Virus record (IMG/VR): IMGVR_UViG_3300042914_002678
DNA: 64,000 nt
Source: a virus
Lineage: Duplodnaviria; Caudoviricetes
Reading direction: 5' to 3' (one strand)
Numbering within the stretch: the stretch's first letter is position 1; each line of letters starts with the position of its first letter. Both the position numbers and the translations under genes were made by a program. Below the pieces are notes generated by a model. That model was not told where the DNA came from, searched no databases, and worked only from the letters and a program-made list of their open reading frames with translations. Shown piece after piece: positions 1-64,000 of the stretch.

Positions 1-5
1 TAATT

Positions 6-359
6 ATGACTGCACTTTCTATTCTAGGCATTACAAATAATGCAACTTATAACTGGCAAGTAAGAGCATCTGGAACATCTAGTGGTGCAACTTGGACTGA
101 TGCTGGTGTTGATAGTGCTGTTGAATATAAGATTGGTGGAGGAACTTATACTGGTGGAAGAATACTAGCATCTGGATATACATATGGTTCCAATCAAGGT
201 TCAACATCAGTAGATATTCTCAAGGAGGCATTATTTAAGTTTCAGTTAGAAAGAGATGCACTAACTGGAACACCTTATGAACTTTCTATTGTATGTGCCT
301 CTAATGCTAATGGTGCAGATATTCACGCTTCTATGGACTGGGAAGAAATTAGTAGGTAA
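6..359 (+). CDS. C-terminal part of a conserved cyanophage hypothetical (probably virion) protein upstream of terminase; likely 5'-truncated by the window edge
   Basis: ORF ending ASMDWEEISR; the frame is open to the window start; position just before gp17. Confidence 0.6.
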   Translation: MTALSILGITNNATYNWQVRASGTSSGATWTDAGVDSAVEYKIGGGTYTGGRILASGYTYGSNQGSTSVDILKEALFKFQLERDALTGTPYELSIVCASNANGADIHASMDWEEISR

Positions 360-364
360 TTTTT

Positions 365-2014
365 ATGAGTGACAACATTTATCTGGGCAATCCTAATCTA
401 AAAAGAGCAAATACACAAATTCAATTTACGGAAGAACAAATTATAGAGTTCTTGAAGTGTAAAGAAGATCCTGTATATTTTGCAAAGAACTATATTAAGA
501 TTGTTTCTCTGGATCACGGTCTTGTTCCTTTTGAGATGTATCCATTTCAAGAGAAACTTGTAAGAAACTTCCACGAGAACAGGTTTAATATTTGTAAGAT
601 GCCACGGCAGACTGGCAAATCAACCACCTGCGTATCCTACCTGCTCCACTACGCAGTTTTTAACGATAATGTTAATATTGCCATTCTAGCGAACAAAGCA
701 TCTACTGCAAGGGATCTTCTTGGAAGACTGCAACTTGCCTATGAGAATCTACCCAAGTGGATGCAGCAGGGTATTATATCTTGGAACAAAGGATCACTTG
801 AATTAGAAAATGGATCAAAAATTTCATCAAACTCTACTTCTTCATCTGCTGTCCGAGGCGGATCCTATAATGTCATCTTTTTGGACGAATTCGCGTTCAT
901 CCCGAATCACATTGCTGATGACTTCTTTGCCTCTGTTTATCCTACTATTTCTTCTGGTCAAAGCACAAAGGTAATTATTGTTTCCACTCCTCGCGGTATG
1001 AACCACTTCTACCGTATGTGGCATGATGCAGAACGTGGTAAAAATAGTTATGTTCCAACAGACGTTCATTGGTCAGAAGTTCCCGGTAGAGATGAAAAAT
1101 GGAAGCAACAGACTATTGATAATACTAGTGAACAGCAATTTAAAGTAGAATTTGAGTGTGAGTTTTTAGGATCGGTTAATACTTTAATTAATGCCGCAAA
1201 ATTAAAAAATCTTGTTTATGAAGATCCGATAAAAAGGAATGCAGGATTAGATATTTACGAAGAAAAAAAAGAAGAGCATAATTATTTAATGACAGTCGAT
1301 GTTGCAAGAGGACTTGGCAATGATTATTCTGCATTCATAGTATTTGATATTACAGAATTTCCATATAAAGTTGTTGCAAAATATAGAAATAATGAAATTA
1401 AACCTATGTTATTTCCCAATATTATCAATCAAGTAGCAAAAGCATATAATAATTCTTGGGTATTGATTGAAGTAAATGATATTGGTGATCAAGTATCAAA
1501 CATACTTCATTTTGATTTAGAGTATGATAATATATTAATGTGTTCTATGCGCGGAAGAGCAGGTCAAATAGTCGGATCTGGATTTAGTGGAAAAAAATCA
1601 CAACTTGGCGTTAGAATGACTTCCTCTGTTAAGAAATTGGGATGCTCAAATTTAAAAACTCTGATGGAGGATGATAAATTATTAACTGTAGATTATGATA
1701 TTATTTCAGAGTTAACAACATTTTCACAAAGACACAATTCTTTTGAAGCAGAAGAAGGTTGTAATGATGACCTGTCAATGTGCCTTGTTATTTTTTCTTG
1801 GCTAGTAGCACAAGATTATTTTAAAGAAATGACAGATAATGATGTTCGTAAAAAAATATATGAGGAACAAAAAAATCAAATAGAACAAGATATGTCTCCA
1901 TTCGGATTTATATCTGATGGTGTAAGTGAGATGACAAGTTTTGTTGATAATGATGGTGATAGGTGGTATACAGATGAATATGGAGATATGTCTTATATGT
2001 GGGATTATAAGTAA
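365..2014 (+). CDS. gp17: Terminase large subunit
   Basis: Walker A-like MPRQTGKST, Walker B IFLDEFAF, nuclease motifs TVDVARG and DDLSMC; T4-like N-terminus YLGNPNLK. Confidence 0.97.
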   Translation: MSDNIYLGNPNLKRANTQIQFTEEQIIEFLKCKEDPVYFAKNYIKIVSLDHGLVPFEMYPFQEKLVRNFHENRFNICKMPRQTGKSTTCVSYLLHYAVFNDNVNIAILANKASTARDLLGRLQLAYENLPKWMQQGIISWNKGSLELENGSKISSNSTSSSAVRGGSYNVIFLDEFAFIPNHIADDFFASVYPTISSGQSTKVIIVSTPRGMNHFYRMWHDAERGKNSYVPTDVHWSEVPGRDEKWKQQTIDNTSEQQFKVEFECEFLGSVNTLINAAKLKNLVYEDPIKRNAGLDIYEEKKEEHNYLMTVDVARGLGNDYSAFIVFDITEFPYKVVAKYRNNEIKPMLFPNIINQVAKAYNNSWVLIEVNDIGDQVSNILHFDLEYDNILMCSMRGRAGQIVGSGFSGKKSQLGVRMTSSVKKLGCSNLKTLMEDDKLLTVDYDIISELTTFSQRHNSFEAEEGCNDDLSMCLVIFSWLVAQDYFKEMTDNDVRKKIYEEQKNQIEQDMSPFGFISDGVSEMTSFVDNDGDRWYTDEYGDMSYMWDYK

Positions 2015-2242
2015 ATGGAACTTGACGATCAATTTGAATTAGATCATTTATTTTTTACAGAAAGAAAGTGTAGATCTTGCGGTATTAGAAAAGGTCTTAC
2101 AGACTCTTTTTATAGAATACGTAAAAATAACACTATATCATCTTCATATTCTTATGAGTGTAAGGAGTGTACCATAAAAAGAATTATAGAATCTAAAAAG
2201 AAAAAAAGATATAAAGTTGAGTGGGAATATCCAGATTGGTAA
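2015..2242 (+). CDS. Small CxxC...CxxC zinc-finger protein, conserved between gp17 and gp18 in cyanophages
   Basis: CRSC...CKEC, C-terminal WEYPDW; synteny. Confidence 0.7.
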   Translation: MELDDQFELDHLFFTERKCRSCGIRKGLTDSFYRIRKNNTISSSYSYECKECTIKRIIESKKKKRYKVEWEYPDW

Positions 2243-2325
2243 ACATTCATGCAGTGTTTCCCCAATAGAAATAGTATTTTTAATAAATATTTTTAGTATA
2301 ATCCTGGATATCACGGAGAATTAAG

Positions 2326-4473
2326 ATGCCACTAAATTTAGCATCTCCTGGAATTGTAGTAAGAGAAGTTGATTTAACCGTTGGGAGAGTTAGTCCTGCA
2401 AATAATAAAATAGGAGCTATTGTAGCACCTTTTCCTAAAGGTGCAGTAAATGAACCTATTTTGGTTTCAAATGAGCAAGAATTAATTAATAATTTTGGTA
2501 CTCCTTATCTTGCAGATAAGCAGTATGAAACTTGGTTAGTTGCCTCTTCATTTTTATCATATGGAGGTAGTCTTAGAGTAATTAGATCAGATGATGAAAA
2601 TATTTCTAATGCTTTTGTTGGATCAGCAACTAGCATAAAGATTAAAAGTTATGAAGACTACATTAACTTGGGATATGACGAAAATGTAATTTCTGGGGTA
2701 ACAGTTTGTGCTAAAGATCCTGGATCTTGGGCAAATGGTGTTAAAGTTGCAATCATTGATGCGAAAGCAGATCAGATTTTAAGTGGTCTTAGCACAGATA
2801 TTCAAGTTGGTTGTGGAGTAACTCAAGCAATTACTTCGGTTCTTGCTGGTTCAGGATCTACATCTGTTTTGGGTGGATATTTAAAGGGTGTAGTTACTGG
2901 AATAGGTGTAAGTTCAATCCAAGTAAAAGTTTTGAGTCATGTATCTGCAGCTGGAACAGAGACTACAGTAGATTATCAACCACAAGGAGTTTACTCTTTT
3001 GCGTCTGGAGGAACACTTGGTATTCATACCAGCGGTGTATTAACCGCATATACAACTAAAACATATGCCGCTCAACAAGATTGGTTTGATCAACAAACAA
3101 TCAGTCTTACAAATTCTACACTTTATTGGAATACTCTTGCAGATAGACCCTCAACCTCAAACTTTGCTGCAGCAAGAGGAGCAAGATTCGATGAAGTTCA
3201 CGTAGTTGTATTTGATGATATTGGGTCTGTTAGTGGAAATACTGGAACAATATTAGAAAAGCATCTTTCACTTTCTAAAGCGTCTGATGCGGAATTCTCT
3301 GTTGGAAGTACTTCGTACTGGAGAAAGTACATAGCAGAAAATTCTAGATATATTTTTGCTGGATCTGCACCGTCTGGAATTGTTACTACCGCATATACTT
3401 CTGGATTTACTTTAGCAACAGATACAGGTTGGGATCAATCTGCGAGTGGAATTTATTTTGCTGGAACAGGATCAAATGTTCTAACATTAGAAAATGGTAA
3501 AAATTATGATGGAGGTACTGATTTAACTGCAGAAGGATCACTCAGTTCAACCCTCGCCAATTTGTCTAGTGGTTATGGACTTCTTTCAAATTCGGATGAA
3601 TATGCAGTAGACTTCTTACTCATGGGATCTGCTGGATATGCAAAAGAAAACGCACAAGCACTTGCTTCAAAATTAATATCCGTAGCCGAAGAAAGAAAAG
3701 ATTGCCTGGCATTTATATCTCCATATAGATCTGCACTCTTAACAGAATCTTCTGGAAATAGATATGTTCTCAAAGATTCCGCCACAATTACGGATAATGT
3801 AATTAGTTATTATGCTTCAATTCCTTCTTCTTCTTTTGCAGTATTTGATAGTGGTTACAAGTACATGTATGATAGATTCTCCGATACTTTTAGATATGTT
3901 CCCTTGAATGGTGATATTGCTGGTTTGTGCGCTAGAACTGATTCTGTTTCCTTCCCATGGTTCTCACCAGCTGGAACTTCTAGAGGTGCTATTTTAAATG
4001 CCGTTAAACTTGCATACAATCCTTCAAAAACTCAAAGAGATAGACTTTATTCAAATAGAATTAATCCAGTTATATTCTCCCCAGGTGCAGGAATAATTTT
4101 ATTCGGTGATAAGACAGGACTTGCAAAATCGTCTGCATTTGATCGTATTAATGTTCGTAGATTGTTTATCTACCTTGAAGCGGCAATTTCTACTGTCGCA
4201 AAAGATCAATTATTCGAGTTTAATGATGAAACAACTAGAAGAAACTTTATAGCAACTGTTGAACCATTCCTAAGAGATATTCAATCAAAGCGAGGTATTG
4301 AAGATTATAGATTAATTTGTGATTCTACGAATAACACTGCTTCTGTTATTGATGCAAATGAATTTATTGCCGATATCTTTATTAAACCAAATAGATCTAT
4401 TAATTATATTGGCCTAACTTTTGTTGCCACTAAAACTGGTGTTTCTTTTGAAGAAGTAATCGGTACTGTTTAA
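2326..4473 (+). CDS. gp18: Tail sheath protein
   Basis: N-terminal LASPGIVVREVDLT, C-terminal PWFSPAG, FDRINVRRLF, FIKPNRSINYI. Confidence 0.97.
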   Translation: MPLNLASPGIVVREVDLTVGRVSPANNKIGAIVAPFPKGAVNEPILVSNEQELINNFGTPYLADKQYETWLVASSFLSYGGSLRVIRSDDENISNAFVGSATSIKIKSYEDYINLGYDENVISGVTVCAKDPGSWANGVKVAIIDAKADQILSGLSTDIQVGCGVTQAITSVLAGSGSTSVLGGYLKGVVTGIGVSSIQVKVLSHVSAAGTETTVDYQPQGVYSFASGGTLGIHTSGVLTAYTTKTYAAQQDWFDQQTISLTNSTLYWNTLADRPSTSNFAAARGARFDEVHVVVFDDIGSVSGNTGTILEKHLSLSKASDAEFSVGSTSYWRKYIAENSRYIFAGSAPSGIVTTAYTSGFTLATDTGWDQSASGIYFAGTGSNVLTLENGKNYDGGTDLTAEGSLSSTLANLSSGYGLLSNSDEYAVDFLLMGSAGYAKENAQALASKLISVAEERKDCLAFISPYRSALLTESSGNRYVLKDSATITDNVISYYASIPSSSFAVFDSGYKYMYDRFSDTFRYVPLNGDIAGLCARTDSVSFPWFSPAGTSRGAILNAVKLAYNPSKTQRDRLYSNRINPVIFSPGAGIILFGDKTGLAKSSAFDRINVRRLFIYLEAAISTVAKDQLFEFNDETTRRNFIATVEPFLRDIQSKRGIEDYRLICDSTNNTASVIDANEFIADIFIKPNRSINYIGLTFVATKTGVSFEEVIGTV

Positions 4474-4511
4474 TTAATCAAAAATAACATAAAACATAGA
4501 GGTAAAAAAAG

Positions 4512-5105
4512 ATGGCATTAAGAACTATCACCGACTTTAAAGGTCAACTTGTTGGCGGTGGCGCAAGACCTAATCTATTTTCAGTTTCTTTAACTTTCCC
4601 TACTACAGTGGGAAGTCAAACTATAACTGATTCTATCGCTGCTGGAACTAAAATTGAATTTTTAGCTAAAACTGCAGCACTTCCAGCTTCAAATATTACT
4701 CCAATTGAAGTTCCATTTAGAGGAAGAGTTTTAAAAGTAGCTGGTGAAAGAACATTTGATACTTGGTCTATTACTGTAATTAATGATGTTGACTTCAAGA
4801 TTCGCACAGCATTTGAAGAATGGATGAATGGAATTAATGATCTCAATCAGGCAACAGGTGAAACTAGACCAGTAGAATATGATTGCGACTTACAGGTCAG
4901 TCAATTAAATAAAGCTGGTGAAGCAATAAGAACATATGATTTTATTGGTTGTTTTCCAACAAATATTTCTCAAATTGATTTGTCTATGGACACAACTGAT
5001 ACAATTGAAGAGTATAGTGTTGAATTTCAAATCCTTTATTGGAAAGCTGCTGCAACAACTGCATCTAGTCCAGTTTCTATTACTTCACCTGCAATTTCTA
5101 CCTGA
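4512..5105 (+). CDS. gp19: Tail tube protein
   Basis: GGARPNLF, VPFRGRVLKVAGERTFDTW; follows the sheath gene. Confidence 0.96.
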   Translation: MALRTITDFKGQLVGGGARPNLFSVSLTFPTTVGSQTITDSIAAGTKIEFLAKTAALPASNITPIEVPFRGRVLKVAGERTFDTWSITVINDVDFKIRTAFEEWMNGINDLNQATGETRPVEYDCDLQVSQLNKAGEAIRTYDFIGCFPTNISQIDLSMDTTDTIEEYSVEFQILYWKAAATTASSPVSITSPAIST

Positions 5106-5144
5106 TAAATAGTTTTAGGATATTTAAAAGTATAAAATTATAAA

Positions 5145-6833
5145 ATGGCAAAACTCTTTGGTTTCTCTATTGAAAATTCTGATCAAAAATCCAAATCAAT
5201 TGTCTCCCCCGTTCCTCCTAATAATGAGGACGGGGTTGATAATTATATTGCTAGTGGATTTTATGGTCAGTATGTAGATATTGAGGGTGTATATAGGACT
5301 GAATATGATCTGATTAAAAGATACAGAGAAATGGCATTACACCCAGAATGTGATAATGCCATAGAAGACGTTGTAAATGAAGCACTCGTTAGTGACCTTT
5401 ATGATTCACCAGTAGAGATAGAACTTTCTAATCTCAATGCTAGTGATAGATTAAAAGAAGTTATCAGAGAAGAATTTAAATATATTAAAGAAATATTAGA
5501 TTTTGATAAAAAGTGTCACGAAATTTTTAGAAATTGGTATGTTGACGGAAGACTATATTACCATAAAGTAATTGATTTAAAAAAACCAGAAGAAGGGATC
5601 AAAGAAGTTAGATATATTGATCCAATGAAAATGAGATTTGTTAGGCAACACAAAAAAGATAAAAATTCTATACCAAATTCAAACCTATCAAGATTGGAAG
5701 AGAGTGATAAGGCTTTTCATCCAGAAGTAGAAGAATATTTTCTTTACACGCCAAGACCAAATTTTCCAGTTGGTGCCATAGCTAGCGTCAATACAAGTTC
5801 AAAAGGAATAAAAATAGCAAAAGATTCTATCACATATGTGACTTCTGGATTAGTTGATAGAAATAAAGGAAGTATTTTATCATATTTACATAAATCAATT
5901 AAAGCACTCAATCAACTTAGAATGATTGAAGATTCTTTGGTAATTTACAGACTATCACGCGCACCTGAGCGCAGAATTTTCTATATTGACGTAGGCAATC
6001 TTCCAAAAGTAAAAGCAGAACAATATCTACGCGATGTTATGAATCGCTATAGAAATAAATTAGTCTATAACGCTTCTACTGGAGAAGTTCGTGATGATCG
6101 CAAGTTCATGAGTATGCTTGAAGATTTTTGGTTACCACGTAGAGAAGGTGGAAGAGGAACTGAAATTACTACTCTTCCTGGTGGACAAAATCTTGGAGAA
6201 CTTGCTGATATTGAGTATTTTCAGAAAAAACTTTACAGGGCACTTGGAGTTCCCGAATCAAGAATTGCGTCTGACGGTGGATTTAATTTGGGAAGATCTT
6301 CAGAAATTCTTCGTGATGAACTAAAGTTTTCTAAATTTGTAGGACGTTTAAGAAAAAGGTTTGCAAATTTATTTAATGATATGTTGAAAACACAATTAAT
6401 ATTAAAAAATGTCATTACTTTAGAAGATTGGGAAGAACTTTCAGATCATATCCAATATGACTTTCTATATGACAATCAATTTGCAGAATTAAAGGAAAGT
6501 GAATTAGTTAATGGCAGATTAGCAACTTTAGCAACAATAGAACCTTATATTGGAAAATATTTCTCCCAAGAATATGTTCGTAGAAAAATCCTAAGACAAA
6601 CTGATTCTGAAATTTTAGAAATTAATAAACAGATTAAAAAAGAAATTAAAGACGGATTAATTCCAGATCCAAATTTAGTTGATCCAATTACTGGAGAGCC
6701 ACTACCTGTACCAGGTGATCCTAATAATATGAATGCTGGATTAGGGCAAGTTCCAACTGAACCAGATTTAACTCAGGATTCAAAAGTTACTGACGCCCAA
6801 ATGCAAAAAGACGTAAAGAAAGCTGAAATATAA
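5145..6833 (+). CDS. gp20: Portal vertex protein
   Basis: MAKLFGFSI start, YRLSRAPERRIFYIDVGNLP, EDFWLPRREGGRGTEITTLPGG. Confidence 0.97.
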   Translation: MAKLFGFSIENSDQKSKSIVSPVPPNNEDGVDNYIASGFYGQYVDIEGVYRTEYDLIKRYREMALHPECDNAIEDVVNEALVSDLYDSPVEIELSNLNASDRLKEVIREEFKYIKEILDFDKKCHEIFRNWYVDGRLYYHKVIDLKKPEEGIKEVRYIDPMKMRFVRQHKKDKNSIPNSNLSRLEESDKAFHPEVEEYFLYTPRPNFPVGAIASVNTSSKGIKIAKDSITYVTSGLVDRNKGSILSYLHKSIKALNQLRMIEDSLVIYRLSRAPERRIFYIDVGNLPKVKAEQYLRDVMNRYRNKLVYNASTGEVRDDRKFMSMLEDFWLPRREGGRGTEITTLPGGQNLGELADIEYFQKKLYRALGVPESRIASDGGFNLGRSSEILRDELKFSKFVGRLRKRFANLFNDMLKTQLILKNVITLEDWEELSDHIQYDFLYDNQFAELKESELVNGRLATLATIEPYIGKYFSQEYVRRKILRQTDSEILEINKQIKKEIKDGLIPDPNLVDPITGEPLPVPGDPNNMNAGLGQVPTEPDLTQDSKVTDAQMQKDVKKAEI

Positions 6834-6861
6834 ATACAATATAACAACATTTATAAATTTT

Positions 6862-7032
6862 ATGGAAGAACTTATCGATTTGGTGGCAACAGACTCTCCA
6901 GCTTCTGATATTACTGATCAAATTAAATCCATCTTATATTCAAAAGCTGCAGAAAGAATTGAATTAGCAAAACCAGAAATTGCTTCTTTGATATTTGATT
7001 ATGAAGATCAAGAGAATACTGAGGAAGAATAA
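6862..7032 (+). CDS. Small acidic protein (56 aa), prohead core (gp67-like) position
   Basis: Read by hand: MEELIDLVATDSPASDITDQIKSILYSKAAERIELAKPEIASLIFDYEDQENTEEE; TAATG overlap with the next gene. Confidence 0.7.
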   Translation: MEELIDLVATDSPASDITDQIKSILYSKAAERIELAKPEIASLIFDYEDQENTEEE

Positions 7033-7307
7033 TGTCAGCACGAATTAAAGTTCTTGGAGCAGAAGCAGCACTTCCAACTACAACCGGAGCAGCAACTAGT
7101 TTTAGTGCAGCAACAGTTGTTCGTTTAGTTAACACATCAACTGGTGCAGATTATGCAGTGACAGTTGTTGAAACACAAAGTGGTAGTGTTATTGGTTCTT
7201 TTACACTAATGAGAGCTCAATCAGAATTATTAGAAAAGTTACCTTCACACTGTGTTTACGCTTCAAACGCTTCTGTGTTAGGTGCAAAAGTAGGATTTAC
7301 AAATTAA
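7032..7307 (+). CDS. Conserved hypothetical protein of the cyanophage head module
   Basis: ORF between gp20 and gp21 with coupled start and stop. Confidence 0.7.
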   Translation: MSARIKVLGAEAALPTTTGAATSFSAATVVRLVNTSTGADYAVTVVETQSGSVIGSFTLMRAQSELLEKLPSHCVYASNASVLGAKVGFTN

Positions 7308-7311
7308 AGCA

Positions 7312-7962
7312 ATGAAACTAATCACAGAAGAAGTATCAGAAGTTAAATTTATTACTGAGGGAAAAGGTTCCTGTAAAAAATGTTATATTGAGGGAATTTT
7401 TCTCCAAGGAGACATTACTAACAGAAACGGTAGAATGTATCCTATGGAAACACTCTCCCGCGAAGTAACAAGATATACAGAATCTTTTATTAATAAAGGT
7501 CGTGCTCTTGGAGAACTTGGACACCCAGATGGTCCAACTGTGAATCTAGATCGTGTTTCTCATAAAATTGTTTCCCTTACATGTGAAGGAAATAATTTTA
7601 GAGGAAAGGCACAACTCTTAGAAACTCCAATGGGTAAGATTGCAAAATCTCTTATTAGTGAAGGTGTAACTCTTGGTGTTTCTTCTCGTGGTGTTGGTTC
7701 ATTAAAAATGACCAATGAAGGTCATAAAATTGTTGGTGAAGATTTCATGCTTGCAACTGCTGCCGATATCGTTGCCGATCCTTCTGCACCCGATGCATTT
7801 GTTTCGGGAATTATGGAAGGTAAAGAGTGGGTTTGGGAAGGTGGAATTCTTCGTGAAAAACTTGCAGAGTCTACAAAACGCAGAATTAATACATTAGTTG
7901 ATCAAAAAAGATTGGAAGAGCATAAGTTGAATTTATTCAATGAATTTCTTTCAAATCTATAA
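7312..7962 (+). CDS. gp21: Prohead core protease
   Basis: MKLITE start, NRNGRMYP, GELGHP, GVSSRGVGS, DIVADPSAPDAFV. Confidence 0.97.
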   Translation: MKLITEEVSEVKFITEGKGSCKKCYIEGIFLQGDITNRNGRMYPMETLSREVTRYTESFINKGRALGELGHPDGPTVNLDRVSHKIVSLTCEGNNFRGKAQLLETPMGKIAKSLISEGVTLGVSSRGVGSLKMTNEGHKIVGEDFMLATAADIVADPSAPDAFVSGIMEGKEWVWEGGILREKLAESTKRRINTLVDQKRLEEHKLNLFNEFLSNL

Positions 7963-8003
7963 TTTATAAATAAATATAGATTAATACATAAATATCTAAT
8001 CAA

Positions 8004-9209
8004 ATGTCCGTTGGTAGAAATTTACAAGAAATGGAAAACGTAGTAACCAAAGGAGCCAAGACTGCAGAACCAATGCAGAAGCTAACGACAGGTATTGCAC
8101 CTGGACAAACTGCTGGCAATTGGGAAGATCTTGGCGGTCCAACCCCAGAAAATTATCGCCCAGACGATAATTCTGCAAAACTTAAAGAACCCACAACTCT
8201 TGCTTCGGTAAGAAATGTTGTCAATAAGGGTGCTAAAGCTGCTGATCCTATGCAACATCTTGCCAAAGGTGCTGTTAAGGAAGAAACCGAAGACGAAGAT
8301 GAAGATCTCGTTGACGAGGAAGAACTTGACGAGGAAGAAGAAGTAGTTGCTGAAGCTGCCGACGAAGAAGGAGAGACTGGCGAACCAAAGGGCAAGGAAA
8401 AGAAAGAAAAAGAAAAGAAAGAAGGTAAAGGTCACGAAGCAAAAGAAAATGAAGATGAAATGAAGGAAGAGTTTGACATCGAAGAAGATGTCAATGCTCT
8501 TCTAGAAGGTGAAGAGCTTTCTGAGGAATTCCAAGAGAAAGCACGTACTATTTTTGAAGCCGCTATTCGTTCAAAGGTTTTTGAGATTAAAGAAGATCTC
8601 CAATCTCAGTATGAAAGCGCCTTAATTGAAGAAGTTGCATCAATTAGATCAGAATTAGTCGAAAGAGTTGATGCATATCTTGAGTATGTTGCTGACGAGT
8701 GGATTGCTGAAAATGCACTCGCAATTGAGCACGGTCTTAAGACTGAAATGACCGAATCATTCCTCCAAGGAATGAGAGGTCTTTTTGAAGATCATTATGT
8801 AACAATCCCTGAAGATAGATATGATGTAATCGAGAGTATGGTAGATAAACTTGATGAAATGGAAGAAAAACTCAACGAGCAAATTCAAAGAAATGTTGCT
8901 CTGAATAGAAGATTAGCAGAGTCGGTTGCTGATGTAATCTTTGCCGATGTTACTGAGGGTCTTGCACTTTCTCAGAAGGACAAACTCGCTTCTCTTGCCG
9001 AAAATGTTGAGTTTGATAGTGAAGAAAACTATCGTGAGAAACTGGTAACTCTGAGGGAATCGTATTTCCCAACCAGATCAACTGGTACTCAAAAAGACTT
9101 TTCTGAGAACTTATCTGAGGATGTTTCCTACGGAGAAAATCTGAGCGAATCAGTATCTCCTATCATGGAGGCATATCTTCAAACTCTCAGTAGAGTATCT
9201 AAAAAGTGA
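8004..9209 (+). CDS. gp22: Prohead core scaffolding protein
   Basis: Acidic coiled coil, FQEKARTIFEAA, VDAYLEYVADEW; lies between gp21 and gp23. Confidence 0.95.
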   Translation: MSVGRNLQEMENVVTKGAKTAEPMQKLTTGIAPGQTAGNWEDLGGPTPENYRPDDNSAKLKEPTTLASVRNVVNKGAKAADPMQHLAKGAVKEETEDEDEDLVDEEELDEEEEVVAEAADEEGETGEPKGKEKKEKEKKEGKGHEAKENEDEMKEEFDIEEDVNALLEGEELSEEFQEKARTIFEAAIRSKVFEIKEDLQSQYESALIEEVASIRSELVERVDAYLEYVADEWIAENALAIEHGLKTEMTESFLQGMRGLFEDHYVTIPEDRYDVIESMVDKLDEMEEKLNEQIQRNVALNRRLAESVADVIFADVTEGLALSQKDKLASLAENVEFDSEENYREKLVTLRESYFPTRSTGTQKDFSENLSEDVSYGENLSESVSPIMEAYLQTLSRVSKK

Positions 9210-9256
9210 TTTTTAAATTATAAACAATCAAACTAAATTTTAAAGAGGTAAAAACA

Positions 9257-10663
9257 ATGCAAATGTTCAATGCAGAACAATTGCAGGAGAAGTGGTCACC
9301 AATCCTTGATTATCAAGGAATGGATCCAATCAGAGATTCGCATCGTAGAGCGGTAACTGCTATCCTGCTAGAAAACCAAGAAAGAGAATTACGCGAAGAG
9401 CGTGCATTCCTTTCCGAAGGTCCAAACATTAATACTGGTTCATCTGGCGCAACCGCAGGTTTTAGTGCTGATGCATCTTCACCTGTTGCTGGTTTCGATC
9501 CTGTTCTAATCAGCCTCATTCGTCGTTCAATGCCAAACCTGGTCGCATATGACCTCGCTGGCGTTCAACCAATGAATGGTCCTACTGGTCTTATCTTTGC
9601 AATGCGTTCTAAGTACGCTACACAAGGTGGATCAGAAGCTCTGTTCGATGAAGCAGATACTGCATGGTCTGGTCAAGATGACGACCGCAATGCCGTTCTT
9701 GGTAGTGGATATGTTTCCGGTTCTGACGGTGCTTCCGTAGGTTTCGGTACTACAGCATCCGCAGGAACAAATCCAGGTCTTCTGAACCCAGAAGGTAGTC
9801 AGGCATACAACACCTACAGTGTAGGTCAAGGTATGGACACTGAGAATGCTGAAGGACTCGGTTATGACGGTAACGAGTTCAACCAAATGGCATTCTCTAT
9901 CGAGAAGGTCACCGTAACTGCAAAGTCACGCGCTCTGAAAGCTGAGTACTCACTTGAGCTTGCTCAAGACCTCAAGGCAATCCACGGTCTGAATGCTGAA
10001 GCGGAATTAGCAAACATTCTCTCAACTGAGATTCTTGCTGAAATCAACCGCGAAGTTATCAGAACTATCTACAAGATTGCTGAATCAGGTGCTCAAGCAA
10101 ACGTTGCTTCTGCTGGTACTTTCGACCTCGACGTTGACTCCAACGGTCGTTGGTCAGTTGAGAAGTTCAAGGGTCTTATCTTCCAAATCGAGCGCGATGC
10201 TAACGCTATCGCACAAAGAACTCGTAGAGGAAAGGGCAACATGATCCTCTGCTCTGCAGACGTTGCTTCCGCCCTGACCATGGCTGGTGTACTTGACTAC
10301 ACCCCCGCACTCAACGCAAATCTTAACGTTGATGACACTGGTAACACCTTTGCTGGTGTTCTCCAAGGTAAGTATCGTGTTTATATCGATCCTTATTCGG
10401 CAAACGTTTCTGCTAACCAGTACTATGTTGTTGGTTATAAGGGTTCTTCCCCTTATGATGCAGGTCTGTTCTATTGCCCATATGTTCCCCTCCAAATGGT
10501 TCGTGCCGTTGGTGAGAACAACTTCCAGCCTAAAATCGGATTTAAGACCAGATACGGTATCGTTGCAAACCCATTTGCAGAAGGAACCACACCTGGTCTT
10601 GGTCGCCTCAGGGCAAACGCTAACCGCTACTACAGAAGAGTACGTGTTAACAACCTCATGTGA
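9257..10663 (+). CDS. gp23: Major capsid protein
   Basis: GVQPMNGPTGLIFAMR, KSRALKAEYSLELAQDLKAIHGL, FQPKIGFKTRYG. Confidence 0.99.
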   Translation: MQMFNAEQLQEKWSPILDYQGMDPIRDSHRRAVTAILLENQERELREERAFLSEGPNINTGSSGATAGFSADASSPVAGFDPVLISLIRRSMPNLVAYDLAGVQPMNGPTGLIFAMRSKYATQGGSEALFDEADTAWSGQDDDRNAVLGSGYVSGSDGASVGFGTTASAGTNPGLLNPEGSQAYNTYSVGQGMDTENAEGLGYDGNEFNQMAFSIEKVTVTAKSRALKAEYSLELAQDLKAIHGLNAEAELANILSTEILAEINREVIRTIYKIAESGAQANVASAGTFDLDVDSNGRWSVEKFKGLIFQIERDANAIAQRTRRGKGNMILCSADVASALTMAGVLDYTPALNANLNVDDTGNTFAGVLQGKYRVYIDPYSANVSANQYYVVGYKGSSPYDAGLFYCPYVPLQMVRAVGENNFQPKIGFKTRYGIVANPFAEGTTPGLGRLRANANRYYRRVRVNNLM

Positions 10664-10683
10664 GTTATTTTCACATAAATTCG

Positions 10684-10709
10684 AGAGGGTCGCAAGACCC
10701 TCTTTTTTT
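10684..10709 (+). terminator. Rho-independent terminator after gp23
   Basis: agagggtc-GCAA-gaccctct followed by a T-run. Confidence 0.9.
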
Positions 10710-10738
10710 ATCTAAATAAAAATAAAACTATTAATAAA

Positions 10739-10897
10739 ATGAAACCAACTCCCAAACAGTCTCAAGAAATTTATAAAAGTTACGAAAAAGTAGTTGAACA
10801 TCTTATTAGCGAAGGATATGCAGATAGTAAAGAATCTGCAGATATCATTATTAACGGTATGAGTGAAGAATGGTTTAACTTAATTGTAAAAGAATGA
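10739..10897 (+). CDS. 52-aa stand-alone EGYA...MSEEW module protein (missing from the ORF track)
   Basis: Read by hand: MKPTPKQSQEIYKSYEKVVEHLISEGYADSKESADIIINGMSEEWFNLIVKE; upstream TAAATA; ATGA overlap with the next gene. Confidence 0.8.
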   Translation: MKPTPKQSQEIYKSYEKVVEHLISEGYADSKESADIIINGMSEEWFNLIVKE

Positions 10898-11118
10898 AAA
10901 ATTTTAAGCAATTTTGTGAGCAGGCATTTCATCCAGACTTAGTGAATAAATTAAGTGATCCAAAAGTGCAAAAAAATCTTCAAAGCACTATAATAAAACC
11001 TGGTCAAAAATTTGCCTCTGGTCCACCACCAATTGGACAAAATAACAAAAAATCTTCATCTTCTACTGATAAAACTAAAAAGTTTCTTGGAAGAATAGTT
11101 AGCAACGCTCCATATTAA
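10894..11118 (+). CDS. Small basic protein with a capsid-targeting-like N-terminus (candidate internal head protein)
   Basis: MKNFKQFCEQA resembles the T4 internal-protein CTS MKTYQEFIAE. Confidence 0.6.
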   Translation: MKNFKQFCEQAFHPDLVNKLSDPKVQKNLQSTIIKPGQKFASGPPPIGQNNKKSSSSTDKTKKFLGRIVSNAPY

Positions 11119-11124
11119 ATTATT

Positions 11125-11664
11125 ATGCCATTTCCCAATCAAATTAGCAATAGAAATTTTTTATCTCCAATAGGATTTAAATTTAATATTGCAAAGAATA
11201 GAAAAATTGATTTTTTTTCAAATAAAGCTAAAATTCCTGGATTAACTTTAGGTATTGCAAATCAAGGAACTCCATTTAAAAGAATAGATGTTCCTGGAGA
11301 TGTTATTGAATATGATGATTTTATTTTATCATTCATAGTTGATGAAAATTTAGAAAATTACATGGCAATTCATAATTGGATTACTGGATTGGGATTTCCT
11401 GAAAATTTTGATCAATATAAAAATCTAGTTACAAATGATGATGGAATTGGTGACGAAAAATTGCAATTTAGTGACGGTTCTTTGGCAATTTTAAATAGCA
11501 ATTATCGTGAAGTAGCACAAATTAGGTTTAAAGATTTATTTCCATATTATATAACTTCAATTGATTTTGATGCTACAGTTAATGATATTCAATACTTTAC
11601 AGCAGAGGTTAGTTTCAAGTATACTGTTTATAGTATTGTTGATGCAAACGGAAATCCTCTATGA
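11125..11664 (+). CDS. gp3: Tail completion / tube terminator protein
   Basis: NRNFLSPIGFKF, FIVDENLENY, LQFSDGSL; synteny gp23-gp3-uvsY. Confidence 0.88.
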   Translation: MPFPNQISNRNFLSPIGFKFNIAKNRKIDFFSNKAKIPGLTLGIANQGTPFKRIDVPGDVIEYDDFILSFIVDENLENYMAIHNWITGLGFPENFDQYKNLVTNDDGIGDEKLQFSDGSLAILNSNYREVAQIRFKDLFPYYITSIDFDATVNDIQYFTAEVSFKYTVYSIVDANGNPL

Positions 11665-12092
11665 ATCTTGATCAAATTCAGGACATGTGGCAGAGAGATT
11701 CTGTTATAGATCCTGATAATTTACACGATGAATCTTTAAAAATTCCACAACTACATTCTAAGTATTACACAATTTATAATACAATTACTCTTCTTCGTGA
11801 AAAAGCAAGAGAAACGTACAACAGAGTCAAGTTAGAACGCTACAACTACTACACTGGAAAGGCACCTGCAGAGGTTTATGTAGAAGAACCATTTCCCTAT
11901 AAAGTTAGAGAAAAAGACGCCTTACAGAGGCATATGGACGCAGATGAGAAACTTTCTAAAATAGAAATGAAAATCCGATATTATGATATTATGTTAAAAT
12001 TTCTTGAGGAGGTCATTCGTATGATTTCTAACCGAACTTATCAAATTAAGAATAGTATAGAGTTTTTAAAATTTACCGCAGGATACAATTGA
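11661..12092 (+). CDS. uvsY: Recombination mediator UvsY
   Basis: SLKIPQLHSKY, RTYQIKNSIEFLKF; synteny with uvsW. Confidence 0.92.
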   Translation: MNLDQIQDMWQRDSVIDPDNLHDESLKIPQLHSKYYTIYNTITLLREKARETYNRVKLERYNYYTGKAPAEVYVEEPFPYKVREKDALQRHMDADEKLSKIEMKIRYYDIMLKFLEEVIRMISNRTYQIKNSIEFLKFTAGYN

Positions 12093-12122
12093 GGCAGAAA
12101 TGCCTCTTTTTTATTATAAATA
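12091..12122 (+). terminator. Terminator fused to a T4 late promoter (TATAAATA 12115-12122)
   Basis: gaggca-GAAA-tgcctc, T-run, then tataaata. Confidence 0.8.
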
Positions 12123-12137
12123 CTTTGGGATGGAGAT

Positions 12138-12371
12138 ATGTTTATGGCATTCATATACAAAATAACCAACAATATAAACGGAAAATTGAAATAGAAGTTG
12201 AGGGTATAAAGTTTAAAAGTATTAATGAAGCAGCACGATGGGGCAGTAGATAAATACTCTATAGGAAGGAACACCGCAATAAGATATATTAAAGAAGGTC
12301 GTTCATTTTCCAATAAAAAACAATTGAACTATAGTTATAATGGAACATACAAAGCGACAAAATATCTCTAA
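12138..12371 (+). pseudogene. Internally deleted, frameshifted GIY-YIG homing endonuclease remnant
   Basis: MAFIYKITNNINGK (GIY-YIG start) stops at 12192-12194; another frame gives IEIEVEGIKFKSINEAARW (NUMOD1-like), and a third continues to a stop near 12371. Confidence 0.75.
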
Positions 12372-13833
12372 TGGGCATATTATAATTCAAAAGAAAAATG
12401 AGGTTTATTTAACTATTCAAGCAGAACCTCATATCTATTATGAATTAAGGGACGCATTTCAATTTGAAGTTCCAAACGCAAAGTTTGCTCCTGCTTATAA
12501 AAATAAATGGTGGGATGGTCGCATATATTTGTTTAATGTGGATACAAGAGAAATTTATATTGGTCTTTTAGATCGAATTATTAGATTTTGCGAAAATCAT
12601 AGTTATACCTATGAGTTTGTAAATAATAAATTCTATGGTCTTCCTTTTGAAATTAATGATTTCATATCAAAGGAAGGTGTCAAAGATTATATGACTTCTA
12701 TTTGCAAGTATGCTCCCCGCGATTACCAAGTTGAGGGAGTATACGACGCTTTAAGACATAATAGAAAGTTGTTGATATCTCCAACTGCTTCTGGAAAGTC
12801 GTTGATGATATACTCGATTGTGAGATATTACGTTGAGAAAGGACAAAATACTCTGATAGTCGTTCCGACGACATCCCTTGTAGAGCAGATGTATAAAGAC
12901 TTTGCAGATTATGGGTGGGATGTTGGTTCATACTGCCACAAGATATATGCAGGTAAAGAAAGGGAAACAGACTCTCAGGTGATTATCACTACCTGGCAAT
13001 CAATCTACAAACTTCCTCGTCAATATTTCTCAAGATTTAATGTGGTCGTTGGAGATGAAGCACACCAGTTTAAATCAAAGTCATTAGTATCTATAATGAC
13101 AAAACTTTCTGACGCAAAGTATCGTTTTGGATTTACAGGAACTCTTGATGGTACTCAAACACATAAATGGGTTTTAGAAGGTTTATTTGGTCCTTCTTAT
13201 AAAATTATTAGAACAGAAGAACTGATGCAAAAGGGTCATGTTGCTAAACTAGACATTAACATTCTTCTATTGAAACACCCACCGAATAAGTTTGAAAACT
13301 TTGAAGAAGAAGTTCAATATATTATTAATCATGAAAAAAGAAATAAATTTATTAAAAATCTTGCATTAGATCTTAAAGGCAATACTTTGATTCTCTTTGC
13401 TAGAGTAGAAGGTCATGGGCAACCTTTGTACGAACTCATAAATAAGAGTATCAATGAAGATCGTCATGTCTTCTTTGTTCATGGTGGCGTAGATACTGAA
13501 AATCGTGAAAAAGTTAGAGAAATTACTGAAAAAGAGAACAATGCAATCATTGTTGCTTCATATGGAACTTTCAGTACAGGAATTAACATTAAAAATTTGC
13601 ATAACGTTATCTTTGCTTCACCAAGTAAATCAAGAATCCGCAATCTTCAATCGATTGGAAGAGTATTAAGAAAGAGCGATAACAAAGCAAAAGCAACTCT
13701 ATATGACATTGCCGATGATATCAGTTATAAATCAAGAAAAAATTATACACTCAACCATTTAATTGAAAGAATTAAAGTTTATAATGAAGAAAATTTTAAT
13801 TACGATATTGTAAATATACCGATTAAAAACTAA
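12340..13833 (+). CDS. uvsW: UvsW RNA-DNA/DNA helicase
   Basis: SPTASGKS, GDEAH, TGT, SRIRNLQSIGRVLR; the start position is uncertain. Confidence 0.96.
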   Translation: MEHTKRQNISNGHIIIQKKNEVYLTIQAEPHIYYELRDAFQFEVPNAKFAPAYKNKWWDGRIYLFNVDTREIYIGLLDRIIRFCENHSYTYEFVNNKFYGLPFEINDFISKEGVKDYMTSICKYAPRDYQVEGVYDALRHNRKLLISPTASGKSLMIYSIVRYYVEKGQNTLIVVPTTSLVEQMYKDFADYGWDVGSYCHKIYAGKERETDSQVIITTWQSIYKLPRQYFSRFNVVVGDEAHQFKSKSLVSIMTKLSDAKYRFGFTGTLDGTQTHKWVLEGLFGPSYKIIRTEELMQKGHVAKLDINILLLKHPPNKFENFEEEVQYIINHEKRNKFIKNLALDLKGNTLILFARVEGHGQPLYELINKSINEDRHVFFVHGGVDTENREKVREITEKENNAIIVASYGTFSTGINIKNLHNVIFASPSKSRIRNLQSIGRVLRKSDNKAKATLYDIADDISYKSRKNYTLNHLIERIKVYNEENFNYDIVNIPIKN

Positions 13834-14240
13834 TGGGAGATGAATTTTACGCAATTATAAAATTAGTTTCTGGTGAAGAAGTATTTTCTCAAGTGTGCAT
13901 TGATGAAAATGAAGGAGACCCTGTAGTCGTATTATCAAGTCCAGTAATTATGAAGTCTGTTCAAAATTTGAACGGAATACTTATAAAAGTTAAACCATGG
14001 ATAGACTTATCCGATGATGATTTCTTTATTATAAAACCTGATAAGATAATTACAATGACAGAAACTAAAAATAAAAATTTAATACGCCTATATGAAAATT
14101 ATATTAATGATGAAAATGTAGATATATTTAATTCAAGTGATTCTGAGAGTGGAAAAGTAAATCTTTCAAATAGAATGGGATATATCTCTTCTGTTAAAGA
14201 AGCAAGGGAAGTATTGGAAAAGATCTTTAAACATCTTTAA
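13833..14240 (+). CDS. Conserved cyanophage hypothetical protein (Sm-like fold plausible)
   Basis: FYAIIKLVSGEEVF...KVKPWI; conserved position between uvsW and gp55. Confidence 0.7.
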   Translation: MGDEFYAIIKLVSGEEVFSQVCIDENEGDPVVVLSSPVIMKSVQNLNGILIKVKPWIDLSDDDFFIIKPDKIITMTETKNKNLIRLYENYINDENVDIFNSSDSESGKVNLSNRMGYISSVKEAREVLEKIFKHL

Positions 14241-14298
14241 GATACTTAAACTCTGATCTTCAACCGGGACAAAGGTAGTCTACTGGCATTTGGCGTTC

Positions 14299-14327
14299 TT
14301 GTCAAGCTCAACTAATAATGCTATAAT
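14299..14327 (+). promoter_or_regulatory. Sigma70-type promoter upstream of gp55
   Basis: TTGTCA-N17-TATAAT with an extended -10 TG. Confidence 0.7.
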
Positions 14328-14367
14328 AAATTTAACTTATAAAATAAATTTATTACAATTAAATATT

Positions 14368-14883
14368 ATGACAAAAAAGAAATCAGAGCATTATGTAAAC
14401 AATAAAGAACTGCTTGAAGCACTAATTGTTTATAGATCAAAAGTTGAAGCAGACTTTTTAAAAAGAAATGATAGAAAACCATTAAGGGAAGATAGAGCAA
14501 AACATTGGGATGGAAAACCACCTATCCCAAATTATCTTGGTGAATGTTTTTTAAAGATTGCAACTCATTTATCATACAAACCAAACTTTGTCAATTATAT
14601 GTTCCGTGAGGATATGATTTCTGACGGTATTGAAAATTGTGTTCAATATATTCATAATTTCGATCCAGAGAAGTCTAAGAATCCATTTGCTTATTTCACT
14701 CAGATTATTCACTACGCATTTCTGAGGAGAATTCAAAAAGAGAAGAAGCAACTAGATATCAAAACCAAGATTATCGAACGCACAGGGTTTGATGAGGTTA
14801 TGATGGTTGATGACAGCTTGCTTTCTGGGCACAGTTCGGAGTATAATTCCATTAAAGACGCCATTCAGTATCGTAATAAGTGA
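14368..14883 (+). CDS. gp55: Late transcription sigma factor
   Basis: HYVNNKELL, YMFREDMISDGIENC, NPFAYFTQII; ATG 14368 preferred over the track start. Confidence 0.96.
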   Translation: MTKKKSEHYVNNKELLEALIVYRSKVEADFLKRNDRKPLREDRAKHWDGKPPIPNYLGECFLKIATHLSYKPNFVNYMFREDMISDGIENCVQYIHNFDPEKSKNPFAYFTQIIHYAFLRRIQKEKKQLDIKTKIIERTGFDEVMMVDDSLLSGHSSEYNSIKDAIQYRNK

Positions 14884-14940
14884 CCTTTTCTAACTCCTAA
14901 ATGTTATAAATAATTATATACTTTGGAGTTAGAAATAGAT

Positions 14941-15576
14941 ATGACTAAACCAAAATACACGCCAGAAGAAAGAAAAAAAATAATGGCGGAAAATCTATTG
15001 AAAAATAAAGAAAGGGCAAAATTAAAAGGATATACTCAAAAAAGTTCTGCTCGGGAGAAAGCAATTGAGGAAGGTAAAAAAACTTATATTGGATCAGTTG
15101 CTTGTAAACATTGTGGCAGTTATGAAAAGTATGTTAGCAGTTATAATTGCACTCCCTGTGCAGTTAAAAAGGGACTTGAAAAATTGAATAATGATGAGTT
15201 AATGAAACCTTATAGGACGAAAGAAAAGAAACAACAATATTGTGAAAATAATACAGAATTAGTTAATTCTATCAAAAGAAAATATGCTAAATCTGAAAGA
15301 GGTAAAGCAGTAAGTTGTGAAAAACAAAGAAGAAGACATGCTAGATTGAAACAAGGTATTCCAATTGAAATTACTGAAAATGAATTGAGAGAAATACAAG
15401 AAATATATCAAGAAGCACAACACTTGACTTTTACCACTGGAGTGCAGTATGATGTAGACCATATCATTTCGTTGTTTGAGGGTGGACTACATCACCCAGA
15501 TAATCTCCAAATCATTACTCATGAAGAGCATCTTATGAAAACTGCAAAAGAAAATAGTAGGAGGCAGCAAAAGTGA
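14941..15576 (+). mobile_element. Free-standing HNH homing endonuclease
   Basis: CxxC pairs, YDVDHIISLFEGGLHHPDNLQII; inserted between gp55 and gp47 with its own late promoter. Confidence 0.85.
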
Positions 15577-16607
15577 AGGTGGGTTTAATTTGTGACACCC
15601 ATTATGGGTGTAAAAAGGGTTCTAAGTATATTCATGATTATTTCGAACTCTTTTACAAGAATGTATTTTTTCCTGCCCTTGAAGAAAACAATGTAGAGGC
15701 AGTCATTCATATGGGTGATGCTTTTGATAGTCGCAAGTCAATTGATTATCAAAGTCTTGAGTGGTCAAAAAGAGTTGTGTTTGACCCTCTTAAAAAGTAT
15801 GATGTCCATATGGTTATAGGTAATCATGATACTTATTATAAAAATACCAATAGTGTAAATTCACCAGAACTTCTTCTTCAGACTTATCCCAATATTAAAA
15901 CTTATAGTGATCCTACAGAAATTAATATTGGTGGACTGGACATTTTATTAATACCTTGGATCAATCAAGAGAATGAAACAAAAACTCTAAAAATGATTGG
16001 AGAATCCAAGAGTAAATGTGCTATGGGACATCTTGAGTTTCAGGGATTTAGAGTTAATCGTCAACTAGTGATGGAACATGGATTGGATTCAACTATTTTT
16101 AAAAACTTCACAAAAGTATTTTCTGGTCATTACCACACTCGTTCTGATAATGGACGCATTTTCTATTTGGGTAATCCTTATGAAATGTACTGGACAGATG
16201 TAAATGATACTCGTGGGTTTCATATTTTTGATACTGAAACACTAGAACATACTCCAATTAATAATCCTTATAAATTATTTTATAACATTTATTATGAGGA
16301 TACTCCATATCAAATATTTGATGCCACAGAGTATAAAAATAAAATTGTAAAGGTAATTGTTCGTAAAAAATCTAAACCAAAAGATTTTGAAAAGTTTATT
16401 GATAAACTTTATAGCACTGGAGTTCAAGAGTTAAAAATTATTGAGAATTTTGAAATTCAAGAAAGTGAAGATTTTAAAGTAGATGAAGACGAAAACACAT
16501 TATCAATATTAAATCGTTATATTGATGATTCTGAATTTGATCTTGATAAAAATGTTATAAAAAATATTTTTCAAGATCTTTACCAACAAGCATCGCAAGT
16601 AGAGTAA
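15573..16607 (+). CDS. gp47: Recombination endonuclease subunit (Mre11/SbcD-like)
   Basis: DTHYG, HMGDAFD, GNHD, SGHYH phosphoesterase motifs. Confidence 0.96.
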   Translation: MKVGLICDTHYGCKKGSKYIHDYFELFYKNVFFPALEENNVEAVIHMGDAFDSRKSIDYQSLEWSKRVVFDPLKKYDVHMVIGNHDTYYKNTNSVNSPELLLQTYPNIKTYSDPTEINIGGLDILLIPWINQENETKTLKMIGESKSKCAMGHLEFQGFRVNRQLVMEHGLDSTIFKNFTKVFSGHYHTRSDNGRIFYLGNPYEMYWTDVNDTRGFHIFDTETLEHTPINNPYKLFYNIYYEDTPYQIFDATEYKNKIVKVIVRKKSKPKDFEKFIDKLYSTGVQELKIIENFEIQESEDFKVDEDENTLSILNRYIDDSEFDLDKNVIKNIFQDLYQQASQVE

Positions 16608-16608
16608 A

Positions 16609-16878
16609 ATGTTTCTTCTCACTCTTAAAGATAAAAAAGACGATGGAGCATATGCTGTTCAAGATCAGTATGGGCATAAAGTTTTGTTTCTTTTTGAAGA
16701 AGAAGACGATGCGACAAGATACGCTTTAATGCTTGAAGATCAAGAAGATCAAGAAATGGATGTTGTTGAAGTTGATGATGAACTTGCTATAAAAACTTGT
16801 AAATTATACAATTACAGATATACTGTAATTACTCCCGATGATATTGTAATTCCTCCCAAAAATGTTGATATTTCATAA
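16609..16878 (+). CDS. DUF3110-like protein (family shared with cyanobacteria)
   Basis: VLFLFEEEDDATRYALMLEDQ motif; family recalled from memory. Confidence 0.6.
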   Translation: MFLLTLKDKKDDGAYAVQDQYGHKVLFLFEEEDDATRYALMLEDQEDQEMDVVEVDDELAIKTCKLYNYRYTVITPDDIVIPPKNVDIS

Positions 16879-18577
16879 GATTAAATATAAGAATTTTTTA
16901 AGTTCTTCTAATCAATTTACGGAGATTGATTTTAGAAAAAATAGTACAAATTTAATAATTGGTACAAATGGCGCAGGTAAATCTACTATGTTGGATGCAC
17001 TTACATTTGTGCTTTTTAATAAAAGTTTTAGAGGAATCACAAAACCTCAACTTGTCAATAGTATCAATGAAAGAGATTGTGTAGTTGAGATAGAATTTTC
17101 TGTTAATAGTAAAAATTACTTAGTTCGAAGAGGAATTAAACCTAATATTTTTGATATTGAAGTTAATGGTATATCTCTTCATAAAGAAGCAGACGATCGT
17201 GCAAATCAAAGAATTCTAGAAGAAAATATTTTAAAAGTAAATTATAAATCTTTTACTCAAATTGTAATTTTGGGTAGTAGTAATTTTGTTCCTTTTATGC
17301 AACTTACATCTTCAAATCGTCGTGAGGTGATTGAAGACCTTTTAGATATTCGTGTCTTTTCTGCCATGAATGCTTTGGTTAAAGATAAGATTAAAGAACA
17401 AAAGGATCAAATTAAATCTTTAGATTTGAAAAAAGAAAATCTCAAAGATAAAATTAAAATGCAAGAGAGTTTTATCGAAGAGCTTGAAAATCGTGGTAAT
17501 GCCAATATAAATTCCAATAAAGAAAAAATTGCCAAGTTAGATACTGAAGTTGGCAATTATATGGTAGATAATTCTGTTATTGAAGGGGGAATTCATAAAC
17601 TTCAAAAAGAACAAGAAGAAGTAATTGGTGCTGAGGATAAATTAGTAAAACTAAACAATTTAAAGGGAAAGTTGTCTCAAAAAGTATTTTCAATTACAAA
17701 AGAGCATAAGTTTTTTACTGAAAATACGGTCTGCCCCACTTGTACTCAGGAAATTGAAGAATCATTTCGGTTAAATAGAATTGAAGACGCTCAAAATAAG
17801 GCAAAGGAACTCCAGAAAGGTTTTCAAGAACTTGAGGAGACTATAAAGTTAGAACAAGAAAGAGAGCGTCAATTTACAGTTCTATCTAAGGAGATCACGA
17901 AACTCAATCATGAGATTTCTCAAAACAATACTCGGATATCACTTAACCAGCGACAAATCCGAGATCTTGAAAATGAAATTCAAACAATTACCGAAAACCT
18001 TGCAAACAGAAATACTGAGCATGAGAAGTTAGAAGAATTTCGATCCAATCTCCAAAAAACATTCGAAGACCTTTCAGACAAAAAACAACAAATCGTTCAT
18101 TACGATTTTGCCCACTCCTTACTCAAGGACGATGGCGTTAAAACGAAGATAATCAAGAAGTATCTTCCGTTCATAAATCAGCAGGTGAATCGTTATCTTC
18201 AAATGATGGATTTTTATATTAATTTTCATCTAGATGAAGAGTTTAACGAAACAATTAAATCTCCAATTCATGAAAACTTTTCATATTCGTCTTTTTCGGA
18301 AGGTGAAAAAATGAGAGTTGATTTATCTCTACTCTTTACTTGGAGAGAAGTTGCTAAACTCAAAAATTCTGTGAATACTAATCTGCTGATTATGGATGAA
18401 GTCTTTGATTCATCTCTTGATGGATTTGGGACTGAAGAGTTTCTTAAGATTATTCGCTATGTCATTAAAGACGCTAATATCTTTGTAATTTCTCATAAGA
18501 CTGGTCTTGAGGACAAATTTGAAAGTGTCACAAAGTTCGACAAGCGCAATGGATTCTCATATAAGGTAGAATCATAA
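16862..18577 (+). CDS. gp46: Recombination ATPase subunit (Rad50/SbcC-like)
   Basis: GTNGAGKS, CPTC zinc hook, FSEGEKMR, LLIMDEVFDS. Confidence 0.97.
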   Translation: MLIFHKIKYKNFLSSSNQFTEIDFRKNSTNLIIGTNGAGKSTMLDALTFVLFNKSFRGITKPQLVNSINERDCVVEIEFSVNSKNYLVRRGIKPNIFDIEVNGISLHKEADDRANQRILEENILKVNYKSFTQIVILGSSNFVPFMQLTSSNRREVIEDLLDIRVFSAMNALVKDKIKEQKDQIKSLDLKKENLKDKIKMQESFIEELENRGNANINSNKEKIAKLDTEVGNYMVDNSVIEGGIHKLQKEQEEVIGAEDKLVKLNNLKGKLSQKVFSITKEHKFFTENTVCPTCTQEIEESFRLNRIEDAQNKAKELQKGFQELEETIKLEQERERQFTVLSKEITKLNHEISQNNTRISLNQRQIRDLENEIQTITENLANRNTEHEKLEEFRSNLQKTFEDLSDKKQQIVHYDFAHSLLKDDGVKTKIIKKYLPFINQQVNRYLQMMDFYINFHLDEEFNETIKSPIHENFSYSSFSEGEKMRVDLSLLFTWREVAKLKNSVNTNLLIMDEVFDSSLDGFGTEEFLKIIRYVIKDANIFVISHKTGLEDKFESVTKFDKRNGFSYKVES

Positions 18578-18589
18578 ACAAACAGAACA

Positions 18590-18730
18590 ATGCAAGTACC
18601 TAATCGCTACCATCACTCTAAAAAGGAGCAGAAGCGGAAACTGAAACCGCAAGCACTCCGACAAGCAAAGGCACGTCGCCAAGCACTCAAGAAGCACCTT
18701 AAGGGTGCTTCTTTTTTTATAAATATCTAA
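18590..18730 (+). CDS. Small very basic protein (46 aa) that runs through a terminator
   Basis: Read by hand: MQVPNRYHHSKKEQKRKLKPQALRQAKARRQALKKHLKGASFFINI. Confidence 0.6.
   Translation: MQVPNRYHHSKKEQKRKLKPQALRQAKARRQALKKHLKGASFFINI
18691..18725 (+). terminator. Terminator fused to a late promoter (TATAAATA 18718-18725)
   Basis: gaagcacc-ttaag-ggtgcttc, T7, ataaata. Confidence 0.8.
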
Positions 18731-18740
18731 AAACCATAAT

Positions 18741-18959
18741 ATGAAAACGTTTCAAGAATTTCAAACTGAGAGTAAATCTCAAGAATTTAAAGATAGGTTG
18801 GAAAAATTGAAAAAAAGAAGTGCTGCTACAGATGCTGAAGCACAAAAAACGGCGTCTCAAGCCAGATCAGATTTTGATAGATTATCTACATCGGTTGAAA
18901 AATATAAAAAAACAGTTAGTACGGATAGAAAGGCAAATCCTCATGCGGATGAGAACTGA
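18741..18959 (+). CDS. Candidate internal head protein with a CTS-like N-terminus
   Basis: MKTFQEFQTES, close to the T4 IP CTS MKTYQEFIAE; late promoter directly upstream. Confidence 0.7.
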   Translation: MKTFQEFQTESKSQEFKDRLEKLKKRSAATDAEAQKTASQARSDFDRLSTSVEKYKKTVSTDRKANPHADEN

Positions 18960-18999
18960 CTTTAAATATAAATAACTAAAAAGTTTTTTTTATAAAAAA

Positions 19000-19998
19000 A
19001 TGAAAGCACAACAGATGCAGTCTTTGTTTGAGGCATATCAAAACATATATGTCCGAGAAGAAGTACAAGAAGAATTTTCGGAAGAAGTAGAAATTGCTGC
19101 TCAATATTTTTATGAAATGGGTTTAAATGAGGATGGAGTTGATATTCTTATTGAAGAACTTGGTGAAGAAGAATTTGCAAACTTTGTTTCAGATATTGCT
19201 GAAGAGTATGTTTTAACCGAAGCAAGAGCAGGTGGTGCTAGAATTGAACCTGTGACTGCAAAAGGACAAAAGTTCAAGTCTGGTAAACCAACTGGCAAAT
19301 CTCTTGAAAGACTTCGTGCTCAAAAGGCAGCAAGAAGAGATGCGGAAGAAAAATCATCTGCAACAAAACCATCTGGAATGAAGGCATCACTTCAAAGACA
19401 ATCTGCAGTTGCTGCAGCAGCAAAAAAACAACCTAAAAAACCAGGTGTATTAGATCGTGTTGCTGGTGCAATTAATAGAGGAATTGCAAGACATAATGCT
19501 GCTATGAATGTTGCAAAAGAAACTGGAAAAACTATCAAAAAAGCAGCAGGAAAAGTTGGTGGAGTTGCTCTTGAAGTTGGTAAAGGGGCATCGGGAACTG
19601 CCAGACTTGCTGGGCATGTTGCAAGAAAAGGACTAAATGATGAGTATATTATAGGATATCTGATTGATGAAGGGTATGCTGAAACAACAGAAGCAGCAGA
19701 AGCAATTATGGTGAATATGAGTGAAGAATGGAGAGAAGATATTGTTGAGGCAGCAAAGGATCAATCAAATAAGCAAATTGAAAGAGGTGTAAAGACAACT
19801 TATAAGGCAGGAAATGTTCTTGACAATCAACATCAAGGTAGGAGTCGTGGTTTATCCCGACTTTCTGCAGTTGAAAGAGAAGAAAAAACTAAAAGAATGA
19901 GAGGTCGTCTAAAGAGTCGTAGAGATGATTTATTTGGAGAGCGTAACAGACGTGAAGATGAAGCAAGAGCAGAAATGAAGAAAAAATACGGTCTGTAA
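19000..19998 (+). CDS. Modular acidic/basic protein of the EGYA-module family
   Basis: SLFEAYQNIY N-terminus, YLIDEGYAETTEAAEAIMVNMSEEW; TATAAATA 18967-18974. Confidence 0.8.
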   Translation: MKAQQMQSLFEAYQNIYVREEVQEEFSEEVEIAAQYFYEMGLNEDGVDILIEELGEEEFANFVSDIAEEYVLTEARAGGARIEPVTAKGQKFKSGKPTGKSLERLRAQKAARRDAEEKSSATKPSGMKASLQRQSAVAAAAKKQPKKPGVLDRVAGAINRGIARHNAAMNVAKETGKTIKKAAGKVGGVALEVGKGASGTARLAGHVARKGLNDEYIIGYLIDEGYAETTEAAEAIMVNMSEEWREDIVEAAKDQSNKQIERGVKTTYKAGNVLDNQHQGRSRGLSRLSAVEREEKTKRMRGRLKSRRDDLFGERNRREDEARAEMKKKYGL

Positions 19999-20000
19999 TA

Positions 20001-20040
20001 GGACACTTCTCAAACTGATACACTAGAGGGTCTCACCACC
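20001..20040 (+). repeat. Degenerate copy of the early-promoter repeat element
   Basis: ggacacttctcaaactgatacactagagggtctca matches 21805-21839 at 28 of 35 positions. Confidence 0.7.
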
Positions 20041-20080
20041 ATTTTTTTATAAATATTAAAAAAAGTTTTTATAAAAAAAA

Positions 20081-21148
20081 ATGAATTCAAAAGAATATAA
20101 AAATATATTGGAAGCATACCAAAGTATTTACGAGCAGATTGGAATTCCTATTCCTCCTGGAAAAACTGCCAAGGATGTTTTAACCCCTTTAATTAAATCT
20201 CATGGTGGTGGTAAAGTTGTTGAACCTAAAAAACCAACATTGCAAAATGCACATTATCAGTTTGAAGATGGTGAAGAGTTAACTGAAAATCCTTTATCAA
20301 CATTAGATAGAATTGGAAGATCTGCAGCTCAAACTGTTGGTAGTGAGATTGGTAGGAGACAGGGACAGAAAACTGAAATTCCTGGTGGGGGGGTAATAGG
20401 TGGTTTAGTTGGTAGTAATAAAGGTGGACAGATGTATGATAAAGCGACAGCACCATTGAGGAAAATTCCTGGATTCAACAAAGGGGGAACAGTTAAATCT
20501 GAAGATGTTGAAAATGATATCTTTAACTGTCTTGTAGAATATTTGATTTCTGAAGGATATGCTGATAATGAAAACAGCGCCTCAGTAATTATCTGCAATA
20601 TGGGTGAAACTTGGAGAACTAGTGTTCTTGAAGAATTGATTGTTGAAAATGCTTTGCAGGATGTTGGAAGAAATATTGGCAATGCTGCAAAGATGTTTAG
20701 AATGATGACTGGTATTGAAAAAATCCCTCAAAAAGCACCTAGTGGACCTGCTAATTTGACTAAAATTGCTACACAAGGACCTTCAAAGCAAACTCCTCCT
20801 AAACAAACATTTAAAATTGGTACACCACCCAAACCAAATCAAACAGGTCAATATAATTTAATGAGAACTGTTCAATCTAATACTTCATTAAGACCCAAAA
20901 ATCCAGGTATTTCAATTCCTGGAAGATTGGGTGCTGCAGCTGCTGGATTACAGGCATATAATACTGGAGATTCAACACTTAAGTCTGCTTTGAAAAGAGG
21001 TGATTATAAACCACAACAAGGTCCAAAAAATCCAGACCAGGGATTGAATAAAGCACAATCTTTTGATAAAGCTTTTAAACAAGCTAGATCTTCAGGAGAA
21101 AAAGAATTTACCTGGAACAATAAAAAATATAATACAAAAATTAAATAA
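20081..21148 (+). CDS. Modular protein of the EGYA-module family
   Basis: NILEAYQSIY, LQNAHY, YLISEGYADNENSASVIICNMGETW; TATAAATA 20048-20055. Confidence 0.8.
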   Translation: MNSKEYKNILEAYQSIYEQIGIPIPPGKTAKDVLTPLIKSHGGGKVVEPKKPTLQNAHYQFEDGEELTENPLSTLDRIGRSAAQTVGSEIGRRQGQKTEIPGGGVIGGLVGSNKGGQMYDKATAPLRKIPGFNKGGTVKSEDVENDIFNCLVEYLISEGYADNENSASVIICNMGETWRTSVLEELIVENALQDVGRNIGNAAKMFRMMTGIEKIPQKAPSGPANLTKIATQGPSKQTPPKQTFKIGTPPKPNQTGQYNLMRTVQSNTSLRPKNPGISIPGRLGAAAAGLQAYNTGDSTLKSALKRGDYKPQQGPKNPDQGLNKAQSFDKAFKQARSSGEKEFTWNNKKYNTKIK

Positions 21149-21171
21149 ATAAATAAAAAACTATTAATAAA

Positions 21172-21804
21172 ATGGAAGCAGGAAAAATTATAGATTTGAT
21201 GGAGTCTTATGCATCCATCTATACCAATATTTTCGAATCCCACTTCAAGGTTGGTGATGAAGTTGTCTGTAAGGCAAGTGGAATGGAAGGTGAAATCGTA
21301 AAGGTCGATCCAGAAGGTAAGGGTAAATATTATACCGTCAAGCGTGAAGATGGTAAAACAATGAAGTATGCTCCTGACGAGTTAAAACTTGATAAGGAGG
21401 AAGAAAAAGGTGAAAAGGATGAAGAAGGTGCAAGTAAAGAAAAGGAAGGCGAGTTTCACGACAAGTTAGATAAAATGGTTCATAAAACTTTTGGTAAAAG
21501 ACCAGAAGAAAAGAAAATGAAGGAAGACTTTGATATTTTTGACACGATTCTTGAGCACCTAGTTGCTGAAGGTTATGCTGATACAAATGAGGCAGCTCTT
21601 GCTATTATGGCGAATATGAGTGAAGATTGGAGAAACGATATTCTTGAAGAAACAAAAAGAACTGAATATCTCCAAAAAAAGTTTAATAAAGAAAACGAAA
21701 GAAAATCTGGTTCTGCTCTTAAGCATATTCCTGGAAAACAAAATACTGGACAGGCATTACAAAAGGCTAGAGAATCTGAAGGACATATGCGTGGTGAGCG
21801 TTGA
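21172..21804 (+). CDS. Modular protein of the EGYA-module family with an SH3/Tudor-like cargo
   Basis: DLMESYASIY, FKVGDEVVCKASGMEGEIVKV..., HLVAEGYADTNEAALAIMANMSEDW. Confidence 0.8.
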   Translation: MEAGKIIDLMESYASIYTNIFESHFKVGDEVVCKASGMEGEIVKVDPEGKGKYYTVKREDGKTMKYAPDELKLDKEEEKGEKDEEGASKEKEGEFHDKLDKMVHKTFGKRPEEKKMKEDFDIFDTILEHLVAEGYADTNEAALAIMANMSEDWRNDILEETKRTEYLQKKFNKENERKSGSALKHIPGKQNTGQALQKARESEGHMRGER

Positions 21805-21861
21805 GTCCACTTTTCAAACTGGCACACAAGAGGGTCTTAGCACCCTCTTTTTTTGTATGAT
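21805..21861 (+). promoter_or_regulatory. Early-promoter element: AACTGGCACA motif, stem-loop, -10 box
   Basis: gtccacttttcaaactggcaca, gagggt/accctc hairpin, TATGAT 21856-21861. Confidence 0.7.
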
Positions 21862-21883
21862 GGTTTCATAAGAAATCAAACCT

Positions 21884-24034
21884 ATGACTGTCCGCCACGA
21901 AATCAAATCTCAACTTGCCAAGTTGCTTGCCACGGAAGATCTGGTGGTTGAGCACAAGAAGGTAGAGACTGCTCAATTCAACGTTCACACCCGTGTGCTC
22001 ACGCTTCCTATGTGGGAGAAGGCAAGCAACACTGTATACGATCTCCTGGTGGGGCATGAGGTGGGACACGCTCTTTATACGCCAGATGAAGATTGGACCG
22101 TAAACGTAAAGGTTCCTCCACAGTTTGTGAATATTGTGGAAGATGCCCGTATTGAGAAGATGATGAAGCGCCGTTATCCTGGTCTTGCCAAGACCTTCTT
22201 CAACGGATACAAAGAACTTGCTGACGATGATTTCTTCCAAATTGGCGATGATAATCTTGAAACTTATAACCTTGCTGATCGTGCTAATCTGTTGTTCAAG
22301 ATTGGAAACTATATCGATATTCCGATTGAGTGTGGTGAAGAGACTGAAATTGTCAATCTGATTGGTGATAGTGAAACTTTTGCAGATGTTTTGATTGCTT
22401 CGGAGGCACTTTATAAGTATTGTAAGCAGAAGCAACAGGAAGAAACTAAGGTTCAAATTGATAATCTTGAGACTCAATCTTCTGGTGCAAATCAGCAACC
22501 TGCATCCGATTTCTTTGATCAAGAGGAAGGTGAGAATGATCAACCTGAATCTGAAGGTTCTGAAGGATTATCCTCCAACCAAGACTCTTCTCAACCAGAA
22601 CAAAAATCTTCTCAATCTAATGAAGGTGGTGAAGATAGTGAACCTGAAGTGAAAACTATGGACAAACTTGAGGAAGCACTCAAGGAACTGGTTAATGCTG
22701 ATGGTTATGAGAATGTATACCTTGAACTTCCTAAACTTGATTTGGATAAGGTAATTGTTCCTAATTCTGAAATTCATGCAAGGTGTAAGGAAACTTGGGA
22801 TACGTATCTTACTAATTGTGGATATACTCACCAAGAAATCTTTGGTGAAGTTGATAAGCAGTTTGTAGAGTTCAAGCGTTCTGCTCAAAAGGAAGTCAAC
22901 TATTTGGTGAAAGAGTTTGAGTGCCGTAAGGCAGCAGATTCCTATGCCCGTGCTTCTACTGCCCGCACAGGTGTTTTGGACTGCTCTAAACTTCATACCT
23001 ACAAATATAATGAAGATATTTTCCGCAAGGTGACAACTCTTGCAGATGGTAAGAATCATGGACTTGTATTTGTTCTGGACTGGTCTGGTTCTATGAGTGA
23101 TGTGATGCTTGATACTGTTAAGCAACTCTTTAATTTGATTTGGTTCTGTAAAAAGGTAAGCATTCCTTTTGAGGTTTATGCCTTTACTACGGATTATCCT
23201 GTGATTAAATATGATCATAATAAGGCAAATCTTCGCCAACTTTCTTATAAAAAAAAGGACGGTCTTATTCAAGTTGGAGAATGGTTCTCTATGATGAATC
23301 TTTTTACCAGTAAAGTAAATACCAAGACTCTTGAGGAGCAAATGAAGAATATCTTCCGTCTTGCTGCTTCATTTAACTGTAGGAATTATTCTCGTTATAC
23401 TGTTCCTGTTGGTATGAGTCTTTCTGGAACTCCTCTGAATGAGGCTTTGATTTCTTTACACCAAATTCTGCCTAAATTCCAAACAGAGAATAAACTTCAG
23501 AAGGTTCAGTGTGTTGTTTTGACTGATGGTGAAGCATGTGCGGTTAAGTATCACCGCGAAATTAATCGCCACTGGGAAAACGAACCTTTTATGGGAACTT
23601 CACATATCGGTTCAAATGCTTTCCTTCGGGATCGTAAAACAGGTAATACGTATTCTTTTGATTGTGAATGGCATGAATTTACTGATGTTCTTCTTCACAA
23701 TTTGAGGGATTGTTTTACTAACATTAATTTTATTGGTATTCGTGTACTTGAGTCTCGTGATGCTGGTTCCTTTATTCGTCTCTATTGTGGATATTATGGT
23801 GATGAATACGATAAAGTAATGGGTGCTTGGAAAAAACAAAAGGCATTTACGATTAAAAAATCTGGATATCATTCATACTTTGGATTTTCTTCCAGTATTC
23901 TTTCGCAAGATTCTGCGTTTGATGTTGCAGAAGACGCCACTAAATCTCAAATTAAGAATGCATTTGTGAAAAGTCTCAAGACTAAAAAAATGAATAAGCG
24001 CATTCTTGGTGAGTTTGTGGAACTTGTTGCATAA
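21884..24034 (+). CDS. HExxH metallopeptidase-like / vWA domain protein (CobT-like partner of the AAA+ ATPase)
   Basis: HEVGH and NIVEDARIE, acidic linker, MIDAS FVLDWSGSM, SGTPL, VVLTDGE. Confidence 0.88.
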   Translation: MTVRHEIKSQLAKLLATEDLVVEHKKVETAQFNVHTRVLTLPMWEKASNTVYDLLVGHEVGHALYTPDEDWTVNVKVPPQFVNIVEDARIEKMMKRRYPGLAKTFFNGYKELADDDFFQIGDDNLETYNLADRANLLFKIGNYIDIPIECGEETEIVNLIGDSETFADVLIASEALYKYCKQKQQEETKVQIDNLETQSSGANQQPASDFFDQEEGENDQPESEGSEGLSSNQDSSQPEQKSSQSNEGGEDSEPEVKTMDKLEEALKELVNADGYENVYLELPKLDLDKVIVPNSEIHARCKETWDTYLTNCGYTHQEIFGEVDKQFVEFKRSAQKEVNYLVKEFECRKAADSYARASTARTGVLDCSKLHTYKYNEDIFRKVTTLADGKNHGLVFVLDWSGSMSDVMLDTVKQLFNLIWFCKKVSIPFEVYAFTTDYPVIKYDHNKANLRQLSYKKKDGLIQVGEWFSMMNLFTSKVNTKTLEEQMKNIFRLAASFNCRNYSRYTVPVGMSLSGTPLNEALISLHQILPKFQTENKLQKVQCVVLTDGEACAVKYHREINRHWENEPFMGTSHIGSNAFLRDRKTGNTYSFDCEWHEFTDVLLHNLRDCFTNINFIGIRVLESRDAGSFIRLYCGYYGDEYDKVMGAWKKQKAFTIKKSGYHSYFGFSSSILSQDSAFDVAEDATKSQIKNAFVKSLKTKKMNKRILGEFVELVA

Positions 24035-24063
24035 TAAATATTTCTAGAATTCTATTAATATTA

Positions 24064-24216
24064 ATGAGTAGATTTACCGATTTATTCCAAGAACCAGTAC
24101 CAGCACCAGCACCAGAACCAGAACCAACTCCAGAATCTGTAAAGGTTGAAGAGAATATAGTTGATAAACCACTAGTTGCACCAAAACCTATCAAGAAAAA
24201 ATTCACTATGAATTGA
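24064..24216 (+). CDS. Small Pro-rich protein (50 aa)
   Basis: Read by hand: MSRFTDLFQEPVPAPAPEPEPTPE...; upstream ATAAATA. Confidence 0.55.
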   Translation: MSRFTDLFQEPVPAPAPEPEPTPESVKVEENIVDKPLVAPKPIKKKFTMN

Positions 24217-24217
24217 T

Positions 24218-24275
24218 GGACAATTTTTGAACTGGCACAGGGGGCACTACGCTGCCCCCTTTTTGCTTGTATAAT
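24218..24275 (+). promoter_or_regulatory. Early-promoter element (second intact copy)
   Basis: ggacaatttttgaactggcaca, gggggca/tgccccc hairpin, TATAAT 24270-24275. Confidence 0.7.
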
Positions 24276-24307
24276 TACTTTGTTGAAACAAACCACCTAA
24301 CTACATC

Positions 24308-25444
24308 ATGCCTCGCAAACTTCCTGTGACTGACGCACAACTGATTGAATCTCTGCAGAATCTGTATGGACCAGAAATTACTTCTGGCGATCTCCGAGGT
24401 TTTTGTGCTTATCGCAATCTTAACTATCAGACTATTTCTAATAAACTTGCACAATACAAAACTGATCGTGGTCGCTGGAATCTGGAAGTGACTCAAGAAC
24501 GTGTTGAAGAGATTGAGCGTTCTTATAGTGCTCCTGCTGTTTTGCCCACATCTGAACAAAACCTCATTCCTGATAAAGATGATACCTTCGTCAAGTTTGG
24601 TAATTTTAACGATATTAAGAAAATTATTCAGTCCAATATTTTTTACCCTGCGTTCATTACGGGTCTTTCGGGTAATGGTAAAACGTTTTCGGTGGAGCAA
24701 GCTTGTGCTCAATTGAAGCGTGAAATGATCCGTGTAAATATTACGATTGAAACCGATGAAGACGACCTTATTGGTGGGTTTCGCCTTGTGGATGGTGCCA
24801 CTGTTTGGCATAATGGTCCTGTTGTCGAAGCACTCCAACGTGGAGCGATCTTGCTCCTTGACGAGATTGATCTTGCCTCCAACAAAATCCTTTGCCTACA
24901 ATCCGTGCTAGAAGGTAAAGGTGTTTTCCTGAAGAAGATCGGACAATATGTGAAACCTGCTGCTGGTTTCAACGTGATTGCCACTGCAAACACCAAGGGT
25001 AAGGGTTCTGATGATGGTCGCTTTATCGGCACCAATGTGCTCAACGAAGCATTCCTTGAGCGTTTCCCTGTGACCTTTGAGCAGTCCTATCCTGCCCCTG
25101 CAACCGAGCAGAAGATCCTGGAAGGAGTTTCTCTGGATCTTGGCTTGGAAGACCGTGACTTCTGCAAACGCCTTGTGGACTGGGCAGACATCATCCGTAA
25201 GACCTTCTATGACGGTGGTATTGAGGAAATCATTAGCACTCGTCGCCTTGTCCACATTATCCGTGCCTACAGCATCTTCAACGATAAGGCAAAGGCAATT
25301 CAAGTTTGCATTAATCGTTTTGATGATGAAACTAAGCAGTCTTTCTTGGAACTGTATGATAAAGTTGACGTAGATTTTCAAATGCCTTCTGAAGAATCCG
25401 CTGACACATTCCACTCTGTTGACCAGCAACCCGCTCCTTTCTGA
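24308..25444 (+). CDS. cobS: CobS-like / MoxR-type AAA+ ATPase
   Basis: GLSGNGKT, DEDDLIGG, LLLDEID, ATANTKG, NEAFLERF. Confidence 0.92.
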   Translation: MPRKLPVTDAQLIESLQNLYGPEITSGDLRGFCAYRNLNYQTISNKLAQYKTDRGRWNLEVTQERVEEIERSYSAPAVLPTSEQNLIPDKDDTFVKFGNFNDIKKIIQSNIFYPAFITGLSGNGKTFSVEQACAQLKREMIRVNITIETDEDDLIGGFRLVDGATVWHNGPVVEALQRGAILLLDEIDLASNKILCLQSVLEGKGVFLKKIGQYVKPAAGFNVIATANTKGKGSDDGRFIGTNVLNEAFLERFPVTFEQSYPAPATEQKILEGVSLDLGLEDRDFCKRLVDWADIIRKTFYDGGIEEIISTRRLVHIIRAYSIFNDKAKAIQVCINRFDDETKQSFLELYDKVDVDFQMPSEESADTFHSVDQQPAPF

Positions 25445-25450
25445 TATAAA

Positions 25451-26071
25451 ATGAACTTGTGGAAAAATTACAAAAACTTTCTTTTTGAAACATTTCCAGA
25501 TTTGCAATTAGATTGTAATTGGGCAAACTGGACTGGTGATGGTATTAACCTAGAAGCTTCTATCCATACCAATCCATACATTCTCAAATCTCGTTCTGTT
25601 GAAATCTGGAATGAAAAAACCTGTATTTACAACAACATCATTTATCCAAGAACTGGTAGTGATCTTCCATGTTTCGGAATGGATTTAATGTGTTTCTTCC
25701 CAAAGAAAGTTGTAATCACCTTTGATTTTCAACATCCCAGAGATAACTATCTTTTTTCTGTTGATGAACTTCCAAAGTGTGAAGGTGGAATTAGGTTTTT
25801 TGAACCTGGAAATCACTTCTCGGAAAATCTTTTTGTTAGAAAATGTACTTCTGACGAGGTTGATGACTACCTTGATATGTTTAAAAGGTACTTGACTATT
25901 TACAAAAATATGATAGAATCTAAGAAACCCTTAGGATTAGACTTTTCCTCTTATTGTTCTTTTGACAAATATATGAAAGAACTTGATCCAGTTGCTGGTT
26001 ATCTTTCTAGTAAATTTGGAAAAGAAAAGTCCGAAAGTCTTGTAAACGATTTTCTTTTCTGTTATGGTTAA
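25451..26071 (+). CDS. pebS: Phycoerythrobilin synthase (ferredoxin-dependent bilin reductase)
   Basis: LFETFP, YPRTGSDLPCFGMDLM, FDFQHPR, GNHFS, ELDPV, VNDFLF match phage PebS as I recall it, including both catalytic Asp motifs. Confidence 0.9.
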   Translation: MNLWKNYKNFLFETFPDLQLDCNWANWTGDGINLEASIHTNPYILKSRSVEIWNEKTCIYNNIIYPRTGSDLPCFGMDLMCFFPKKVVITFDFQHPRDNYLFSVDELPKCEGGIRFFEPGNHFSENLFVRKCTSDEVDDYLDMFKRYLTIYKNMIESKKPLGLDFSSYCSFDKYMKELDPVAGYLSSKFGKEKSESLVNDFLFCYG

Positions 26072-26621
26072 TTCCTGGTCCTTACTTTACGATGAATTAA
26101 AAATGTCTGAAAACTTTGAAAGCACTTACAAAGATTCAATTCCAAAATCCAAAGACTATACAGTTCTTGGTGGATCAAATTCTTCTGATACAATTTCTTT
26201 TGCAGGGTCTCGTCTCCCTGGTGGAATGTATGATTATTCTCAAGATTTTTGGGATTATGACGGCATCAGTCTGACTGGAAATCCTTATTCTGCACCCGAT
26301 ACTATTACTTTTAATTTGTCTATGACTGAAGATACAAACAAAAATGGTTTCTGGAAATACAACGAAGACAAAATTCTGAAACAACTTGAAGAGTATATTG
26401 CAAGCACTTATCGCCAGCATTATGTTGATCGTACTGGTGGCGGAAAAGAGCAAACTCTTGATAAGATTAAACACAATCGCCGTGAAGGATTCTGTGCTGG
26501 TAATGTAACCAAGTATATTGATCGTTATGATACTAAAGGCACTCCTCGTGCAGATCTTTTTAAGGTTCTTCATTATACGATTCTTTTGATCAATCATCTG
26601 AATCTTATTGAAAATAAGTGA
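26064..26621 (+). CDS. DUF3310-like protein, conserved upstream of gp45
   Basis: KYNEDKIL, STYRQHY, GFCAGNVTKYIDRY, DLFKVLHY; the start may lie downstream. Confidence 0.7.
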   Translation: MVNSWSLLYDELKMSENFESTYKDSIPKSKDYTVLGGSNSSDTISFAGSRLPGGMYDYSQDFWDYDGISLTGNPYSAPDTITFNLSMTEDTNKNGFWKYNEDKILKQLEEYIASTYRQHYVDRTGGGKEQTLDKIKHNRREGFCAGNVTKYIDRYDTKGTPRADLFKVLHYTILLINHLNLIENK

Positions 26622-26638
26622 AACTGCAAAACAAAACT

Positions 26639-27304
26639 ATGAAACTTTCTGATAATACTCTGACCATTCTCAAGAATTTTGCCAGCATCAATAATTCTAT
26701 TCTTGTAAAACAAGGAACTCGCCTCCGCACTATTTCTGTTGCCAAGAACATTCTTGCAGAAGCAGATATTACTGAAGAGTTTCCCCGTGATTTTGCTGTT
26801 TATGATCTCAATCAATTTCTGAATGGTTTGAGTCTTCATCAAGATCCTGATCTTGATTTTACAGAACAATCTTATTTGAGTATTAAAGAGGGGAAGCGTA
26901 GGGTTAAGTATTTCTATGCTGATCCGAATGTAATTATTTCTCCTCCCGAAAAAGAAATTCAACTTCCTTCAAAAGATGTTTGTTTTCAATTGGATAGTAC
27001 TTCTTTAGAAAAACTTGTTAAAGCTGCAGCAGTATACCAACTTCCCGATTTTTCTGCTGTGGGAGAAAATGGAGTAATTAAATTAGTAGTTCGTGATAAG
27101 AAGAATGATACTTCTAACGAATATGCTATTGTTGTTGGGGAAACTGATGATGAGTTTACATTCAACTTTAAAGTAGAGAATATTAAAATTATTCCTGGTG
27201 CCTACGACGTGGTTGTGTCTTCTAAACTTTTGTCACAATTCACCAACCAAAAGTATAACCTTTCTTATTGGATTGCTCTGGAACCTGATTCTACTTTTGG
27301 ATGA
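26639..27304 (+). CDS. gp45: Sliding clamp
   Basis: MKLSDNTLTILKNFASIN, FAVYDLNQFL, YWIALEPDS. Confidence 0.96.
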   Translation: MKLSDNTLTILKNFASINNSILVKQGTRLRTISVAKNILAEADITEEFPRDFAVYDLNQFLNGLSLHQDPDLDFTEQSYLSIKEGKRRVKYFYADPNVIISPPEKEIQLPSKDVCFQLDSTSLEKLVKAAAVYQLPDFSAVGENGVIKLVVRDKKNDTSNEYAIVVGETDDEFTFNFKVENIKIIPGAYDVVVSSKLLSQFTNQKYNLSYWIALEPDSTFG

Positions 27305-27310
27305 GTGTAG

Positions 27311-27355
27311 TTTTATGAATATCTTTTATAAATAAAATAAAAGATATTCATAAAA
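27311..27355 (+). promoter_or_regulatory. Perfect inverted repeat carrying a late promoter at its apex
   Basis: ttttatgaatatctttta / taaaagatattcataaaa; TATAAATA 27327-27334. Confidence 0.85.
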
Positions 27356-27873
27356 TGAAAACATTCTTTTGTCACAAATGCTCTTCTGACATCATAGAAA
27401 CTGATTGGTATTATTCAATTAGAGGTCGTGATGGTATGTGTAAATCTTGTAGAAAAAACTACAGGAAAAAGGAAAAAAGAGAACATACTAAAAAATATGT
27501 CTCTGAAAGAAAAGAGCATTACCAGCATTTGATGTCTGAATGGAGAAAAAACAATCCCGATTATCAAAAGAAATGGACTAAAAAATGCCCAGAAAGTCAG
27601 TTGTTAAGAAGTGCAAGACAAAGAGCAAAGCAAAAAAATATGGAATGTACAATCACTCAAAATGACATTCACATTCCAGAATTATGTCCAGTATTTAAAG
27701 TTCCTCTTGTAAAAGGAACAGAGTATGCACCTTCTCTTGATAGAATTGATAATACAAAAGGATATATTCCCAAAAATATTGTGGTTGTATCAAGAAAAGC
27801 AAATGTTATGAAAAATAACGGTTCTGTAAAGGACTTACAAATGCTTGTAGAATATTATTCACAGTTGAGTTGA
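27355..27873 (+). mobile_element. Free-standing HNH-type homing endonuclease
   Basis: N-terminal CxxC pairs; CPVF, APSLDRIDNTKGYIPKNIVVVSRKANVMKN. Confidence 0.8.
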
Positions 27874-27883
27874 GGAACCTCCC

Positions 27884-28393
27884 ATCAATATTTTTGTTAC
27901 TTCCCCATTTCCTGCAGAGAGTGCCATATGCCTTCCTGATAAGCACATTGTCAAAATGCCATTGGAGTGCTGCCAAATGCTCTCTATTGTTGCTTCAAAG
28001 TGGTATCATAACTACGGAACTCTCCCCAAGACAGACGGTACTCCCTACAGCACAGAGAAAGGTGCCTTCCGCAATCACCCCTGCACCAAGTGGGCATCAA
28101 GCACTATTGATAATGCTTACTGGTTAATCAAGTGGGGGATGAACTTGTGTGATGAATATACCTTAAGGTATGGTAAAGTCCATTCGTGCTATAATACTCT
28201 TGTGGATGCATACTATTTGTTTCCTAAAGGTAAGATTACAGAAGTAACACCTTTTGCCCGTGCTATGCCTGAGGAATGGAAGACTGACAATACTATTGAT
28301 ACATTTGAAGCATACAAGAGGTATATCGCGTCCAAACCTTGGGTGAAGGATAACTATCTACGTATGCCCGAACGAAAACCTGATTGGATTTAA
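27884..28393 (+). CDS. Pyrimidine-dimer DNA glycosylase (DenV-like family); apparent ATC start
   Basis: In-frame (I)NIFVTSPFPAESAICLPDKHIVKMPLECCQML, FRNHPCTKW; GAGG 8 nt upstream of the ATC. Confidence 0.75.
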   Translation: MNIFVTSPFPAESAICLPDKHIVKMPLECCQMLSIVASKWYHNYGTLPKTDGTPYSTEKGAFRNHPCTKWASSTIDNAYWLIKWGMNLCDEYTLRYGKVHSCYNTLVDAYYLFPKGKITEVTPFARAMPEEWKTDNTIDTFEAYKRYIASKPWVKDNYLRMPERKPDWI

Positions 28394-28596
28394 TTATGAA
28401 AGTTTATGACTACCGAATTGTAGAAGACATCAATTTAAAAACTTTGAAACCTCATTTTCTAATTCAATATTATCATCTTACTGAAAAAAAATATCATCTT
28501 TATTCAAATGATACATTTCAAACACTTCAAGAAGCACAAGAAGCAATACGACTAATTAGGAAATACAAAGAACCTTTCTATTATTATGTGGAGTAA
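28384..28596 (+). CDS. Hypothetical protein
   Basis: ORF fills the gap between neighbours; the start may be MKVYDY. Confidence 0.55.
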   Translation: MDLIMKVYDYRIVEDINLKTLKPHFLIQYYHLTEKKYHLYSNDTFQTLQEAQEAIRLIRKYKEPFYYYVE

Positions 28597-28656
28597 TTAT
28601 TCCAAACTACACCAAATGTCGTTTGGTTATAAATAATAATAGTTATTACTCTTCTA

Positions 28657-29106
28657 ATGGAACTCGACGGAATTACCTACAAACAATCAAAAACTTATCC
28701 AGACATTTATGTAAGTGCTTGTGGTAAAATTCTAAATGTAAAACCTATTGGGAGAGTTGATAAAAGAGATGGATATGTTGTAGTTCGTGAAAAACGACTT
28801 CATCAACTTGTGGTAGAATGTTGGGGAGAACCAAGACCAAAAGGTAAAGATTGGTGTATAGACCATATTGATGAGAACAAAACCAATAATAAAGTTGAAA
28901 ATTTGAGATGGTTGCCTCGTTCAGAAAACACAAGAAGGTCTCATTTAGGAAGACCAGAACCAAAAAAAGGAAGACCTCAAATGGAGGATGAAGTAAAACA
29001 AGAAATAAAAAATCTTTCGGAGCAAGGGTTGTCTCAGAGAAAGATTGCTGATATTATGGGTAAAAACCAACGAAGTATTTGGAATGTATTGAATGGAGTT
29101 TATTGA
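28657..29106 (+). mobile_element. Free-standing HNH homing endonuclease (NUMOD4-like N-terminus, HTH C-terminus)
   Basis: LHQLVVECW, IDHIDENKTNNKVENLRW; TATAAATA 28628-28635. Confidence 0.88.
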
Positions 29107-30050
29107 TGAGTGACAATTTTTTGTGGGTGGAAAAGTGGAGACCAAAAAAGGTAGAGGATTGTATTCTTCCCGAGGACACTAAAAAAACCTTTTTGGATTT
29201 TATTGAAAAGGGAGAAATTCCTAACCTTCTTCTTTCTGGTCCTCCTGGTATTGGAAAAACTACGATTGCGAAAGCATTATGCGAACAACTTGGAGCAGAT
29301 TACTATGTCATCAACGGATCCGACGAAGGGCGTTTCTTGGATACTGTCAGGAACCAAGCAAAGAACTTTGCTTCGACCGTATCACTTCAAGGAAATGGTA
29401 GGCACAAGGTCATTATTGTGGATGAGAGTGACAACACAACCTCAGATGTTCAACTCTTACTACGGGCAAATATTGAGGCATTTTATAGCAACTGCCGATT
29501 CATCTTCACCTGCAACTACAAGAACAAAATTATTGAACCTCTCCATTCCCGATGTGCAGTCATTGACTTCACAATCAAGGGAAAGCAAAAGCAACAACTT
29601 GCAGGATCGTTCTTCAAAAGAGTTCTCCAAATCTTGGATCATGAGAAAATTGAGTACGATGAAAAGGTTGTTGTTGAACTGATATCCAAGCATTTTCCTG
29701 ATTTTAGGCGAGTTCTCAATGAATGCCAAAGGTACTCTACTGGAGGAAAAATTGATTCTGGCATTCTTGCATCTTTCTCCGACATTTCTGTAAATGAACT
29801 CATTAAAAATCTCAAAGACAAAAACTTTTCAGAAGTCCGAAAGTGGGTGGTCTCCAACTTGGACAACGATGCTTCTAGTCTTCTTCGCAGGGTTTATGAC
29901 GCCCTTTATGATTGCCTACTTCCCCAATCTATCCCTGCTGCCGTTCTTGTTATTGCTAAGTATCAATACCAATGTGCGTTCGTGGCTGACCAAGAAATTA
30001 ATCTCTTAGCAGCATTAGTTGAAATTATGGTGGAGTGTGAATTCAAATGA
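29106..30050 (+). CDS. gp44: Clamp loader large subunit
   Basis: LWVEKWRP, GPPGIGKTT, IIVDESD, PLHSRC, FPDFRR. Confidence 0.97.
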   Translation: MSDNFLWVEKWRPKKVEDCILPEDTKKTFLDFIEKGEIPNLLLSGPPGIGKTTIAKALCEQLGADYYVINGSDEGRFLDTVRNQAKNFASTVSLQGNGRHKVIIVDESDNTTSDVQLLLRANIEAFYSNCRFIFTCNYKNKIIEPLHSRCAVIDFTIKGKQKQQLAGSFFKRVLQILDHEKIEYDEKVVVELISKHFPDFRRVLNECQRYSTGGKIDSGILASFSDISVNELIKNLKDKNFSEVRKWVVSNLDNDASSLLRRVYDALYDCLLPQSIPAAVLVIAKYQYQCAFVADQEINLLAALVEIMVECEFK

Positions 30051-30232
30051 AAGTTCCAAGCAAATCCGAATTGATGCATTATCGGATTCAGGCAGTTATG
30101 CGTGAAAACATTTTTGAAGAAGATCAAATGAAATATCTTGGTCTTCGTGATGATGGTAAACATTGGTATCTTGTTGCTGGAGAGCATGAAGTATCTGTGG
30201 ATCAATTTGAAGAAATTGAATTAGTTGAGTAA
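30047..30232 (+). CDS. Hypothetical protein
   Basis: ATGA-coupled ORF. Confidence 0.6.
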   Translation: MKVPSKSELMHYRIQAVMRENIFEEDQMKYLGLRDDGKHWYLVAGEHEVSVDQFEEIELVE

Positions 30233-30237
30233 CTAGA

Positions 30238-30444
30238 ATGAACCCATATAAAGTTAATAAGGCATCCTTATATGAAGTGCCAGTAAAAACAACTCCTCAA
30301 AATGTAAAAGAGGCAAATGAAGCACTCTTTTATTCCAAAATGAATCTTCCTGCCGCCGCAAAGCATTGTGGTATGACACAGAAGGAAATGAAACTTACAT
30401 TCTTTGAATACCTAAAGTATAACAAACCTGATTATGAGTATTGA
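30238..30444 (+). CDS. Hypothetical protein (possible HTH)
   Basis: MNLPAAAKHCGMTQKEMK. Confidence 0.6.
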   Translation: MNPYKVNKASLYEVPVKTTPQNVKEANEALFYSKMNLPAAAKHCGMTQKEMKLTFFEYLKYNKPDYEY

Positions 30445-30991
30445 TTTTTCTCGCGTTAATTTTGAACAATTTTTTGGATGGGTGAACGCATCTAATACGA
30501 AACAAATGAAAAGTTCTTCTTTTAGGGGACTTCGAGCACATTATACTGAAAAGTCTTTTTGTAAGTGGTCAGATGATCAATTGAAACATGTGGGACTTTT
30601 TGATAACGGTAGAGATTTTGTCATAAAAGAAACGAACGAATTTGTTGAAATGAAAAGTCAACTTGGAATGTTTAAAACAAAGAAAGGATACCAGGGTGAC
30701 TGTAAGTCATTCGTGTTGAAAAATTTTCATCCTTCTAACAAAGACAGAAAAAACTGGAAAAAACAAGATTTAATTAAAACATTTGATTATTTGCTTTTAG
30801 TCGATACAAAATCTATGTCTGTGGGTTATACTACATGGGATAAAGTTTACGAATGTGTTGATGAGACTGCAAATGATCCTAAATGTGTATTGAAGAAAGG
30901 TGATTATACTATGATTGTTGATAACGTTACTCCTGCCGAAAAAGATTGTGACGTTGATAGTATGTTTTCTTTGATTGAGGAGCACCTTTGA
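30434..30991 (+). CDS. Hypothetical protein, possible PD-(D/E)xK nuclease
   Basis: GRDF...VEMKS motif; directly upstream of dam. Confidence 0.5.
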   Translation: MSIDFSRVNFEQFFGWVNASNTKQMKSSSFRGLRAHYTEKSFCKWSDDQLKHVGLFDNGRDFVIKETNEFVEMKSQLGMFKTKKGYQGDCKSFVLKNFHPSNKDRKNWKKQDLIKTFDYLLLVDTKSMSVGYTTWDKVYECVDETANDPKCVLKKGDYTMIVDNVTPAEKDCDVDSMFSLIEEHL

Positions 30992-31863
30992 TGAAATCTT
31001 TGAAAACACCCCTCAGGTATCCAGGCGGAAAGTCCCGTGCTTGTGAAAAGATGGGACCTTACTTCCCAGACCTTCGCAACTATGATGAGTTCCGAGAACC
31101 ATTTCTTGGTGGTGGAAGTGTTGCGATTTATATCACAAAGAAGTATCCTAACCTAGATATTTGGGTAAATGATCTTTATGAACCTCTTGTAAACTTCTGG
31201 CAACAACTCCAGATGTTTGGTGTTGATTTAAAAGATAATCTAGTAGATCTTAAGACGACAAACAATACTCCAGTCCTGGCGAAAGAACTTTTTCTTAAAG
31301 CAAAGGAGCAAATTAATGACAAAGATTTGCCAAGCATTGATCGTGCTGTGGCTTTCTATATTGTCAATAAGTGCAGTTTCTCTGGTCTCACAGAGAGTTC
31401 GTCATTTTCAGAACAGGCATCTAATTCCAACTTCTCTATGCGAGGGATCGAGAAACTTCCTGCGTATTCTACGCTGATTGCAAACTGGCGTATAACTAAT
31501 TACTCCTACGATTATCTGATGGATGGAAACAAAGGTGCTTTTATGTATCTCGATCCTCCTTATGACATTAAGGATAATCTCTATGGGAACAAGGGATCAA
31601 TGCACAAAGGATTTGATCACGATAAGTTTGCTGCTGACTGCGATGCTAACGATATGGACCAGTTGGTAAGTTATAATTCCGATCAACTTGTAAAAGATAG
31701 GTTTAAAAACTGGAACGCTGCTGAGTTTGATCTTACTTATACGATGCGTTCGGTTGGTGAATATATGCGTGAGCAAAAACAACGTAAAGAACTCTTGCTT
31801 TTTAATTATGGAATTGAAGGACTGGTTAAATTCGATCAATCAAACGAAGACTCATCTGATTGA
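30988..31863 (+). CDS. dam: DNA adenine methyltransferase (Dam/D12 class)
   Basis: RYPGGKS, EPFLGGG, YLDPPY. Confidence 0.93.
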   Translation: MMKSLKTPLRYPGGKSRACEKMGPYFPDLRNYDEFREPFLGGGSVAIYITKKYPNLDIWVNDLYEPLVNFWQQLQMFGVDLKDNLVDLKTTNNTPVLAKELFLKAKEQINDKDLPSIDRAVAFYIVNKCSFSGLTESSSFSEQASNSNFSMRGIEKLPAYSTLIANWRITNYSYDYLMDGNKGAFMYLDPPYDIKDNLYGNKGSMHKGFDHDKFAADCDANDMDQLVSYNSDQLVKDRFKNWNAAEFDLTYTMRSVGEYMREQKQRKELLLFNYGIEGLVKFDQSNEDSSD

Positions 31864-32188
31864 TGAAGATCCTTCACTTGAGAAGGAATATGCACCATAT
31901 ATTATCAATCGTTGCCTCTCTGGGCACATTGATTGTATTATGTTTGCCAATGAAATGAATCGATATCATTTCCTCCCAAAAAAGATGCAATATGACTTTT
32001 TTATAAATAGTCTGAGGAAAAAGAAGAGATTTTCTCCCTGGCTCCGACAAGATAAAATCAAAGACCTTGATTATGTTAAACGTTACTATGGTTATAGTAA
32101 TGAGAAGGCAAAGCAAGCTTTGAGGATTCTAACAAAAGAACAACTTACTTTTATAAAATCGAAATTTGAAACTGGAGGAACAAAATGA
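31808..32188 (+). CDS. gp62: Clamp loader small subunit
   Basis: MELKDWLNSIN, YIINRCLS, RKKKRFSPW; overlaps the dam 3' end. Confidence 0.93.
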   Translation: MELKDWLNSINQTKTHLIDEDPSLEKEYAPYIINRCLSGHIDCIMFANEMNRYHFLPKKMQYDFFINSLRKKKRFSPWLRQDKIKDLDYVKRYYGYSNEKAKQALRILTKEQLTFIKSKFETGGTK

Positions 32189-32625
32189 GTGTCGTTCAAG
32201 AACCTGAAGTGAAGTGGACGCCCGATCAAATGGTTGAAGTGGTTCTTAATGAACCAGACGACTTTTTGAAGGTACGCGAAACTTTGACTCGTATCGGAGT
32301 CGCATCACGAAAGGAAAAGAAAATCTATCAGTCTTGCCATATTCTTCACAAGCAAGGTAGATATTATCTCGTTCACTTTAAGGAACTGTTTGCTCTTGAT
32401 GGCAAACATGCAAACCTGACTGTGAACGATGTGCAACGTCGTAATCGTATTGCCCAACTTCTTGCAGATTGGGGTTTGATTGCAATTGTTGACTTAACTA
32501 AGATTCAAGATATTGCTCCATTGAACCAAATTAAAGTTCTTGCCTATAAGGATAAAGGAGAATGGATTTTAGAAACCAAGTATAATATTGGATCTAAAAA
32601 GAAAAAGGTAGAGGATGCCGAATGA
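32185..32625 (+). CDS. regA: Translational repressor RegA
   Basis: DDFLKVRETLTRIG, CHILHKQGRYYLVHFKELF. Confidence 0.97.
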   Translation: MSVVQEPEVKWTPDQMVEVVLNEPDDFLKVRETLTRIGVASRKEKKIYQSCHILHKQGRYYLVHFKELFALDGKHANLTVNDVQRRNRIAQLLADWGLIAIVDLTKIQDIAPLNQIKVLAYKDKGEWILETKYNIGSKKKKVEDAE

Positions 32626-32655
32626 AAAAGAGCGGGTTTTACACCCGCCTTTTTT
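32626..32655 (+). terminator. Terminator after regA
   Basis: gcgggt-tttac-acccgc plus a T-run. Confidence 0.8.
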
Positions 32656-32732
32656 GTAAGAGGTATTATAATTATATACGGATGCCGAAAGGGTCCACAA
32701 AACACAACCTCGCTTTTAAAGGAGCTACCATA

Positions 32733-33173
32733 ATGACTAACCTTGCAACATCACGGTTTACTGCGTCCGATCTTCCTGCTTTGATGGAAAGAATCACTCG
32801 CAATAGTATTGGAATGGATGAATACTTTGATCGTATTTTCCATCTGCATGAAACTACCACCAATTACCCCCCTTACAATCTAGTTCAAGTTAGTAACGTA
32901 GAATCACGTCTTGAACTTGCTCTTGCTGGATTTAAGAAGAAAGAAGTTTATGTCTACACACAAGACGGAAAACTTTTTGTGGAGGGTCAAAAAGAAGATA
33001 AAGAAACGGAGTCCAACTATATCCATAAGGGTTTGGCTCAACGGAGTTTTAAGAGAGCATGGACACTCTCTGATGATACGGAAGTACGATCAGTTGATTT
33101 TGAGGATGGGCTTTTGACTGTTACTCTTGGTAGAATTGTTCCAGATCATCATAAGCGTAAAGATTACCTATAA
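32733..33173 (+). CDS. hsp20: Small heat-shock protein
   Basis: NYPPYN, LALAGF, YIHKGLAQRSFKRAW, FEDGLL; GGAG RBS before ATG 32733. Confidence 0.95.
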   Translation: MTNLATSRFTASDLPALMERITRNSIGMDEYFDRIFHLHETTTNYPPYNLVQVSNVESRLELALAGFKKKEVYVYTQDGKLFVEGQKEDKETESNYIHKGLAQRSFKRAWTLSDDTEVRSVDFEDGLLTVTLGRIVPDHHKRKDYL

Positions 33174-33266
33174 ATAATAATACCTGATTTGACCGCAATC
33201 TGTCAGGAGGAGGGTGAAAATCCCTCCTTTTTATTATAAATACATATGCGGTCAAATTGGAGTAGA

Positions 33267-33881
33267 ATGAATTACCTAAAGGTTTATTGTAACCTTATCA
33301 GGAAAGCAGAAAATAGAACTCCTCCTGAAGGTTATGTTGAAAAGCATCACATATTTCCTAAAAGTATTTTTGGTAAAAATGATAGAGTTGTAATTCTCAC
33401 AGGGAGAGAACATTACATCGCTCACCTTCTTCTTCAAAAAATATGTGAGAAAAGATACGGAATAAGACATAGAAGCACGCAGAAGATGTTGTGTGCCCAT
33501 ATCAATATGAAATCAAAAGGAAGATATTGTAATTCATATTTGTATGAAAACGCAAGGGTAAAGAGAAGTGAAAGTATGAGAGGAGAACTTCACTGGAACT
33601 GGAAAGGTGGTGCTGTTAGGAAGTATAATTGTAAAAATAATAAAAAGTATAATAAAATAAACTATTACAATAAAAAAGAAAAATTTAATATAAATGATAA
33701 TTATAAAAGATATGAATATGAGTTAAAACATTCTTCTGGATTAATTGTTATGACTAAAAGTATGAGAAAGACCTGTGAAGAGTATGGATTAGATCATAGA
33801 ACTATGAATAAAATTATAAAGGGACAAAGAAAATCTCATAAAGGTTGGACTTGTAAAGAGGTGAAAGAATTGTCTATATAG
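33267..33881 (+). mobile_element. Free-standing HNH homing endonuclease
   Basis: YVEKHHIFPKS, LTGREHYIAHLLL, C-terminal KSHKGW repeat motif; late promoter 33235-33242. Confidence 0.85.
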
Positions 33882-33923
33882 TCTGTATCGTCGGCGCATG
33901 AGGAGCACCTGGCAAAATCCAGG

Positions 33924-33952
33924 TTGACTCCTCCTTTTTTTCTTGCTATAAT
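33924..33952 (+). promoter_or_regulatory. Sigma70-type promoter of the polymerase operon
   Basis: TTGACT-N17-TATAAT. Confidence 0.8.
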
Positions 33953-33975
33953 AGTCTGAAGAGATCAATGAAAAA

Positions 33976-34308
33976 ATGACAATTAAACTGGCGTTATTAA
34001 AATCTGGAGAAACACTAATTTCGGAAATAAAGGAACTTGTATCGGAAGATTCGGAAGGTTCTGGTAATAATCAAGTTTATGGATATATTTTCACAAATCC
34101 CGAGAAAGTTATCACACAAACTCCAATATTAGTATCTGAAAATACTAAGGAAGATCAATCTTCCGTTCAAGTATCTCTTTCTCCTTGGATTATCCTATCA
34201 AAGGATAAAGATATATTAGTTTCTAAAAATTGGGTAATTACATTTGTAGAACCAATAGAATCATTAAAAGTCATGTATGAGGAAAAAGTAAATGGAAGCA
34301 ACAATTAA
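33976..34308 (+). CDS. Conserved cyanophage hypothetical protein
   Basis: KLALLKSGETLISEIKE...LSPWI; conserved upstream of gp43. Confidence 0.75.
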   Translation: MTIKLALLKSGETLISEIKELVSEDSEGSGNNQVYGYIFTNPEKVITQTPILVSENTKEDQSSVQVSLSPWIILSKDKDILVSKNWVITFVEPIESLKVMYEEKVNGSNN

Positions 34309-34561
34309 ATGTATTGTATTTCGTAATGATACAGTAGTAATAACACAAATTGAAGAAATTGATGTTGAGCTTGGAGAACCTAACTGCAAATTAATTAAAC
34401 CTTGTAAAATAACTAAAGAAATTACTGGTGAATGTTATTTAACTAGTTGGTTGTCTGATTATACAACTCAAGATACTTTTATGATTCATTCTGATAGTAT
34501 TCTAACTATTACTAGTCCAAATTCCAATCTTATTAAAAAATATATTGATATCATTTCCTGA
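34292..34561 (+). CDS. Conserved cyanophage hypothetical protein
   Basis: IEEIDVELGEPNCKLIKP...W. Confidence 0.7.
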   Translation: MEATIKCIVFRNDTVVITQIEEIDVELGEPNCKLIKPCKITKEITGECYLTSWLSDYTTQDTFMIHSDSILTITSPNSNLIKKYIDIIS

Positions 34562-37062
34562 TGCGATTTTATACTAACGTTCAAATGGTCGGGGATCACT
34601 TCTTGGTCCGTGGTTATGAAGGTGGAAAACACTTTATGACCCGCGAGAAGTTTAACCCGACTCTTTTTGTCCCTGCCAATAAAAAAACAAAATATCAAAC
34701 TTTAAATGGTGAATATGTAGAATCAGTTCAACCTGGATCTGTTCGTGACTGTAGGGAGTTCGTTAAAAAGTATGAGAATGTAGAAAACTTCAAAATCTTC
34801 GGAAATACACAATACATTTATCAGTATATTTCTGACATTTATCCAGAAGAGGAACTGAAGTTTGATATCAGTAAGATTAAAGTAACAACAATTGATATTG
34901 AGGTTGCTTCTGAAAATGGATTCCCTGATGTAGAATCTGCTGCTGAAGAAGTTCTTTTGATTACCGTTCAAGATTATTCTTCAAAACAAATTCACACTTG
35001 GGGGAAGGGTCCCTTTCAAAACAAACAGAAGAATGTAAACTATCATTCATTCTCAAGTGAGTATGATCTCTTAACCGATTTCATTAATTGGTGGATGATT
35101 GAATCGAATACACCTGAAGTTGTGACTGGTTGGAATAGTAAACTATATGATATTCCTTATCTTGTTCGTAGAATTGATAGAGTTCTTGGTGAAAAGTTAA
35201 TGAAACGAATTTCTCCTTGGGGACTTGTAACTGAAACTGAAACTTATATCTCTGGACGTAGGCATCTTTGTTATGATATTGGAGGAATTTCACAGTTAGA
35301 CTATCTTGATCTTTATAAGAAATTTACTTATAAGGCACAGGAATCTTATCGTCTGGATTATATTGCAGAAGTTGAACTTAAGCAAAAGAAATTAGATCAC
35401 TCCGAGTTTGATACGTTCAAAGACTTCTACACTAAAGGTTGGCAAAAGTTTGTAGAATACAACATCAAGGACGTGGAACTTGTTGACCGTTTGGAAGACA
35501 AGATGAAACTGATTGAACTTGCGCTTACCATGGCATATGACGCCAAGGCAAACTATGAGGATGTATTTTCTCAAGTTCGCATGTGGGATACAATCATTTA
35601 CAACTATCTGAAGAAAAGGAATATTGTTATTCCTCCTAAAGAGCGTTCTGATAAAGACACCAAGTATGAAGGTGCTTATGTAAAAGAACCAATTCCTGGA
35701 ATGTATGATTGGGTAGTGAGTTTTGACCTTAACTCACTATATCCACACTTGATTATGCAATACAACATTAGTCCTGAAACTTTGGTTGAAGAAAAACATC
35801 CATCAGTTAATGTGGATAAAATCCTCAATCAAACTATCAATTTTGAGATGTACAAGGATTATGCCGTATGTGCCAACGGTGCGATGTATCGTAAGGATGT
35901 TCGTGGATTTCTTCCAGAATTGATGGAAAAGATCTATAATGAACGTGTAATTTTTAAAAAGAAAATGCTTGCGGCAGAGCAAGAATACGAAAAGACCAAG
36001 AACAAGGAGTTAGTTAAGGAGATTGCTCGTTGCAATAACATTCAGATGGCACGAAAGATTCAATTGAACTCTGCCTATGGTGCTATTGGTAATCAGTATT
36101 TTCGTTATTTTAAGCTTGCAAATGCCGAAGCAATTACTTTGTCTGGTCAAGTTTCAATTAACTGGATCATGAATAAGGTAAATGCTTATCTAAACAAAAT
36201 TCTTAAGAGTACAGATGTTGATTACGTTATTGCTTCGGATACTGATTCTCTTTACGTTAATATGGGTCCTTTGGTTGAGAGTGTATACAAAGGAAGAAAG
36301 AAAACTACTCAAAGCGTTGTTTCGTTCCTTGATAAGGTCTGTCAAGTGGAATTTGAAAAGTATATTGAAAGTTCTTACCAAGAATTGGCGGAATACGTAA
36401 ATGCTTATGAGCAGAAAATGATCATGAAGCGGGAATGTATCGCTGAACGTGGAATCTGGACTGCAAAGAAACGATATATTTTGAGTGTTTGGGATAGTGA
36501 AGGTGTTCGTTATGAAGAATCCAAACTCAAGATCAAAGGGATTGAAGCAATTAAATCTTCTACACCTGCCCCTTGTCGTAAGATGTTGAAAGAATCTTTT
36601 AATATCTTAATGAGTGGTACTGAAGATGATATGATTAAGTTTATTGATCAGTGTCGTGAGGAGTTTAAATCCCTTCCCCCAGAACAAATTGCATTTCCTA
36701 GAACTGCATCTGATGTTCGTAAGTATCATTCTTCTTCCAATATTTACGCACCTAAAACTCCGATTCAAGTTCGTGGTGCATTACTGTTCAATCATTATAT
36801 AAAACAGAAAAATCTTACCAATAAGTATTCTCTGATTAATAATGGTGAAAAAGTTAAGTTTTTATTTTTGAAAAAACCAAATATTATTCGGGAAAATGTG
36901 ATCTCTTTTATTCAACAGTTTCCTACCGAACTTGGTCTTGACAAATATATTGACTATGAACTACAATTTGAGAAAGCATTCTTGGATCCACTTAAAACAA
37001 TTCTCAATATTATTGGGTGGAAAGAAGAAAAAACTGTAAACCTTGAATCATTTTTTTCTTAA
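34561..37062 (+). CDS. gp43: DNA polymerase, family B
   Basis: Exonuclease DIEV, SFDLNSLYP, KIQLNSAYG, ASDTDS, KKRY; no intein-sized insertion. Confidence 0.98.
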   Translation: MRFYTNVQMVGDHFLVRGYEGGKHFMTREKFNPTLFVPANKKTKYQTLNGEYVESVQPGSVRDCREFVKKYENVENFKIFGNTQYIYQYISDIYPEEELKFDISKIKVTTIDIEVASENGFPDVESAAEEVLLITVQDYSSKQIHTWGKGPFQNKQKNVNYHSFSSEYDLLTDFINWWMIESNTPEVVTGWNSKLYDIPYLVRRIDRVLGEKLMKRISPWGLVTETETYISGRRHLCYDIGGISQLDYLDLYKKFTYKAQESYRLDYIAEVELKQKKLDHSEFDTFKDFYTKGWQKFVEYNIKDVELVDRLEDKMKLIELALTMAYDAKANYEDVFSQVRMWDTIIYNYLKKRNIVIPPKERSDKDTKYEGAYVKEPIPGMYDWVVSFDLNSLYPHLIMQYNISPETLVEEKHPSVNVDKILNQTINFEMYKDYAVCANGAMYRKDVRGFLPELMEKIYNERVIFKKKMLAAEQEYEKTKNKELVKEIARCNNIQMARKIQLNSAYGAIGNQYFRYFKLANAEAITLSGQVSINWIMNKVNAYLNKILKSTDVDYVIASDTDSLYVNMGPLVESVYKGRKKTTQSVVSFLDKVCQVEFEKYIESSYQELAEYVNAYEQKMIMKRECIAERGIWTAKKRYILSVWDSEGVRYEESKLKIKGIEAIKSSTPAPCRKMLKESFNILMSGTEDDMIKFIDQCREEFKSLPPEQIAFPRTASDVRKYHSSSNIYAPKTPIQVRGALLFNHYIKQKNLTNKYSLINNGEKVKFLFLKKPNIIRENVISFIQQFPTELGLDKYIDYELQFEKAFLDPLKTILNIIGWKEEKTVNLESFFS

Positions 37063-37187
37063 TGAATTTGCCTATAAATGAAAAAGAGTTGGATGATATA
37101 ATTAAAATATTGGAAACTCGTAATCCACCACTTTATGCCAAGTTGTGGTCACATAAATTAAATAAATTAAAGGGGGAAAAAAATTAA
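37062..37187 (+). CDS. Small hypothetical protein (41 aa)
   Basis: Read by hand: MNLPINEKELDDIIKILETRNPPLYAKLWSHK...; TAATG overlaps on both sides. Confidence 0.6.
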   Translation: MNLPINEKELDDIIKILETRNPPLYAKLWSHKLNKLKGEKN

Positions 37188-38191
37188 TGGATTTTCTTAA
37201 AGATATCGTAAAAGAAATTGGTGGTGAGTATACACAACTTGCTTCCGACATTGATGAGACTGAAACTTATGTTGACACAGGTTCGTACATTTTTAATGCA
37301 CTGGTTTCAGGTAGCATATTTGGCGGTGTATCTGGCAACAAGATTACTGCTATTGCTGGAGAGTCTAGTACTGGAAAAACTTTCTTCAGCCTCGCCGTTG
37401 TTAAGAATTTTCTTGATACCAATCCCGATGGTTATTGCCTCTACTTTGATACTGAAGCTGCTATTACCAAATCTCTCTTAGAATCCCGTGGAATTGATAC
37501 TTCTCGTCTTGTGGTTGTTAATGTGGTTACTGTTGAAGAGTTTCGTGGAACTGCGCTCAAAGCAGTAGATATGTATATGAAAAAACCAGAAGCAGAACGA
37601 AAACCCTGCATTTTTGTGCTAGACTCTTTGGGAATGCTTTCAACGAGTAAGGAGATTAATGATGCTCTGAATGATAAAGAAGTTCGGGACATGACCAAAT
37701 CACAACTGATTAAAGGTGCATTCCGTATGCTTACCTTGAAACTTGGTCAAGCGAAAATTCCAATGATTGTAACCAATCACACTTATGATGTTATCGGTGC
37801 TTATGTTCCTACTAAGGAGATGGGGGGTGGTAGTGGTCTTAAGTATGCCGCTTCTACTATCATATATCTTAGTAAGAAAAAAGAAAAAGATGGAACTGAA
37901 GTTATTGGAAACATTATTAAGGCAAAGACTGCTAAGTCGCGTTTGAGCAAAGAAAACAAAGATGTAGAAGTTCGATTATTTTATGATGAACGAGGTCTTG
38001 ATCGATATTATGGATTACTTGAACTTGGTGAAATCGCAGGAATGTGGAAAAATGTCGCTGGTCGATATGAGATCAACGGCAAGAAAATTTATGGTAAAGA
38101 AATTTTAAAGAATCCTGATCAGTATTTTACCGAAGAAGTAATGCAGCAACTTGATGCTGCCGCTAAACTACAATTTTCTTATGGGACATAA
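37187..38191 (+). CDS. uvsX: RecA-like recombinase
   Basis: AGESSTGKT, YFDTE, VLDSLG, MGGGSG. Confidence 0.96.
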   Translation: MDFLKDIVKEIGGEYTQLASDIDETETYVDTGSYIFNALVSGSIFGGVSGNKITAIAGESSTGKTFFSLAVVKNFLDTNPDGYCLYFDTEAAITKSLLESRGIDTSRLVVVNVVTVEEFRGTALKAVDMYMKKPEAERKPCIFVLDSLGMLSTSKEINDALNDKEVRDMTKSQLIKGAFRMLTLKLGQAKIPMIVTNHTYDVIGAYVPTKEMGGGSGLKYAASTIIYLSKKKEKDGTEVIGNIIKAKTAKSRLSKENKDVEVRLFYDERGLDRYYGLLELGEIAGMWKNVAGRYEINGKKIYGKEILKNPDQYFTEEVMQQLDAAAKLQFSYGT

Positions 38192-39128
38192 AGTGCATAA
38201 TATAGTAGATTGCTTTCCATACTTTAATGAAAAGGAATTATTAGAATTGAGAATTAATCTCTTAAAAGATTATGTAGATAAATTTGTCATAGTTGACGCT
38301 AATTATACTCATAGTGGTAATAAAAAAGAGTATACTTTAAAAAAAACAATATCAGAATTAAAATTACCATCTGAAAAAATAGAAGTAATAGAAGTAGACT
38401 TATCTGAAGAATGTTTGCCAGATTGTGATTTTTACGATGAACATTTTTTAAATACAAGTCAAAAAACTTCAAGAGAAAGATTTCAAAGAGACGTAATATC
38501 TAAATGTTTAGATACAAATAATTTTTCAGAAGAAACTATTTTTATAATTAGTGATTGTGATGAAATTATAAATCCAAAATATATTGATACTTACAAAAAA
38601 GCATGTTATGATAATCCTCAGTTCATTTTTAAAGCAGATTTAGTATATTTGGAAGGTAAGTGTAATTGCAGGTTATATTGTTCAGATTCTCCGGATATTC
38701 CCGCTGAGTGGAGATATTCATTATTTTTCTGCAATAAGAATCAACTTAAAAATATGAGTTTAAGTGCGATTCGTGGTGGTGTATACGATTATCTTATTAG
38801 GTGGGTTTATTCTGGTGATGATAGAATTAAAGACGTTGGTTGGCATTTTTCTTGGATGGGATCAAATCAAAATAGAATATTAAAGTCAAAATCTTTTTGC
38901 CATTATAATCAGGAAATCGATACTTTAAAATATAGTAACTATTCAAACGTTGAAATGGAAAACTTTTTGTTAGAATATAATTTTAGTGAAGGTGAAATAT
39001 GCCCTAGTGGAAATATTGGTATGATTATCAAACAATATCCACTAGAAAATTTACCTCAGATTATATTTGATCTTCCCAGAGTTAAACAATTTCTCTTACC
39101 CCAACTAGCATATAATGGAACGAATTGA
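38181..39128 (+). CDS. Glycosyltransferase family 17-like (beta-1,4-GlcNAc transferase)
   Basis: DCFPYFNEKELLELRI, FVIVDANYTHSG, ISDCDEI, GWHFSW. Confidence 0.8.
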   Translation: MGHKVHNIVDCFPYFNEKELLELRINLLKDYVDKFVIVDANYTHSGNKKEYTLKKTISELKLPSEKIEVIEVDLSEECLPDCDFYDEHFLNTSQKTSRERFQRDVISKCLDTNNFSEETIFIISDCDEIINPKYIDTYKKACYDNPQFIFKADLVYLEGKCNCRLYCSDSPDIPAEWRYSLFFCNKNQLKNMSLSAIRGGVYDYLIRWVYSGDDRIKDVGWHFSWMGSNQNRILKSKSFCHYNQEIDTLKYSNYSNVEMENFLLEYNFSEGEICPSGNIGMIIKQYPLENLPQIIFDLPRVKQFLLPQLAYNGTN

Positions 39129-40494
39129 GACAACTATTCTCAGAAATTTAGTATTTAATGAAGATTACTCACGCAAAGTTATTCCTTTCATACAACCAGA
39201 TTATTTTGAGCAAAAGACCGAAAAGGTCATTTTTGAAGAGATTGTTCAATTCATTGTTAAGTATGGTTCGGCAATCACCATTGAAGCACTCAATATTGAG
39301 GTAGAAAATCGAACTGATTTAACCGAAGATCAGATTAAAGAAATCAGAGATATTAATGGTTCTTTAAATGATAATCTAGTTGATAAGCAATGGTTACTTG
39401 ATACTACCGAAAAGTGGTGTCGTGATCGTGCTATTTACCTGGCACTTATGGAATCTATCCATATTGCCGATGGAAATAATGATAAAAAGAATCGTGATGC
39501 GATTCCAAACATTCTTTCCGATGCTCTTGCAGTATCTTTTGATAATAATATTGGGCACGATTATTTAAATAACTATGAGGAACGATATGAGTTTTACCAC
39601 AGAAAAGAAGACAAAATTGAATTTGATCTCGAATACTTTAACAAAATCACAAAAGGTGGTCTCCCTAACAAAACTCTTAACATCGCTCTTGCTGGTACGG
39701 GCGTCGGGAAAAGTTTATTCATGTGCCATGTGGCTAGCTCCGTCTTGCTCCAAGGACGGAACGTTCTGTACATTACGTTGGAAATGGCAGAAGAACGCAT
39801 TGCTGAAAGAATTGACGCAAACCTTTTGAATGTGCCAATTCAACAATTAATTGATCTTCCGCGTTCAACATTTGAAAATAAAGTAAATGGTATTGTAAAA
39901 AAGACACAGGGATCTTTAATTATTAAGGAATATCCAACCGCTTCTGCACATTCTGGTCACTTCAAGGCACTTCTCAATGAACTTGCTCTTAAGAAATCAT
40001 TTCAACCTGATATTATTTTCATTGATTACCTCAATATTTGTGCTTCCAGTAGGCATAAGGCAAATAGTTCTATCAATTCTTATTCGTACATTAAGTCAAT
40101 TGCAGAAGAGTTACGTGGATTGGCAGTGGAATTCAATGTTCCCATTGTCTCTGCTACCCAGACCACTAGGAGTGGATTTGGTTCATCTGATCCAGAATTA
40201 ACTGATACAAGTGAGTCATTCGGTCTCCCTGCCACTGCTGATCTTATGTTTGCTCTTATTAGCACCGAAGAGTTGGAGCAATTGGGACAGATTATGGTGA
40301 AACAACTGAAAAACCGATATTCTTCAACTGATAAATATAAGAGGTTCGTGTTAGGAATTGATAGAGCAAAAATGCGTCTTTATGATTGTGAGCAAACCGC
40401 TCAGAAGGATATTTTAGATTCTGGTAAAGATAAAGATTTTGTTTATGACGATGAACCAAAAATAAAAAAATCATTTGATGGATTTAAATTCTAA
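39115..40494 (+). CDS. gp41: Replicative DNA helicase
   Basis: LAGTGVGKS, YITLEM, IFIDYLN, SATQTTRSG, KQLKNRY. Confidence 0.97.
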   Translation: MERIETTILRNLVFNEDYSRKVIPFIQPDYFEQKTEKVIFEEIVQFIVKYGSAITIEALNIEVENRTDLTEDQIKEIRDINGSLNDNLVDKQWLLDTTEKWCRDRAIYLALMESIHIADGNNDKKNRDAIPNILSDALAVSFDNNIGHDYLNNYEERYEFYHRKEDKIEFDLEYFNKITKGGLPNKTLNIALAGTGVGKSLFMCHVASSVLLQGRNVLYITLEMAEERIAERIDANLLNVPIQQLIDLPRSTFENKVNGIVKKTQGSLIIKEYPTASAHSGHFKALLNELALKKSFQPDIIFIDYLNICASSRHKANSSINSYSYIKSIAEELRGLAVEFNVPIVSATQTTRSGFGSSDPELTDTSESFGLPATADLMFALISTEELEQLGQIMVKQLKNRYSSTDKYKRFVLGIDRAKMRLYDCEQTAQKDILDSGKDKDFVYDDEPKIKKSFDGFKF

Positions 40495-41213
40495 TGGCAA
40501 TTATTTACTGTATTCATAGTTTATCTACTGGTAAAAAATACATAGGGCAAACTATTGAAAAAATGCAGAGAAGAGTTTTGCGTCATTTTAGAACTATAAA
40601 TGAAACTAAAATTAGCAGGGAAATTCAAAAATATAGTAAATATGATTTTGTTTATGGTGTAGTTGAAGAAATAGAAGATAAAAATTTATTAGATGAAAGA
40701 GAACAATATTGGATAAAATATTATGATTCTATAGATAATGGATTTAATATTAAAGAAGGTGGTAAATGTGCAAGAGGATTTAAACAATCTAAAAGTTCTA
40801 TAGAAAAAAGAAGAAAAAAATTAATTGGAAGACCTTTGAGCGAGGAGCATAAGCAAAAGTTAAGTAAAGCACATAAAGGAAAAGTTTTATCAAGAGAAAC
40901 AGTTGATAAAATGATCGCATATAGAACTGGTAGAAAACTTACTAAAAGTTGTAAAGAAAAAATTTCTCAATCACATTCAAAAAATACTTACGAATTAAAA
41001 AAAGAAGATGGAACTATTTTGGTAATTAAAAATCTAGCAAAATTTTGTAGAGATAACAATTTTTCCCAAAGTTATTTTAGTCGTATTTTGAGAGGAGAAA
41101 GAAAAACTTATAAGGGATGGACTATCAAGATACTTGACAGTGGGCAGGATGATGAGTATAATGATTATGAAGACAAGAAACCTAAAAAATCGTTTGAAGG
41201 ATTTAAATTTTAA
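40494..41213 (+). mobile_element. GIY-YIG homing endonuclease with NUMOD3-like repeats, fused to the former gp41 C-terminus
   Basis: IIYCI...KKYIGQT, EREQYWI, SEEHKQKLSKAH; ends ILDSGQDDEYNDYEDKKPKKSFEGFKF. Confidence 0.9.
41134..41162 (+). promoter_or_regulatory. Consensus sigma70 promoter upstream of mazG, inside the duplicated gp41 tail
   Basis: TTGACA-N17-TATAAT. Confidence 0.8.
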
Positions 41214-41629
41214 TGGAAACTGCTAAACACGTTAATTTTGATAAGTATGCTGAGTTTGTGGATGCCGTAACTTCTGACGCATCCAAAGACTTTCTTGCTC
41301 TTTCTGACCGTTTGGTTGAACTGGATGAAAAGGGTGCAAATATTGAACGACTTCTGACTGCCTCTGTTGGCATTAATGCTGAAGGTGGTGAGTTTATGGA
41401 GATTGTGAAGAAAATGATCTTCCAAGGTAAACCCTATAACGAAGACAACCGCGAGCACCTGATTATTGAACTGGGTGATATTATGTGGTACGTTGCTCAG
41501 GCATGTATGGCACTTGGTGTTAGTATTGATGATGTAGTTGCTCGTAATGTACAAAAACTTCTCAAGCGTTATCCTGAAGGTGCGTTTGATGTTTATTTCT
41601 CCGAAAACCGTGCTGCTGATGATCGATGA
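41213..41629 (+). CDS. mazG: MazG-like nucleotide pyrophosphohydrolase
   Basis: GINAEGGEFMEIVKK, ELGDIMWY, KLLKRYP. Confidence 0.92.
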   Translation: METAKHVNFDKYAEFVDAVTSDASKDFLALSDRLVELDEKGANIERLLTASVGINAEGGEFMEIVKKMIFQGKPYNEDNREHLIIELGDIMWYVAQACMALGVSIDDVVARNVQKLLKRYPEGAFDVYFSENRAADDR

Positions 41630-41811
41630 CTAAACAAAAACAAGTGACAATTAAAATGGATCTTTCTACTGCTGGAGCAGTACGTCAAGTTCTTTTTGAT
41701 TCTCAAAAAGGATATAGTGACGAGTATACCCCAGAAAGAATTTTAAATATTCGCACAGTAATTGCGGAAATTGATTGCAATTTTGCTCATATTATGGGTG
41801 TTGATGTGTGA
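41626..41811 (+). CDS. Hypothetical protein
   Basis: ATGA-coupled ORF followed by an accc-TTCG-gggt hairpin. Confidence 0.6.
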   Translation: MTKQKQVTIKMDLSTAGAVRQVLFDSQKGYSDEYTPERILNIRTVIAEIDCNFAHIMGVDV

Positions 41812-41828
41812 CCCTTCGGGGTTTTACT

Positions 41829-41899
41829 GGGGAATTAGTTAAACGGTATAACGGGTGCTTTGCAAGCACTTATTAGGAGTTCGATTCTCCTATTCTCCA
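41829..41899 (+). tRNA. tRNA-Ala(UGC)
   Basis: Acceptor ggggaat/attctcc with G3:U70, anticodon loop tt-TGC-aa, TTCGA T-loop. Confidence 0.9.
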
Positions 41900-41902
41900 T
41901 TT

Positions 41903-41975
41903 GCCCGTGTACTCCAACGGTAGAGAGGGTGGACTTAGAATCCATACAGTGGAAGTTCAAATCTTCTCACGGGCA
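41903..41975 (+). tRNA. tRNA-Leu(UAG) with a short variable loop
   Basis: Acceptor gcccgtg/cacgggc, anticodon ct-TAG-aa, TTCAAAT T-loop, A73. Confidence 0.85.
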
Positions 41976-41991
41976 CTAAATAAAAATAAAA

Positions 41992-43233
41992 ATGGCAAGT
42001 TACGGAGTTGATAATTGGAATAGAAATTGGAAAGGTAGTGATCACCAATCTACTGTGAAAAAATCATCTTCTGCTTACTATAGAAAAAATAAAAATAATA
42101 CTTTTTCTAGAATTGGCAATTTAAATGAAGGAACTCAAATAACTTATATTGATTCTGAAACTAAATCTCATACTAGAGCGGCAATTAAGTTACCTAATAG
42201 AGACGACATTTATTATATTAATATTGATAATTTAATAAAACCTAAGAAAACTGATAGGTCTTATATTTCTTTAAATCCAGGTTCTTTTGGATTAGAAAGT
42301 CAAACTTATGCTTCTGCCACAACTTATTACAATTCAGTTATAAATTCGTTGAATTTGAGAAATGATATTGACGGAGAGTTGTTTGATTATCTACACCAAC
42401 TTTTAAACTATGTAAAAACAGGATCTCATGATTATGAAGGCATTAAGATGACTGGATTCCCTTGGGGACCGTTAATGAAAGATTTTGGAGAGGTACTCGG
42501 ACCTATAGCTTGTGTGAAAAGAGGAATATTAAATCAAATAGTACCAACAGTAGGACTTACTTCACCTAAAATTTATATTCCGTCTTCTGGACAATCAGTT
42601 TATGATTATAAACTCATAATTGGAACAACAGAACATTTAATATCCGCTAAATCGGGAAAAGGAGTTTCTAATCAAGTTAAACCGCAGTATGTAATTCCTG
42701 TAGTTCAAGATAATTTATCAAGTGCTTTATTAATGTCTGAATCTTATAAATTATTGAAAATATTATCAAATTATAGTATTAAGCAAGGTCCTTTTTATGG
42801 ATGGCAACTTCTACAAACTAGAGTTGAATTGACTAATGCTGCAATTTCAGATATGGAAACAAATTATGCTCCTAGAAATAAAAAAGGATCGAGTATAATA
42901 GTCGATTATGAATCTTGGAAACCATTTTTAAAAAGATATTTTTCTGGAAGAAAAAGAGTTACATATGGACAAGTTAGGTATAAATGTGAACAGTTAATTG
43001 AAAGTGAATCTAAAGTTGGTATGTTAAATCAAAATCTTAGAAAAATATTTAATGTGTATTTGAATGAATCGAGAATAATTTATGTTAAGACTACTATAAA
43101 TGCCAGAACAGGAATTCCAACTATTACCGCATCTTCTGGTGGAGGATCTTCTGCTGTAAGGAGACTTTATTTAAGATCATCAAATAGTTCTCCGACAAGA
43201 ACTGGTGATAAAATGGGATTTCAGATTAGTTAA
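41992..43233 (+). CDS. Hypothetical protein, possible SH3-like N-terminus and PD-(D/E)xK-like nuclease domain
   Basis: FGEVLGP, YDY...ISAKS; CTAAATA at 41976-41982. Confidence 0.5.
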   Translation: MASYGVDNWNRNWKGSDHQSTVKKSSSAYYRKNKNNTFSRIGNLNEGTQITYIDSETKSHTRAAIKLPNRDDIYYINIDNLIKPKKTDRSYISLNPGSFGLESQTYASATTYYNSVINSLNLRNDIDGELFDYLHQLLNYVKTGSHDYEGIKMTGFPWGPLMKDFGEVLGPIACVKRGILNQIVPTVGLTSPKIYIPSSGQSVYDYKLIIGTTEHLISAKSGKGVSNQVKPQYVIPVVQDNLSSALLMSESYKLLKILSNYSIKQGPFYGWQLLQTRVELTNAAISDMETNYAPRNKKGSSIIVDYESWKPFLKRYFSGRKRVTYGQVRYKCEQLIESESKVGMLNQNLRKIFNVYLNESRIIYVKTTINARTGIPTITASSGGGSSAVRRLYLRSSNSSPTRTGDKMGFQIS

Positions 43234-43235
43234 TT

Positions 43236-43466
43236 ATGAACTCTATTATTTTAGATATTATCAAAACATTTGAGAGTAAATCAAAAAATACAAACTCTAG
43301 ATATAAAGACTTTTTATTATATGTTAATGATACTTTTGAAGATAAAATTAATTCTTGTAGGATAGAAAAGTCAAAGAATAAATATAAAAAGATCAAATTA
43401 AATGTTCTGAGATACATAGCAGTAAACGAAAAGGAAATAATCTCTAAAATCTGTAAAAATAAGTAA
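43236..43466 (+). CDS. Hypothetical protein
   Basis: Coupled ORF. Confidence 0.6.
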   Translation: MNSIILDIIKTFESKSKNTNSRYKDFLLYVNDTFEDKINSCRIEKSKNKYKKIKLNVLRYIAVNEKEIISKICKNK

Positions 43467-44770
43467 TGAAAAAATTTTTTCAATTTTTATCCGAAGCACA
43501 AGAATCTAAAGCGATTCAACAGGCTAAACGTATGGGTTTGGATACAGACCAACATGGTGGTTGGTATAAAAATGGAGAATTCGTAGCAAAAACGGTAAAT
43601 GGCGAATTAAAGTTTTATAACAAACGCCAGAAAGTAGGAGAGAAAGATTCTCCACAATCAGAAAAAGAAAAAAATCTTTCTTATTTTTCAACCGATTCGT
43701 CTAACTCTCAAGTTCAGCAACAATCTACTCAGGGATCCTCTCCAGAACAAACAACAGTTCCTCAAGAGACAACTCCAACAAATTATCTTCCTGTAGAAAA
43801 AACAAAAGGAACTCTAACCATTGCATACGGAAGATTTAATCCTCCTCATGCTGGTCATCTTCAATTAATGGATACTGCTGCTAGTTCGGCAGAATCTGAG
43901 GGTAGTGATTATGTAATTGTTCCTTCAAGAACTCAGGACAAAAATAAAGATCCATTGGATGTGGATACAAAAGTATCAATAATGAGAAAAATGTTTCCAC
44001 AGCATAGTGAGAGAATAGTAAATGATTCAAATACAAGTACTATTTTTGATGTTCTTAAAAAAGCACATAATGACGGATATGCAAATGTAAGAATTATTGG
44101 TGGACCTAATAGAGTAAAAGAATTTGAAAAATTGACTAATGGTTATAATGGTAATCTTTATCAATTTGATACTATAGAAGTAATGCCAATTGGTGAAAAG
44201 GACGCAGATTCTGATAAAGCTGAAGACTTTTCTGCTTCAAGAATGAGACTTGCTGCTGCAGAAAATGACTTTAAAACTTTTCGCTCTGGAATGCCTGCAG
44301 AAATGAGACCAAAAGAAATTCGTGATATTTTTAATACTGTTCGTCAATCAATGGGAATTCAAGACGAGGTTGTTGAAGTTTGGAAAATAGCACCAAAACT
44401 TGACTGGAAAAATCTTAGAGAAAATTATATTCATGAAAGAATATATCAAGTAGGTGAATTAGTTGAAAATTTAAATACGGGATTGGTTGGAAAAATTATT
44501 CGCAGAGGAACTAATTATCTTATTTGTGTAACTGAAGATAACATTATGTTTAAGTCTTGGATTAAAGATGTAAAGGAATCTTATCAAGAAAAATCTGTAA
44601 ATAGTAAAATGAGACTTCCTGGAAAACCAAATACATTAGTTGGTACAGTTGGATATTTAAAATACGTCGCACAACAAACACCTGGTTCAGAACTTGATAA
44701 AGAAAATTTAGCTTTTGGTCAAAAGAATTTTGGATTGAATTTCATAAATAAGTATAGGAAAAGTAAGTAA
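43466..44770 (+). CDS. Cytidylyltransferase-superfamily (HxGH) nucleotidyltransferase
   Basis: YGRFNPPHAGH, SASRMR; N-terminus MKKFFQFLSEA. Confidence 0.88.
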   Translation: MKKFFQFLSEAQESKAIQQAKRMGLDTDQHGGWYKNGEFVAKTVNGELKFYNKRQKVGEKDSPQSEKEKNLSYFSTDSSNSQVQQQSTQGSSPEQTTVPQETTPTNYLPVEKTKGTLTIAYGRFNPPHAGHLQLMDTAASSAESEGSDYVIVPSRTQDKNKDPLDVDTKVSIMRKMFPQHSERIVNDSNTSTIFDVLKKAHNDGYANVRIIGGPNRVKEFEKLTNGYNGNLYQFDTIEVMPIGEKDADSDKAEDFSASRMRLAAAENDFKTFRSGMPAEMRPKEIRDIFNTVRQSMGIQDEVVEVWKIAPKLDWKNLRENYIHERIYQVGELVENLNTGLVGKIIRRGTNYLICVTEDNIMFKSWIKDVKESYQEKSVNSKMRLPGKPNTLVGTVGYLKYVAQQTPGSELDKENLAFGQKNFGLNFINKYRKSK

Positions 44771-44786
44771 TTAAAAAAATCTCCCA

Positions 44787-46136
44787 ATGAATAAGAAATT
44801 TTTTGAGGAAAATGAAAGAGTTGCTCCTCATCGCGGTCATGCCGCTGGCGACAGTGATATTGAAAAGGCAGCATCACAACTTGTTTCTGATGTAAAATAT
44901 AAAGTTAAAAAGGAATTAGGTCCAAACACCAATTTAAATCCTGCTCAAGTTGCTCAAAAATATCAGCAAAAACTTAAGTCATCTCCTGCACCTTCTGCAG
45001 TTAAGGCAATTGCAATAAAAAAACTTATGCCTCAACCAACAGTATCTGCAGAACAGTTTGAAGTCAGCGATATTGTAAAGGAATCATTACTTGTGGCTCT
45101 CAATAAAGTTTTTGTTGAAGGTGTTACTAATGAAGAGGTTGACGTTGAGAATGAATATCTACAAGAACTTTACACTAAAGTAAATAAGGAAGGTGAAAGA
45201 CTGTATCATATTAGAGTAACTGATAAGAAAACTGGAAATACCTATACTCGCGATGCAACTCGTTCGAAAATTTCAGAACTTCGTGCAAATCCAAATATTT
45301 CTTCTGTTGAAATGACAGAATATGATAGGGATTCTGATGAAGAAAAGACAAAAGGTGAAAATACTGCAAAAGTTAAGTCTGGTAAAGGATTGAAGAATGA
45401 CGGAAATCTTGCCAATAATTATCCCCCATATAACAGAGTAACTCGTGGTGATGTTATTGCTGGAGCCACTGGTAATGATCAAATGGGTGGTAAAAAAAAA
45501 GTTCGTAAAGAAGCATTTGAATATCTCTTTGAAGTAGAGGGAAAAACTAAAAAAGATAGAATAATTGATATAAAAAAAGATAATAAAAGTTGTGTTACTG
45601 TTGGTCCAGAAGTAAGTGAAGAAACTGTTCTTGAAATGTCAGTAAGCGTTAATCAACAGCAAGCAGCTGGTGCAGCTCTTTCTGCAAAAAGAGGTAAAAC
45701 AGACCCTTCAAAATTAAAAGGCGCTGCCCGTGAAATGTATGATTCCATGACAGAAAAACAACTTCGTGATTTTGCATCAACATCACATGAAGGTCTTCCA
45801 GAAAAGGTTCAAAAAGAATCCGCAGAATGTGGATGTGATGATCAGAAAAAAGAAGATACAAGACCTTTGAAAACAAAAATTAATCTTGTAAAAAATGCTT
45901 TAAGGGCAAGAGGTCTTAACATGTCTTATGAACCGGAAGGTGAATTAGTTTATGAAGGTGATGAGGACACTAATAATAATAGAGCAAGAGAAGCAGGTGA
46001 TTGGAGATCAAGAAGTCAAAGGCCAGTAAGACGTAGACCTTCAGTGTCAGATGATCCAAGATATGGATCTATGTCTGATTCAGACTGGGCAAGATCATCA
46101 CACAATCCAGCAAACAAAAGACGTAGATACAGATAA
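44787..46136 (+). CDS. Modular probable virion protein with a DUF3008-like segment
   Basis: QQQAAGAALSAKRG...LKGAAREMYDSMTEKQLRDFAST; MSYEPEGE linker. Confidence 0.7.
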   Translation: MNKKFFEENERVAPHRGHAAGDSDIEKAASQLVSDVKYKVKKELGPNTNLNPAQVAQKYQQKLKSSPAPSAVKAIAIKKLMPQPTVSAEQFEVSDIVKESLLVALNKVFVEGVTNEEVDVENEYLQELYTKVNKEGERLYHIRVTDKKTGNTYTRDATRSKISELRANPNISSVEMTEYDRDSDEEKTKGENTAKVKSGKGLKNDGNLANNYPPYNRVTRGDVIAGATGNDQMGGKKKVRKEAFEYLFEVEGKTKKDRIIDIKKDNKSCVTVGPEVSEETVLEMSVSVNQQQAAGAALSAKRGKTDPSKLKGAAREMYDSMTEKQLRDFASTSHEGLPEKVQKESAECGCDDQKKEDTRPLKTKINLVKNALRARGLNMSYEPEGELVYEGDEDTNNNRAREAGDWRSRSQRPVRRRPSVSDDPRYGSMSDSDWARSSHNPANKRRRYR

Positions 46137-46169
46137 ATAGGACAGGATACTCTCTATACGGAGGTCATC

Positions 46170-46343
46170 ATGGGCGCAGTAGTAGCAGTGGTAAAACCAC
46201 TTCTTATTCAAATTGCAACACATCCGGCGGTTAAGAACTTAGTTCTTGAGTTGCTTGCCAAGTATGTTAAGTCAACGGACAATAGCATTGATGATGTTGT
46301 TTATGAATTGGTTAAGGATAACCTCTTTAAACCACAAACATGA
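46170..46343 (+). CDS. Small hypothetical protein (57 aa)
   Basis: Read by hand: MGAVVAVVKPLLIQ...STDNSIDD; GGAGG RBS. Confidence 0.7.
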   Translation: MGAVVAVVKPLLIQIATHPAVKNLVLELLAKYVKSTDNSIDDVVYELVKDNLFKPQT

Positions 46344-46504
46344 TTACTTGTTTTGTAACTAATTGGGGAGTAACCATTGTTCTCGGTCTATTACTAACTG
46401 CCTCTGAGTGGTTGGCAAAAACAAAAAGATTTGAAGAAAATGGATTACTAGATTTAACAACACATTTTTTAAGAGTTGTTTTACGCAAAGGAGACAAAAA
46501 GTAA
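46340..46504 (+). CDS. Small membrane protein (54 aa), holin-like
   Basis: Read by hand: WGVTIVLGLLLTASEWL; ATGA coupling. Confidence 0.55.
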   Translation: MITCFVTNWGVTIVLGLLLTASEWLAKTKRFEENGLLDLTTHFLRVVLRKGDKK

Positions 46505-46526
46505 AGGTCTCCTTTTTTTATAAATA
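46490..46526 (+). terminator. Terminator-like hairpin fused to a late promoter (TATAAATA 46519-46526)
   Basis: ggagac...gtctcc, T-run, ataaata. Confidence 0.6.
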
Positions 46527-46555
46527 TCAATATAAAGAAATTATAGGTAGAAAAC

Positions 46556-47116
46556 ATGTCTCTTTGGGGCAATAAAGATTCTTTAAGCACGGGTCTTACT
46601 GGAACTATAACAATCAATCTTGCTACGGAAACGGTAACCGGTAGTGGCACAACTTTTGTAACCGCTGGTATTTCTACCGGAGATATTCTTGTAATTGGTA
46701 TTGGAGCTACTTACGGTCAAGCAGTAATTAGTGGAATAACTTCTGCTACTATACTATCAATTGGTTCAACCCAATTCATCACCGGAATAGGAACCGTTGG
46801 TTTTGGAGCAACTGTTGGAGTTGCTTACACTATAACTCAAAAACCAAAATATACTTTAGAAGATGGTCAGTATTTTGCACCAGATGTAAAATCAAATAGA
46901 TTTTCTGCGGTATTTGGTGTAGATACCACCGAGCAAGCAGTTGCAAATGCAGCAGCAGGTAATGCACGTAAGTATGCACCTGCTCATGCTGGATGGGTTG
47001 GAGTTACAACTTATAATGATATGCACGGAAATCTGAGAGTTAAGACAGAAACTCTTGTTGCTGGAAGTATGATTACTGGTGACGCTGCTGACGACTCTAG
47101 ATATCCAGATAGTTGA
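46556..47116 (+). CDS. Probable virion structural protein
   Basis: MSLWG start, Thr/Gly-rich, HAGWVG...RVKTETLVA; late promoter. Confidence 0.7.
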   Translation: MSLWGNKDSLSTGLTGTITINLATETVTGSGTTFVTAGISTGDILVIGIGATYGQAVISGITSATILSIGSTQFITGIGTVGFGATVGVAYTITQKPKYTLEDGQYFAPDVKSNRFSAVFGVDTTEQAVANAAAGNARKYAPAHAGWVGVTTYNDMHGNLRVKTETLVAGSMITGDAADDSRYPDS

Positions 47117-47122
47117 TAATAT

Positions 47123-47497
47123 ATGAGATTTGATGAATTGAATGAGAGCAATTATATGCTCTTTGCGATAAAATTCTATGATAATCCTCAGTCTGTTACT
47201 AGGGAAGATTTTGAAGACGACTTGAAAAGAATTAAGTATGTAAAAAGATTGATAAAAAGATATAAAAATACTGGCGTTCTAAAGTCCCATTTAATTCTTA
47301 ACCATTTAATTGTTTTATTTAATGTTTTTAATGAAGCTACTATTCCATTACTGTTTTATAATTTAGAAAAAGATTTGTGGTCAATCATAAAAAGTTTTTT
47401 AATATTTTTAAATAGGATTCCAGAATATCCTATTAGTCGAGATATTAATAATATTGAATATGATGAAAATTGTTTAAAACAACTACAAGAAATTTAA
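47123..47497 (+). CDS. Conserved T4-like hypothetical protein
   Basis: FAIKFYDNP...EDDLKRIKYVKRL...LILNHLIVLFNVF. Confidence 0.75.
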   Translation: MRFDELNESNYMLFAIKFYDNPQSVTREDFEDDLKRIKYVKRLIKRYKNTGVLKSHLILNHLIVLFNVFNEATIPLLFYNLEKDLWSIIKSFLIFLNRIPEYPISRDINNIEYDENCLKQLQEI

Positions 47498-47694
47498 TGG
47501 ATATTGATAAAGTAATTTCTATTATTAAAATTTTAAAAGAAGAAGGTGGAATGACCTTGGGTTCTGGACAAATTGCTGGAACACAAGAAGCAGGGGATGA
47601 CCCCCCAGTTGATTTGAGAAGAGGAAGAAGAAGAAATTGGAATCCTTTCTTTAAAGATCTTGCTAAAATGCAAAGAAGAAAACCACGACAATAA
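47497..47694 (+). CDS. Small protein with an acidic N-terminus and Arg-rich C-terminus
   Basis: MDIDKVISIIKILKEEGG...RRGRRR; TAATG coupling. Confidence 0.6.
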   Translation: MDIDKVISIIKILKEEGGMTLGSGQIAGTQEAGDDPPVDLRRGRRRNWNPFFKDLAKMQRRKPRQ

Positions 47695-47698
47695 AACA

Positions 47699-48118
47699 AT
47701 GTTCCCATCATCCACCGAAACAAAAATAGCACTACTTGAAGAGCGTATCAATGTTTATGAGCAGATGATGGAACGCATTGATACTGCAATTCAGAAGATA
47801 GGAGAGACAAGTCAAAATATTAGTCAAATGCTTGCCATTCATAATGAAAAGATTGAGCAGTGTAATCGAACAGACAATATTATTGTAAAGATGATTGAAG
47901 ATATCAAAGTATCATCAAAAGAGCAGCATGATCAAATAAGTGAAAAATTAAGTGAAAGAATAGAAAAGGTAGAAGAAAAAGTAGAAAGTATTTCAAAATT
48001 CAGATGGCAAGTACTGGGTGGTTTAGCAGTACTTGCCATTTTTATTAAATTTGCTCCACCTGCACTTAATCTCTTGACACCTCGTATTTCACCTGCTACA
48101 GTAGAAAGACTGAAATAA
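47699..48118 (+). CDS. Coiled-coil protein with a C-terminal transmembrane segment
   Basis: IALLEERI...WQVLGGLAVLAIFI. Confidence 0.7.
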   Translation: MFPSSTETKIALLEERINVYEQMMERIDTAIQKIGETSQNISQMLAIHNEKIEQCNRTDNIIVKMIEDIKVSSKEQHDQISEKLSERIEKVEEKVESISKFRWQVLGGLAVLAIFIKFAPPALNLLTPRISPATVERLK

Positions 48119-48130
48119 GCACCCTTCATA

Positions 48131-49102
48131 ATGGATTTTGTTGATTCTAAGTACATTGGATTAGTATCTTCGCGTCTACAAAAATTTAAAAGGGTCAAAT
48201 CGGATCTCTACAATTTTCGTTGTCCTATTTGTGGCGATTCTCAAAAAAACAAAAATAAGACAAGAGGTTATATTTACACCGTAAAAAATAATACCAATTT
48301 CAAGTGTCATAACTGTGGTGCCAGTTTATCATTCAATAACTTTCTCAAAGAAATAGATCTGAATCTTCATAAACAATATACTTTGGAGAAGTTTAAAGAA
48401 GGACATACTGGCAAAAATTTTGTGGTTGAAGAACCGAAGTTTGAGTTTACAAAACCATCTTTTAAAAAAAAGTTAGATCTTCCCAAAGCATCTGAGAATC
48501 CTATTTCTAAACAATATCTAGAAAATAGAAAACTTAATCCTGAAAAGTTTTATTTTGCTCACAAATTTAAAGAGTGGACAAATACTCAAAAGATTACATT
48601 CAGTACTGTTGGTAGAGATGAGAGTCGCATTATTATACCAATGTATGATACTGAAAATAACTTGATTGGTTTTCAGGGAAGAGCACTCGGTCCTAACCCT
48701 GTTAAATATATTACCGTGATGCTTTCTGATGATGCACCAAAAATTTATGGTCTTGATCAAGTGGATTCTTCGAAACCCATTTACATCGTTGAAGGACCCT
48801 TCGACTCCACGTTTGTACAAAATGCTGTTGCTATGTGTGGGTCCGACGTTGATATTGGGTCGTTTGGTTGGGGCGATTATATTTACGTTTTTGATAACGA
48901 ACCACGTAATCGAGAAATCGTCATCAGAATCGAAAAAACCATCAATAGAGGTGAAAAGGTAATTATTTGGCCAACAACCATCGAGCAAAAAGATATTAAT
49001 GATATGGTGCTCGCTGGACTTAATGTTATGAATGTGTTAAAATCAAATACATACACAGGTTTAGAAGCAAAAATTAAGTTTAACAACTGGAAAAAAATAT
49101 GA
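48131..49102 (+). CDS. gp61: DNA primase
   Basis: FRCPICGDS, FKCHNCG, IVEGPFDS, FDNEPRN, KDINDM. Confidence 0.96.
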   Translation: MDFVDSKYIGLVSSRLQKFKRVKSDLYNFRCPICGDSQKNKNKTRGYIYTVKNNTNFKCHNCGASLSFNNFLKEIDLNLHKQYTLEKFKEGHTGKNFVVEEPKFEFTKPSFKKKLDLPKASENPISKQYLENRKLNPEKFYFAHKFKEWTNTQKITFSTVGRDESRIIIPMYDTENNLIGFQGRALGPNPVKYITVMLSDDAPKIYGLDQVDSSKPIYIVEGPFDSTFVQNAVAMCGSDVDIGSFGWGDYIYVFDNEPRNREIVIRIEKTINRGEKVIIWPTTIEQKDINDMVLAGLNVMNVLKSNTYTGLEAKIKFNNWKKI

Positions 49103-51399
49103 GCAACGGAACGAAAGTCGTCAAAAGGAACGGTAAAACTGAACCTCTTGATTTAAATAAACTTCATATCATGGTAGAAGAGGCGTGTAAGGACCTCGCA
49201 AATGTTTCTGCATCACAGGTTGAGATGCAGTCTGGTATTCAATTTTATGACGGCATTACAACCGCAGAGATTCAAGAGATTCTGATTCGTTCTGCTTCTG
49301 ACCTGATTGATCTGGAGCATCCCAATTATCAGTTCGTTGCCGCCCGTCTTTTGTTGTTTGCCCTTCGCAAGCAACTGTTTGGTGGAATGTATGAATGCCC
49401 TACCGTAAAGAAGCACGTAGAGCGTTGTGTGGGTAGGGGTGTATATGACTCAGAAATTATCTCATTGTATTCTGATGAAGAGTTTGATAAACTTCAATCG
49501 TTTATTGATCATAGTCGTGACTATCTGTTCACTTATGCAGGGTTACGTCAAGTCGTTGATAAGTACCTAGTGCAAGACAGAAGCACTGGAGTACTTTACG
49601 AAACTCCACAGTTTATGTACCTTTTGATTGCAGCGACTATCTTCTCCAAATATCCAAAGGAAACACGTTTAGACTACGTTAAAAAGTACTATGACGCAAT
49701 CTCAAGACACCGAATCAACATTCCAACCCCCATCATGGCGGGAGTGCGAACACCACTTAGACAATATGCTAGTTGTGTTCTTGTTGACGTTGATGACACC
49801 CTCGATAGTATCTTTACTAGCGATATGGCTATTGGCAGATATGTTGCACAAAGGGCGGGTATCGGTATCAACGCAGGTAGAATCCGTGGCATCAACGCTA
49901 AAATCAGAGGCGGAGAAGTACAGCATACGGGCGTTGTCCCTTTCCTCAAGAAGTTTGAAGCAACTGTCCGATGCTGCACTCAGAATGGCATCAGAGGTGG
50001 ATCAGCAACTGTCCACTTTCCAATCTGGCACCAAGAGATAGAAGATATCCTAGTATTAAAAAATAACAAAGGAACCGAAGATAACCGTGTTCGTAAGTTA
50101 GACTACAGTATTCAAATCTCCAAACTATTCTATGAACGATTCATTCAAAACGGAGAAGTCTCTCTCTTCTCTCCACACGACGTTCCTGGTCTGTATGATG
50201 CTTTTGGGACTGATAGATTTGACGATTTGTATGTTGATGCAGAACGAAATGAGTCTATTCCTAGAAAAACTATCGGAGCTCAAGAACTCTTTCTGGACCT
50301 CCTGAAAGAACGTGCGGAAACTGGTCGTATTTACATTATGAATATTGACCACTGTAATTCCCACTCTTCCTTCTTGGATAAGGTTGAGATGAGTAATCTT
50401 TGTCAAGAAATTACTCTGCCAACCAAACCACTTCAACATATTGATGATACTGATGGGGAAATTGCTCTCTGTATTCTTAGTGCTATTAACGTTGGAAAAA
50501 TTAGGGATCACGAAGATCTTGAAGTTCTTTGCGATCTTGCTGTTAGGAGTCTTGATGAACTCATTGATTTTCAAGGATATCCCGTCAAAGCAGCAGAAAT
50601 CGCCACGAGGGCACGTCGTTCACTTGGGGTAGGTTTTATTGGTCTGGCACACTATCTCGCCAAGCACGGGGAGCATTATGATGATCCTGGTGCATGGAAA
50701 CTGGTTCATGATCTGACTGAGGCATTTCAATATTATCTGATTCAAGCAACTGTTGATCTTGCCAAAGAAAAGGGTGCATGTGAATATTCACATAGAACCA
50801 AATACGGTAATGGCATTCTCCCTATAGATACTTACAAGAGAGATGTGGACGAAATTGTACCTAACGAACTTAAGTATGATTGGGAATCGCTTCGTGAGCG
50901 GGTCAAGCAGTACGGAGTACGGAACAGCACGTTGTCCGCACAGATGCCTTCGGAGAGCAGTTCCGTTGTGTCAAATGCAACCAACGGAATCGAACCACCT
51001 CGCGGATACTTGTCCATTAAGAAGTCGAAGAAGGGTCCACTCAAGCAGATTGTTCCACAGTATCAAACGCTTAAGAACAATTATACGCTTCTGTGGGATA
51101 TGCCTAGCAATCGTGGGTATATTCATATTGTTGCTGTTATGCAAAAATTCTTCGATCAAGCGATTTCTGGAAACTGGTCCTATAATCCAGAAAATTACCC
51201 AGATAATGAAGTTCCTGTTAGTGTAATGGCACACGATATGCTTGAAACTTATCGTCTGGGACACAAAACAGCATATTATCAAAATACTTATGACCATAAA
51301 ACTGATGAAGTAGTTGAAGAACCAAAACAAGAACTACAATCTCTTCTTGATGATATTATGAGTTCTGACGAAGAAAGTTGTGAAAGTTGTACAATCTAA
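49099..51399 (+). CDS. nrdA: Ribonucleotide reductase class Ia, alpha subunit
   Basis: ATP cone, TPIMAG, ASCVL, SNLCQEI, AQMPSESSS, C-terminal CESC. Confidence 0.98.
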   Translation: MSNGTKVVKRNGKTEPLDLNKLHIMVEEACKDLANVSASQVEMQSGIQFYDGITTAEIQEILIRSASDLIDLEHPNYQFVAARLLLFALRKQLFGGMYECPTVKKHVERCVGRGVYDSEIISLYSDEEFDKLQSFIDHSRDYLFTYAGLRQVVDKYLVQDRSTGVLYETPQFMYLLIAATIFSKYPKETRLDYVKKYYDAISRHRINIPTPIMAGVRTPLRQYASCVLVDVDDTLDSIFTSDMAIGRYVAQRAGIGINAGRIRGINAKIRGGEVQHTGVVPFLKKFEATVRCCTQNGIRGGSATVHFPIWHQEIEDILVLKNNKGTEDNRVRKLDYSIQISKLFYERFIQNGEVSLFSPHDVPGLYDAFGTDRFDDLYVDAERNESIPRKTIGAQELFLDLLKERAETGRIYIMNIDHCNSHSSFLDKVEMSNLCQEITLPTKPLQHIDDTDGEIALCILSAINVGKIRDHEDLEVLCDLAVRSLDELIDFQGYPVKAAEIATRARRSLGVGFIGLAHYLAKHGEHYDDPGAWKLVHDLTEAFQYYLIQATVDLAKEKGACEYSHRTKYGNGILPIDTYKRDVDEIVPNELKYDWESLRERVKQYGVRNSTLSAQMPSESSSVVSNATNGIEPPRGYLSIKKSKKGPLKQIVPQYQTLKNNYTLLWDMPSNRGYIHIVAVMQKFFDQAISGNWSYNPENYPDNEVPVSVMAHDMLETYRLGHKTAYYQNTYDHKTDEVVEEPKQELQSLLDDIMSSDEESCESCTI

Positions 51400-51444
51400 G
51401 TTTATTAAATATAACAGTGTTGGTTAGTTTAGAAGAGAAAAATT

Positions 51445-52626
51445 ATGACTTTTAGTTTTAAAACAAGTTTAGAGGATAGAAAAGTGATCAATCAAATGAC
51501 AGTTTTCAACTCCGAAGAAGTTGATACTAAGAAACAACCAATGTTTTTTGGTCAACCGCTTGGAATTCAGAGATATGATTCTTATAAGTATCCAATCTTT
51601 GATAAACTCACAACACAGCAATTAGGATATTTCTGGAGACCTGAGGAGGTCTCCCTCCAAAAGGATCGTGGAGATTATCAATCCCTTCGCCCCGAACAAA
51701 AACACATTTTTACCAGCAACCTGAAGTATCAGGTGATGCTGGACTCTGTTCAGGGTCGCGGACCTGGTATGGCATTTGCACCATACTGTTCACTTCCCGA
51801 ACTGGAGGCGTGTATGAAGGTTTGGGAGTTTATGGAGATGATCCACTCCCGCTCATACACCTATATTATCAAGAATGTCTATTCAGATCCATCTGAAGTT
51901 TTTGATACGATTTTAAAAGAGGATCGTATTATGGAACGTGCTGTCAGTGTAACTGAGGCATATAATGACTTCATTAATAGTGCTCAACATTATGGGACTT
52001 CTGAACTTTGGAAACATGCCCAAGAACAAGTTCCCTACGCCCAGGCAGAAAGGTATGAACTCAAACGAAAACTTTTCAGAGCAGTTGCAAACGTTAATAT
52101 TCTTGAAGGTATTCGCTTTTATGTCAGTTTCGCTTGCAGTTTTGCATTTGGCGAACTCAAACTTATGGAAGGAAGTGCAAAAATCATCTCACTAATTGCT
52201 AGAGATGAAAATCAGCACCTTGTCATCACTCAAAACATTCTTAACAAGTGGAAGGAAGGTGATGATCCTGATATGAAGAAAATCTCACAAGAAGAAGAGC
52301 AATGGGTCTACAAGACCTTTGAGAACGCTGTCAATCAAGAAAAACTTTGGGCAGAGTATCTGTTCAAGGATGGATCTATGATTGGTTTGAATGACAAACT
52401 GTTACAGCAGTATGTTGAATGGATTGCTAATCGTAGAATGAAGGCGATTGGTCTTCGCCCACTTTATGATATTCCTGCTAAGAATAATCCACTTCCTTGG
52501 ACTGAGCATTGGATTTCTTCTAAGGGACTTCAAGTGGCACCCCAGGAAACGGAAGTTGAATCATACATAGTAGGTGGGATTAAACAAGATGTTACCAAAG
52601 ATACTTTCTCAGGATTCCAATTATGA
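51445..52626 (+). CDS. nrdB: Ribonucleotide reductase class Ia, beta subunit
   Basis: FWRPEEV, EMIHSRSY, EGIRFY, RDENQH, APQETE. Confidence 0.98.
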   Translation: MTFSFKTSLEDRKVINQMTVFNSEEVDTKKQPMFFGQPLGIQRYDSYKYPIFDKLTTQQLGYFWRPEEVSLQKDRGDYQSLRPEQKHIFTSNLKYQVMLDSVQGRGPGMAFAPYCSLPELEACMKVWEFMEMIHSRSYTYIIKNVYSDPSEVFDTILKEDRIMERAVSVTEAYNDFINSAQHYGTSELWKHAQEQVPYAQAERYELKRKLFRAVANVNILEGIRFYVSFACSFAFGELKLMEGSAKIISLIARDENQHLVITQNILNKWKEGDDPDMKKISQEEEQWVYKTFENAVNQEKLWAEYLFKDGSMIGLNDKLLQQYVEWIANRRMKAIGLRPLYDIPAKNNPLPWTEHWISSKGLQVAPQETEVESYIVGGIKQDVTKDTFSGFQL

Positions 52627-52750
52627 TGAATGGGTGGAACAAGATATCATAAACGCATATAAGAATGCAGCAGAAGCAGATGAATTTCTGTTTGGTGATT
52701 ATGACTATGAGACAGAATGGTTAGGTAAAAAAACTGATGATGTAAACTGA
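52589..52750 (+). CDS. Small acidic protein (53 aa) overlapping the nrdB end
   Basis: Read by hand: MLPKILSQDSNYDEWVEQDIINAYKNAAEADEFLFGDYDY... Confidence 0.55.
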   Translation: MLPKILSQDSNYDEWVEQDIINAYKNAAEADEFLFGDYDYETEWLGKKTDDVN

Positions 52751-52780
52751 GGGTCTTCGGACCCTCTTTTTTTATAAATA
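52749..52780 (+). terminator. UUCG terminator fused to a late promoter (TATAAATA 52773-52780)
   Basis: gagggtc-TTCG-gaccctc, T7, ataaata. Confidence 0.9.
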
Positions 52781-52810
52781 TTCGTAGGAATCTCTATAAG
52801 TATAAAGAAA

Positions 52811-54295
52811 ATGCTCCCATCTGATATCAAAGATTTGTACAAATCATATCAATCAATTTATCAGCAAGAAGACGATGATATTTCTTCTGAAATGATTGAA
52901 GAGATTGTTGAAGAACTAGTAGAAGAATGTTTAGAGTTTGGATATACTCTCGATGAAGCAACTAATGCCATTCAAGAAGCGGCAGAAATCTATTTTGATG
53001 CCGAAGAACTTGAAGAAGCAAAAGTAACTTACGGTAGCGATACTGAGAGTCCAGAAGAAAGAACTGCAAGAGCAAAAGAAAGACTTGGTGGAAGAAAAGC
53101 AACAGCACGTAAGGCAGCGGTAAAAGGCGCTGTAGAGCGTGTTAAAACAAAGGCAAAGGGCATTAAGGCAGGTGTTGAAATTGCAGGTTCAATCGCCAAG
53201 GATGAGGCAAGAAGAGCAGGACGTGGCGCTCTTCATGCAGTTGGCAAAGCTGCTAGTGCTGTTGCAAGTGCTCCTGGCAAGGCAGTTACAGCGGTCACAG
53301 ACGCTGCTAGAGCGAAGAAGGCAGAAGTTAAGCAGGGTGTTAAGAGCCTGCTTGGAAGGGGTCTCCGTAAGGCAGCAGGCGCTGCTGGTGTAGTTGCCCA
53401 GAAGGCACGTAAAGCAGGTGCTGCTGCTGGTAGAGCTGCTGAAAGACTTGGTGAATCTTCAATTAATGAAGAGCCATCTCTTGGTAATATAAAAGCAACG
53501 ATGGCGACACAGAGATCTGCACAAAATGCCGCAGGGATGAGAGGACCTGAATTAACTCATGGTGCAAAACCAGCATCTACTGGATCTCCAAAAGCAGCAG
53601 GATCTGCAACATCAGGTTCTGCTGTAACTCAACCAAGAAGCAGAGAGTTCTCTCATGGCACTAAACCATTAAAATCAGTTGTAAAGGGTGGGCTTACAAT
53701 GTCTTATGAACCAGAAGGTGAAAATGTTGATGAAAATGTTGGTGGGTCAGTAAAAATGAAACCAGGTTCTGGACTGGGTGGCGGAACTCCAGTTTATCCA
53801 AAAGGACAAGAACCAAAAGCAACTGGCGCCAAATTGCCAAGTCTTCAAAATGCACATTATGAATATAGTGAAAATGATATCTATGATTTAGTTATGGAAT
53901 ACTTGCTTGATACTGAGCAGGCTGAAACAATTTCCGAAGCTCAATATATTATGTCACAAATGGATGTCGAAATGATTACTAATATCGTAGAAGAAACAAC
54001 GACTGAAAAACTTGCAAGAAGAGCAAGTGAAAAAGCAGAAGAACCAGGGGCAAAAACAACTTATAAGCCTCAAGGTCCTGGATTCAAAAATCCAAGATCA
54101 AAAGCATCAATCATGAATCAAATTGCAGGAAGAGCAAAATCTAGAACAGAGCACGGTGTAGATTCACAATATGGTGAGGGAACTCCTCAACATAGTGAGC
54201 AACCAAGACGTGGTGGAAGGGCTGGTAGAGGGTCTAAAACTGATAGACCAGGAACTGCAAATATGCCAAATCCAAATAGAAAACCAAAAAATTGA
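52811..54295 (+). CDS. Large modular protein of the acidic-module family
   Basis: DLYKSYQSIY, Ala/Lys-rich cargo, MSYEPEGE, LQNAHY, divergent module YLLDTEQAETISEAQYIMSQM. Confidence 0.8.
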   Translation: MLPSDIKDLYKSYQSIYQQEDDDISSEMIEEIVEELVEECLEFGYTLDEATNAIQEAAEIYFDAEELEEAKVTYGSDTESPEERTARAKERLGGRKATARKAAVKGAVERVKTKAKGIKAGVEIAGSIAKDEARRAGRGALHAVGKAASAVASAPGKAVTAVTDAARAKKAEVKQGVKSLLGRGLRKAAGAAGVVAQKARKAGAAAGRAAERLGESSINEEPSLGNIKATMATQRSAQNAAGMRGPELTHGAKPASTGSPKAAGSATSGSAVTQPRSREFSHGTKPLKSVVKGGLTMSYEPEGENVDENVGGSVKMKPGSGLGGGTPVYPKGQEPKATGAKLPSLQNAHYEYSENDIYDLVMEYLLDTEQAETISEAQYIMSQMDVEMITNIVEETTTEKLARRASEKAEEPGAKTTYKPQGPGFKNPRSKASIMNQIAGRAKSRTEHGVDSQYGEGTPQHSEQPRRGGRAGRGSKTDRPGTANMPNPNRKPKN

Positions 54296-54311
54296 TTTTA
54301 ATTTGCATATT

Positions 54312-54336
54312 AGGGAGGGCAATTTCTCCCTTTTTT
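54312..54336. terminator. Terminator between convergent genes
   Basis: agggag...ctccct followed by a T-run. Confidence 0.6.
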
Positions 54337-54337
54337 A

Positions 54338-54670
54338 TTATCTAGTTATTGCCTTTTTAACAAATACTTCCCCTTCAACTGCTCTCGTTTTAATACCTGA
54401 TTTTATCAATACTAAGTCGTATTGATAGACTCCAGGTTTTATTTGTGATGTTTGTGTTGCTGCCAATGCTACTTTAACTTCTCCAGTTTCTTGATTCGGA
54501 AAAGAAACAGTAAATGATACAGAAGAATCGGAATCGCTATTCTTCTTTATTTTTGATGAAGCAGTATATCCAACAAGATTAAGAGGGGAATTATCAACAT
54601 TTGTTAGTTCAAATGTTTGTTCAAAATCTACGTCGGTGTATACTACAAGATTTGATATGTAAATTGCCAT
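54338..54670 (-). CDS. Probable virion structural protein (paralog of the next gene)
   Basis: DFEQTFEL...LNLVGYTASSKIKK...GVYQYDLVL...EGEVFV. Confidence 0.7.
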   Translation of the reverse strand: MAIYISNLVVYTDVDFEQTFELTNVDNSPLNLVGYTASSKIKKNSDSDSSVSFTVSFPNQETGEVKVALAATQTSQIKPGVYQYDLVLIKSGIKTRAVEGEVFVKKAITR

Positions 54671-54676
54671 TTTTTC

Positions 54677-55018
54677 TTATGCGGTGATTCCAGATCTTAC
54701 AAAAATCATACCTTCCATAATTACAGATTTTTTTCCAGTTGTATTATTTTTGAGGACAACATCATAGACATATCTTCCTTCTTTAATATTTGTTGTTATA
54801 GTAGATCCCAAAGATAATGTTAACTCTCCAGCGGATGGGTTGCTAAAACTTATTCCAAACCCAGCGACAATATTTCTAGATTCCGGATGTTTTCTAATAT
54901 ATGAAGAAGCTGCATATCCAGACAAAACTATTGGCACATCTGAAGTTGATTCAAAATTCAAATTTTGTGAAAAATCAACACCTTGATTAATTACAAAATT
55001 TCTGACGTAAACTGTCAT
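54677..55018 (-). CDS. Probable virion structural protein (tandem paralog)
   Basis: DFSQNLNF...LSGYAASSYIRKH...GRYVYDVVL...EGMIFV; GATAAATA upstream on the minus strand. Confidence 0.7.
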   Translation of the reverse strand: MTVYVRNFVINQGVDFSQNLNFESTSDVPIVLSGYAASSYIRKHPESRNIVAGFGISFSNPSAGELTLSLGSTITTNIKEGRYVYDVVLKNNTTGKKSVIMEGMIFVRSGITA

Positions 55019-55052
55019 TATTATAAGTCTTTATTAGATATTTATCAAGGGC

Positions 55053-55082
55053 TTGACAAAACCATTGGAATATACCTAGAAT
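55053..55082 (+). promoter_or_regulatory. Sigma70-type promoter
   Basis: TTGACA-N18-TAGAAT. Confidence 0.6.
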
Positions 55083-55129
55083 AGGTTTGTCTCCTTTGAA
55101 GATAAATAATAGCTCTATAAGATTATGAT

Positions 55130-55579
55130 ATGAGCTATGAGAATCCTTGGTTGTATAAAAGCCAAGTTTTTGAGACTGATAATATTGGGGATTACTTTGG
55201 TTTTGTTTATTTGATTACCAATAAGACCACCGGTAAAAAATATATTGGAAGAAAGTATCTGTGGTCTTATAGAACTCCTCCAGGAAAAAAGAGAAGAATA
55301 AAACAAGAATCAGATTGGAAAAAGTATTATGGTTCTTGTCCGGAATTAAAAGAAGATATTAAAAAGTATGGAAAAGAGATCTTCAGTAGAGAAATATTAA
55401 GTCTTCATAACACAAAAGGTGACTGTAACTATGAAGAAACAAAACAACTTTTCCTAAATAATGTGTTGAAAGAGTCTCTTGACGATGGGGGACCAGCGTA
55501 CTACAATAGCAATATTCTAGGTCGCTACATGCGAAAAGATTATGGCAACTTTGGAACAAACTCTTCGGAATACACATGA
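55130..55579 (+). CDS. GIY-YIG family endonuclease of the conserved cyanophage type
   Basis: GFVYLITNKTTGKKYIGRK, WKKYYGS, YEETKQ. Confidence 0.85.
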   Translation: MSYENPWLYKSQVFETDNIGDYFGFVYLITNKTTGKKYIGRKYLWSYRTPPGKKRRIKQESDWKKYYGSCPELKEDIKKYGKEIFSREILSLHNTKGDCNYEETKQLFLNNVLKESLDDGGPAYYNSNILGRYMRKDYGNFGTNSSEYT

Positions 55580-55739
55580 TTGGGCAATTGATCGTATTCA
55601 TACTTTATCTGAAAAAGATATTGAAAATGCCCATGCGATTCAATCTGAGTTTAGTGAATGGTTGAATCCGAATATTTCAGATCATGATATCTATTCATTA
55701 GAGTACTTAGGAGAGAATGATGACCTTAGATCTTCATAA
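55542..55739 (+). CDS. Hypothetical protein
   Basis: ORF, HDWAIDRI...EFSEW. Confidence 0.6.
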   Translation: MATLEQTLRNTHDWAIDRIHTLSEKDIENAHAIQSEFSEWLNPNISDHDIYSLEYLGENDDLRSS

Positions 55740-56391
55740 CTTTTTCAAATTTTACGACGATAATAATTCAAATCATGTAGCAGCAGTTCAGTGGTTAGAA
55801 GACAATCTTCCTGCTCAATTCCTTGATGATTCAGAAGCAGATTGGATTGGAATTTTTAGAACTAAGCCACCTACACCAGCAGTTCTGAATGTTCCTTACT
55901 TCAATCAAGTAGACAATTACAGAGATGCACAAAGAACTTGTAACAGTTCGTCATGTGCTATGTGCCTTGCTTTCCTCAAGCCAGGAAGCATTAAAGGTGA
56001 TGACGAGTATGTTAAGAAAGTATTTGCAATTGGCGATACTACTGACCATGCGGTACAAACGAAAGTTCTCGCAGGTTATGGAATTAAGTCACACTTTAGT
56101 TACAATCTTTCTTTTGCTGACATTGATAAGAGTCTTGATGCTGGGAAACCTGTTGTTATTGGTATCTTGCACAGGGGTTCTTTATCTGCACCTACTGGTG
56201 GGCACATGTGTGTTGTAATTGGTAAGACTCCAGATGGTAAAGGATATTATATCAATGACCCCTATGGTTCATTGAACGATAACTATACTGGTCCAGTTAC
56301 AAACGGTAAGAAGACTATTTACACAAAAGCAGTTCTTAAGCATCGTTGGTGCCCAGGAGGTAACGATGGATGGGGCAGAATCTTCGATTAA
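55717..56391 (+). CDS. C39-like cysteine peptidase (putative endolysin) with a shared N-terminal module
   Basis: LNVPYFNQ, TCNSSSCAM (Cys), GGHM (His), INDPYG (Asp). Confidence 0.85.
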   Translation: MMTLDLHNFFKFYDDNNSNHVAAVQWLEDNLPAQFLDDSEADWIGIFRTKPPTPAVLNVPYFNQVDNYRDAQRTCNSSSCAMCLAFLKPGSIKGDDEYVKKVFAIGDTTDHAVQTKVLAGYGIKSHFSYNLSFADIDKSLDAGKPVVIGILHRGSLSAPTGGHMCVVIGKTPDGKGYYINDPYGSLNDNYTGPVTNGKKTIYTKAVLKHRWCPGGNDGWGRIFD

Positions 56392-56512
56392 TTTTAAAAG
56401 AAAGATGCTTAAAGTGATCAAAGATCTTACAAATAATGGTAGGCACCTAGAAGCAAACGAACTTTATCAACGGTATTTCGGAGACAACAATGGCAAGAAT
56501 CGATCTACATAA
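56366..56512 (+). CDS. Small hypothetical protein bridging the peptidase and lysozyme genes
   Basis: Read by hand: ...FKRKMLKVIKDLTNNGRHLEANELYQRYFGDNNGKNRST. Confidence 0.4.
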   Translation: MDGAESSINFKRKMLKVIKDLTNNGRHLEANELYQRYFGDNNGKNRST

Positions 56513-57161
56513 CTTCTTCAAGTTTTATGACGAGAAGAACCCTAACCACGTCAAAGCAGTTCAGTGGTTGGAAGATAACCTCCCAGTCAAGTATCTAGAA
56601 GATAATATTGATTGGGCGGAGATTTATAGGGGAAAAAAGGGTAATGCGGCACCAGCATCAGCACCAACTGCTGCCGCTACTGTAGCAGGTGGTGATGATA
56701 TGCCTATGATGGGTCTAAAACTCATCAAAGAGTTTGAAGGATGTCATTTAAATGCATATCCTGATCCTCTCACAGGTGGACTTCCAATCACAATTGGTTG
56801 GGGTTCAACCCGTAAGAAGGATGGATCTCACTTTAAACTTGGTGATACTTTGACTCAACAAGAAGCAGATTCACTTCTTATTGAACAGTGTAAGAATGAA
56901 TTTCTTCCTGCACTTCGCAAAATCCCACACTGGAATGAAATGTCTGATGGAAAAAGAGGCGCTCTGCTCAGCTTTGCTTATAATCTTGGTGCCGGTTTTT
57001 ACGGTGGTGATAACTTTAATACTATTACTAAACGCCTGAAGAATAAAGAGTGGGATATGGTTCCTGATGCGCTTTATCTTTACAGAAATCCTGGTTCAAA
57101 TGTAGAAGCAGGTCTTGCTCGTAGAAGAAAAGCAGAAGGTGAAGCTTGGAAAAAAAGTTAA
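56490..57161 (+). CDS. GH24 phage lysozyme with a shared N-terminal module
   Basis: IKEFEGCHLNAYPD...TIGWG, ALLSFAYNLG, GLARRRKAE. Confidence 0.93.
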   Translation: MARIDLHNFFKFYDEKNPNHVKAVQWLEDNLPVKYLEDNIDWAEIYRGKKGNAAPASAPTAAATVAGGDDMPMMGLKLIKEFEGCHLNAYPDPLTGGLPITIGWGSTRKKDGSHFKLGDTLTQQEADSLLIEQCKNEFLPALRKIPHWNEMSDGKRGALLSFAYNLGAGFYGGDNFNTITKRLKNKEWDMVPDALYLYRNPGSNVEAGLARRRKAEGEAWKKS

Positions 57162-57180
57162 CTTCACACACTAAACTACA

Positions 57181-57522
57181 ATGACTAACAAGAAAAACGA
57201 AAATGCTATGGGACAATTAATTCGTATATGTATTTTGGGTTGGTCTGCTGCTCTTCTGACTGCAAGTTATGCTGGTACTCTATCTAAGATGGACCCAACA
57301 TTTATTGCAACAGTTTTCACTGCATCTGCCGCCACTTTTGGTATTAATACTATGAAGAAAGGTGGAGATGAAGAAGACGAAAAGAAAGGAGAACCAAAAA
57401 GAGAAGAGTTTGTAGAAGCACCTCCAGAACCACCAGCACCTGAAGTAACCACTTCAGAGCAATCTCTTGAAGAAAGAGTAGAAGTTCTTGAAGGTCAAGT
57501 TCAACCACGTACAGGAGCATAA
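57181..57522 (+). CDS. Two-TM membrane protein (holin candidate)
   Basis: ICILGWSAALLTASY and FIATVFTASAATFGI, charged tail; follows the lysozyme gene. Confidence 0.6.
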   Translation: MTNKKNENAMGQLIRICILGWSAALLTASYAGTLSKMDPTFIATVFTASAATFGINTMKKGGDEEDEKKGEPKREEFVEAPPEPPAPEVTTSEQSLEERVEVLEGQVQPRTGA

Positions 57523-57638
57523 TGGCAAAGTCAGCAAACAAAGCTAAGAAAGGTGGAGCAGGTTCTGCTAATAATAAAAAGCAGAACTCTGGAAACGCCA
57601 ATGCCAATAAAGCAAAAAATGGAGGCAAGAAAAAATAA
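57522..57638 (+). CDS. 38-aa basic low-complexity peptide
   Basis: Read by hand: MAKSANKAKKGGAGSANNKKQNSGNANANKAKNGGKKK; GGAG RBS, TAATG overlaps. Confidence 0.6.
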   Translation: MAKSANKAKKGGAGSANNKKQNSGNANANKAKNGGKKK

Positions 57639-57802
57639 TGTTACTAGAAATTTTAATTGCTGGTAATATTATAATTGGACCTAATTTATGTGCGGTTGAT
57701 TTTATACATAAAGGACAACTTTATACAGTTGAATACAAATGCCAAGAGAATGGAACACTCCAAAGAGGGAGTGTTGGAACGCTCCAATCCACCAAATATT
57801 GA
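57638..57802 (+). CDS. Small hypothetical protein (54 aa)
   Basis: Read by hand: MLLEILIAGNIIIGPNLCAVDF... Confidence 0.45.
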   Translation: MLLEILIAGNIIIGPNLCAVDFIHKGQLYTVEYKCQENGTLQRGSVGTLQSTKY

Positions 57803-57939
57803 AAGCTATAGATAATCACACCCGTCTTTTTATGGAGACGGGTGATTTTTGGCATGAAGAACAGGCCCAGATCTTGAGAAAGTATGTAAAAGATTTGAAA
57901 GTCTGGATTCATAAACAAGAAGGATGGTGGGATGAATGA
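57739..57939 (+). CDS. Hypothetical protein
   Basis: MPREWNTPKRECWN..., ATGA coupling to the next gene. Confidence 0.6.
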   Translation: MPREWNTPKRECWNAPIHQILKAIDNHTRLFMETGDFWHEEQAQILRKYVKDLKVWIHKQEGWWDE

Positions 57940-58682
57940 AAAAAATCCTAGCAACAATTGGTTTATCATTAACTTTAGTTGGTCCAGTATATGCTGATAA
58001 GTTGTTAAGAACACAACCAACAGTAAGACCTTATAGTGCAGAGGCAATGGGTTGTATGATTCTTTTGGAATGTACTGAAGGTGTAGAAAAACTTTCAGTG
58101 GATTCTGAATTACTAAAAAAACCAGACTTTGATCCATTCAGAGAGGAATTGAAAAGGATTATTATCGCTCTTGATAGTGTAAATGTTCCAGTTTATGTTG
58201 CACCAGAAAGATATTTTACTCCAAGGACAGTAGGATTGTATAAACCAAACTACAACCGTTTCTTTGTTAATGAAACTCTTCTTAAAGATCCAAGAGAGTT
58301 TTTAGGAACACTGAGACACGAAGGATGGCATGTTGTTCAGGATTGTATGGGTGGTGGATTGCAAACATCCTTTATGGCTCAAGTGCATCAGGATAGTGAA
58401 ATTCCTGCTTGGATTATGAAAAATACTAGATTAACTTATGAGTCAATGATGCAAAGTCGTGCTATTCCTTGGGAGGCAGACGCAAACTGGGCAGAAGAAC
58501 AATCGAATGTAACTGCTGAAAAGATAGAAATGTGCGCCAAGGGTCCTTTATGGGATCAAATTCGCCCAACACCAATGACTATGGATTGGTTGATTGGGTG
58601 TGGATATATGAAACCACAGGAAGGAAAGTATCCATACTATCCAAATAAAAGAGTAGAGTATTGTACTGAAGGTAAGTATTGA
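57936..58682 (+). CDS. Secreted HExxH metallopeptidase-like protein
   Basis: Signal peptide MKKILATIGLSLTLVGPVYA; LRHEGWHVVQDC; EADA. Confidence 0.7.
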   Translation: MKKILATIGLSLTLVGPVYADKLLRTQPTVRPYSAEAMGCMILLECTEGVEKLSVDSELLKKPDFDPFREELKRIIIALDSVNVPVYVAPERYFTPRTVGLYKPNYNRFFVNETLLKDPREFLGTLRHEGWHVVQDCMGGGLQTSFMAQVHQDSEIPAWIMKNTRLTYESMMQSRAIPWEADANWAEEQSNVTAEKIEMCAKGPLWDQIRPTPMTMDWLIGCGYMKPQEGKYPYYPNKRVEYCTEGKY

Positions 58683-58834
58683 TGGACCAGTTCCCTTGGG
58701 GTGTTGTTATAATATTAGGATGTGGTCTTAGTTTTACTGCATATATCATTTACTACATATTAAAGTTAGCACACGAGGAGATGAAAGATGAAGAATTTAG
58801 CAATCATTCTGTCAGCGACGAGTCTGGCAATTAG
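58682..58834 (+). CDS. Small single-TM protein (50 aa)
   Basis: Read by hand: MDQFPWGVVIILGCGLSFTAYIIYYILKL. Confidence 0.55.
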   Translation: MDQFPWGVVIILGCGLSFTAYIIYYILKLAHEEMKDEEFSNHSVSDESGN

Positions 58835-59000
58835 TGGAGCACTTTGTTATGGTGCTTATGTGACTTATCAAAAAGCACAGAAGATTCTTGAGAATCCAGA
58901 AGAGTTTGTTGGAAAGGTTGTAGAAAATCAAGTTAATAAGGCATTTGAAAAGTTGCCTATTCCTAAACTAAATACTGAGAAGTTTAAGTTACCTTTCTGA
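58788..59000 (+). CDS. Small membrane protein
   Basis: N-terminal hydrophobic helix. Confidence 0.6.
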   Translation: MKNLAIILSATSLAISGALCYGAYVTYQKAQKILENPEEFVGKVVENQVNKAFEKLPIPKLNTEKFKLPF

Positions 59001-59410
59001 TGGATAAGGATCCTTACATTTACAGAATTAAGTCTGTAGGAAGAGTAGTAGATGGTGATACTATTGATGCGTCAATAGACTTAGGATTTGATATTGCATT
59101 GGAAAAAAGAATTCGTCTTGCTGGGGTTGATACTCCAGAAAGTAGAACAACCGACCTCAAAGAGAAGGCAATGGGTCTTGAATCAAAAGAATGGTTGAAG
59201 AAAAAACTTGAAGGTGCTAAAGATATTATCATCAAGACAGAACTTCCAGATAGTACAGAGAAGTATGGACGTATTATTGGACATTTGTTTATTAACGGAC
59301 AAGAAACTTCATTGAATAACCAAATGATTATCGAAGGTTATGCTCTCGCATATGACGGGGGAACAAAAGATAAAAACTTTGATGTTCTCAAACAAATCAG
59401 AAATAAATGA
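59000..59410 (+). CDS. Thermonuclease (SNase-like) protein
   Basis: VVDGDTID, RIRLAGVDTPE, KYGRIIG. Confidence 0.88.
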   Translation: MDKDPYIYRIKSVGRVVDGDTIDASIDLGFDIALEKRIRLAGVDTPESRTTDLKEKAMGLESKEWLKKKLEGAKDIIIKTELPDSTEKYGRIIGHLFINGQETSLNNQMIIEGYALAYDGGTKDKNFDVLKQIRNK

Positions 59411-59622
59411 TTTACTTTAATATTGTTAGATTGTTTATTATTATTTGGGCAGCACTTATGATTTCTGCTGTAGAATCTGTTGCGATTCGTACAGAAGGGC
59501 AGGTAGAACTTGAAACTACAAGCAGAGATGCATATGCAAAAGTTCTTGTGCTTGCTGTTGGTTCTTTTCTTGGTGATGCTGCTTTCAAACTAAAGAAGAA
59601 AAATGAAACTAGCGATTCTTGA
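59407..59622 (+). CDS. Small two-TM protein
   Basis: Two hydrophobic segments, ATGA coupling. Confidence 0.55.
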   Translation: MIYFNIVRLFIIIWAALMISAVESVAIRTEGQVELETTSRDAYAKVLVLAVGSFLGDAAFKLKKKNETSDS

Positions 59623-59836
59623 TTTCTTAATCGTCTTAAGATTGCTCACTAATGATGGTATAATGCTTGAAAATAGAAGACCTATTCCTAAAAGACAACC
59701 ACCAGAAGTGATTCGTTTTGTTAGGAGACCCGCAAAAAGAGGTCGTAAAAAATCGTTACAGTTTGGTACTACTTTGTTAAATAGTAAAGATTTGTTTAAG
59801 GTGTTGCATAATGACACAAGCACCAGCAAAAGATAA
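59603..59836 (+). CDS. Hypothetical protein
   Basis: ORF in the co-directional cluster. Confidence 0.5.
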   Translation: MKLAILDFLIVLRLLTNDGIMLENRRPIPKRQPPEVIRFVRRPAKRGRKKSLQFGTTLLNSKDLFKVLHNDTSTSKR

Positions 59837-59948
59837 GGAAGAAAAGAGGGAAAAAGATAATATTTTTCTTGAAATATTCTATAGTCTTTTAGTTCAACTT
59901 CCCATTATTGTAGTTACTTGGATAATATCAAAATTTGATTGGGATTAA
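59811..59948 (+). CDS. Small membrane protein (45 aa)
   Basis: Read by hand: ...IFLEIFYSLLVQLPIIVVTWII... Confidence 0.5.
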   Translation: MTQAPAKDKEEKREKDNIFLEIFYSLLVQLPIIVVTWIISKFDWD

Positions 59949-60781
59949 AAGGATAATCGAGCAGATAGTTTTTTAGCAATTTTTTTAGCGGGGGCAAAGA
60001 GAGACTTGAATCTTTCTTTGCCTTCTTTTGTAAATTTGTCTGATATTACGTCGTCGATAATAATTTTATTATCGATTTCATAAAGAGCATTAATTTCCAC
60101 TTGGTCACGAATATATTGTTCTACATTATCAACTTGCTCTACAAGACGAGTTCCTTCTGCCGAATATTCAAAGATATCGATGTGTCCACCTTCTGCCATT
60201 ACATAGTGAAGAACAGGTTTAACATGTTTGATTTTAATTTTAAACTTGTTCTTTGTTGCTTCTTTAATCAATGGTTCCGCAGCATTTTTTAATGCATTAA
60301 GAACTGTTGTGGATGCAATAGTAGCAGCAGTTGTAACTACTGCGACAGCACCAGCCGTAGCAACAAGAGAAGGATCAGGTAAATTAATATCGACTCCATA
60401 AGCAGTGAAACTAGGTTGAGGTTTATTTGCTGGGACTTCTGTAACTGGAGTGGGAACAGGAGTTTGAGTAGGAGGGGTTTGAGCAACCTGAGGCAGTTGA
60501 GGAGGGGGGGTAGTATCAGGTAATCCTCTCTCTTTTGGTTTCTCTTCTTGTGCTTGTTTTTGACGTTCTGCATTTACTGCAGCATCAAACTCTGCTTGAG
60601 TCGGTACATTAATAACTGGATACTTGATTGTAATATTTGGTACATCAACAACAGGAACTTCTAATCCACGAACTACTGGTGCTTCTGTTGATCTAACAAC
60701 TGGGGGATTTATTGTTGGAATGATACTAGGACCAGTAATTCTTATGTTAGTGCTTTGTATCTCAATTGGGTTTATTTCCAT
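59945..60781 (-). CDS. Pro-rich protein with a central hydrophobic segment
   Basis: PTPV-rich region, LVATAGAVAVVTTAATIA. Confidence 0.7.
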   Translation of the reverse strand: MEINPIEIQSTNIRITGPSIIPTINPPVVRSTEAPVVRGLEVPVVDVPNITIKYPVINVPTQAEFDAAVNAERQKQAQEEKPKERGLPDTTPPPQLPQVAQTPPTQTPVPTPVTEVPANKPQPSFTAYGVDINLPDPSLVATAGAVAVVTTAATIASTTVLNALKNAAEPLIKEATKNKFKIKIKHVKPVLHYVMAEGGHIDIFEYSAEGTRLVEQVDNVEQYIRDQVEINALYEIDNKIIIDDVISDKFTKEGKERFKSLFAPAKKIAKKLSARLSF

Positions 60782-60843
60782 ACGTTTTAGTATTCTAATT
60801 AATACTTATTATAAATAATACTGATAATATATTTAAGATAATT

Positions 60844-61509
60844 ATGAAATATTATACTTATGCATATTTGCGTGAAGATGGAACACCTTATTATATTGGC
60901 AAAGGAAAAGAAAATAGAATATACAAAAAACATATTGTTCCAATTCCCACAGAGGATAGAATTTTATTTTTGAAGAAAAATATTTCTGAAGAAGATGCAA
61001 TTAAACACGAAGTTTATATGATTTCAATATTTGGTAGAAAAAATAATGGAACTGGAATTTTGAGAAATCTTACTGATGGTGGCGAAGGAAGTTCTGGAAG
61101 AAAATTATCAAAAGAAACTATTGAAAGAATGAGTATTGCTGCTAAAAATCGCAAGATAAGTGATGAAGGACGAAAAAAATTAAGTGAAAGAAGTAAAAGA
61201 ATGGGAAAATGGAAAGGTGAAGATAATCCAGGATCAAAAATGAAGGGATTAAAAAGAGATAAACCTTTCACTGAAGAACATAAGAAAAAAATTTCATTAT
61301 CAAATACTGGAAAAAAACATAATAGAGACATTAAACCATTGACAAATTGCAGAAAAATAAAAGTTTATTTTGTTGATGGTTCTATTATTGAATGTTGGGG
61401 TATTAGAGAATTTGAAAGGCAATACGGATATTTGCCAAAACCAGATAGTAGAACTGGAAAATTTTATGGTAAAGCAAAAAATATATTAAAAGTAGAAACT
61501 ATTTTGTAA
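60844..61509 (+). mobile_element. GIY-YIG homing endonuclease (NUMOD3-like), antisense to its flanks
   Basis: YYTYAYLREDGTPYYIGKGK, NLTDGGEG, TEEHKKKISLS; TATAAATA upstream. Confidence 0.88.
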
Positions 61510-62095
61510 TTTTAGAAATAACTTTGCCATCACCAGTCATTAAATATCCATTTGGTGATGGTCCAACTATATCAGCACATACTTTTCCATAAGGACTTTC
61601 TGGATGAAAGAATCCACCAGATTTAATTACTTCTAAGCACTTCAAAATTCTTACAAGCTCAAAATCTAAACGACTTTTTTCATATTCACTTTGCTGCCTA
61701 GCAATTTCAGTTGCCGCTCTTTTTTTGCACAAACTCATTAGATCACCATCTAATGGAATATTCAGACCAGCAGAAATGCCCCAGTTTCCATTGCGTGATG
61801 CAAATGTTTCTGGGTCATCACTTGCATTATTACTACTCATTAAAAATGGAGATACTGAAAAAGTTGCTCCTTGGCAACTTACACCACCACCATAAGTGTT
61901 CAATGCATATGGACCTTGTAACACCTGAACTGCTTGGTTTGTTACGTTACCAGTTGCAGATGCTGAAGGTCCTGCAATATTCGTATTACTTGGTGCTGGA
62001 GTGCTTTGTGCAAATGCAGTTCCAGTTGAAATTATTGCGTAAAGACAGAAATTGATGTAGTGGTGGATTGTGTTTCTGTGGTGCGATCTATCCAT
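61499..62095 (-). CDS. Signal-peptide protein, conserved cyanophage type
   Basis: ...TGTAFAQ, ASATGNVTNQAVQ, GVSCQG, NWGISAGLNIPL; start uncertain. Confidence 0.7.
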   Translation of the reverse strand: MDRSHHRNTIHHYINFCLYAIISTGTAFAQSTPAPSNTNIAGPSASATGNVTNQAVQVLQGPYALNTYGGGVSCQGATFSVSPFLMSSNNASDDPETFASRNGNWGISAGLNIPLDGDLMSLCKKRAATEIARQQSEYEKSRLDFELVRILKCLEVIKSGGFFHPESPYGKVCADIVGPSPNGYLMTGDGKVISKITK

Positions 62096-62391
62096 GTTTC
62101 TTTTGCCACTCCAGGGCCGAGATAGGTTTCACTGAACTGGAATGGAGCACCTTGAGTCATAATACTGTAGTTTGCTCCCTGTTGAGGAGTGCCAGGAATG
62201 TTAATATTAGTTCCAGTCACAGTATATGATGTGCCAGTTGTATATTCAACTTGGCGAATTGTTTCTATTACTTTTGTAGTAGATTCTGTAGTTGCATTGA
62301 TTGTGCCTCTGGTGAAATTAGGCACAACAGATTCTGCTAGGGCAGGGCAAGAAAACCCTATCAGGAATAAACCTGCTAGGATATGTCTCAT
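62032..62391 (-). CDS. Signal-peptide beta-rich protein
   Basis: MRHILAGLFLIGFSCPALA; ends SISVFTQ. Confidence 0.75.
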   Translation of the reverse strand: MRHILAGLFLIGFSCPALAESVVPNFTRGTINATTESTTKVIETIRQVEYTTGTSYTVTGTNINIPGTPQQGANYSIMTQGAPFQFSETYLGPGVAKETWIDRTTETQSTTTSISVFTQ

Positions 62392-62849
62392 TTGAATACG
62401 CTCAATTCAATACTACGTTGAGCAGTAGCAGAAGTTCCTGCGCCACCAGCAGTAACAGTAGGAACACCAGTTGGGGAAAGAGTACCTGCAAGAGTTCCTT
62501 TCTCACCACCAACTTGAGTTACACTATCTCCATAGAGATTGGGAGAACCAATAACACCAGTGGTTACAGTTTGAGTAGTAACAGGAGTATCAGCAGCATT
62601 GATACTTTCTGAGAAACTAAATGCTTGACCTGGAGTATTGATATCATAGGTTCCAGCACCACCTACACCACCAAAGGATGTGGATTGGATATTGGTTCCT
62701 GATGCGGAATACGAAGCACCAATTCGGGTTGATTGAACTGCGGCACCATCAACTTTCAATTGAACGGAATCAGTAATTTTTGATGTAATTTCAGCAGCAT
62801 TAACTGGGATTGCGAAGAATAACGAAAAGGCTAATAGAAGTCTTTTCAT
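62388..62849 (-). CDS. Signal-peptide Thr/Gly-rich protein
   Basis: MKRLLLAFSLFFAIPVNA; ends ELSVFK; CTAAATA upstream on the minus strand. Confidence 0.75.
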   Translation of the reverse strand: MKRLLLAFSLFFAIPVNAAEITSKITDSVQLKVDGAAVQSTRIGASYSASGTNIQSTSFGGVGGAGTYDINTPGQAFSFSESINAADTPVTTQTVTTGVIGSPNLYGDSVTQVGGEKGTLAGTLSPTGVPTVTAGGAGTSATAQRSIELSVFK

Positions 62850-62889
62850 TTTCTTATTTTGTGATAAACACTACAAGTATTTAGTGTTT

Positions 62890-64000
62890 TTATCTTGGAA
62901 TAACTGGCAAATAAAACACTCTTGACTGTGTTTGTCTTGTGGTAGGTGCTGTATAGTTTGCTATTCTATCTATTTCTGTCCAATTACTATTATCGTTTGA
63001 ACCATAAATTATCCATGATTTTGGATCTTGGGTATTGTCATTATCTGCTGTAGACCACTTGTAACTAGTTATATTTGTTGAAACTCCTAAATTAAATATT
63101 ACGTCTACACTTAATGAAGAACTTGTAAATTTAGTTGCGGTATTTAAATCTATTAGATTTTCTGGATTTGATCCTGCTGAACTGGTTACTGATGTTGAAC
63201 TTGAATATAAAATTTCTGATTGATTATAATATAATTTAAATTCTGATGCTTGTGTTGACGTGGGTGAACTTCTAGATTCTGTTATTTGCCATTTTATATA
63301 TTGGTAGGTGAGGTAAAGATCTTGTGTGTTTCTAGTTGGAAATTTGCGACTTAATCTTGGACCCCAGATAAGTCTTACTGCCCCATTCCCTCCATCTTCG
63401 TATTCTACAAGAGTATTATCTGATCCAGCACCTCCTCCTCCAAAATTTCCCGGTTTTGAGGGATTATATGGACTGTCATCATAAAGTGGCAATGTTGCAT
63501 CTTCTCCTCCAGATCCGCCTTTTCCCCCAGATCCATCACCAGTAGAACCAGAACCACCTAAACCACTAGAACCTTCTCCATATACTCCTACTCCTCCTCC
63601 AGATCCAGCGGTATCAACTCCACCACTTCCACCACCACCACCTGCTCCTCCACCAGACCCGGAAGATCCAGACGTACCTACATTAGACACAACATCTCCA
63701 CCCTTTCCTCCATTTCCAGAATATCCACCGGCACCGCCGCCTCCTCCAGAATCGTCAGCAGATCCTCCCCTTGTACCTCCGTTTCCGCCATTTCCACCTC
63801 CTTCTCCAACAAATGATCCACCAAGACCAGATGTATTATTAGCACCTATTGCACCTTGTCCTCCATTACCTGCAACTGTTGAAGAGTTTATAAAGTAACT
63901 TTGACCACCAGAACCAGCTCTAGTTGTACTATTAATAATTCTAGTTCCTCCTTTTCCAACTTGAATCGTATATGTATTTCCTGGTGTTACCGGTATTATA
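62890..64000 (-). CDS. Glycine-rich tail-fibre-like protein with a C-terminal F5/8C (discoidin)-like domain; 5' end lies beyond the window
   Basis: The frame stays open upstream of the track start (IPVTPGNTYTIQVGKGG...GGGGGAGGY); C-terminal QDPKSWIIYGSNDNSNWTEID. Confidence 0.8.
   Translation of the reverse strand, partial: IIPVTPGNTYTIQVGKGGTRIINSTTRAGSGGQSYFINSSTVAGNGGQGAIGANNTSGLGGSFVGEGGGNGGNGGTRGGSADDSGGGGGAGGYSGNGGKGGDVVSNVGTSGSSGSGGGAGGGGGSGGVDTAGSGGGVGVYGEGSSGLGGSGSTGDGSGGKGGSGGEDATLPLYDDSPYNPSKPGNFGGGGAGSDNTLVEYEDGGNGAVRLIWGPRLSRKFPTRNTQDLYLTYQYIKWQITESRSSPTSTQASEFKLYYNQSEILYSSSTSVTSSAGSNPENLIDLNTATKFTSSSLSVDVIFNLGVSTNITSYKWSTADNDNTQDPKSWIIYGSNDNSNWTEIDRIANYTAPTTRQTQSRVFYLPVIPR

Follow-up and report, generated by a model that had tools for sequence, protein, structure and literature searches.

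In phage T4, the prohead protease gp21 cleaves after L/I-X-E, and the capsid targeting sequence (CTS) is formed by the first 10 residues of the internal protein IPIII (PMC9026906). The internal-protein loci of T-even phages are hypervariable and, in the summary through which they are cited here, hold different basic proteins that share CTS-like starts (Repoila et al. 1994, via PMC9026906). For the giant phages phiKZ and SPN3US, published work describes families of head and inner-body/ejection proteins that gp21-like proteases process after Glu (PMC9026906 Fig. 3 legend; PMC5694885). Our literature search met no description, in searchable papers, of internal head proteins or capsid-targeting signals in T4-like cyanophages. 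These phages are among the most abundant viruses of lakes and oceans.

We analyzed a 64,000-nucleotide stretch of DNA (the window) from a T4-like cyanophage of a lake and took in its full 98.6-kb contig for the module searches. A preliminary description of the window had singled out five genes as a dispersed late family, and all five open reading frames were confirmed (Table 1; products P0001 to P0005). Each of them belongs to an extensive, heavily shuffled mosaic family of late T4-like cyanophage proteins, whose typical member consists of a leader, variable cargo, one to three acidic modules and an unrelated, mostly basic tail. We put at roughly 0.5 the probability that the five proteins are head-internal and gp21-processed, which would make them a variant form of T4's internal-protein system.

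Table 1. Features discussed in the text, numbered from the first letter of the window.
Feature	Position	Strand	Basis or remark
gp21-type prohead core serine protease (presumed processing enzyme)	7312..7962	+	Pfam Peptidase_S77, 3.9e-36
gp22-type capsid assembly scaffold	8004..9209	+	Pfam T4_CASP, 7e-80
gp23 major capsid protein	9257..10663	+	Pfam Gp23, 2e-149
P0001, 52-aa module-only protein	10739..10897	+	module E 1e-19 (63-sequence profile); directly after gp23; stop overlaps start of next ORF (10894)
74-aa basic ORF, start MKNFKQFCEQ	10894..11118	+	coupled to P0001 by ATGA overlap
TATAAATA late promoter of 18741 ORF	18718..18725	+	consensus match
72-aa basic ORF, start MKTFQEFQTE	18741..18959	+	resembles T4 capsid targeting sequence; just before P0002
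TATAAATA box for 19000	18967-18974	+	consensus match
P0002	19000..19998	+	module and leader profiles; PHROG 3477
EGYAD module of P0002	19633-19749	+	ends IVE/A
TATAAATA box for 20081	20048-20055	+	consensus match
P0003	20081..21148	+	leader E 5.5e-8; module profile
EGYAD module of P0003	20516-20632	+	
P0004	21172..21804	+	module, leader and orthologue alignments; AF2 model
EGYAD module of P0004	21532-21648	+	
Cytidylyltransferase/NMNAT-like protein, start MKKFFQFLSE/A	43466..44770	+	T4-type targeting sequence
TATAAATA box for 52811	52773-52780	+	consensus match
P0005	52811..54295	+	after nrdB; module and leader profiles
Divergent EGYAD-type module of P0005	53876-53992	+	ends IVE/E

The claim that all five genes share a module was borne out. 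When the 98.6-kb contig was translated in six frames and all its ORFs were searched with an HMM built from the five copies, exactly these genes came back (E 1e-23 to 1e-27; next-best match, E 0.15), and a 63-sequence profile recovered the same five copies and nothing more. This EGYAD module is about 40 residues long, acidic and highly conserved; it is under strong purifying selection (289 distinct copies aligned) and is predicted to fold as a compact three-helix bundle (pLDDT 88.8). A fold search of the PDB with the module met nothing but a helical part of the RNA polymerase beta' subunit, at E>1, which was taken as chance. A profile search at E<=1e-3 extended the family to 4137 clusters at 50% identity, many with two or three modules. 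Charge-biased and partly low-complexity proteins such as these could share acidic and basic motifs through composition or chance, a reading that has practically no probability here and is already refuted by the profile searches: module E-values run from 1e-18 to 1e-30 with no other match in 98.6 kb, thousands of homologues show near-invariant columns, and the fold is predicted with confidence.

All 4137 clusters are unnamed and none has a Pfam family; a Pfam search of P0001 to P0005 likewise found no match. Searches of PHROG profiles linked P0002 to phrog_3477 (3.7e-23) and P0004 to phrog_3708 (1.1e-9) and phrog_22522 (7e-7), all of unknown function, gave only a weak match for P0003, and gave none for P0001 or P0005. 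P0005 is syntenic with S-SRM01 QPX48234-48236, and tblastn of it against isolated phages gave no match. The module was not found in Syn9, S-PM2, S-SM1, S-CREM1 or S-CREM2 and is therefore not essential to T4-like cyanophage heads.

The four longer proteins are built from several segments (a slash marks each candidate joint). P0002 runs from its leader through a different acidic module, module B (YFYEMGLNEDG..., ending LTE/A), and a basic A/K/G-rich block to EGYAD and a basic tail, whereas in P0003 a leader ending IYE/Q is followed by a Gly/Pro/Lys-rich block, EGYAD and a long basic tail. P0004, acidic in overall charge, has a leader ending IFE/S, an SH3/Tudor-like barrel (residues ~30-73), an acidic linker, EGYAD and a short basic tail. 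The order in P0005 is leader, acidic N-domain (ending LEE/A), long A/K/G-rich basic block, divergent EGYAD-type module and basic tail. Computed charges agree with the description of the K/R/A/G-rich segments between modules, which are net basic against strongly acidic module regions, and P0001 is, as had been said, a module without cargo.

A leader profile made mostly from outside sequences matches the N-termini of P0003, P0004, P0002 and P0005 (E 5.5e-8, for P0003, to 2.5e-4) and nothing else significantly. The N-terminal helix ascribed to five genes is thus common to four, since P0001 scores only E 0.019 and what was taken for its N-terminal helix is the module's helix 1. The leader is 17 residues long in a fixed register (Met1 ... 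Leu9-x-Glu11-Ala12-Tyr13-x-x-[V/I]16-Tyr17) and has an (L/I/V)-x-Glu of its own within a few residues after it, two features that the preliminary description had overlooked. Some family members lack it, but 110 of 142 representatives at 50% identity have it, 92 of these with Tyr at residue 13. An [LIVMF]xE follows within 16 residues in 104 of the 110, where shuffles average 61 and reach 80 at most, and (L/I/V)-x-Glu candidates (VRE, IYE, IFE) follow the leader in all four genes here, that of 52811 being less clean. The leader was seen only on module-bearing proteins, which argues against a general address tag.

In several respects the family resembles T4 IPI, IPII, IPIII and Alt: its genes are predicted to be late, the phage has gp21, gp22 and gp23 homologues, and an N-terminal leader precedes (L/I)-x-Glu. 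The mature parts are likewise predicted to be largely basic, unrelated cargo stands behind a shared tag, and one homologue was detected in virions. Unlike the T4 proteins, the family has a leader of 17 to 22 residues with the consensus L-x-E-A-Y-x-x-V-Y instead of MKTYQEFIAE, adds one to three internal folded acidic modules, each closing with its own I-x-E, and is multi-segment and polyprotein-like, with processing and packaging that are here predictions. None of the five genes carries the ten-residue MKTYQEFIAE-type CTS (aromatic at 4 and 7, I/L at 8, E at 10), and the leader consensus is unlike the T4-type CTS found on other proteins of this phage.

The [ILV]xE ends attributed to the acidic modules proved real and conserved, with Ile at position 42 in 280 and Glu at position 44 in 250 of the 289 distinct copies. 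I-x-E forms the last conserved residues of the module and unrelated sequence starts directly after it, column entropy rising from at most ~2 bits within the module to ~3.0 at the residue following Glu44 (most commonly E, A or G) and 3.8 to 4.0 beyond. Two further conserved acidic modules end in LTE/A or Y-[ILVM]-x-E; hhalign probabilities of 0.4 to 4.7% gave no sign of a common origin for the three (EGYAD, YFYEMGL..LTE and WVNSLIEEGYDL), which we treat as unrelated. In P0004, the leader/cargo junction [IL]-[ST]-E/S-H-F is kept in ~115 orthologues, and the AF2 model has its lowest confidence exactly there (residues 19-22). The phage's gp23 has AFLSE54/G close to where T4 has its maturation site, SFLTE65/A (aligned with the 521- and 456-residue chains of T4 gp23). 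The (L/I/V)-x-E motif is itself a short one, however, and a boundary of conservation would be expected in any case wherever a conserved helix ends.

These proteins might also be head-internal or virion-borne with acidic modules that are retained as folded domains, docking in the core or capsid or neutralizing the basic segments intramolecularly, so that I-x-E would be the mere end of helix 3. The confident bundle and strong purifying selection would suit a tag and a binding domain equally, Glu44 does not exceed the module's other acidic positions in conservation, helix 3 passes through the proposed site in the AF2 model of P0004, and module-only proteins exist (the 10739 product and Atlas clusters of 51 to 54 aa). 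We nevertheless consider retention unlikely, because (L/I/V/M)-x-E closes each of three unrelated acidic modules and gives way at once to variable sequence, the leader too is trailed by (L/I/V)-x-E far above shuffles, and the phage's own capsid protein has a T4-like site.

If the proteins are, as we judge more likely, head-internal and gp21-processed, the leader and/or module would dock each one in the gp22-gp21 core during prohead assembly, and the gp21-type protease would then cut each (L/I/V)-x-E joint behind its Glu; in T4, an Asp at P1 prevents processing. The basic products would stay with the DNA or be ejected into the host; the acidic ones would be expelled or kept as counter-ions. Against this reading stand the overall acidity of P0004, the members that lack a leader, the copies outside structural regions and the phages that have no module. 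The cargo-delivery interpretation in the preliminary description is supported as far as late genes, the presence of protease, scaffold and capsid genes, (I/L/V)-x-E where conservation stops, swapped cargo and a virion homologue (ORF89, below) are concerned. Its "scaffold-like" modules did not hold up: no similarity to gp22 was detectable (module profile, E 17), and the five proteins had no Pfam match. Two narrower ideas, that the leader imitates the C-terminal end of gp22 (IMEAYLQTL; leader profile, E 8.7) and that the module or its linker copies a gp22 segment (MKEEFDI...; E 17), were rejected. By description and not by sequence, the family is like those of the giant phages in having paralogous, here putatively head-internal proteins, a short x-x-Glu motif and a diverged T4-type prohead protease; the giant-phage proteins are larger and have processing shown by mass spectrometry, compared to predicted processing here.

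Late promoters had been assigned to all five genes on the strength of TAAATA, which does lie within 40 nt upstream of each. Among the five, the full T4 late consensus, TATAAATA, is perfect only at 19000, 20081 and 52811 (31 to 38 nt upstream), with variants preceding 10739 and 21172. TATAAATA occurs 15 times on the plus strand and 0 times on the minus strand, a bias implying that the motif is meaningful here, and promoter sequence predicts late transcription of all five genes.

CTS-like starts, judged against the T4 IPII and IPIII N-termini, sit on three other ORFs of the window (18741, 10894 and 43466), and the S-SRM01 equivalent of the 10894 ORF, in the same place after gp23, starts MKSFQQFQED. 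Cytidylyltransferases detected in the virions of three cyanophages, S-SM1, S-SCSM1 and S-CREM2, share the start MKxFxxFLxE/A with the 43466 product, which implies that head-loading tags are used in the cyanomyophage lineage (an internal control) and that non-structural proteins are loaded. This cytidylyltransferase/NMNAT-like protein (T4-GC190) is comparable to the family in its place in the same window, its presence in the virions of relatives and its (L/F)-x-E/A leader; unlike the family, it uses the short MKxFxxFLxE tag, lacks the EGYAD module and is an enzyme, not a basic disordered protein.

Evidence from particles comes from Synechococcus phage S-SCSM1, whose ORF89 was annotated as a virion protein by mass spectrometry of CsCl-purified particles (PMC9602691). 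ORF89 is a true family member with leader and module (HMM 2.6e-16; BLASTP 2e-9 and 6e-4), and on this ground the five proteins are probably packed into the head. S-SCSM1 ORF92, also a virion protein, was dropped as a homologue of P0005 or P0002 (BLASTP E 0.011-0.065, only suggestive). The late proteins of the family could instead have no place in the virion and serve, for example, as chaperones of assembly, as nucleoid proteins, in DNA handling or in host takeover, with ORF89 detected through carry-over of an abundant late protein. The virion association comes from one proteome, whose authors themselves caution that abundant late proteins can contaminate such preparations (PMC9602691); family genes also lie outside structural regions, among replication/recombination genes, where they follow gp46 and nrdB, and downstream of psbA in S-CRM01 (g93-g95); and the S-SCSM2R proteome lists one unknown-function protein among 23 despite three module ORFs in the genome. 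A non-virion role nevertheless seems rather improbable to us, given that ORF89 to ORF93 of S-SCSM1, the CTS-bearing NMNAT among them, are consecutive virion proteins detected by MS, that late promoters accompany leader-plus-cleavage-motif signatures, and that 10739 and a CTS-like ORF directly follow gp23.

Should the proteins be delivered with the DNA, thousands of "hypothetical" cyanophage genes would fall into one class, a likely reservoir of early-acting counter-defense or DNA-condensing factors, and the published puzzle of recurrent NMNAT/cytidylyltransferase-like enzymes in cyanophage virion proteomes would be explained. Leader and module would then also offer candidate tags with which foreign proteins might be brought into cyanophage capsids, a use to which the T4 CTS has been put.

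The swapping of cargo was confirmed, with one head architecture (leader, SH3 and module) joined to at least 31 different tail clusters; exchange is judged here from tail clusters only, as single-linkage clustering of the pre-module segments chained into one uninformative cluster. Cargo consists of basic disordered A/K/G-rich segments or of a small fold, the SH3/Tudor-like barrel of 21172 being one example. Conserved between phages, the module may also serve as a seam for tail exchange. More tentatively, and with some doubt, we suggest from these sequence patterns that the EGYAD bundle is a new kind of non-N-terminal capsid-loading and processing joint. On this view it would anchor polyprotein-like precursors in the prohead core and be cut by gp21 at I-x-E; as a recombination seam, it would let cyanomyophages trade injected basic peptides and small effector domains, a repertoire both large and quick to change. 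The pairing of a constant address element with rapidly exchanged payloads, read as an arms-race repertoire, recalls the T-even internal-protein loci as summarized in the source cited above. Here, however, the constant element lies chiefly in an internal module, whose C-terminal end is the exchange point, and the family is far larger (4137 clusters) and dispersed over several conserved genome positions instead of one locus. Nucleotide identity of the module among the five paralogues is only 44 to 70%, which makes exchange within one genome unlikely and co-infecting phages the more plausible route.

The preliminary description proposed that five genes, P0001 to P0005, share an acidic module, carry exchangeable cargo and encode late, protease-processed head proteins. 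Searched against all six-frame ORFs of the contig (98.6 kb), an HMM built from the five module copies matched exactly these five (E 1e-23 to 1e-27; next-best match, E 0.15), confirming the shared module, and a 63-sequence profile agreed on exactly five copies. This EGYAD module is real and specific. Its AF2 model is a three-helix bundle (pLDDT 88.8) with no significant match in the PDB and with BFVD matches limited to cyanomyophage proteins. Across 289 distinct copies, the terminal Ile42-x-Glu44 retains Ile in 280 and Glu in 250; column entropy does not exceed about 2 bits within the module and is 3.0 bits at the residue right after Glu44 (E, A and G most frequent) and 3.8 to 4.0 bits further downstream. 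P0002, P0005 and their relatives carry two additional acidic modules, ending in L-T-E↓A and Y-[ILVM]-x-E↓ (arrows mark proposed or known cuts), each followed by variable basic sequence; hhalign showed no relation between these and the EGYAD module. In marine phage ACG-2014f, the 943-aa hypothetical protein Syn7803C11_122, encoded between gp16 and gp17, contains acidic module B of the P0002 type, which terminates in LLTE↓ARAGG, and then a basic block, so that parts of the family also lie among the clustered structural genes of marine phages.

A shared N-terminal helix had also been described. It was recovered in four genes, which the leader profile matched in fixed register (E 5.5e-8 to 2.5e-4), and not in P0001 (E 0.019), where the module's own helix 1 had been taken for it. 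The consensus of 175 distinct N-termini is M-x-x-[KQ]-[EQ]-x-x-x-L-x-E-A-Y-x-x-[VI]-Y, with the initiator Met exactly 12 residues upstream of the invariant Tyr in 147. The leader was present in 110 of 142 representatives at 50% identity (the new ones among the 150 best module-profile matches), and some family members start directly with the module. In five complete genomes leader matches were confined to module-bearing ORFs, arguing for a family-specific element rather than a general tag. An [LIVMF]-x-E follows within 16 residues of the leader in 104 of the 110 (mean of 61 and maximum of 80 in 1,000 shuffles), which, with the Ile42-x-Glu44 module end, upholds the proposed protease-type joints. 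In P0004, the junction [IL]-[ST]-E↓S-H-F ahead of the SH3-like domain is nearly invariant in about 115 orthologues, and the AF2 model places junction residues 19 to 22 (pLDDT <50) between the leader helix and the barrel.

Charge varies along the proteins, being strongly acidic in the module regions and net basic in the blocks between them. P0004 has an SH3/Tudor-like barrel as its cargo domain, with HspQ (5ycq, E 9e-4) as the best PDB match. Modularity and cargo exchange were borne out by 108 tailed proteins with a common leader-SH3-module head, whose tails formed 31 clusters. The P0002 tail turns up after many heads and, in addition, between a pair of modules, and one segment lies ahead of the module in S-SCSM1 ORF89 and behind it in S-SCSM2R ORF205. 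Pfam searches of the five proteins found nothing; PHROGs 3477, 3708 and 22522 match family proteins and are all of unknown function, and all 1,596 homologues of P0004 are unnamed. Against 1.84 billion representatives, the module profile matched 4,137 clusters at E≤1e-3 and 2,554 at E≤1e-10, in proteins of 58 to 600 aa; two or three modules occurred in 55 of the 142 new representatives. Module-bearing isolates were S-SRM01, B23 and S-CRM01 (four copies each), S-SCSM2R (three), DSL-LC02 (two) and S-SCSM1 (one); the module was not found in Syn9, S-PM2, S-SM1, S-CREM1 or S-CREM2. Just downstream of psbA in S-CRM01, leader and module matches fall within one 124-aa open frame annotated as g94/g95, and the record may have divided one family member into two genes. 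Two abutting ORFs, one of 77 aa and one of 58 aa with the module, occupy the P0004 position on a related metagenomic contig and look like a split P0004-type gene.

The window (35% G+C) derives from an uncultured lake T4-like cyanomyophage of the Kyanoviridae, with S-SRM01 and B3/B23 as nearest isolates. Its first gene block runs gp17, gp18, gp19, gp20, a 91-aa ORF, gp21, gp22 and gp23, followed by P0001 (52 aa), a 74-aa ORF, gp3, UvsY, UvsW, gp55, gp47 and gp46. A 72-aa ORF (18741), P0002, P0003, P0004 and a vWA/CobT-like protein come next; P0005 follows nrdB. The post-gp46 and post-nrdB positions are common to the window, S-SRM01 and B23. The Ala/Val/Ser/Thr-rich 91-aa ORF sits where core genes 67 and 68 are found in T4; it had no Pfam match, and the PHROG that it matches, 19805, is of unknown function.

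Positions of the features discussed (L001, L007 and L020 are comparison DNA records)
Feature	Coordinates	Strand	Remark
91-aa ORF	7032-7307	+	between gp20 and gp21
gp21 protease	7312-7962	+	after 91-aa ORF
gp22 scaffold	8004-9209	+	after gp21
gp23	9257-10663	+	after gp22
P0001	10739-10897	+
ORF 10894	10894-11118	+	small, basic
ORF 18741	18741-18959	+	small, basic
P0002	19000-19998	+
P0003	20081-21148	+
P0004	21172-21804	+
ORF 43466	43466-44770	+	cytidylyltransferase/NMNAT-like
P0005	52811-54295	+
Syn7803C11_122	L001:6531-9362
S-SCSM1 ORF93	L007:13627-13836
ORF pair, metagenomic contig	L020:1042-1453
S-CRM01 g94/g95	NC_015569 83314-83861	-

Late expression, as previously claimed, is upheld by promoter matches: the + strand has 15 copies of TATAAATA and the - strand none, with copies 31 to 38 nt upstream of P0002, P0003, P0005 and ORF 18741 and weaker variants ahead of P0001 and P0004. 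That the five are late proteins which stay out of the virion is a reading we consider improbable. A BFVD search led to an S-SCSM1 "virion protein," ORF89 (QFG06346.1), which has a leader (MDSKTFNSLSEAYAAVY...) and a module (HMM, 2.6e-16) and aligns with P0004 by BLASTP (2e-9 in the module, 6e-4 in the leader region). It is so labelled from mass spectrometry (MS) of CsCl-purified virions, which detected 45 proteins, 13 of unknown function (PMC9602691), and ORF89 to ORF93 form a run of MS-detected virion proteins. Virion association thus holds for a homologue. That the proteins are virion-borne but retain their modules is a reading we regard as rather doubtful. The sequence observations stand with two small corrections and the earlier reading stands in part, and we put the chance that the five are gp21-processed head-internal proteins at about one in two. 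Cleavage, module removal, a scaffold-like role and DNA condensation are proposals within that reading, and either the leader or the module may be the address. The 69-aa ORF93 ends ...RTFKEFLEYIE, resembling the T4 capsid targeting sequence (CTS) at the C terminus rather than the N terminus.

T4 gp21 cuts after L/I-X-E, and T4 internal proteins copurify with gp22 (PMC9026906). T4 gp23 (521 aa) is cut after SFLTE65↓A to a mature 456 aa; residues 50 to 55 of the window's gp23 read AFLSE54↓G, six residues away in a HMMER alignment that is poor in this stretch. AFLSE↓G is probably the Delta-domain cleavage site, and T4-like cleavage specificity, as inferred from these comparisons, is plausible in this phage. 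The gp21 homologue starts MKLITEE, with an I-T-E motif near the N terminus; T4 gp21 carries a comparable site, L-I-E at residue 9, which may be auto-processed (PMC9026906). In the gp22 homologue, the conserved T4_CASP domain is preceded by ∼150 extra N-terminal residues; two NVV-x-KGAK-x-A-[ED]-PMQ-x-L motifs and a long acidic run lie in this extension (region noted, residues 10 to 90).

In T4, residues 1 to 10 of IPIII constitute the CTS, in which positions 4 and 7 serve targeting and positions 8 and 10 serve processing (PMC9026906); IPII and IPIII both start MKTYQEFIAE↓A. In the contig, 3 of 1,073 ATG-ORFs start MK-x-[FY]-x-x-[FY] (0.76 expected): 10894, 18741 and 43466. The enzyme encoded by 43466 starts MKKFFQFLSE↓A, a close look-alike, and similar starts occur in its orthologues S-SCSM1 ORF91 (MKSFLQFLKE↓A), S-CREM2 gp154 (MKNFSSFLTE↓A) and S-SM1 T4-GC190 (MKKFSAFLNE↓A), all three detected in virions by MS, and those of Syn9 (MKKFSAFLSE↓A) and S-CRM01 (MKLFNQFFKE↓A); the ACG-2014f orthologue keeps a CTS-like start too. 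These starts on virion-detected enzymes show that cyanomyophages very probably load proteins into their heads in the T4 manner, and would explain why cytidylyltransferase/NMNAT-like enzymes appear in cyanophage virion proteomes; our literature search found no paper tying such enzymes to a targeting sequence. Given head loading by CTS-like tags, ORFs 18741 (MKTFQEFQTE) and 10894 (MKNFKQFCEQ), each adjoining a family gene, are good internal-protein candidates; both have a residue other than I/L at position 8. S-SRM01 has MKSFQQFQED at the equivalent post-gp23 place, and its 447-aa basic protein after nrdB starts MKSFSQFLEE.

Follow-up and report, generated by a model that had tools for sequence, protein, structure and literature searches.

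At the 3' end of gp41, the replicative helicase gene of a T4-like cyanophage, a homing endonuclease gene (HEG) most probably forms a mobile cassette that brings its own replacement end for gp41, with the old gp41 tail being retained behind the HEG as the promoter and coupling site of the next gene, mazG. A probability of about 0.85 is given to this reading of the locus, which lies in a window of 64,000 nt, i.e. the whole stretch of viral DNA analysed. The mobile unit would combine the endonuclease ORF with the ~190 nt preceding it, which would derive from the end of a divergent gp41 allele. In HEG-less phages, the mazG promoter would sit inside the gp41 tail codons; the cassette would insert into this essential 3' coding end and complete gp41 with the tail that it carries. 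The HEG would then be translated through a duplicated TAATG overlap from gp41 read-through transcripts, and the native 27-codon tail located downstream would still give mazG its promoter, its translation-initiation region and its TAATG coupling. As the junction happened in frame, the HEG ORF continues through the native tail and terminates at the old gp41 stop. The jobs would have been split once the tail was duplicated, the upstream copy coding for the helicase end and losing the promoter, and the downstream copy keeping the promoter but degenerating as coding sequence in several lineages.

All features of the locus are on the plus strand. The gp41 gene (39115..40494) is a complete ORF of 459 aa encoding a DnaB-like replicative helicase (Pfam DnaB_C, 1.6e-20), and the T4 gp41 structures (8dtp etc.) match its residues 7-429 at 7e-99. 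It runs through the replacement, or new, tail (27 codons and a stop, 40411..40494), which is devoid of promoter hexamers and precedes the HEG in every allele, to a stop (40494) followed by the HEG. Just before this tail stands the non-duplicated portion (40301..40410) of an HEG-linked gp41 3' block, recognized by identities between and within groups and by diagnostic sites. The full GIY-YIG/NUMOD3 endonuclease ORF (40494-41213) counts 239 codons including the fused tail. Its codons 1-212 (40494..41129) constitute the endonuclease body, as supported by Pfam, PDB and AF2, whereas codons 213-239 and the stop (41130..41213) are the native, or old, gp41 tail. The following ORF (41213..41629) encodes a mazG-like pyrophosphatase (Pfam MazG, 3.3e-9) and adjoins gp41 directly in HEG-less relatives. 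Both helicase tails are of equal length, have 60/84 nt in common and end with the same motif, K-K-S-F-x-G-F-K-F, retained in the new one. The coordinates of the ORFs and of both tails in the original prediction were reproduced exactly. This prediction had assigned the TAATG stop/start coupling to the downstream copy only; the overlap is indeed present at the HEG/mazG junction (41211-41215, original gp41 stop and mazG start), but it is also found at the gp41/HEG junction (40492-40496), meaning that the coupling signal was duplicated as well.

Independent contigs of viruses and metagenomes yield 24 distinct alleles with the same architecture and the same junction, which excludes chance or an assembly artefact. 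A group I intron was also rejected, as no Rfam intron match was found in 39000-42100 and gp41 has a complete tail closed by a normal stop codon. Indeed, the HEG is neither intron- nor intein-borne but a separate ORF starting from the TAATG overlap. An RNA structure hiding the HEG start was searched for, and the fold was no better than that of shuffled sequence (z = 0.65).

From its sequence, the HEG product is probably a free-standing GIY-YIG homing endonuclease related to I-TevI and the Seg enzymes. Pfam identifies a GIY-YIG domain (PF01541; 32.5 bits for a cut-off of 22.6, 1.1e-7) and a NUMOD3 element (25 bits for a cut-off of 20.4, 1.8e-5), and a PDB search retrieves the I-TevI catalytic domain 1ln0 (also 1mk0) at 4.5e-6. 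In an alignment with 15 homologues, the catalytic-domain positions Y5, Y16, G18, R27, E70 and N85 are invariant. The protein includes a catalytic domain (~1-88), a NUMOD3-containing linker and a C-terminal DNA-binding domain (~163-212). Its AF2 model displays, in the same order, the catalytic domain, a low-confidence linker, a folded C-terminal domain (163-213) and a disordered tail. Residues 216-239, belonging to the old tail, have a pLDDT below 50 and are modelled without secondary structure, and this tail extends past the normal C-terminus of the endonuclease family. The gene is intact, and a median omega of 0.17 indicates purifying selection. The window also contains a second endonuclease-like ORF (33246-33881) with the same C-terminal module.

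The old tail carries a putative sigma-70-type mazG promoter (41134..41162) matching the consensus at 12/12 positions, TTGACA-N17-TATAAT, with the -35 hexamer at 41134-41139, a 17-nt spacer and the -10 hexamer at 41157-41162. The insertion point stands 4 nt 5' of this -35 hexamer. As claimed beforehand, the perfect site is restricted to the downstream copy: it is the sole 12/12 sigma-70 match within 38900-42000 (3.1 kb), and the upstream copy is without a site. Of the 88 HEG-less gp41 ends, 68 match the strict promoter pattern at this place and 80 match a relaxed one, whereas none of the 23 assessable upstream tails gives a match, nor does any of the 10 included in the same pattern count. The promoter is kept 3' of 21/24 HEG alleles, including ones in which the coding of the tail is destroyed; in L018-type alleles, for instance, TTGACT-N17-TAAAAT is kept and the tail coding is gone. 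The conserved hexamers suggest that this putative mazG promoter would be active; in phage S-PM2, mazG is under a putative early promoter (PMC2297514). The old tail thus stays behind the HEG most likely because it holds the mazG promoter. Besides the HEG, a single insertion with duplicated tails was identified at the gp41-mazG junction among ~230 loci. In this locus (L055), the inserted gene encodes a 2OG-Fe(II) oxygenase and is followed by a tail remnant consisting of frameshifted, non-coding promoter DNA.

The distribution of the HEG is that of a mobile gene. The HEG-bearing architecture with the identical junction was found in 24 distinct alleles, beside at least 88 HEG-less alleles. The HEG is located in unrelated gp41/mazG backgrounds at one fixed junction, K-G-W-x-I-K/I-L-D, identical in all HEG alleles. 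The HEG bodies are 83-95% identical to the window, the gp41 bodies 73-88% and the mazG genes 65-90%, so that a presence/absence polymorphism at one site is combined with a gene more conserved than its flanks. The old tails are also far more diverged than the adjacent HEG bodies (dS of 0.53 vs 0.09 between L015 and L016). The footprint at the locus consists of a 190-nt HEG-linked block on the 5' side and recipient-type sequence directly on the 3' side. The HEG would have spread by cleavage of HEG-less gp41 genes followed by double-strand-break repair from an HEG-bearing co-infecting genome. The divergent replacement end, together with the interrupted junction, would protect the carrier against the nuclease that it encodes; the original prediction had likewise proposed that the recoded tail would remove the target.

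The claim that the element supplies a replacement gp41 end holds, and the supplied end is longer than first claimed. Indeed, the HEG-linked block covers ~190 nt (~40301-40494), namely ~110 nt plus the upstream tail, only the final 84 nt of which are duplicated. Identity over this block is 67% between HEG-bearing and HEG-less alleles, compared with 78-85% within groups. For 40301-40410, it reaches 85% among HEG-bearing alleles, 78% among HEG-less ones and 67% between groups (maximum 75.5%). Farther 5' than ~40301, sliding profiles reveal no differentiation of gp41 between both groups. Positions 40301-40410 may accordingly be described as a co-converted or foreign haplotype. A diagnostic cluster at 40321-40331 replaces NDPT by SSTD, a version absent from 88/88 HEG-less ends. 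One HEG-bearing allele (L254) nevertheless displays NDPT at the equivalent place. The HEG can thus coexist with a gp41 devoid of the cluster, and the minimal linked unit may be just the tail and the HEG. The same allele weakens the proposal of 40321-40331 as the target or immunity site of the nuclease, for which this cluster is a candidate only. A HEG-less gp41 carrying the block was seen solely in L161, which is a large recombinant and not a case of short-patch conversion.

Comparison of the alleles identifies the downstream tail as ancestral for gp41, in agreement with the original prediction. This type of tail, joined directly to mazG, ends 88/88 distinct HEG-less gp41 genes from metagenomes and is the only one in the HEG-less relatives S-SRM01 and DSL-LC03. 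The old tail of the window is identical over 84/84 nt to the gp41 tail of the HEG-less allele L047, whereas the new tail shares at most 64/84 nt with any of the 88 HEG-less tails. The opposite polarity, with a native upstream tail and a downstream tail arriving with the endonuclease, could rely on the TAATGG context common to both junctions, as either boundary is in principle a possible insertion point. However, the upstream type was found in 0/88 HEG-less gp41 ends, the outcome that the original prediction had named as refuting thus being absent; moreover, the downstream tails vary together with the mazG background around them, and the upstream tails co-vary with the HEG; the HEG-less alleles therefore rule this polarity out to near certainty. 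Another scenario does without any foreign end: the gp41 tail would have been tandem-duplicated in one ancestral phage as the HEG landed, and the upstream copy, freed of the promoter constraint and selected against repeat-mediated deletion or self-cleavage, would have diverged fast. The equal length and shared terminal motif of both tails fit such an origin in situ, as do the middle part of the new tails, highly variable among HEG alleles, and the L055 duplication, both copies of which are of the old type. In addition, when the 62 residues of the gp41 end were used as query, no HEG-less donor lineage was found among the matches listed. Yet, the 110 nt preceding the tail are unduplicated and promoterless and are as differentiated (67%) as the tail itself, and the regions farther 5' are undifferentiated. 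As this block-like pattern is the one of an imported or co-converted segment, a duplication in situ is regarded as improbable.

The role of the captured peptide is a separate matter, as it had been proposed to recruit the nuclease to the replisome. The fused tail is in frame to the old stop in 17/24 alleles and truncated in 7/24. On the tree, the fusion state needs at least 3 changes, at least 2 of them being forced by well-supported branches. At least 2-3 independent losses of the fusion have thus occurred, through nonsense mutation, rewriting or deletion, with purifying selection still acting on the HEG body (omega of 0.16 for L017 vs L018), which argues against the recruitment proposal. A functional fusion would imply that the nuclease uses the helicase tail, e.g. 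for binding to the sliding clamp, to the clamp loader or to some other component of the replisome, and the tail would then bring it to replicating DNA or let it compete with gp41. The 17 in-frame alleles would fit a slight advantage conferred by the peptide, and the predicted disorder of the tail is reminiscent of docking peptides. By analogy with T4 gp41, whose last 20 residues are needed for the stimulation of primase by the clamp and clamp loader (PMC3012046), the gp41 tail is also plausibly an interaction peptide. However, the old tails are recent recipient DNA that coded for gp41, so that an intact frame needs no selection in the HEG context; for the same reason, their dN/dS, tried as a measure of selection on the fused peptide, is uninformative. 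Moreover, the truncated alleles conserve the promoter and not the peptide, the oxygenase insertion of L055 retains the same remnant out of frame, and the tail lies, in predicted disorder, beyond the usual end of the enzyme. A functional fusion is consequently unlikely. The narrower version, in which the captured tail, where kept, would be a working replisome-docking peptide (e.g. for the clamp or clamp loader) tethering the HEG to replicating DNA, is slightly less likely still. If true, cleavage and homing would become linked to replication forks, or the nuclease would compete with gp41.

The homing endonuclease genes known from phages lie between genes or are carried by introns or inteins. 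The cassette proposed here, with its replacement gp41 end and retained old tail, would represent a third route into essential coding sequence, in which the element brings a spare gene end, a strategy earlier documented mainly in fungal mitochondria. No phage precedent of a C-terminal-swap HEG was found in a literature search, which is not proof of absence. The locus would also illustrate a division of labour, as one DNA stretch both coded for the tail and held the promoter, and each copy does one job after the duplication. The alleles offer a natural series of stages, from sites without the HEG to occupied ones, together with one recombinant and several truncations. In annotation, the last 27 residues of the nuclease should be left out of its native fold, and the last ~60 gp41 codons of such phages differ in history from the remainder of the gene.

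Among known systems, I-TevI, encoded by the T4 td intron, has the same succession of a GIY-YIG domain, a long linker in which an element of NUMOD3 type is found, and a small DNA-binding domain at the C-terminus. However, the HEG of the window is not intron-encoded, shares ~30% identity with I-TevI over the catalytic domain only, and bears a 27-residue appendage past the normal C-terminus. F-CphI of cyanophage S-PM2 is a free-standing HEG adjoining psbA (PMC6083498, PMC3037559). Both are thus free-standing HEGs of T4-like cyanophages; F-CphI targets the conserved gene beside it, and the HEG of the window would do the same. In contrast, F-CphI belongs to an Endo VII-like family and is intergenic, and the end of its host gene is neither replaced nor duplicated.

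The Seg and Mob HEGs of T4 (segG next to gene 32, segA, segE, mobB and mobC) are free-standing and contain promoters of the downstream genes within their own coding sequences (PMC2988022). As in the seg genes, the enzyme is a free-standing GIY-YIG endonuclease with the same orientation as its neighbours. As in both seg and mob systems, the cassette is promoterless and would be expressed from the transcript of the upstream gene, and a promoter of the downstream gene, putative in the window, lies in the 3' coding region of the HEG, which would disfavour deletion of the latter. Flanking-marker co-conversion is a further likeness, appearing here as the 190-nt linked block, a footprint deduced from sequence alone. 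However, the T4 HEGs stand between genes, whereas the HEG of the window is within a coding region and must replace the gene end. The origin of a promoter embedded in an HEG would thereby become visible here, as the captured end of the upstream gene.

The gene structure also matches the C-terminal swaps of mobile endonuclease ORFs (mORFs) in fungal mitochondria, described for atp6 of Allomyces macrogynus and for atp6, atp9, cox2 and nad3 of Glomus (PMC3630166; Paquin et al. 1994 cited there). As for mORFs, the endonuclease ORF lies within the 3' end of the host gene, a divergent C-terminus inserted in phase completes this gene, here gp41, and the native C-terminus, closest to ORF-less relatives, is found downstream. 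In-phase read-through between the parts also exists for some mORFs and can be compared with the fusion of the HEG to the tail. Unlike mORFs, the host is not an organelle but a lytic phage, the nuclease belongs to the I-TevI/Seg type of phages, and the population data cover the presence, absence, recombinant and truncated stages. Finally, the leftover native end has a second role here, with a conserved putative promoter and translational coupling for the next gene, which would account for both its retention and its pattern of decay.

The window lies on a 98.6-kb viral contig of a T4-like cyanophage, the nearest isolate being the freshwater Synechococcus phage S-SRM01 (84.6% nucleotide identity over this region). 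Around gp41, the genes run in the order uvsX (37187-38191), a plus-strand GT17-like glycosyltransferase gene occupying the uvsX-gp41 slot (38181-39128), gp41 (39115-40494), a 239-codon ORF (40494-41213) and, directly after it, mazG (41213-41629). About 200 nt downstream of mazG, beyond a 61-codon ORF, two adjacent tRNA genes are found on the plus strand (41829-41975; Rfam, 65 and 58 bits). The 239-codon ORF includes a GIY-YIG domain and a NUMOD3 motif, both above Pfam cut-offs, and its PDB match is the I-TevI catalytic domain. Both gp41 and this endonuclease ORF end with a 27-codon tail carrying a common terminal motif, the upstream (40411-40494) and downstream (41130-41213) copies being identical at 60 of 84 nt. 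A putative TTGACA-N17-TATAAT promoter (12/12 consensus positions, 41134-41162) is embedded in the downstream tail and is the sole such site in 3.1 kb. The original prediction of a nuclease fused in frame to a duplicated helicase tail was accurate overall, except that the TAATG stop/start overlap, which it placed only before mazG, occurs at the gp41/endonuclease and endonuclease/mazG junctions alike. The gp41-type tails terminate in S-F-x-G-F-K-F (40465-40491, 41184-41210) and the DNA polymerase gp43 C-terminus (37060) in an aromatic L-E-S-F-F-S peptide; both may be short aromatic tails of the type that docks onto the sliding clamp in T4-type replisomes.

In S-SRM01 and DSL-LC03, no endonuclease is present at this position and gp41 joins mazG via a downstream-type tail including the promoter. 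A scan of viral contigs, using the endonuclease as query, returned 31 loci matching only its last 27 residues, all 31 of them endonuclease-free gp41 genes. Because the tail itself was part of the query that selected this set, a second sample was drawn with the gp41 body, giving 88 distinct endonuclease-free gp41 ends in total. The downstream-type tail is found in 88/88 and upstream-type tail motifs in 0/88, with the strict promoter pattern in 68 and a relaxed one in 80. The gp41 tail of one endonuclease-free locus (L047) is identical to the window's downstream tail over 84/84 nt, and the upstream tail matches any endonuclease-free tail at 64/84 nt at most. On the evidence of these alleles, the ancestral gp41 end is the downstream copy, and the proposal that it is the native tail is borne out.

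In sliding comparisons, loci with the endonuclease (carriers) are similar to the window from roughly 40300 up to and including the endonuclease, and where a carrier's background differs, the similarity falls off sharply once the old tail and mazG are reached; endonuclease-free loci (non-carriers) share 62-72% identity with the window over 40310-40494. In the non-duplicated, promoter-free part of this block (40301-40410), identity reaches 85% among carriers, 78% among non-carriers and 67% between the two groups; for the tail (40411-40491), the values are 83%, 83% and 67%. Comparable differentiation is absent from two regions further upstream, so that the mobile unit appears to comprise the endonuclease and, ahead of it, about 190 nt from the 3' end of gp41, of which the duplication covers just the final 84 nt. 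That the non-duplicated part is differentiated to the same degree speaks for an imported or long-separated haplotype at 40301-40494 and against a local duplicate diverging by simple drift.

There are also signs of mobility. The 24 distinct complete endonuclease alleles, metagenome scan included, all have the same junction (K-G-W-x-I-K, then I-L-D), which precedes the -35 hexamer by 4 nt. Identity to the window is 83-95% for the endonuclease body (median dN/dS 0.17), 73-88% for the gp41 body and 65-90% for mazG, and carriers are interspersed among non-carriers for both flanking genes. Near-identical endonucleases can adjoin very different old tails, as in L015 and L016 (dS 0.53 in the old tail versus 0.09 in the endonuclease), so the old tail is recipient-genome DNA, which places right-hand crossovers at its start. 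The endonuclease-free gp41 of L161 (1440-1700) is identical to carrier L016 up to the tail start and, from the tail into mazG, to non-carrier L105 with its recipient-type tail; this locus represents either loss by recombination between tail copies or a carrier/non-carrier recombinant. In L258 (1584-1590), the endonuclease may be a decaying copy or pseudogene since its codon 2 is a TGA stop. L247 shows an in-frame gp41 stop just before the tail; the genome may be defective, or the stop may come from a sequencing error. On these patterns, the element appears to be, or recently to have been, mobile.

Whereas the anatomy, polarity, linkage and natural history of the element are observed, its cleavage, repair and immunity are modelled on T4 Seg biology (PMC2988022). 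In a mixed infection, the nuclease would cut endonuclease-free gp41 alleles and the carrier genome would serve as template for break repair, crossing over on the left within the gp41 body and on the right at the old-tail start. Immunity of the carrier to its own nuclease would follow from the divergence of its gp41 end and from the interruption of the native sequence by the insert. The endonuclease lacks a dedicated promoter, and a search for RNA structure masking its start found none; its expression is probably low, by translational coupling on transcripts that read through from gp41. mazG retains its own predicted promoter in the old tail; in S-PM2, mazG is reported under a putative early promoter (PMC2297514).

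The fusion to the old tail is kept in 17/24 alleles and lost in seven, through three unrelated types of truncation. L017 and L248 have in-frame stops, the remaining tail DNA still being there. In L018, L254 and L257 the end is short and rewritten, and behind it come a promoter-like TTGACT-N17-TAAAAT and a new ribosome-binding site. L252 and L255 also end short, but the region downstream of them is a different one. On the endonuclease tree, a minimum of three changes is needed to account for the fused and truncated states, well-supported branches forcing at least two of them, and truncated enzymes are under purifying selection (omega 0.16, L017 versus L018). The promoter lies downstream of 21/24 alleles and upstream of 0/23 assessable ones. 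At L055 (3084-3682), the gp41-mazG junction holds a 169-aa 2OG-Fe(II) oxygenase gene, not an endonuclease, followed by a frameshifted non-coding gp41-tail copy with TTGACT-N17-TATAAT and TAATG to mazG; the -35 of its upstream gp41 tail is mutated. Related endonucleases of other phages terminate at the equivalent of residues 215-222, and in the AF2 model the last folded strand spans 209-213, the tail being without secondary structure (pLDDT <50). A role of its own for the fused peptide would find a precedent in T4 gp41, the last 20 residues of which matter for stimulation of primase by clamp and clamp loader (PMC3012046), but nothing here requires it. Together, the repeated loss of the fusion, the kept promoter, the L055 remnant and the predicted disorder of the tail say that the old tail persists because it serves mazG as regulatory DNA, and that its in-frame fusion to the nuclease is a tolerated by-product.

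A second endonuclease-like ORF (33246-33881, plus strand, 211 aa) combines an N-terminal HNH-like motif, recognized by eye, with a NUMOD-like DNA-binding module at its C-terminus. This module scores 25.5 bits against Pfam I-HmuI_NUMOD-like, slightly short of the cut-off of 27 bits, and shares 32% identity with residues 149-213 of the GIY-YIG enzyme. The ORF runs on for only 10 residues past the K-G-W motif, showing the normal stopping point of the module. The uvsX-gp41 slot is empty in DSL-LC03 and holds a homing endonuclease in S-SRM01 and 2OG-Fe(II)-oxygenase-like ORFs in L007 and L011. The glycosyltransferase end overlaps the gp41 start and reproduces the ATGG context of the uvsX end in insert-free phages, which makes this junction a further insertion slot with overlapping signals. 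gp41 is also interrupted near the P-loop in L014 (493-2989; directly after A-L-A-G, then C, and intein-like in look), L017 (3-3001; containing a further NUMOD3-containing ORF) and L049 (about 1700-3084), apparently by further selfish elements that have settled in this helicase gene.

A limited literature search found no description of a phage C-terminal-swap endonuclease. The gp41 arrangement matches that of fungal mitochondrial mobile endonuclease ORFs, where the native C-terminus stays downstream of a foreign one brought in by the element (PMC3630166). As in T4, where a downstream gene's promoter within an endonuclease coding region is a known theme (PMC2988022), the mazG promoter is embedded here, and the gp41 case reveals a possible source of such promoters. 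In addition, a stretch formerly both coding and regulatory now has its labour divided between two tail copies.
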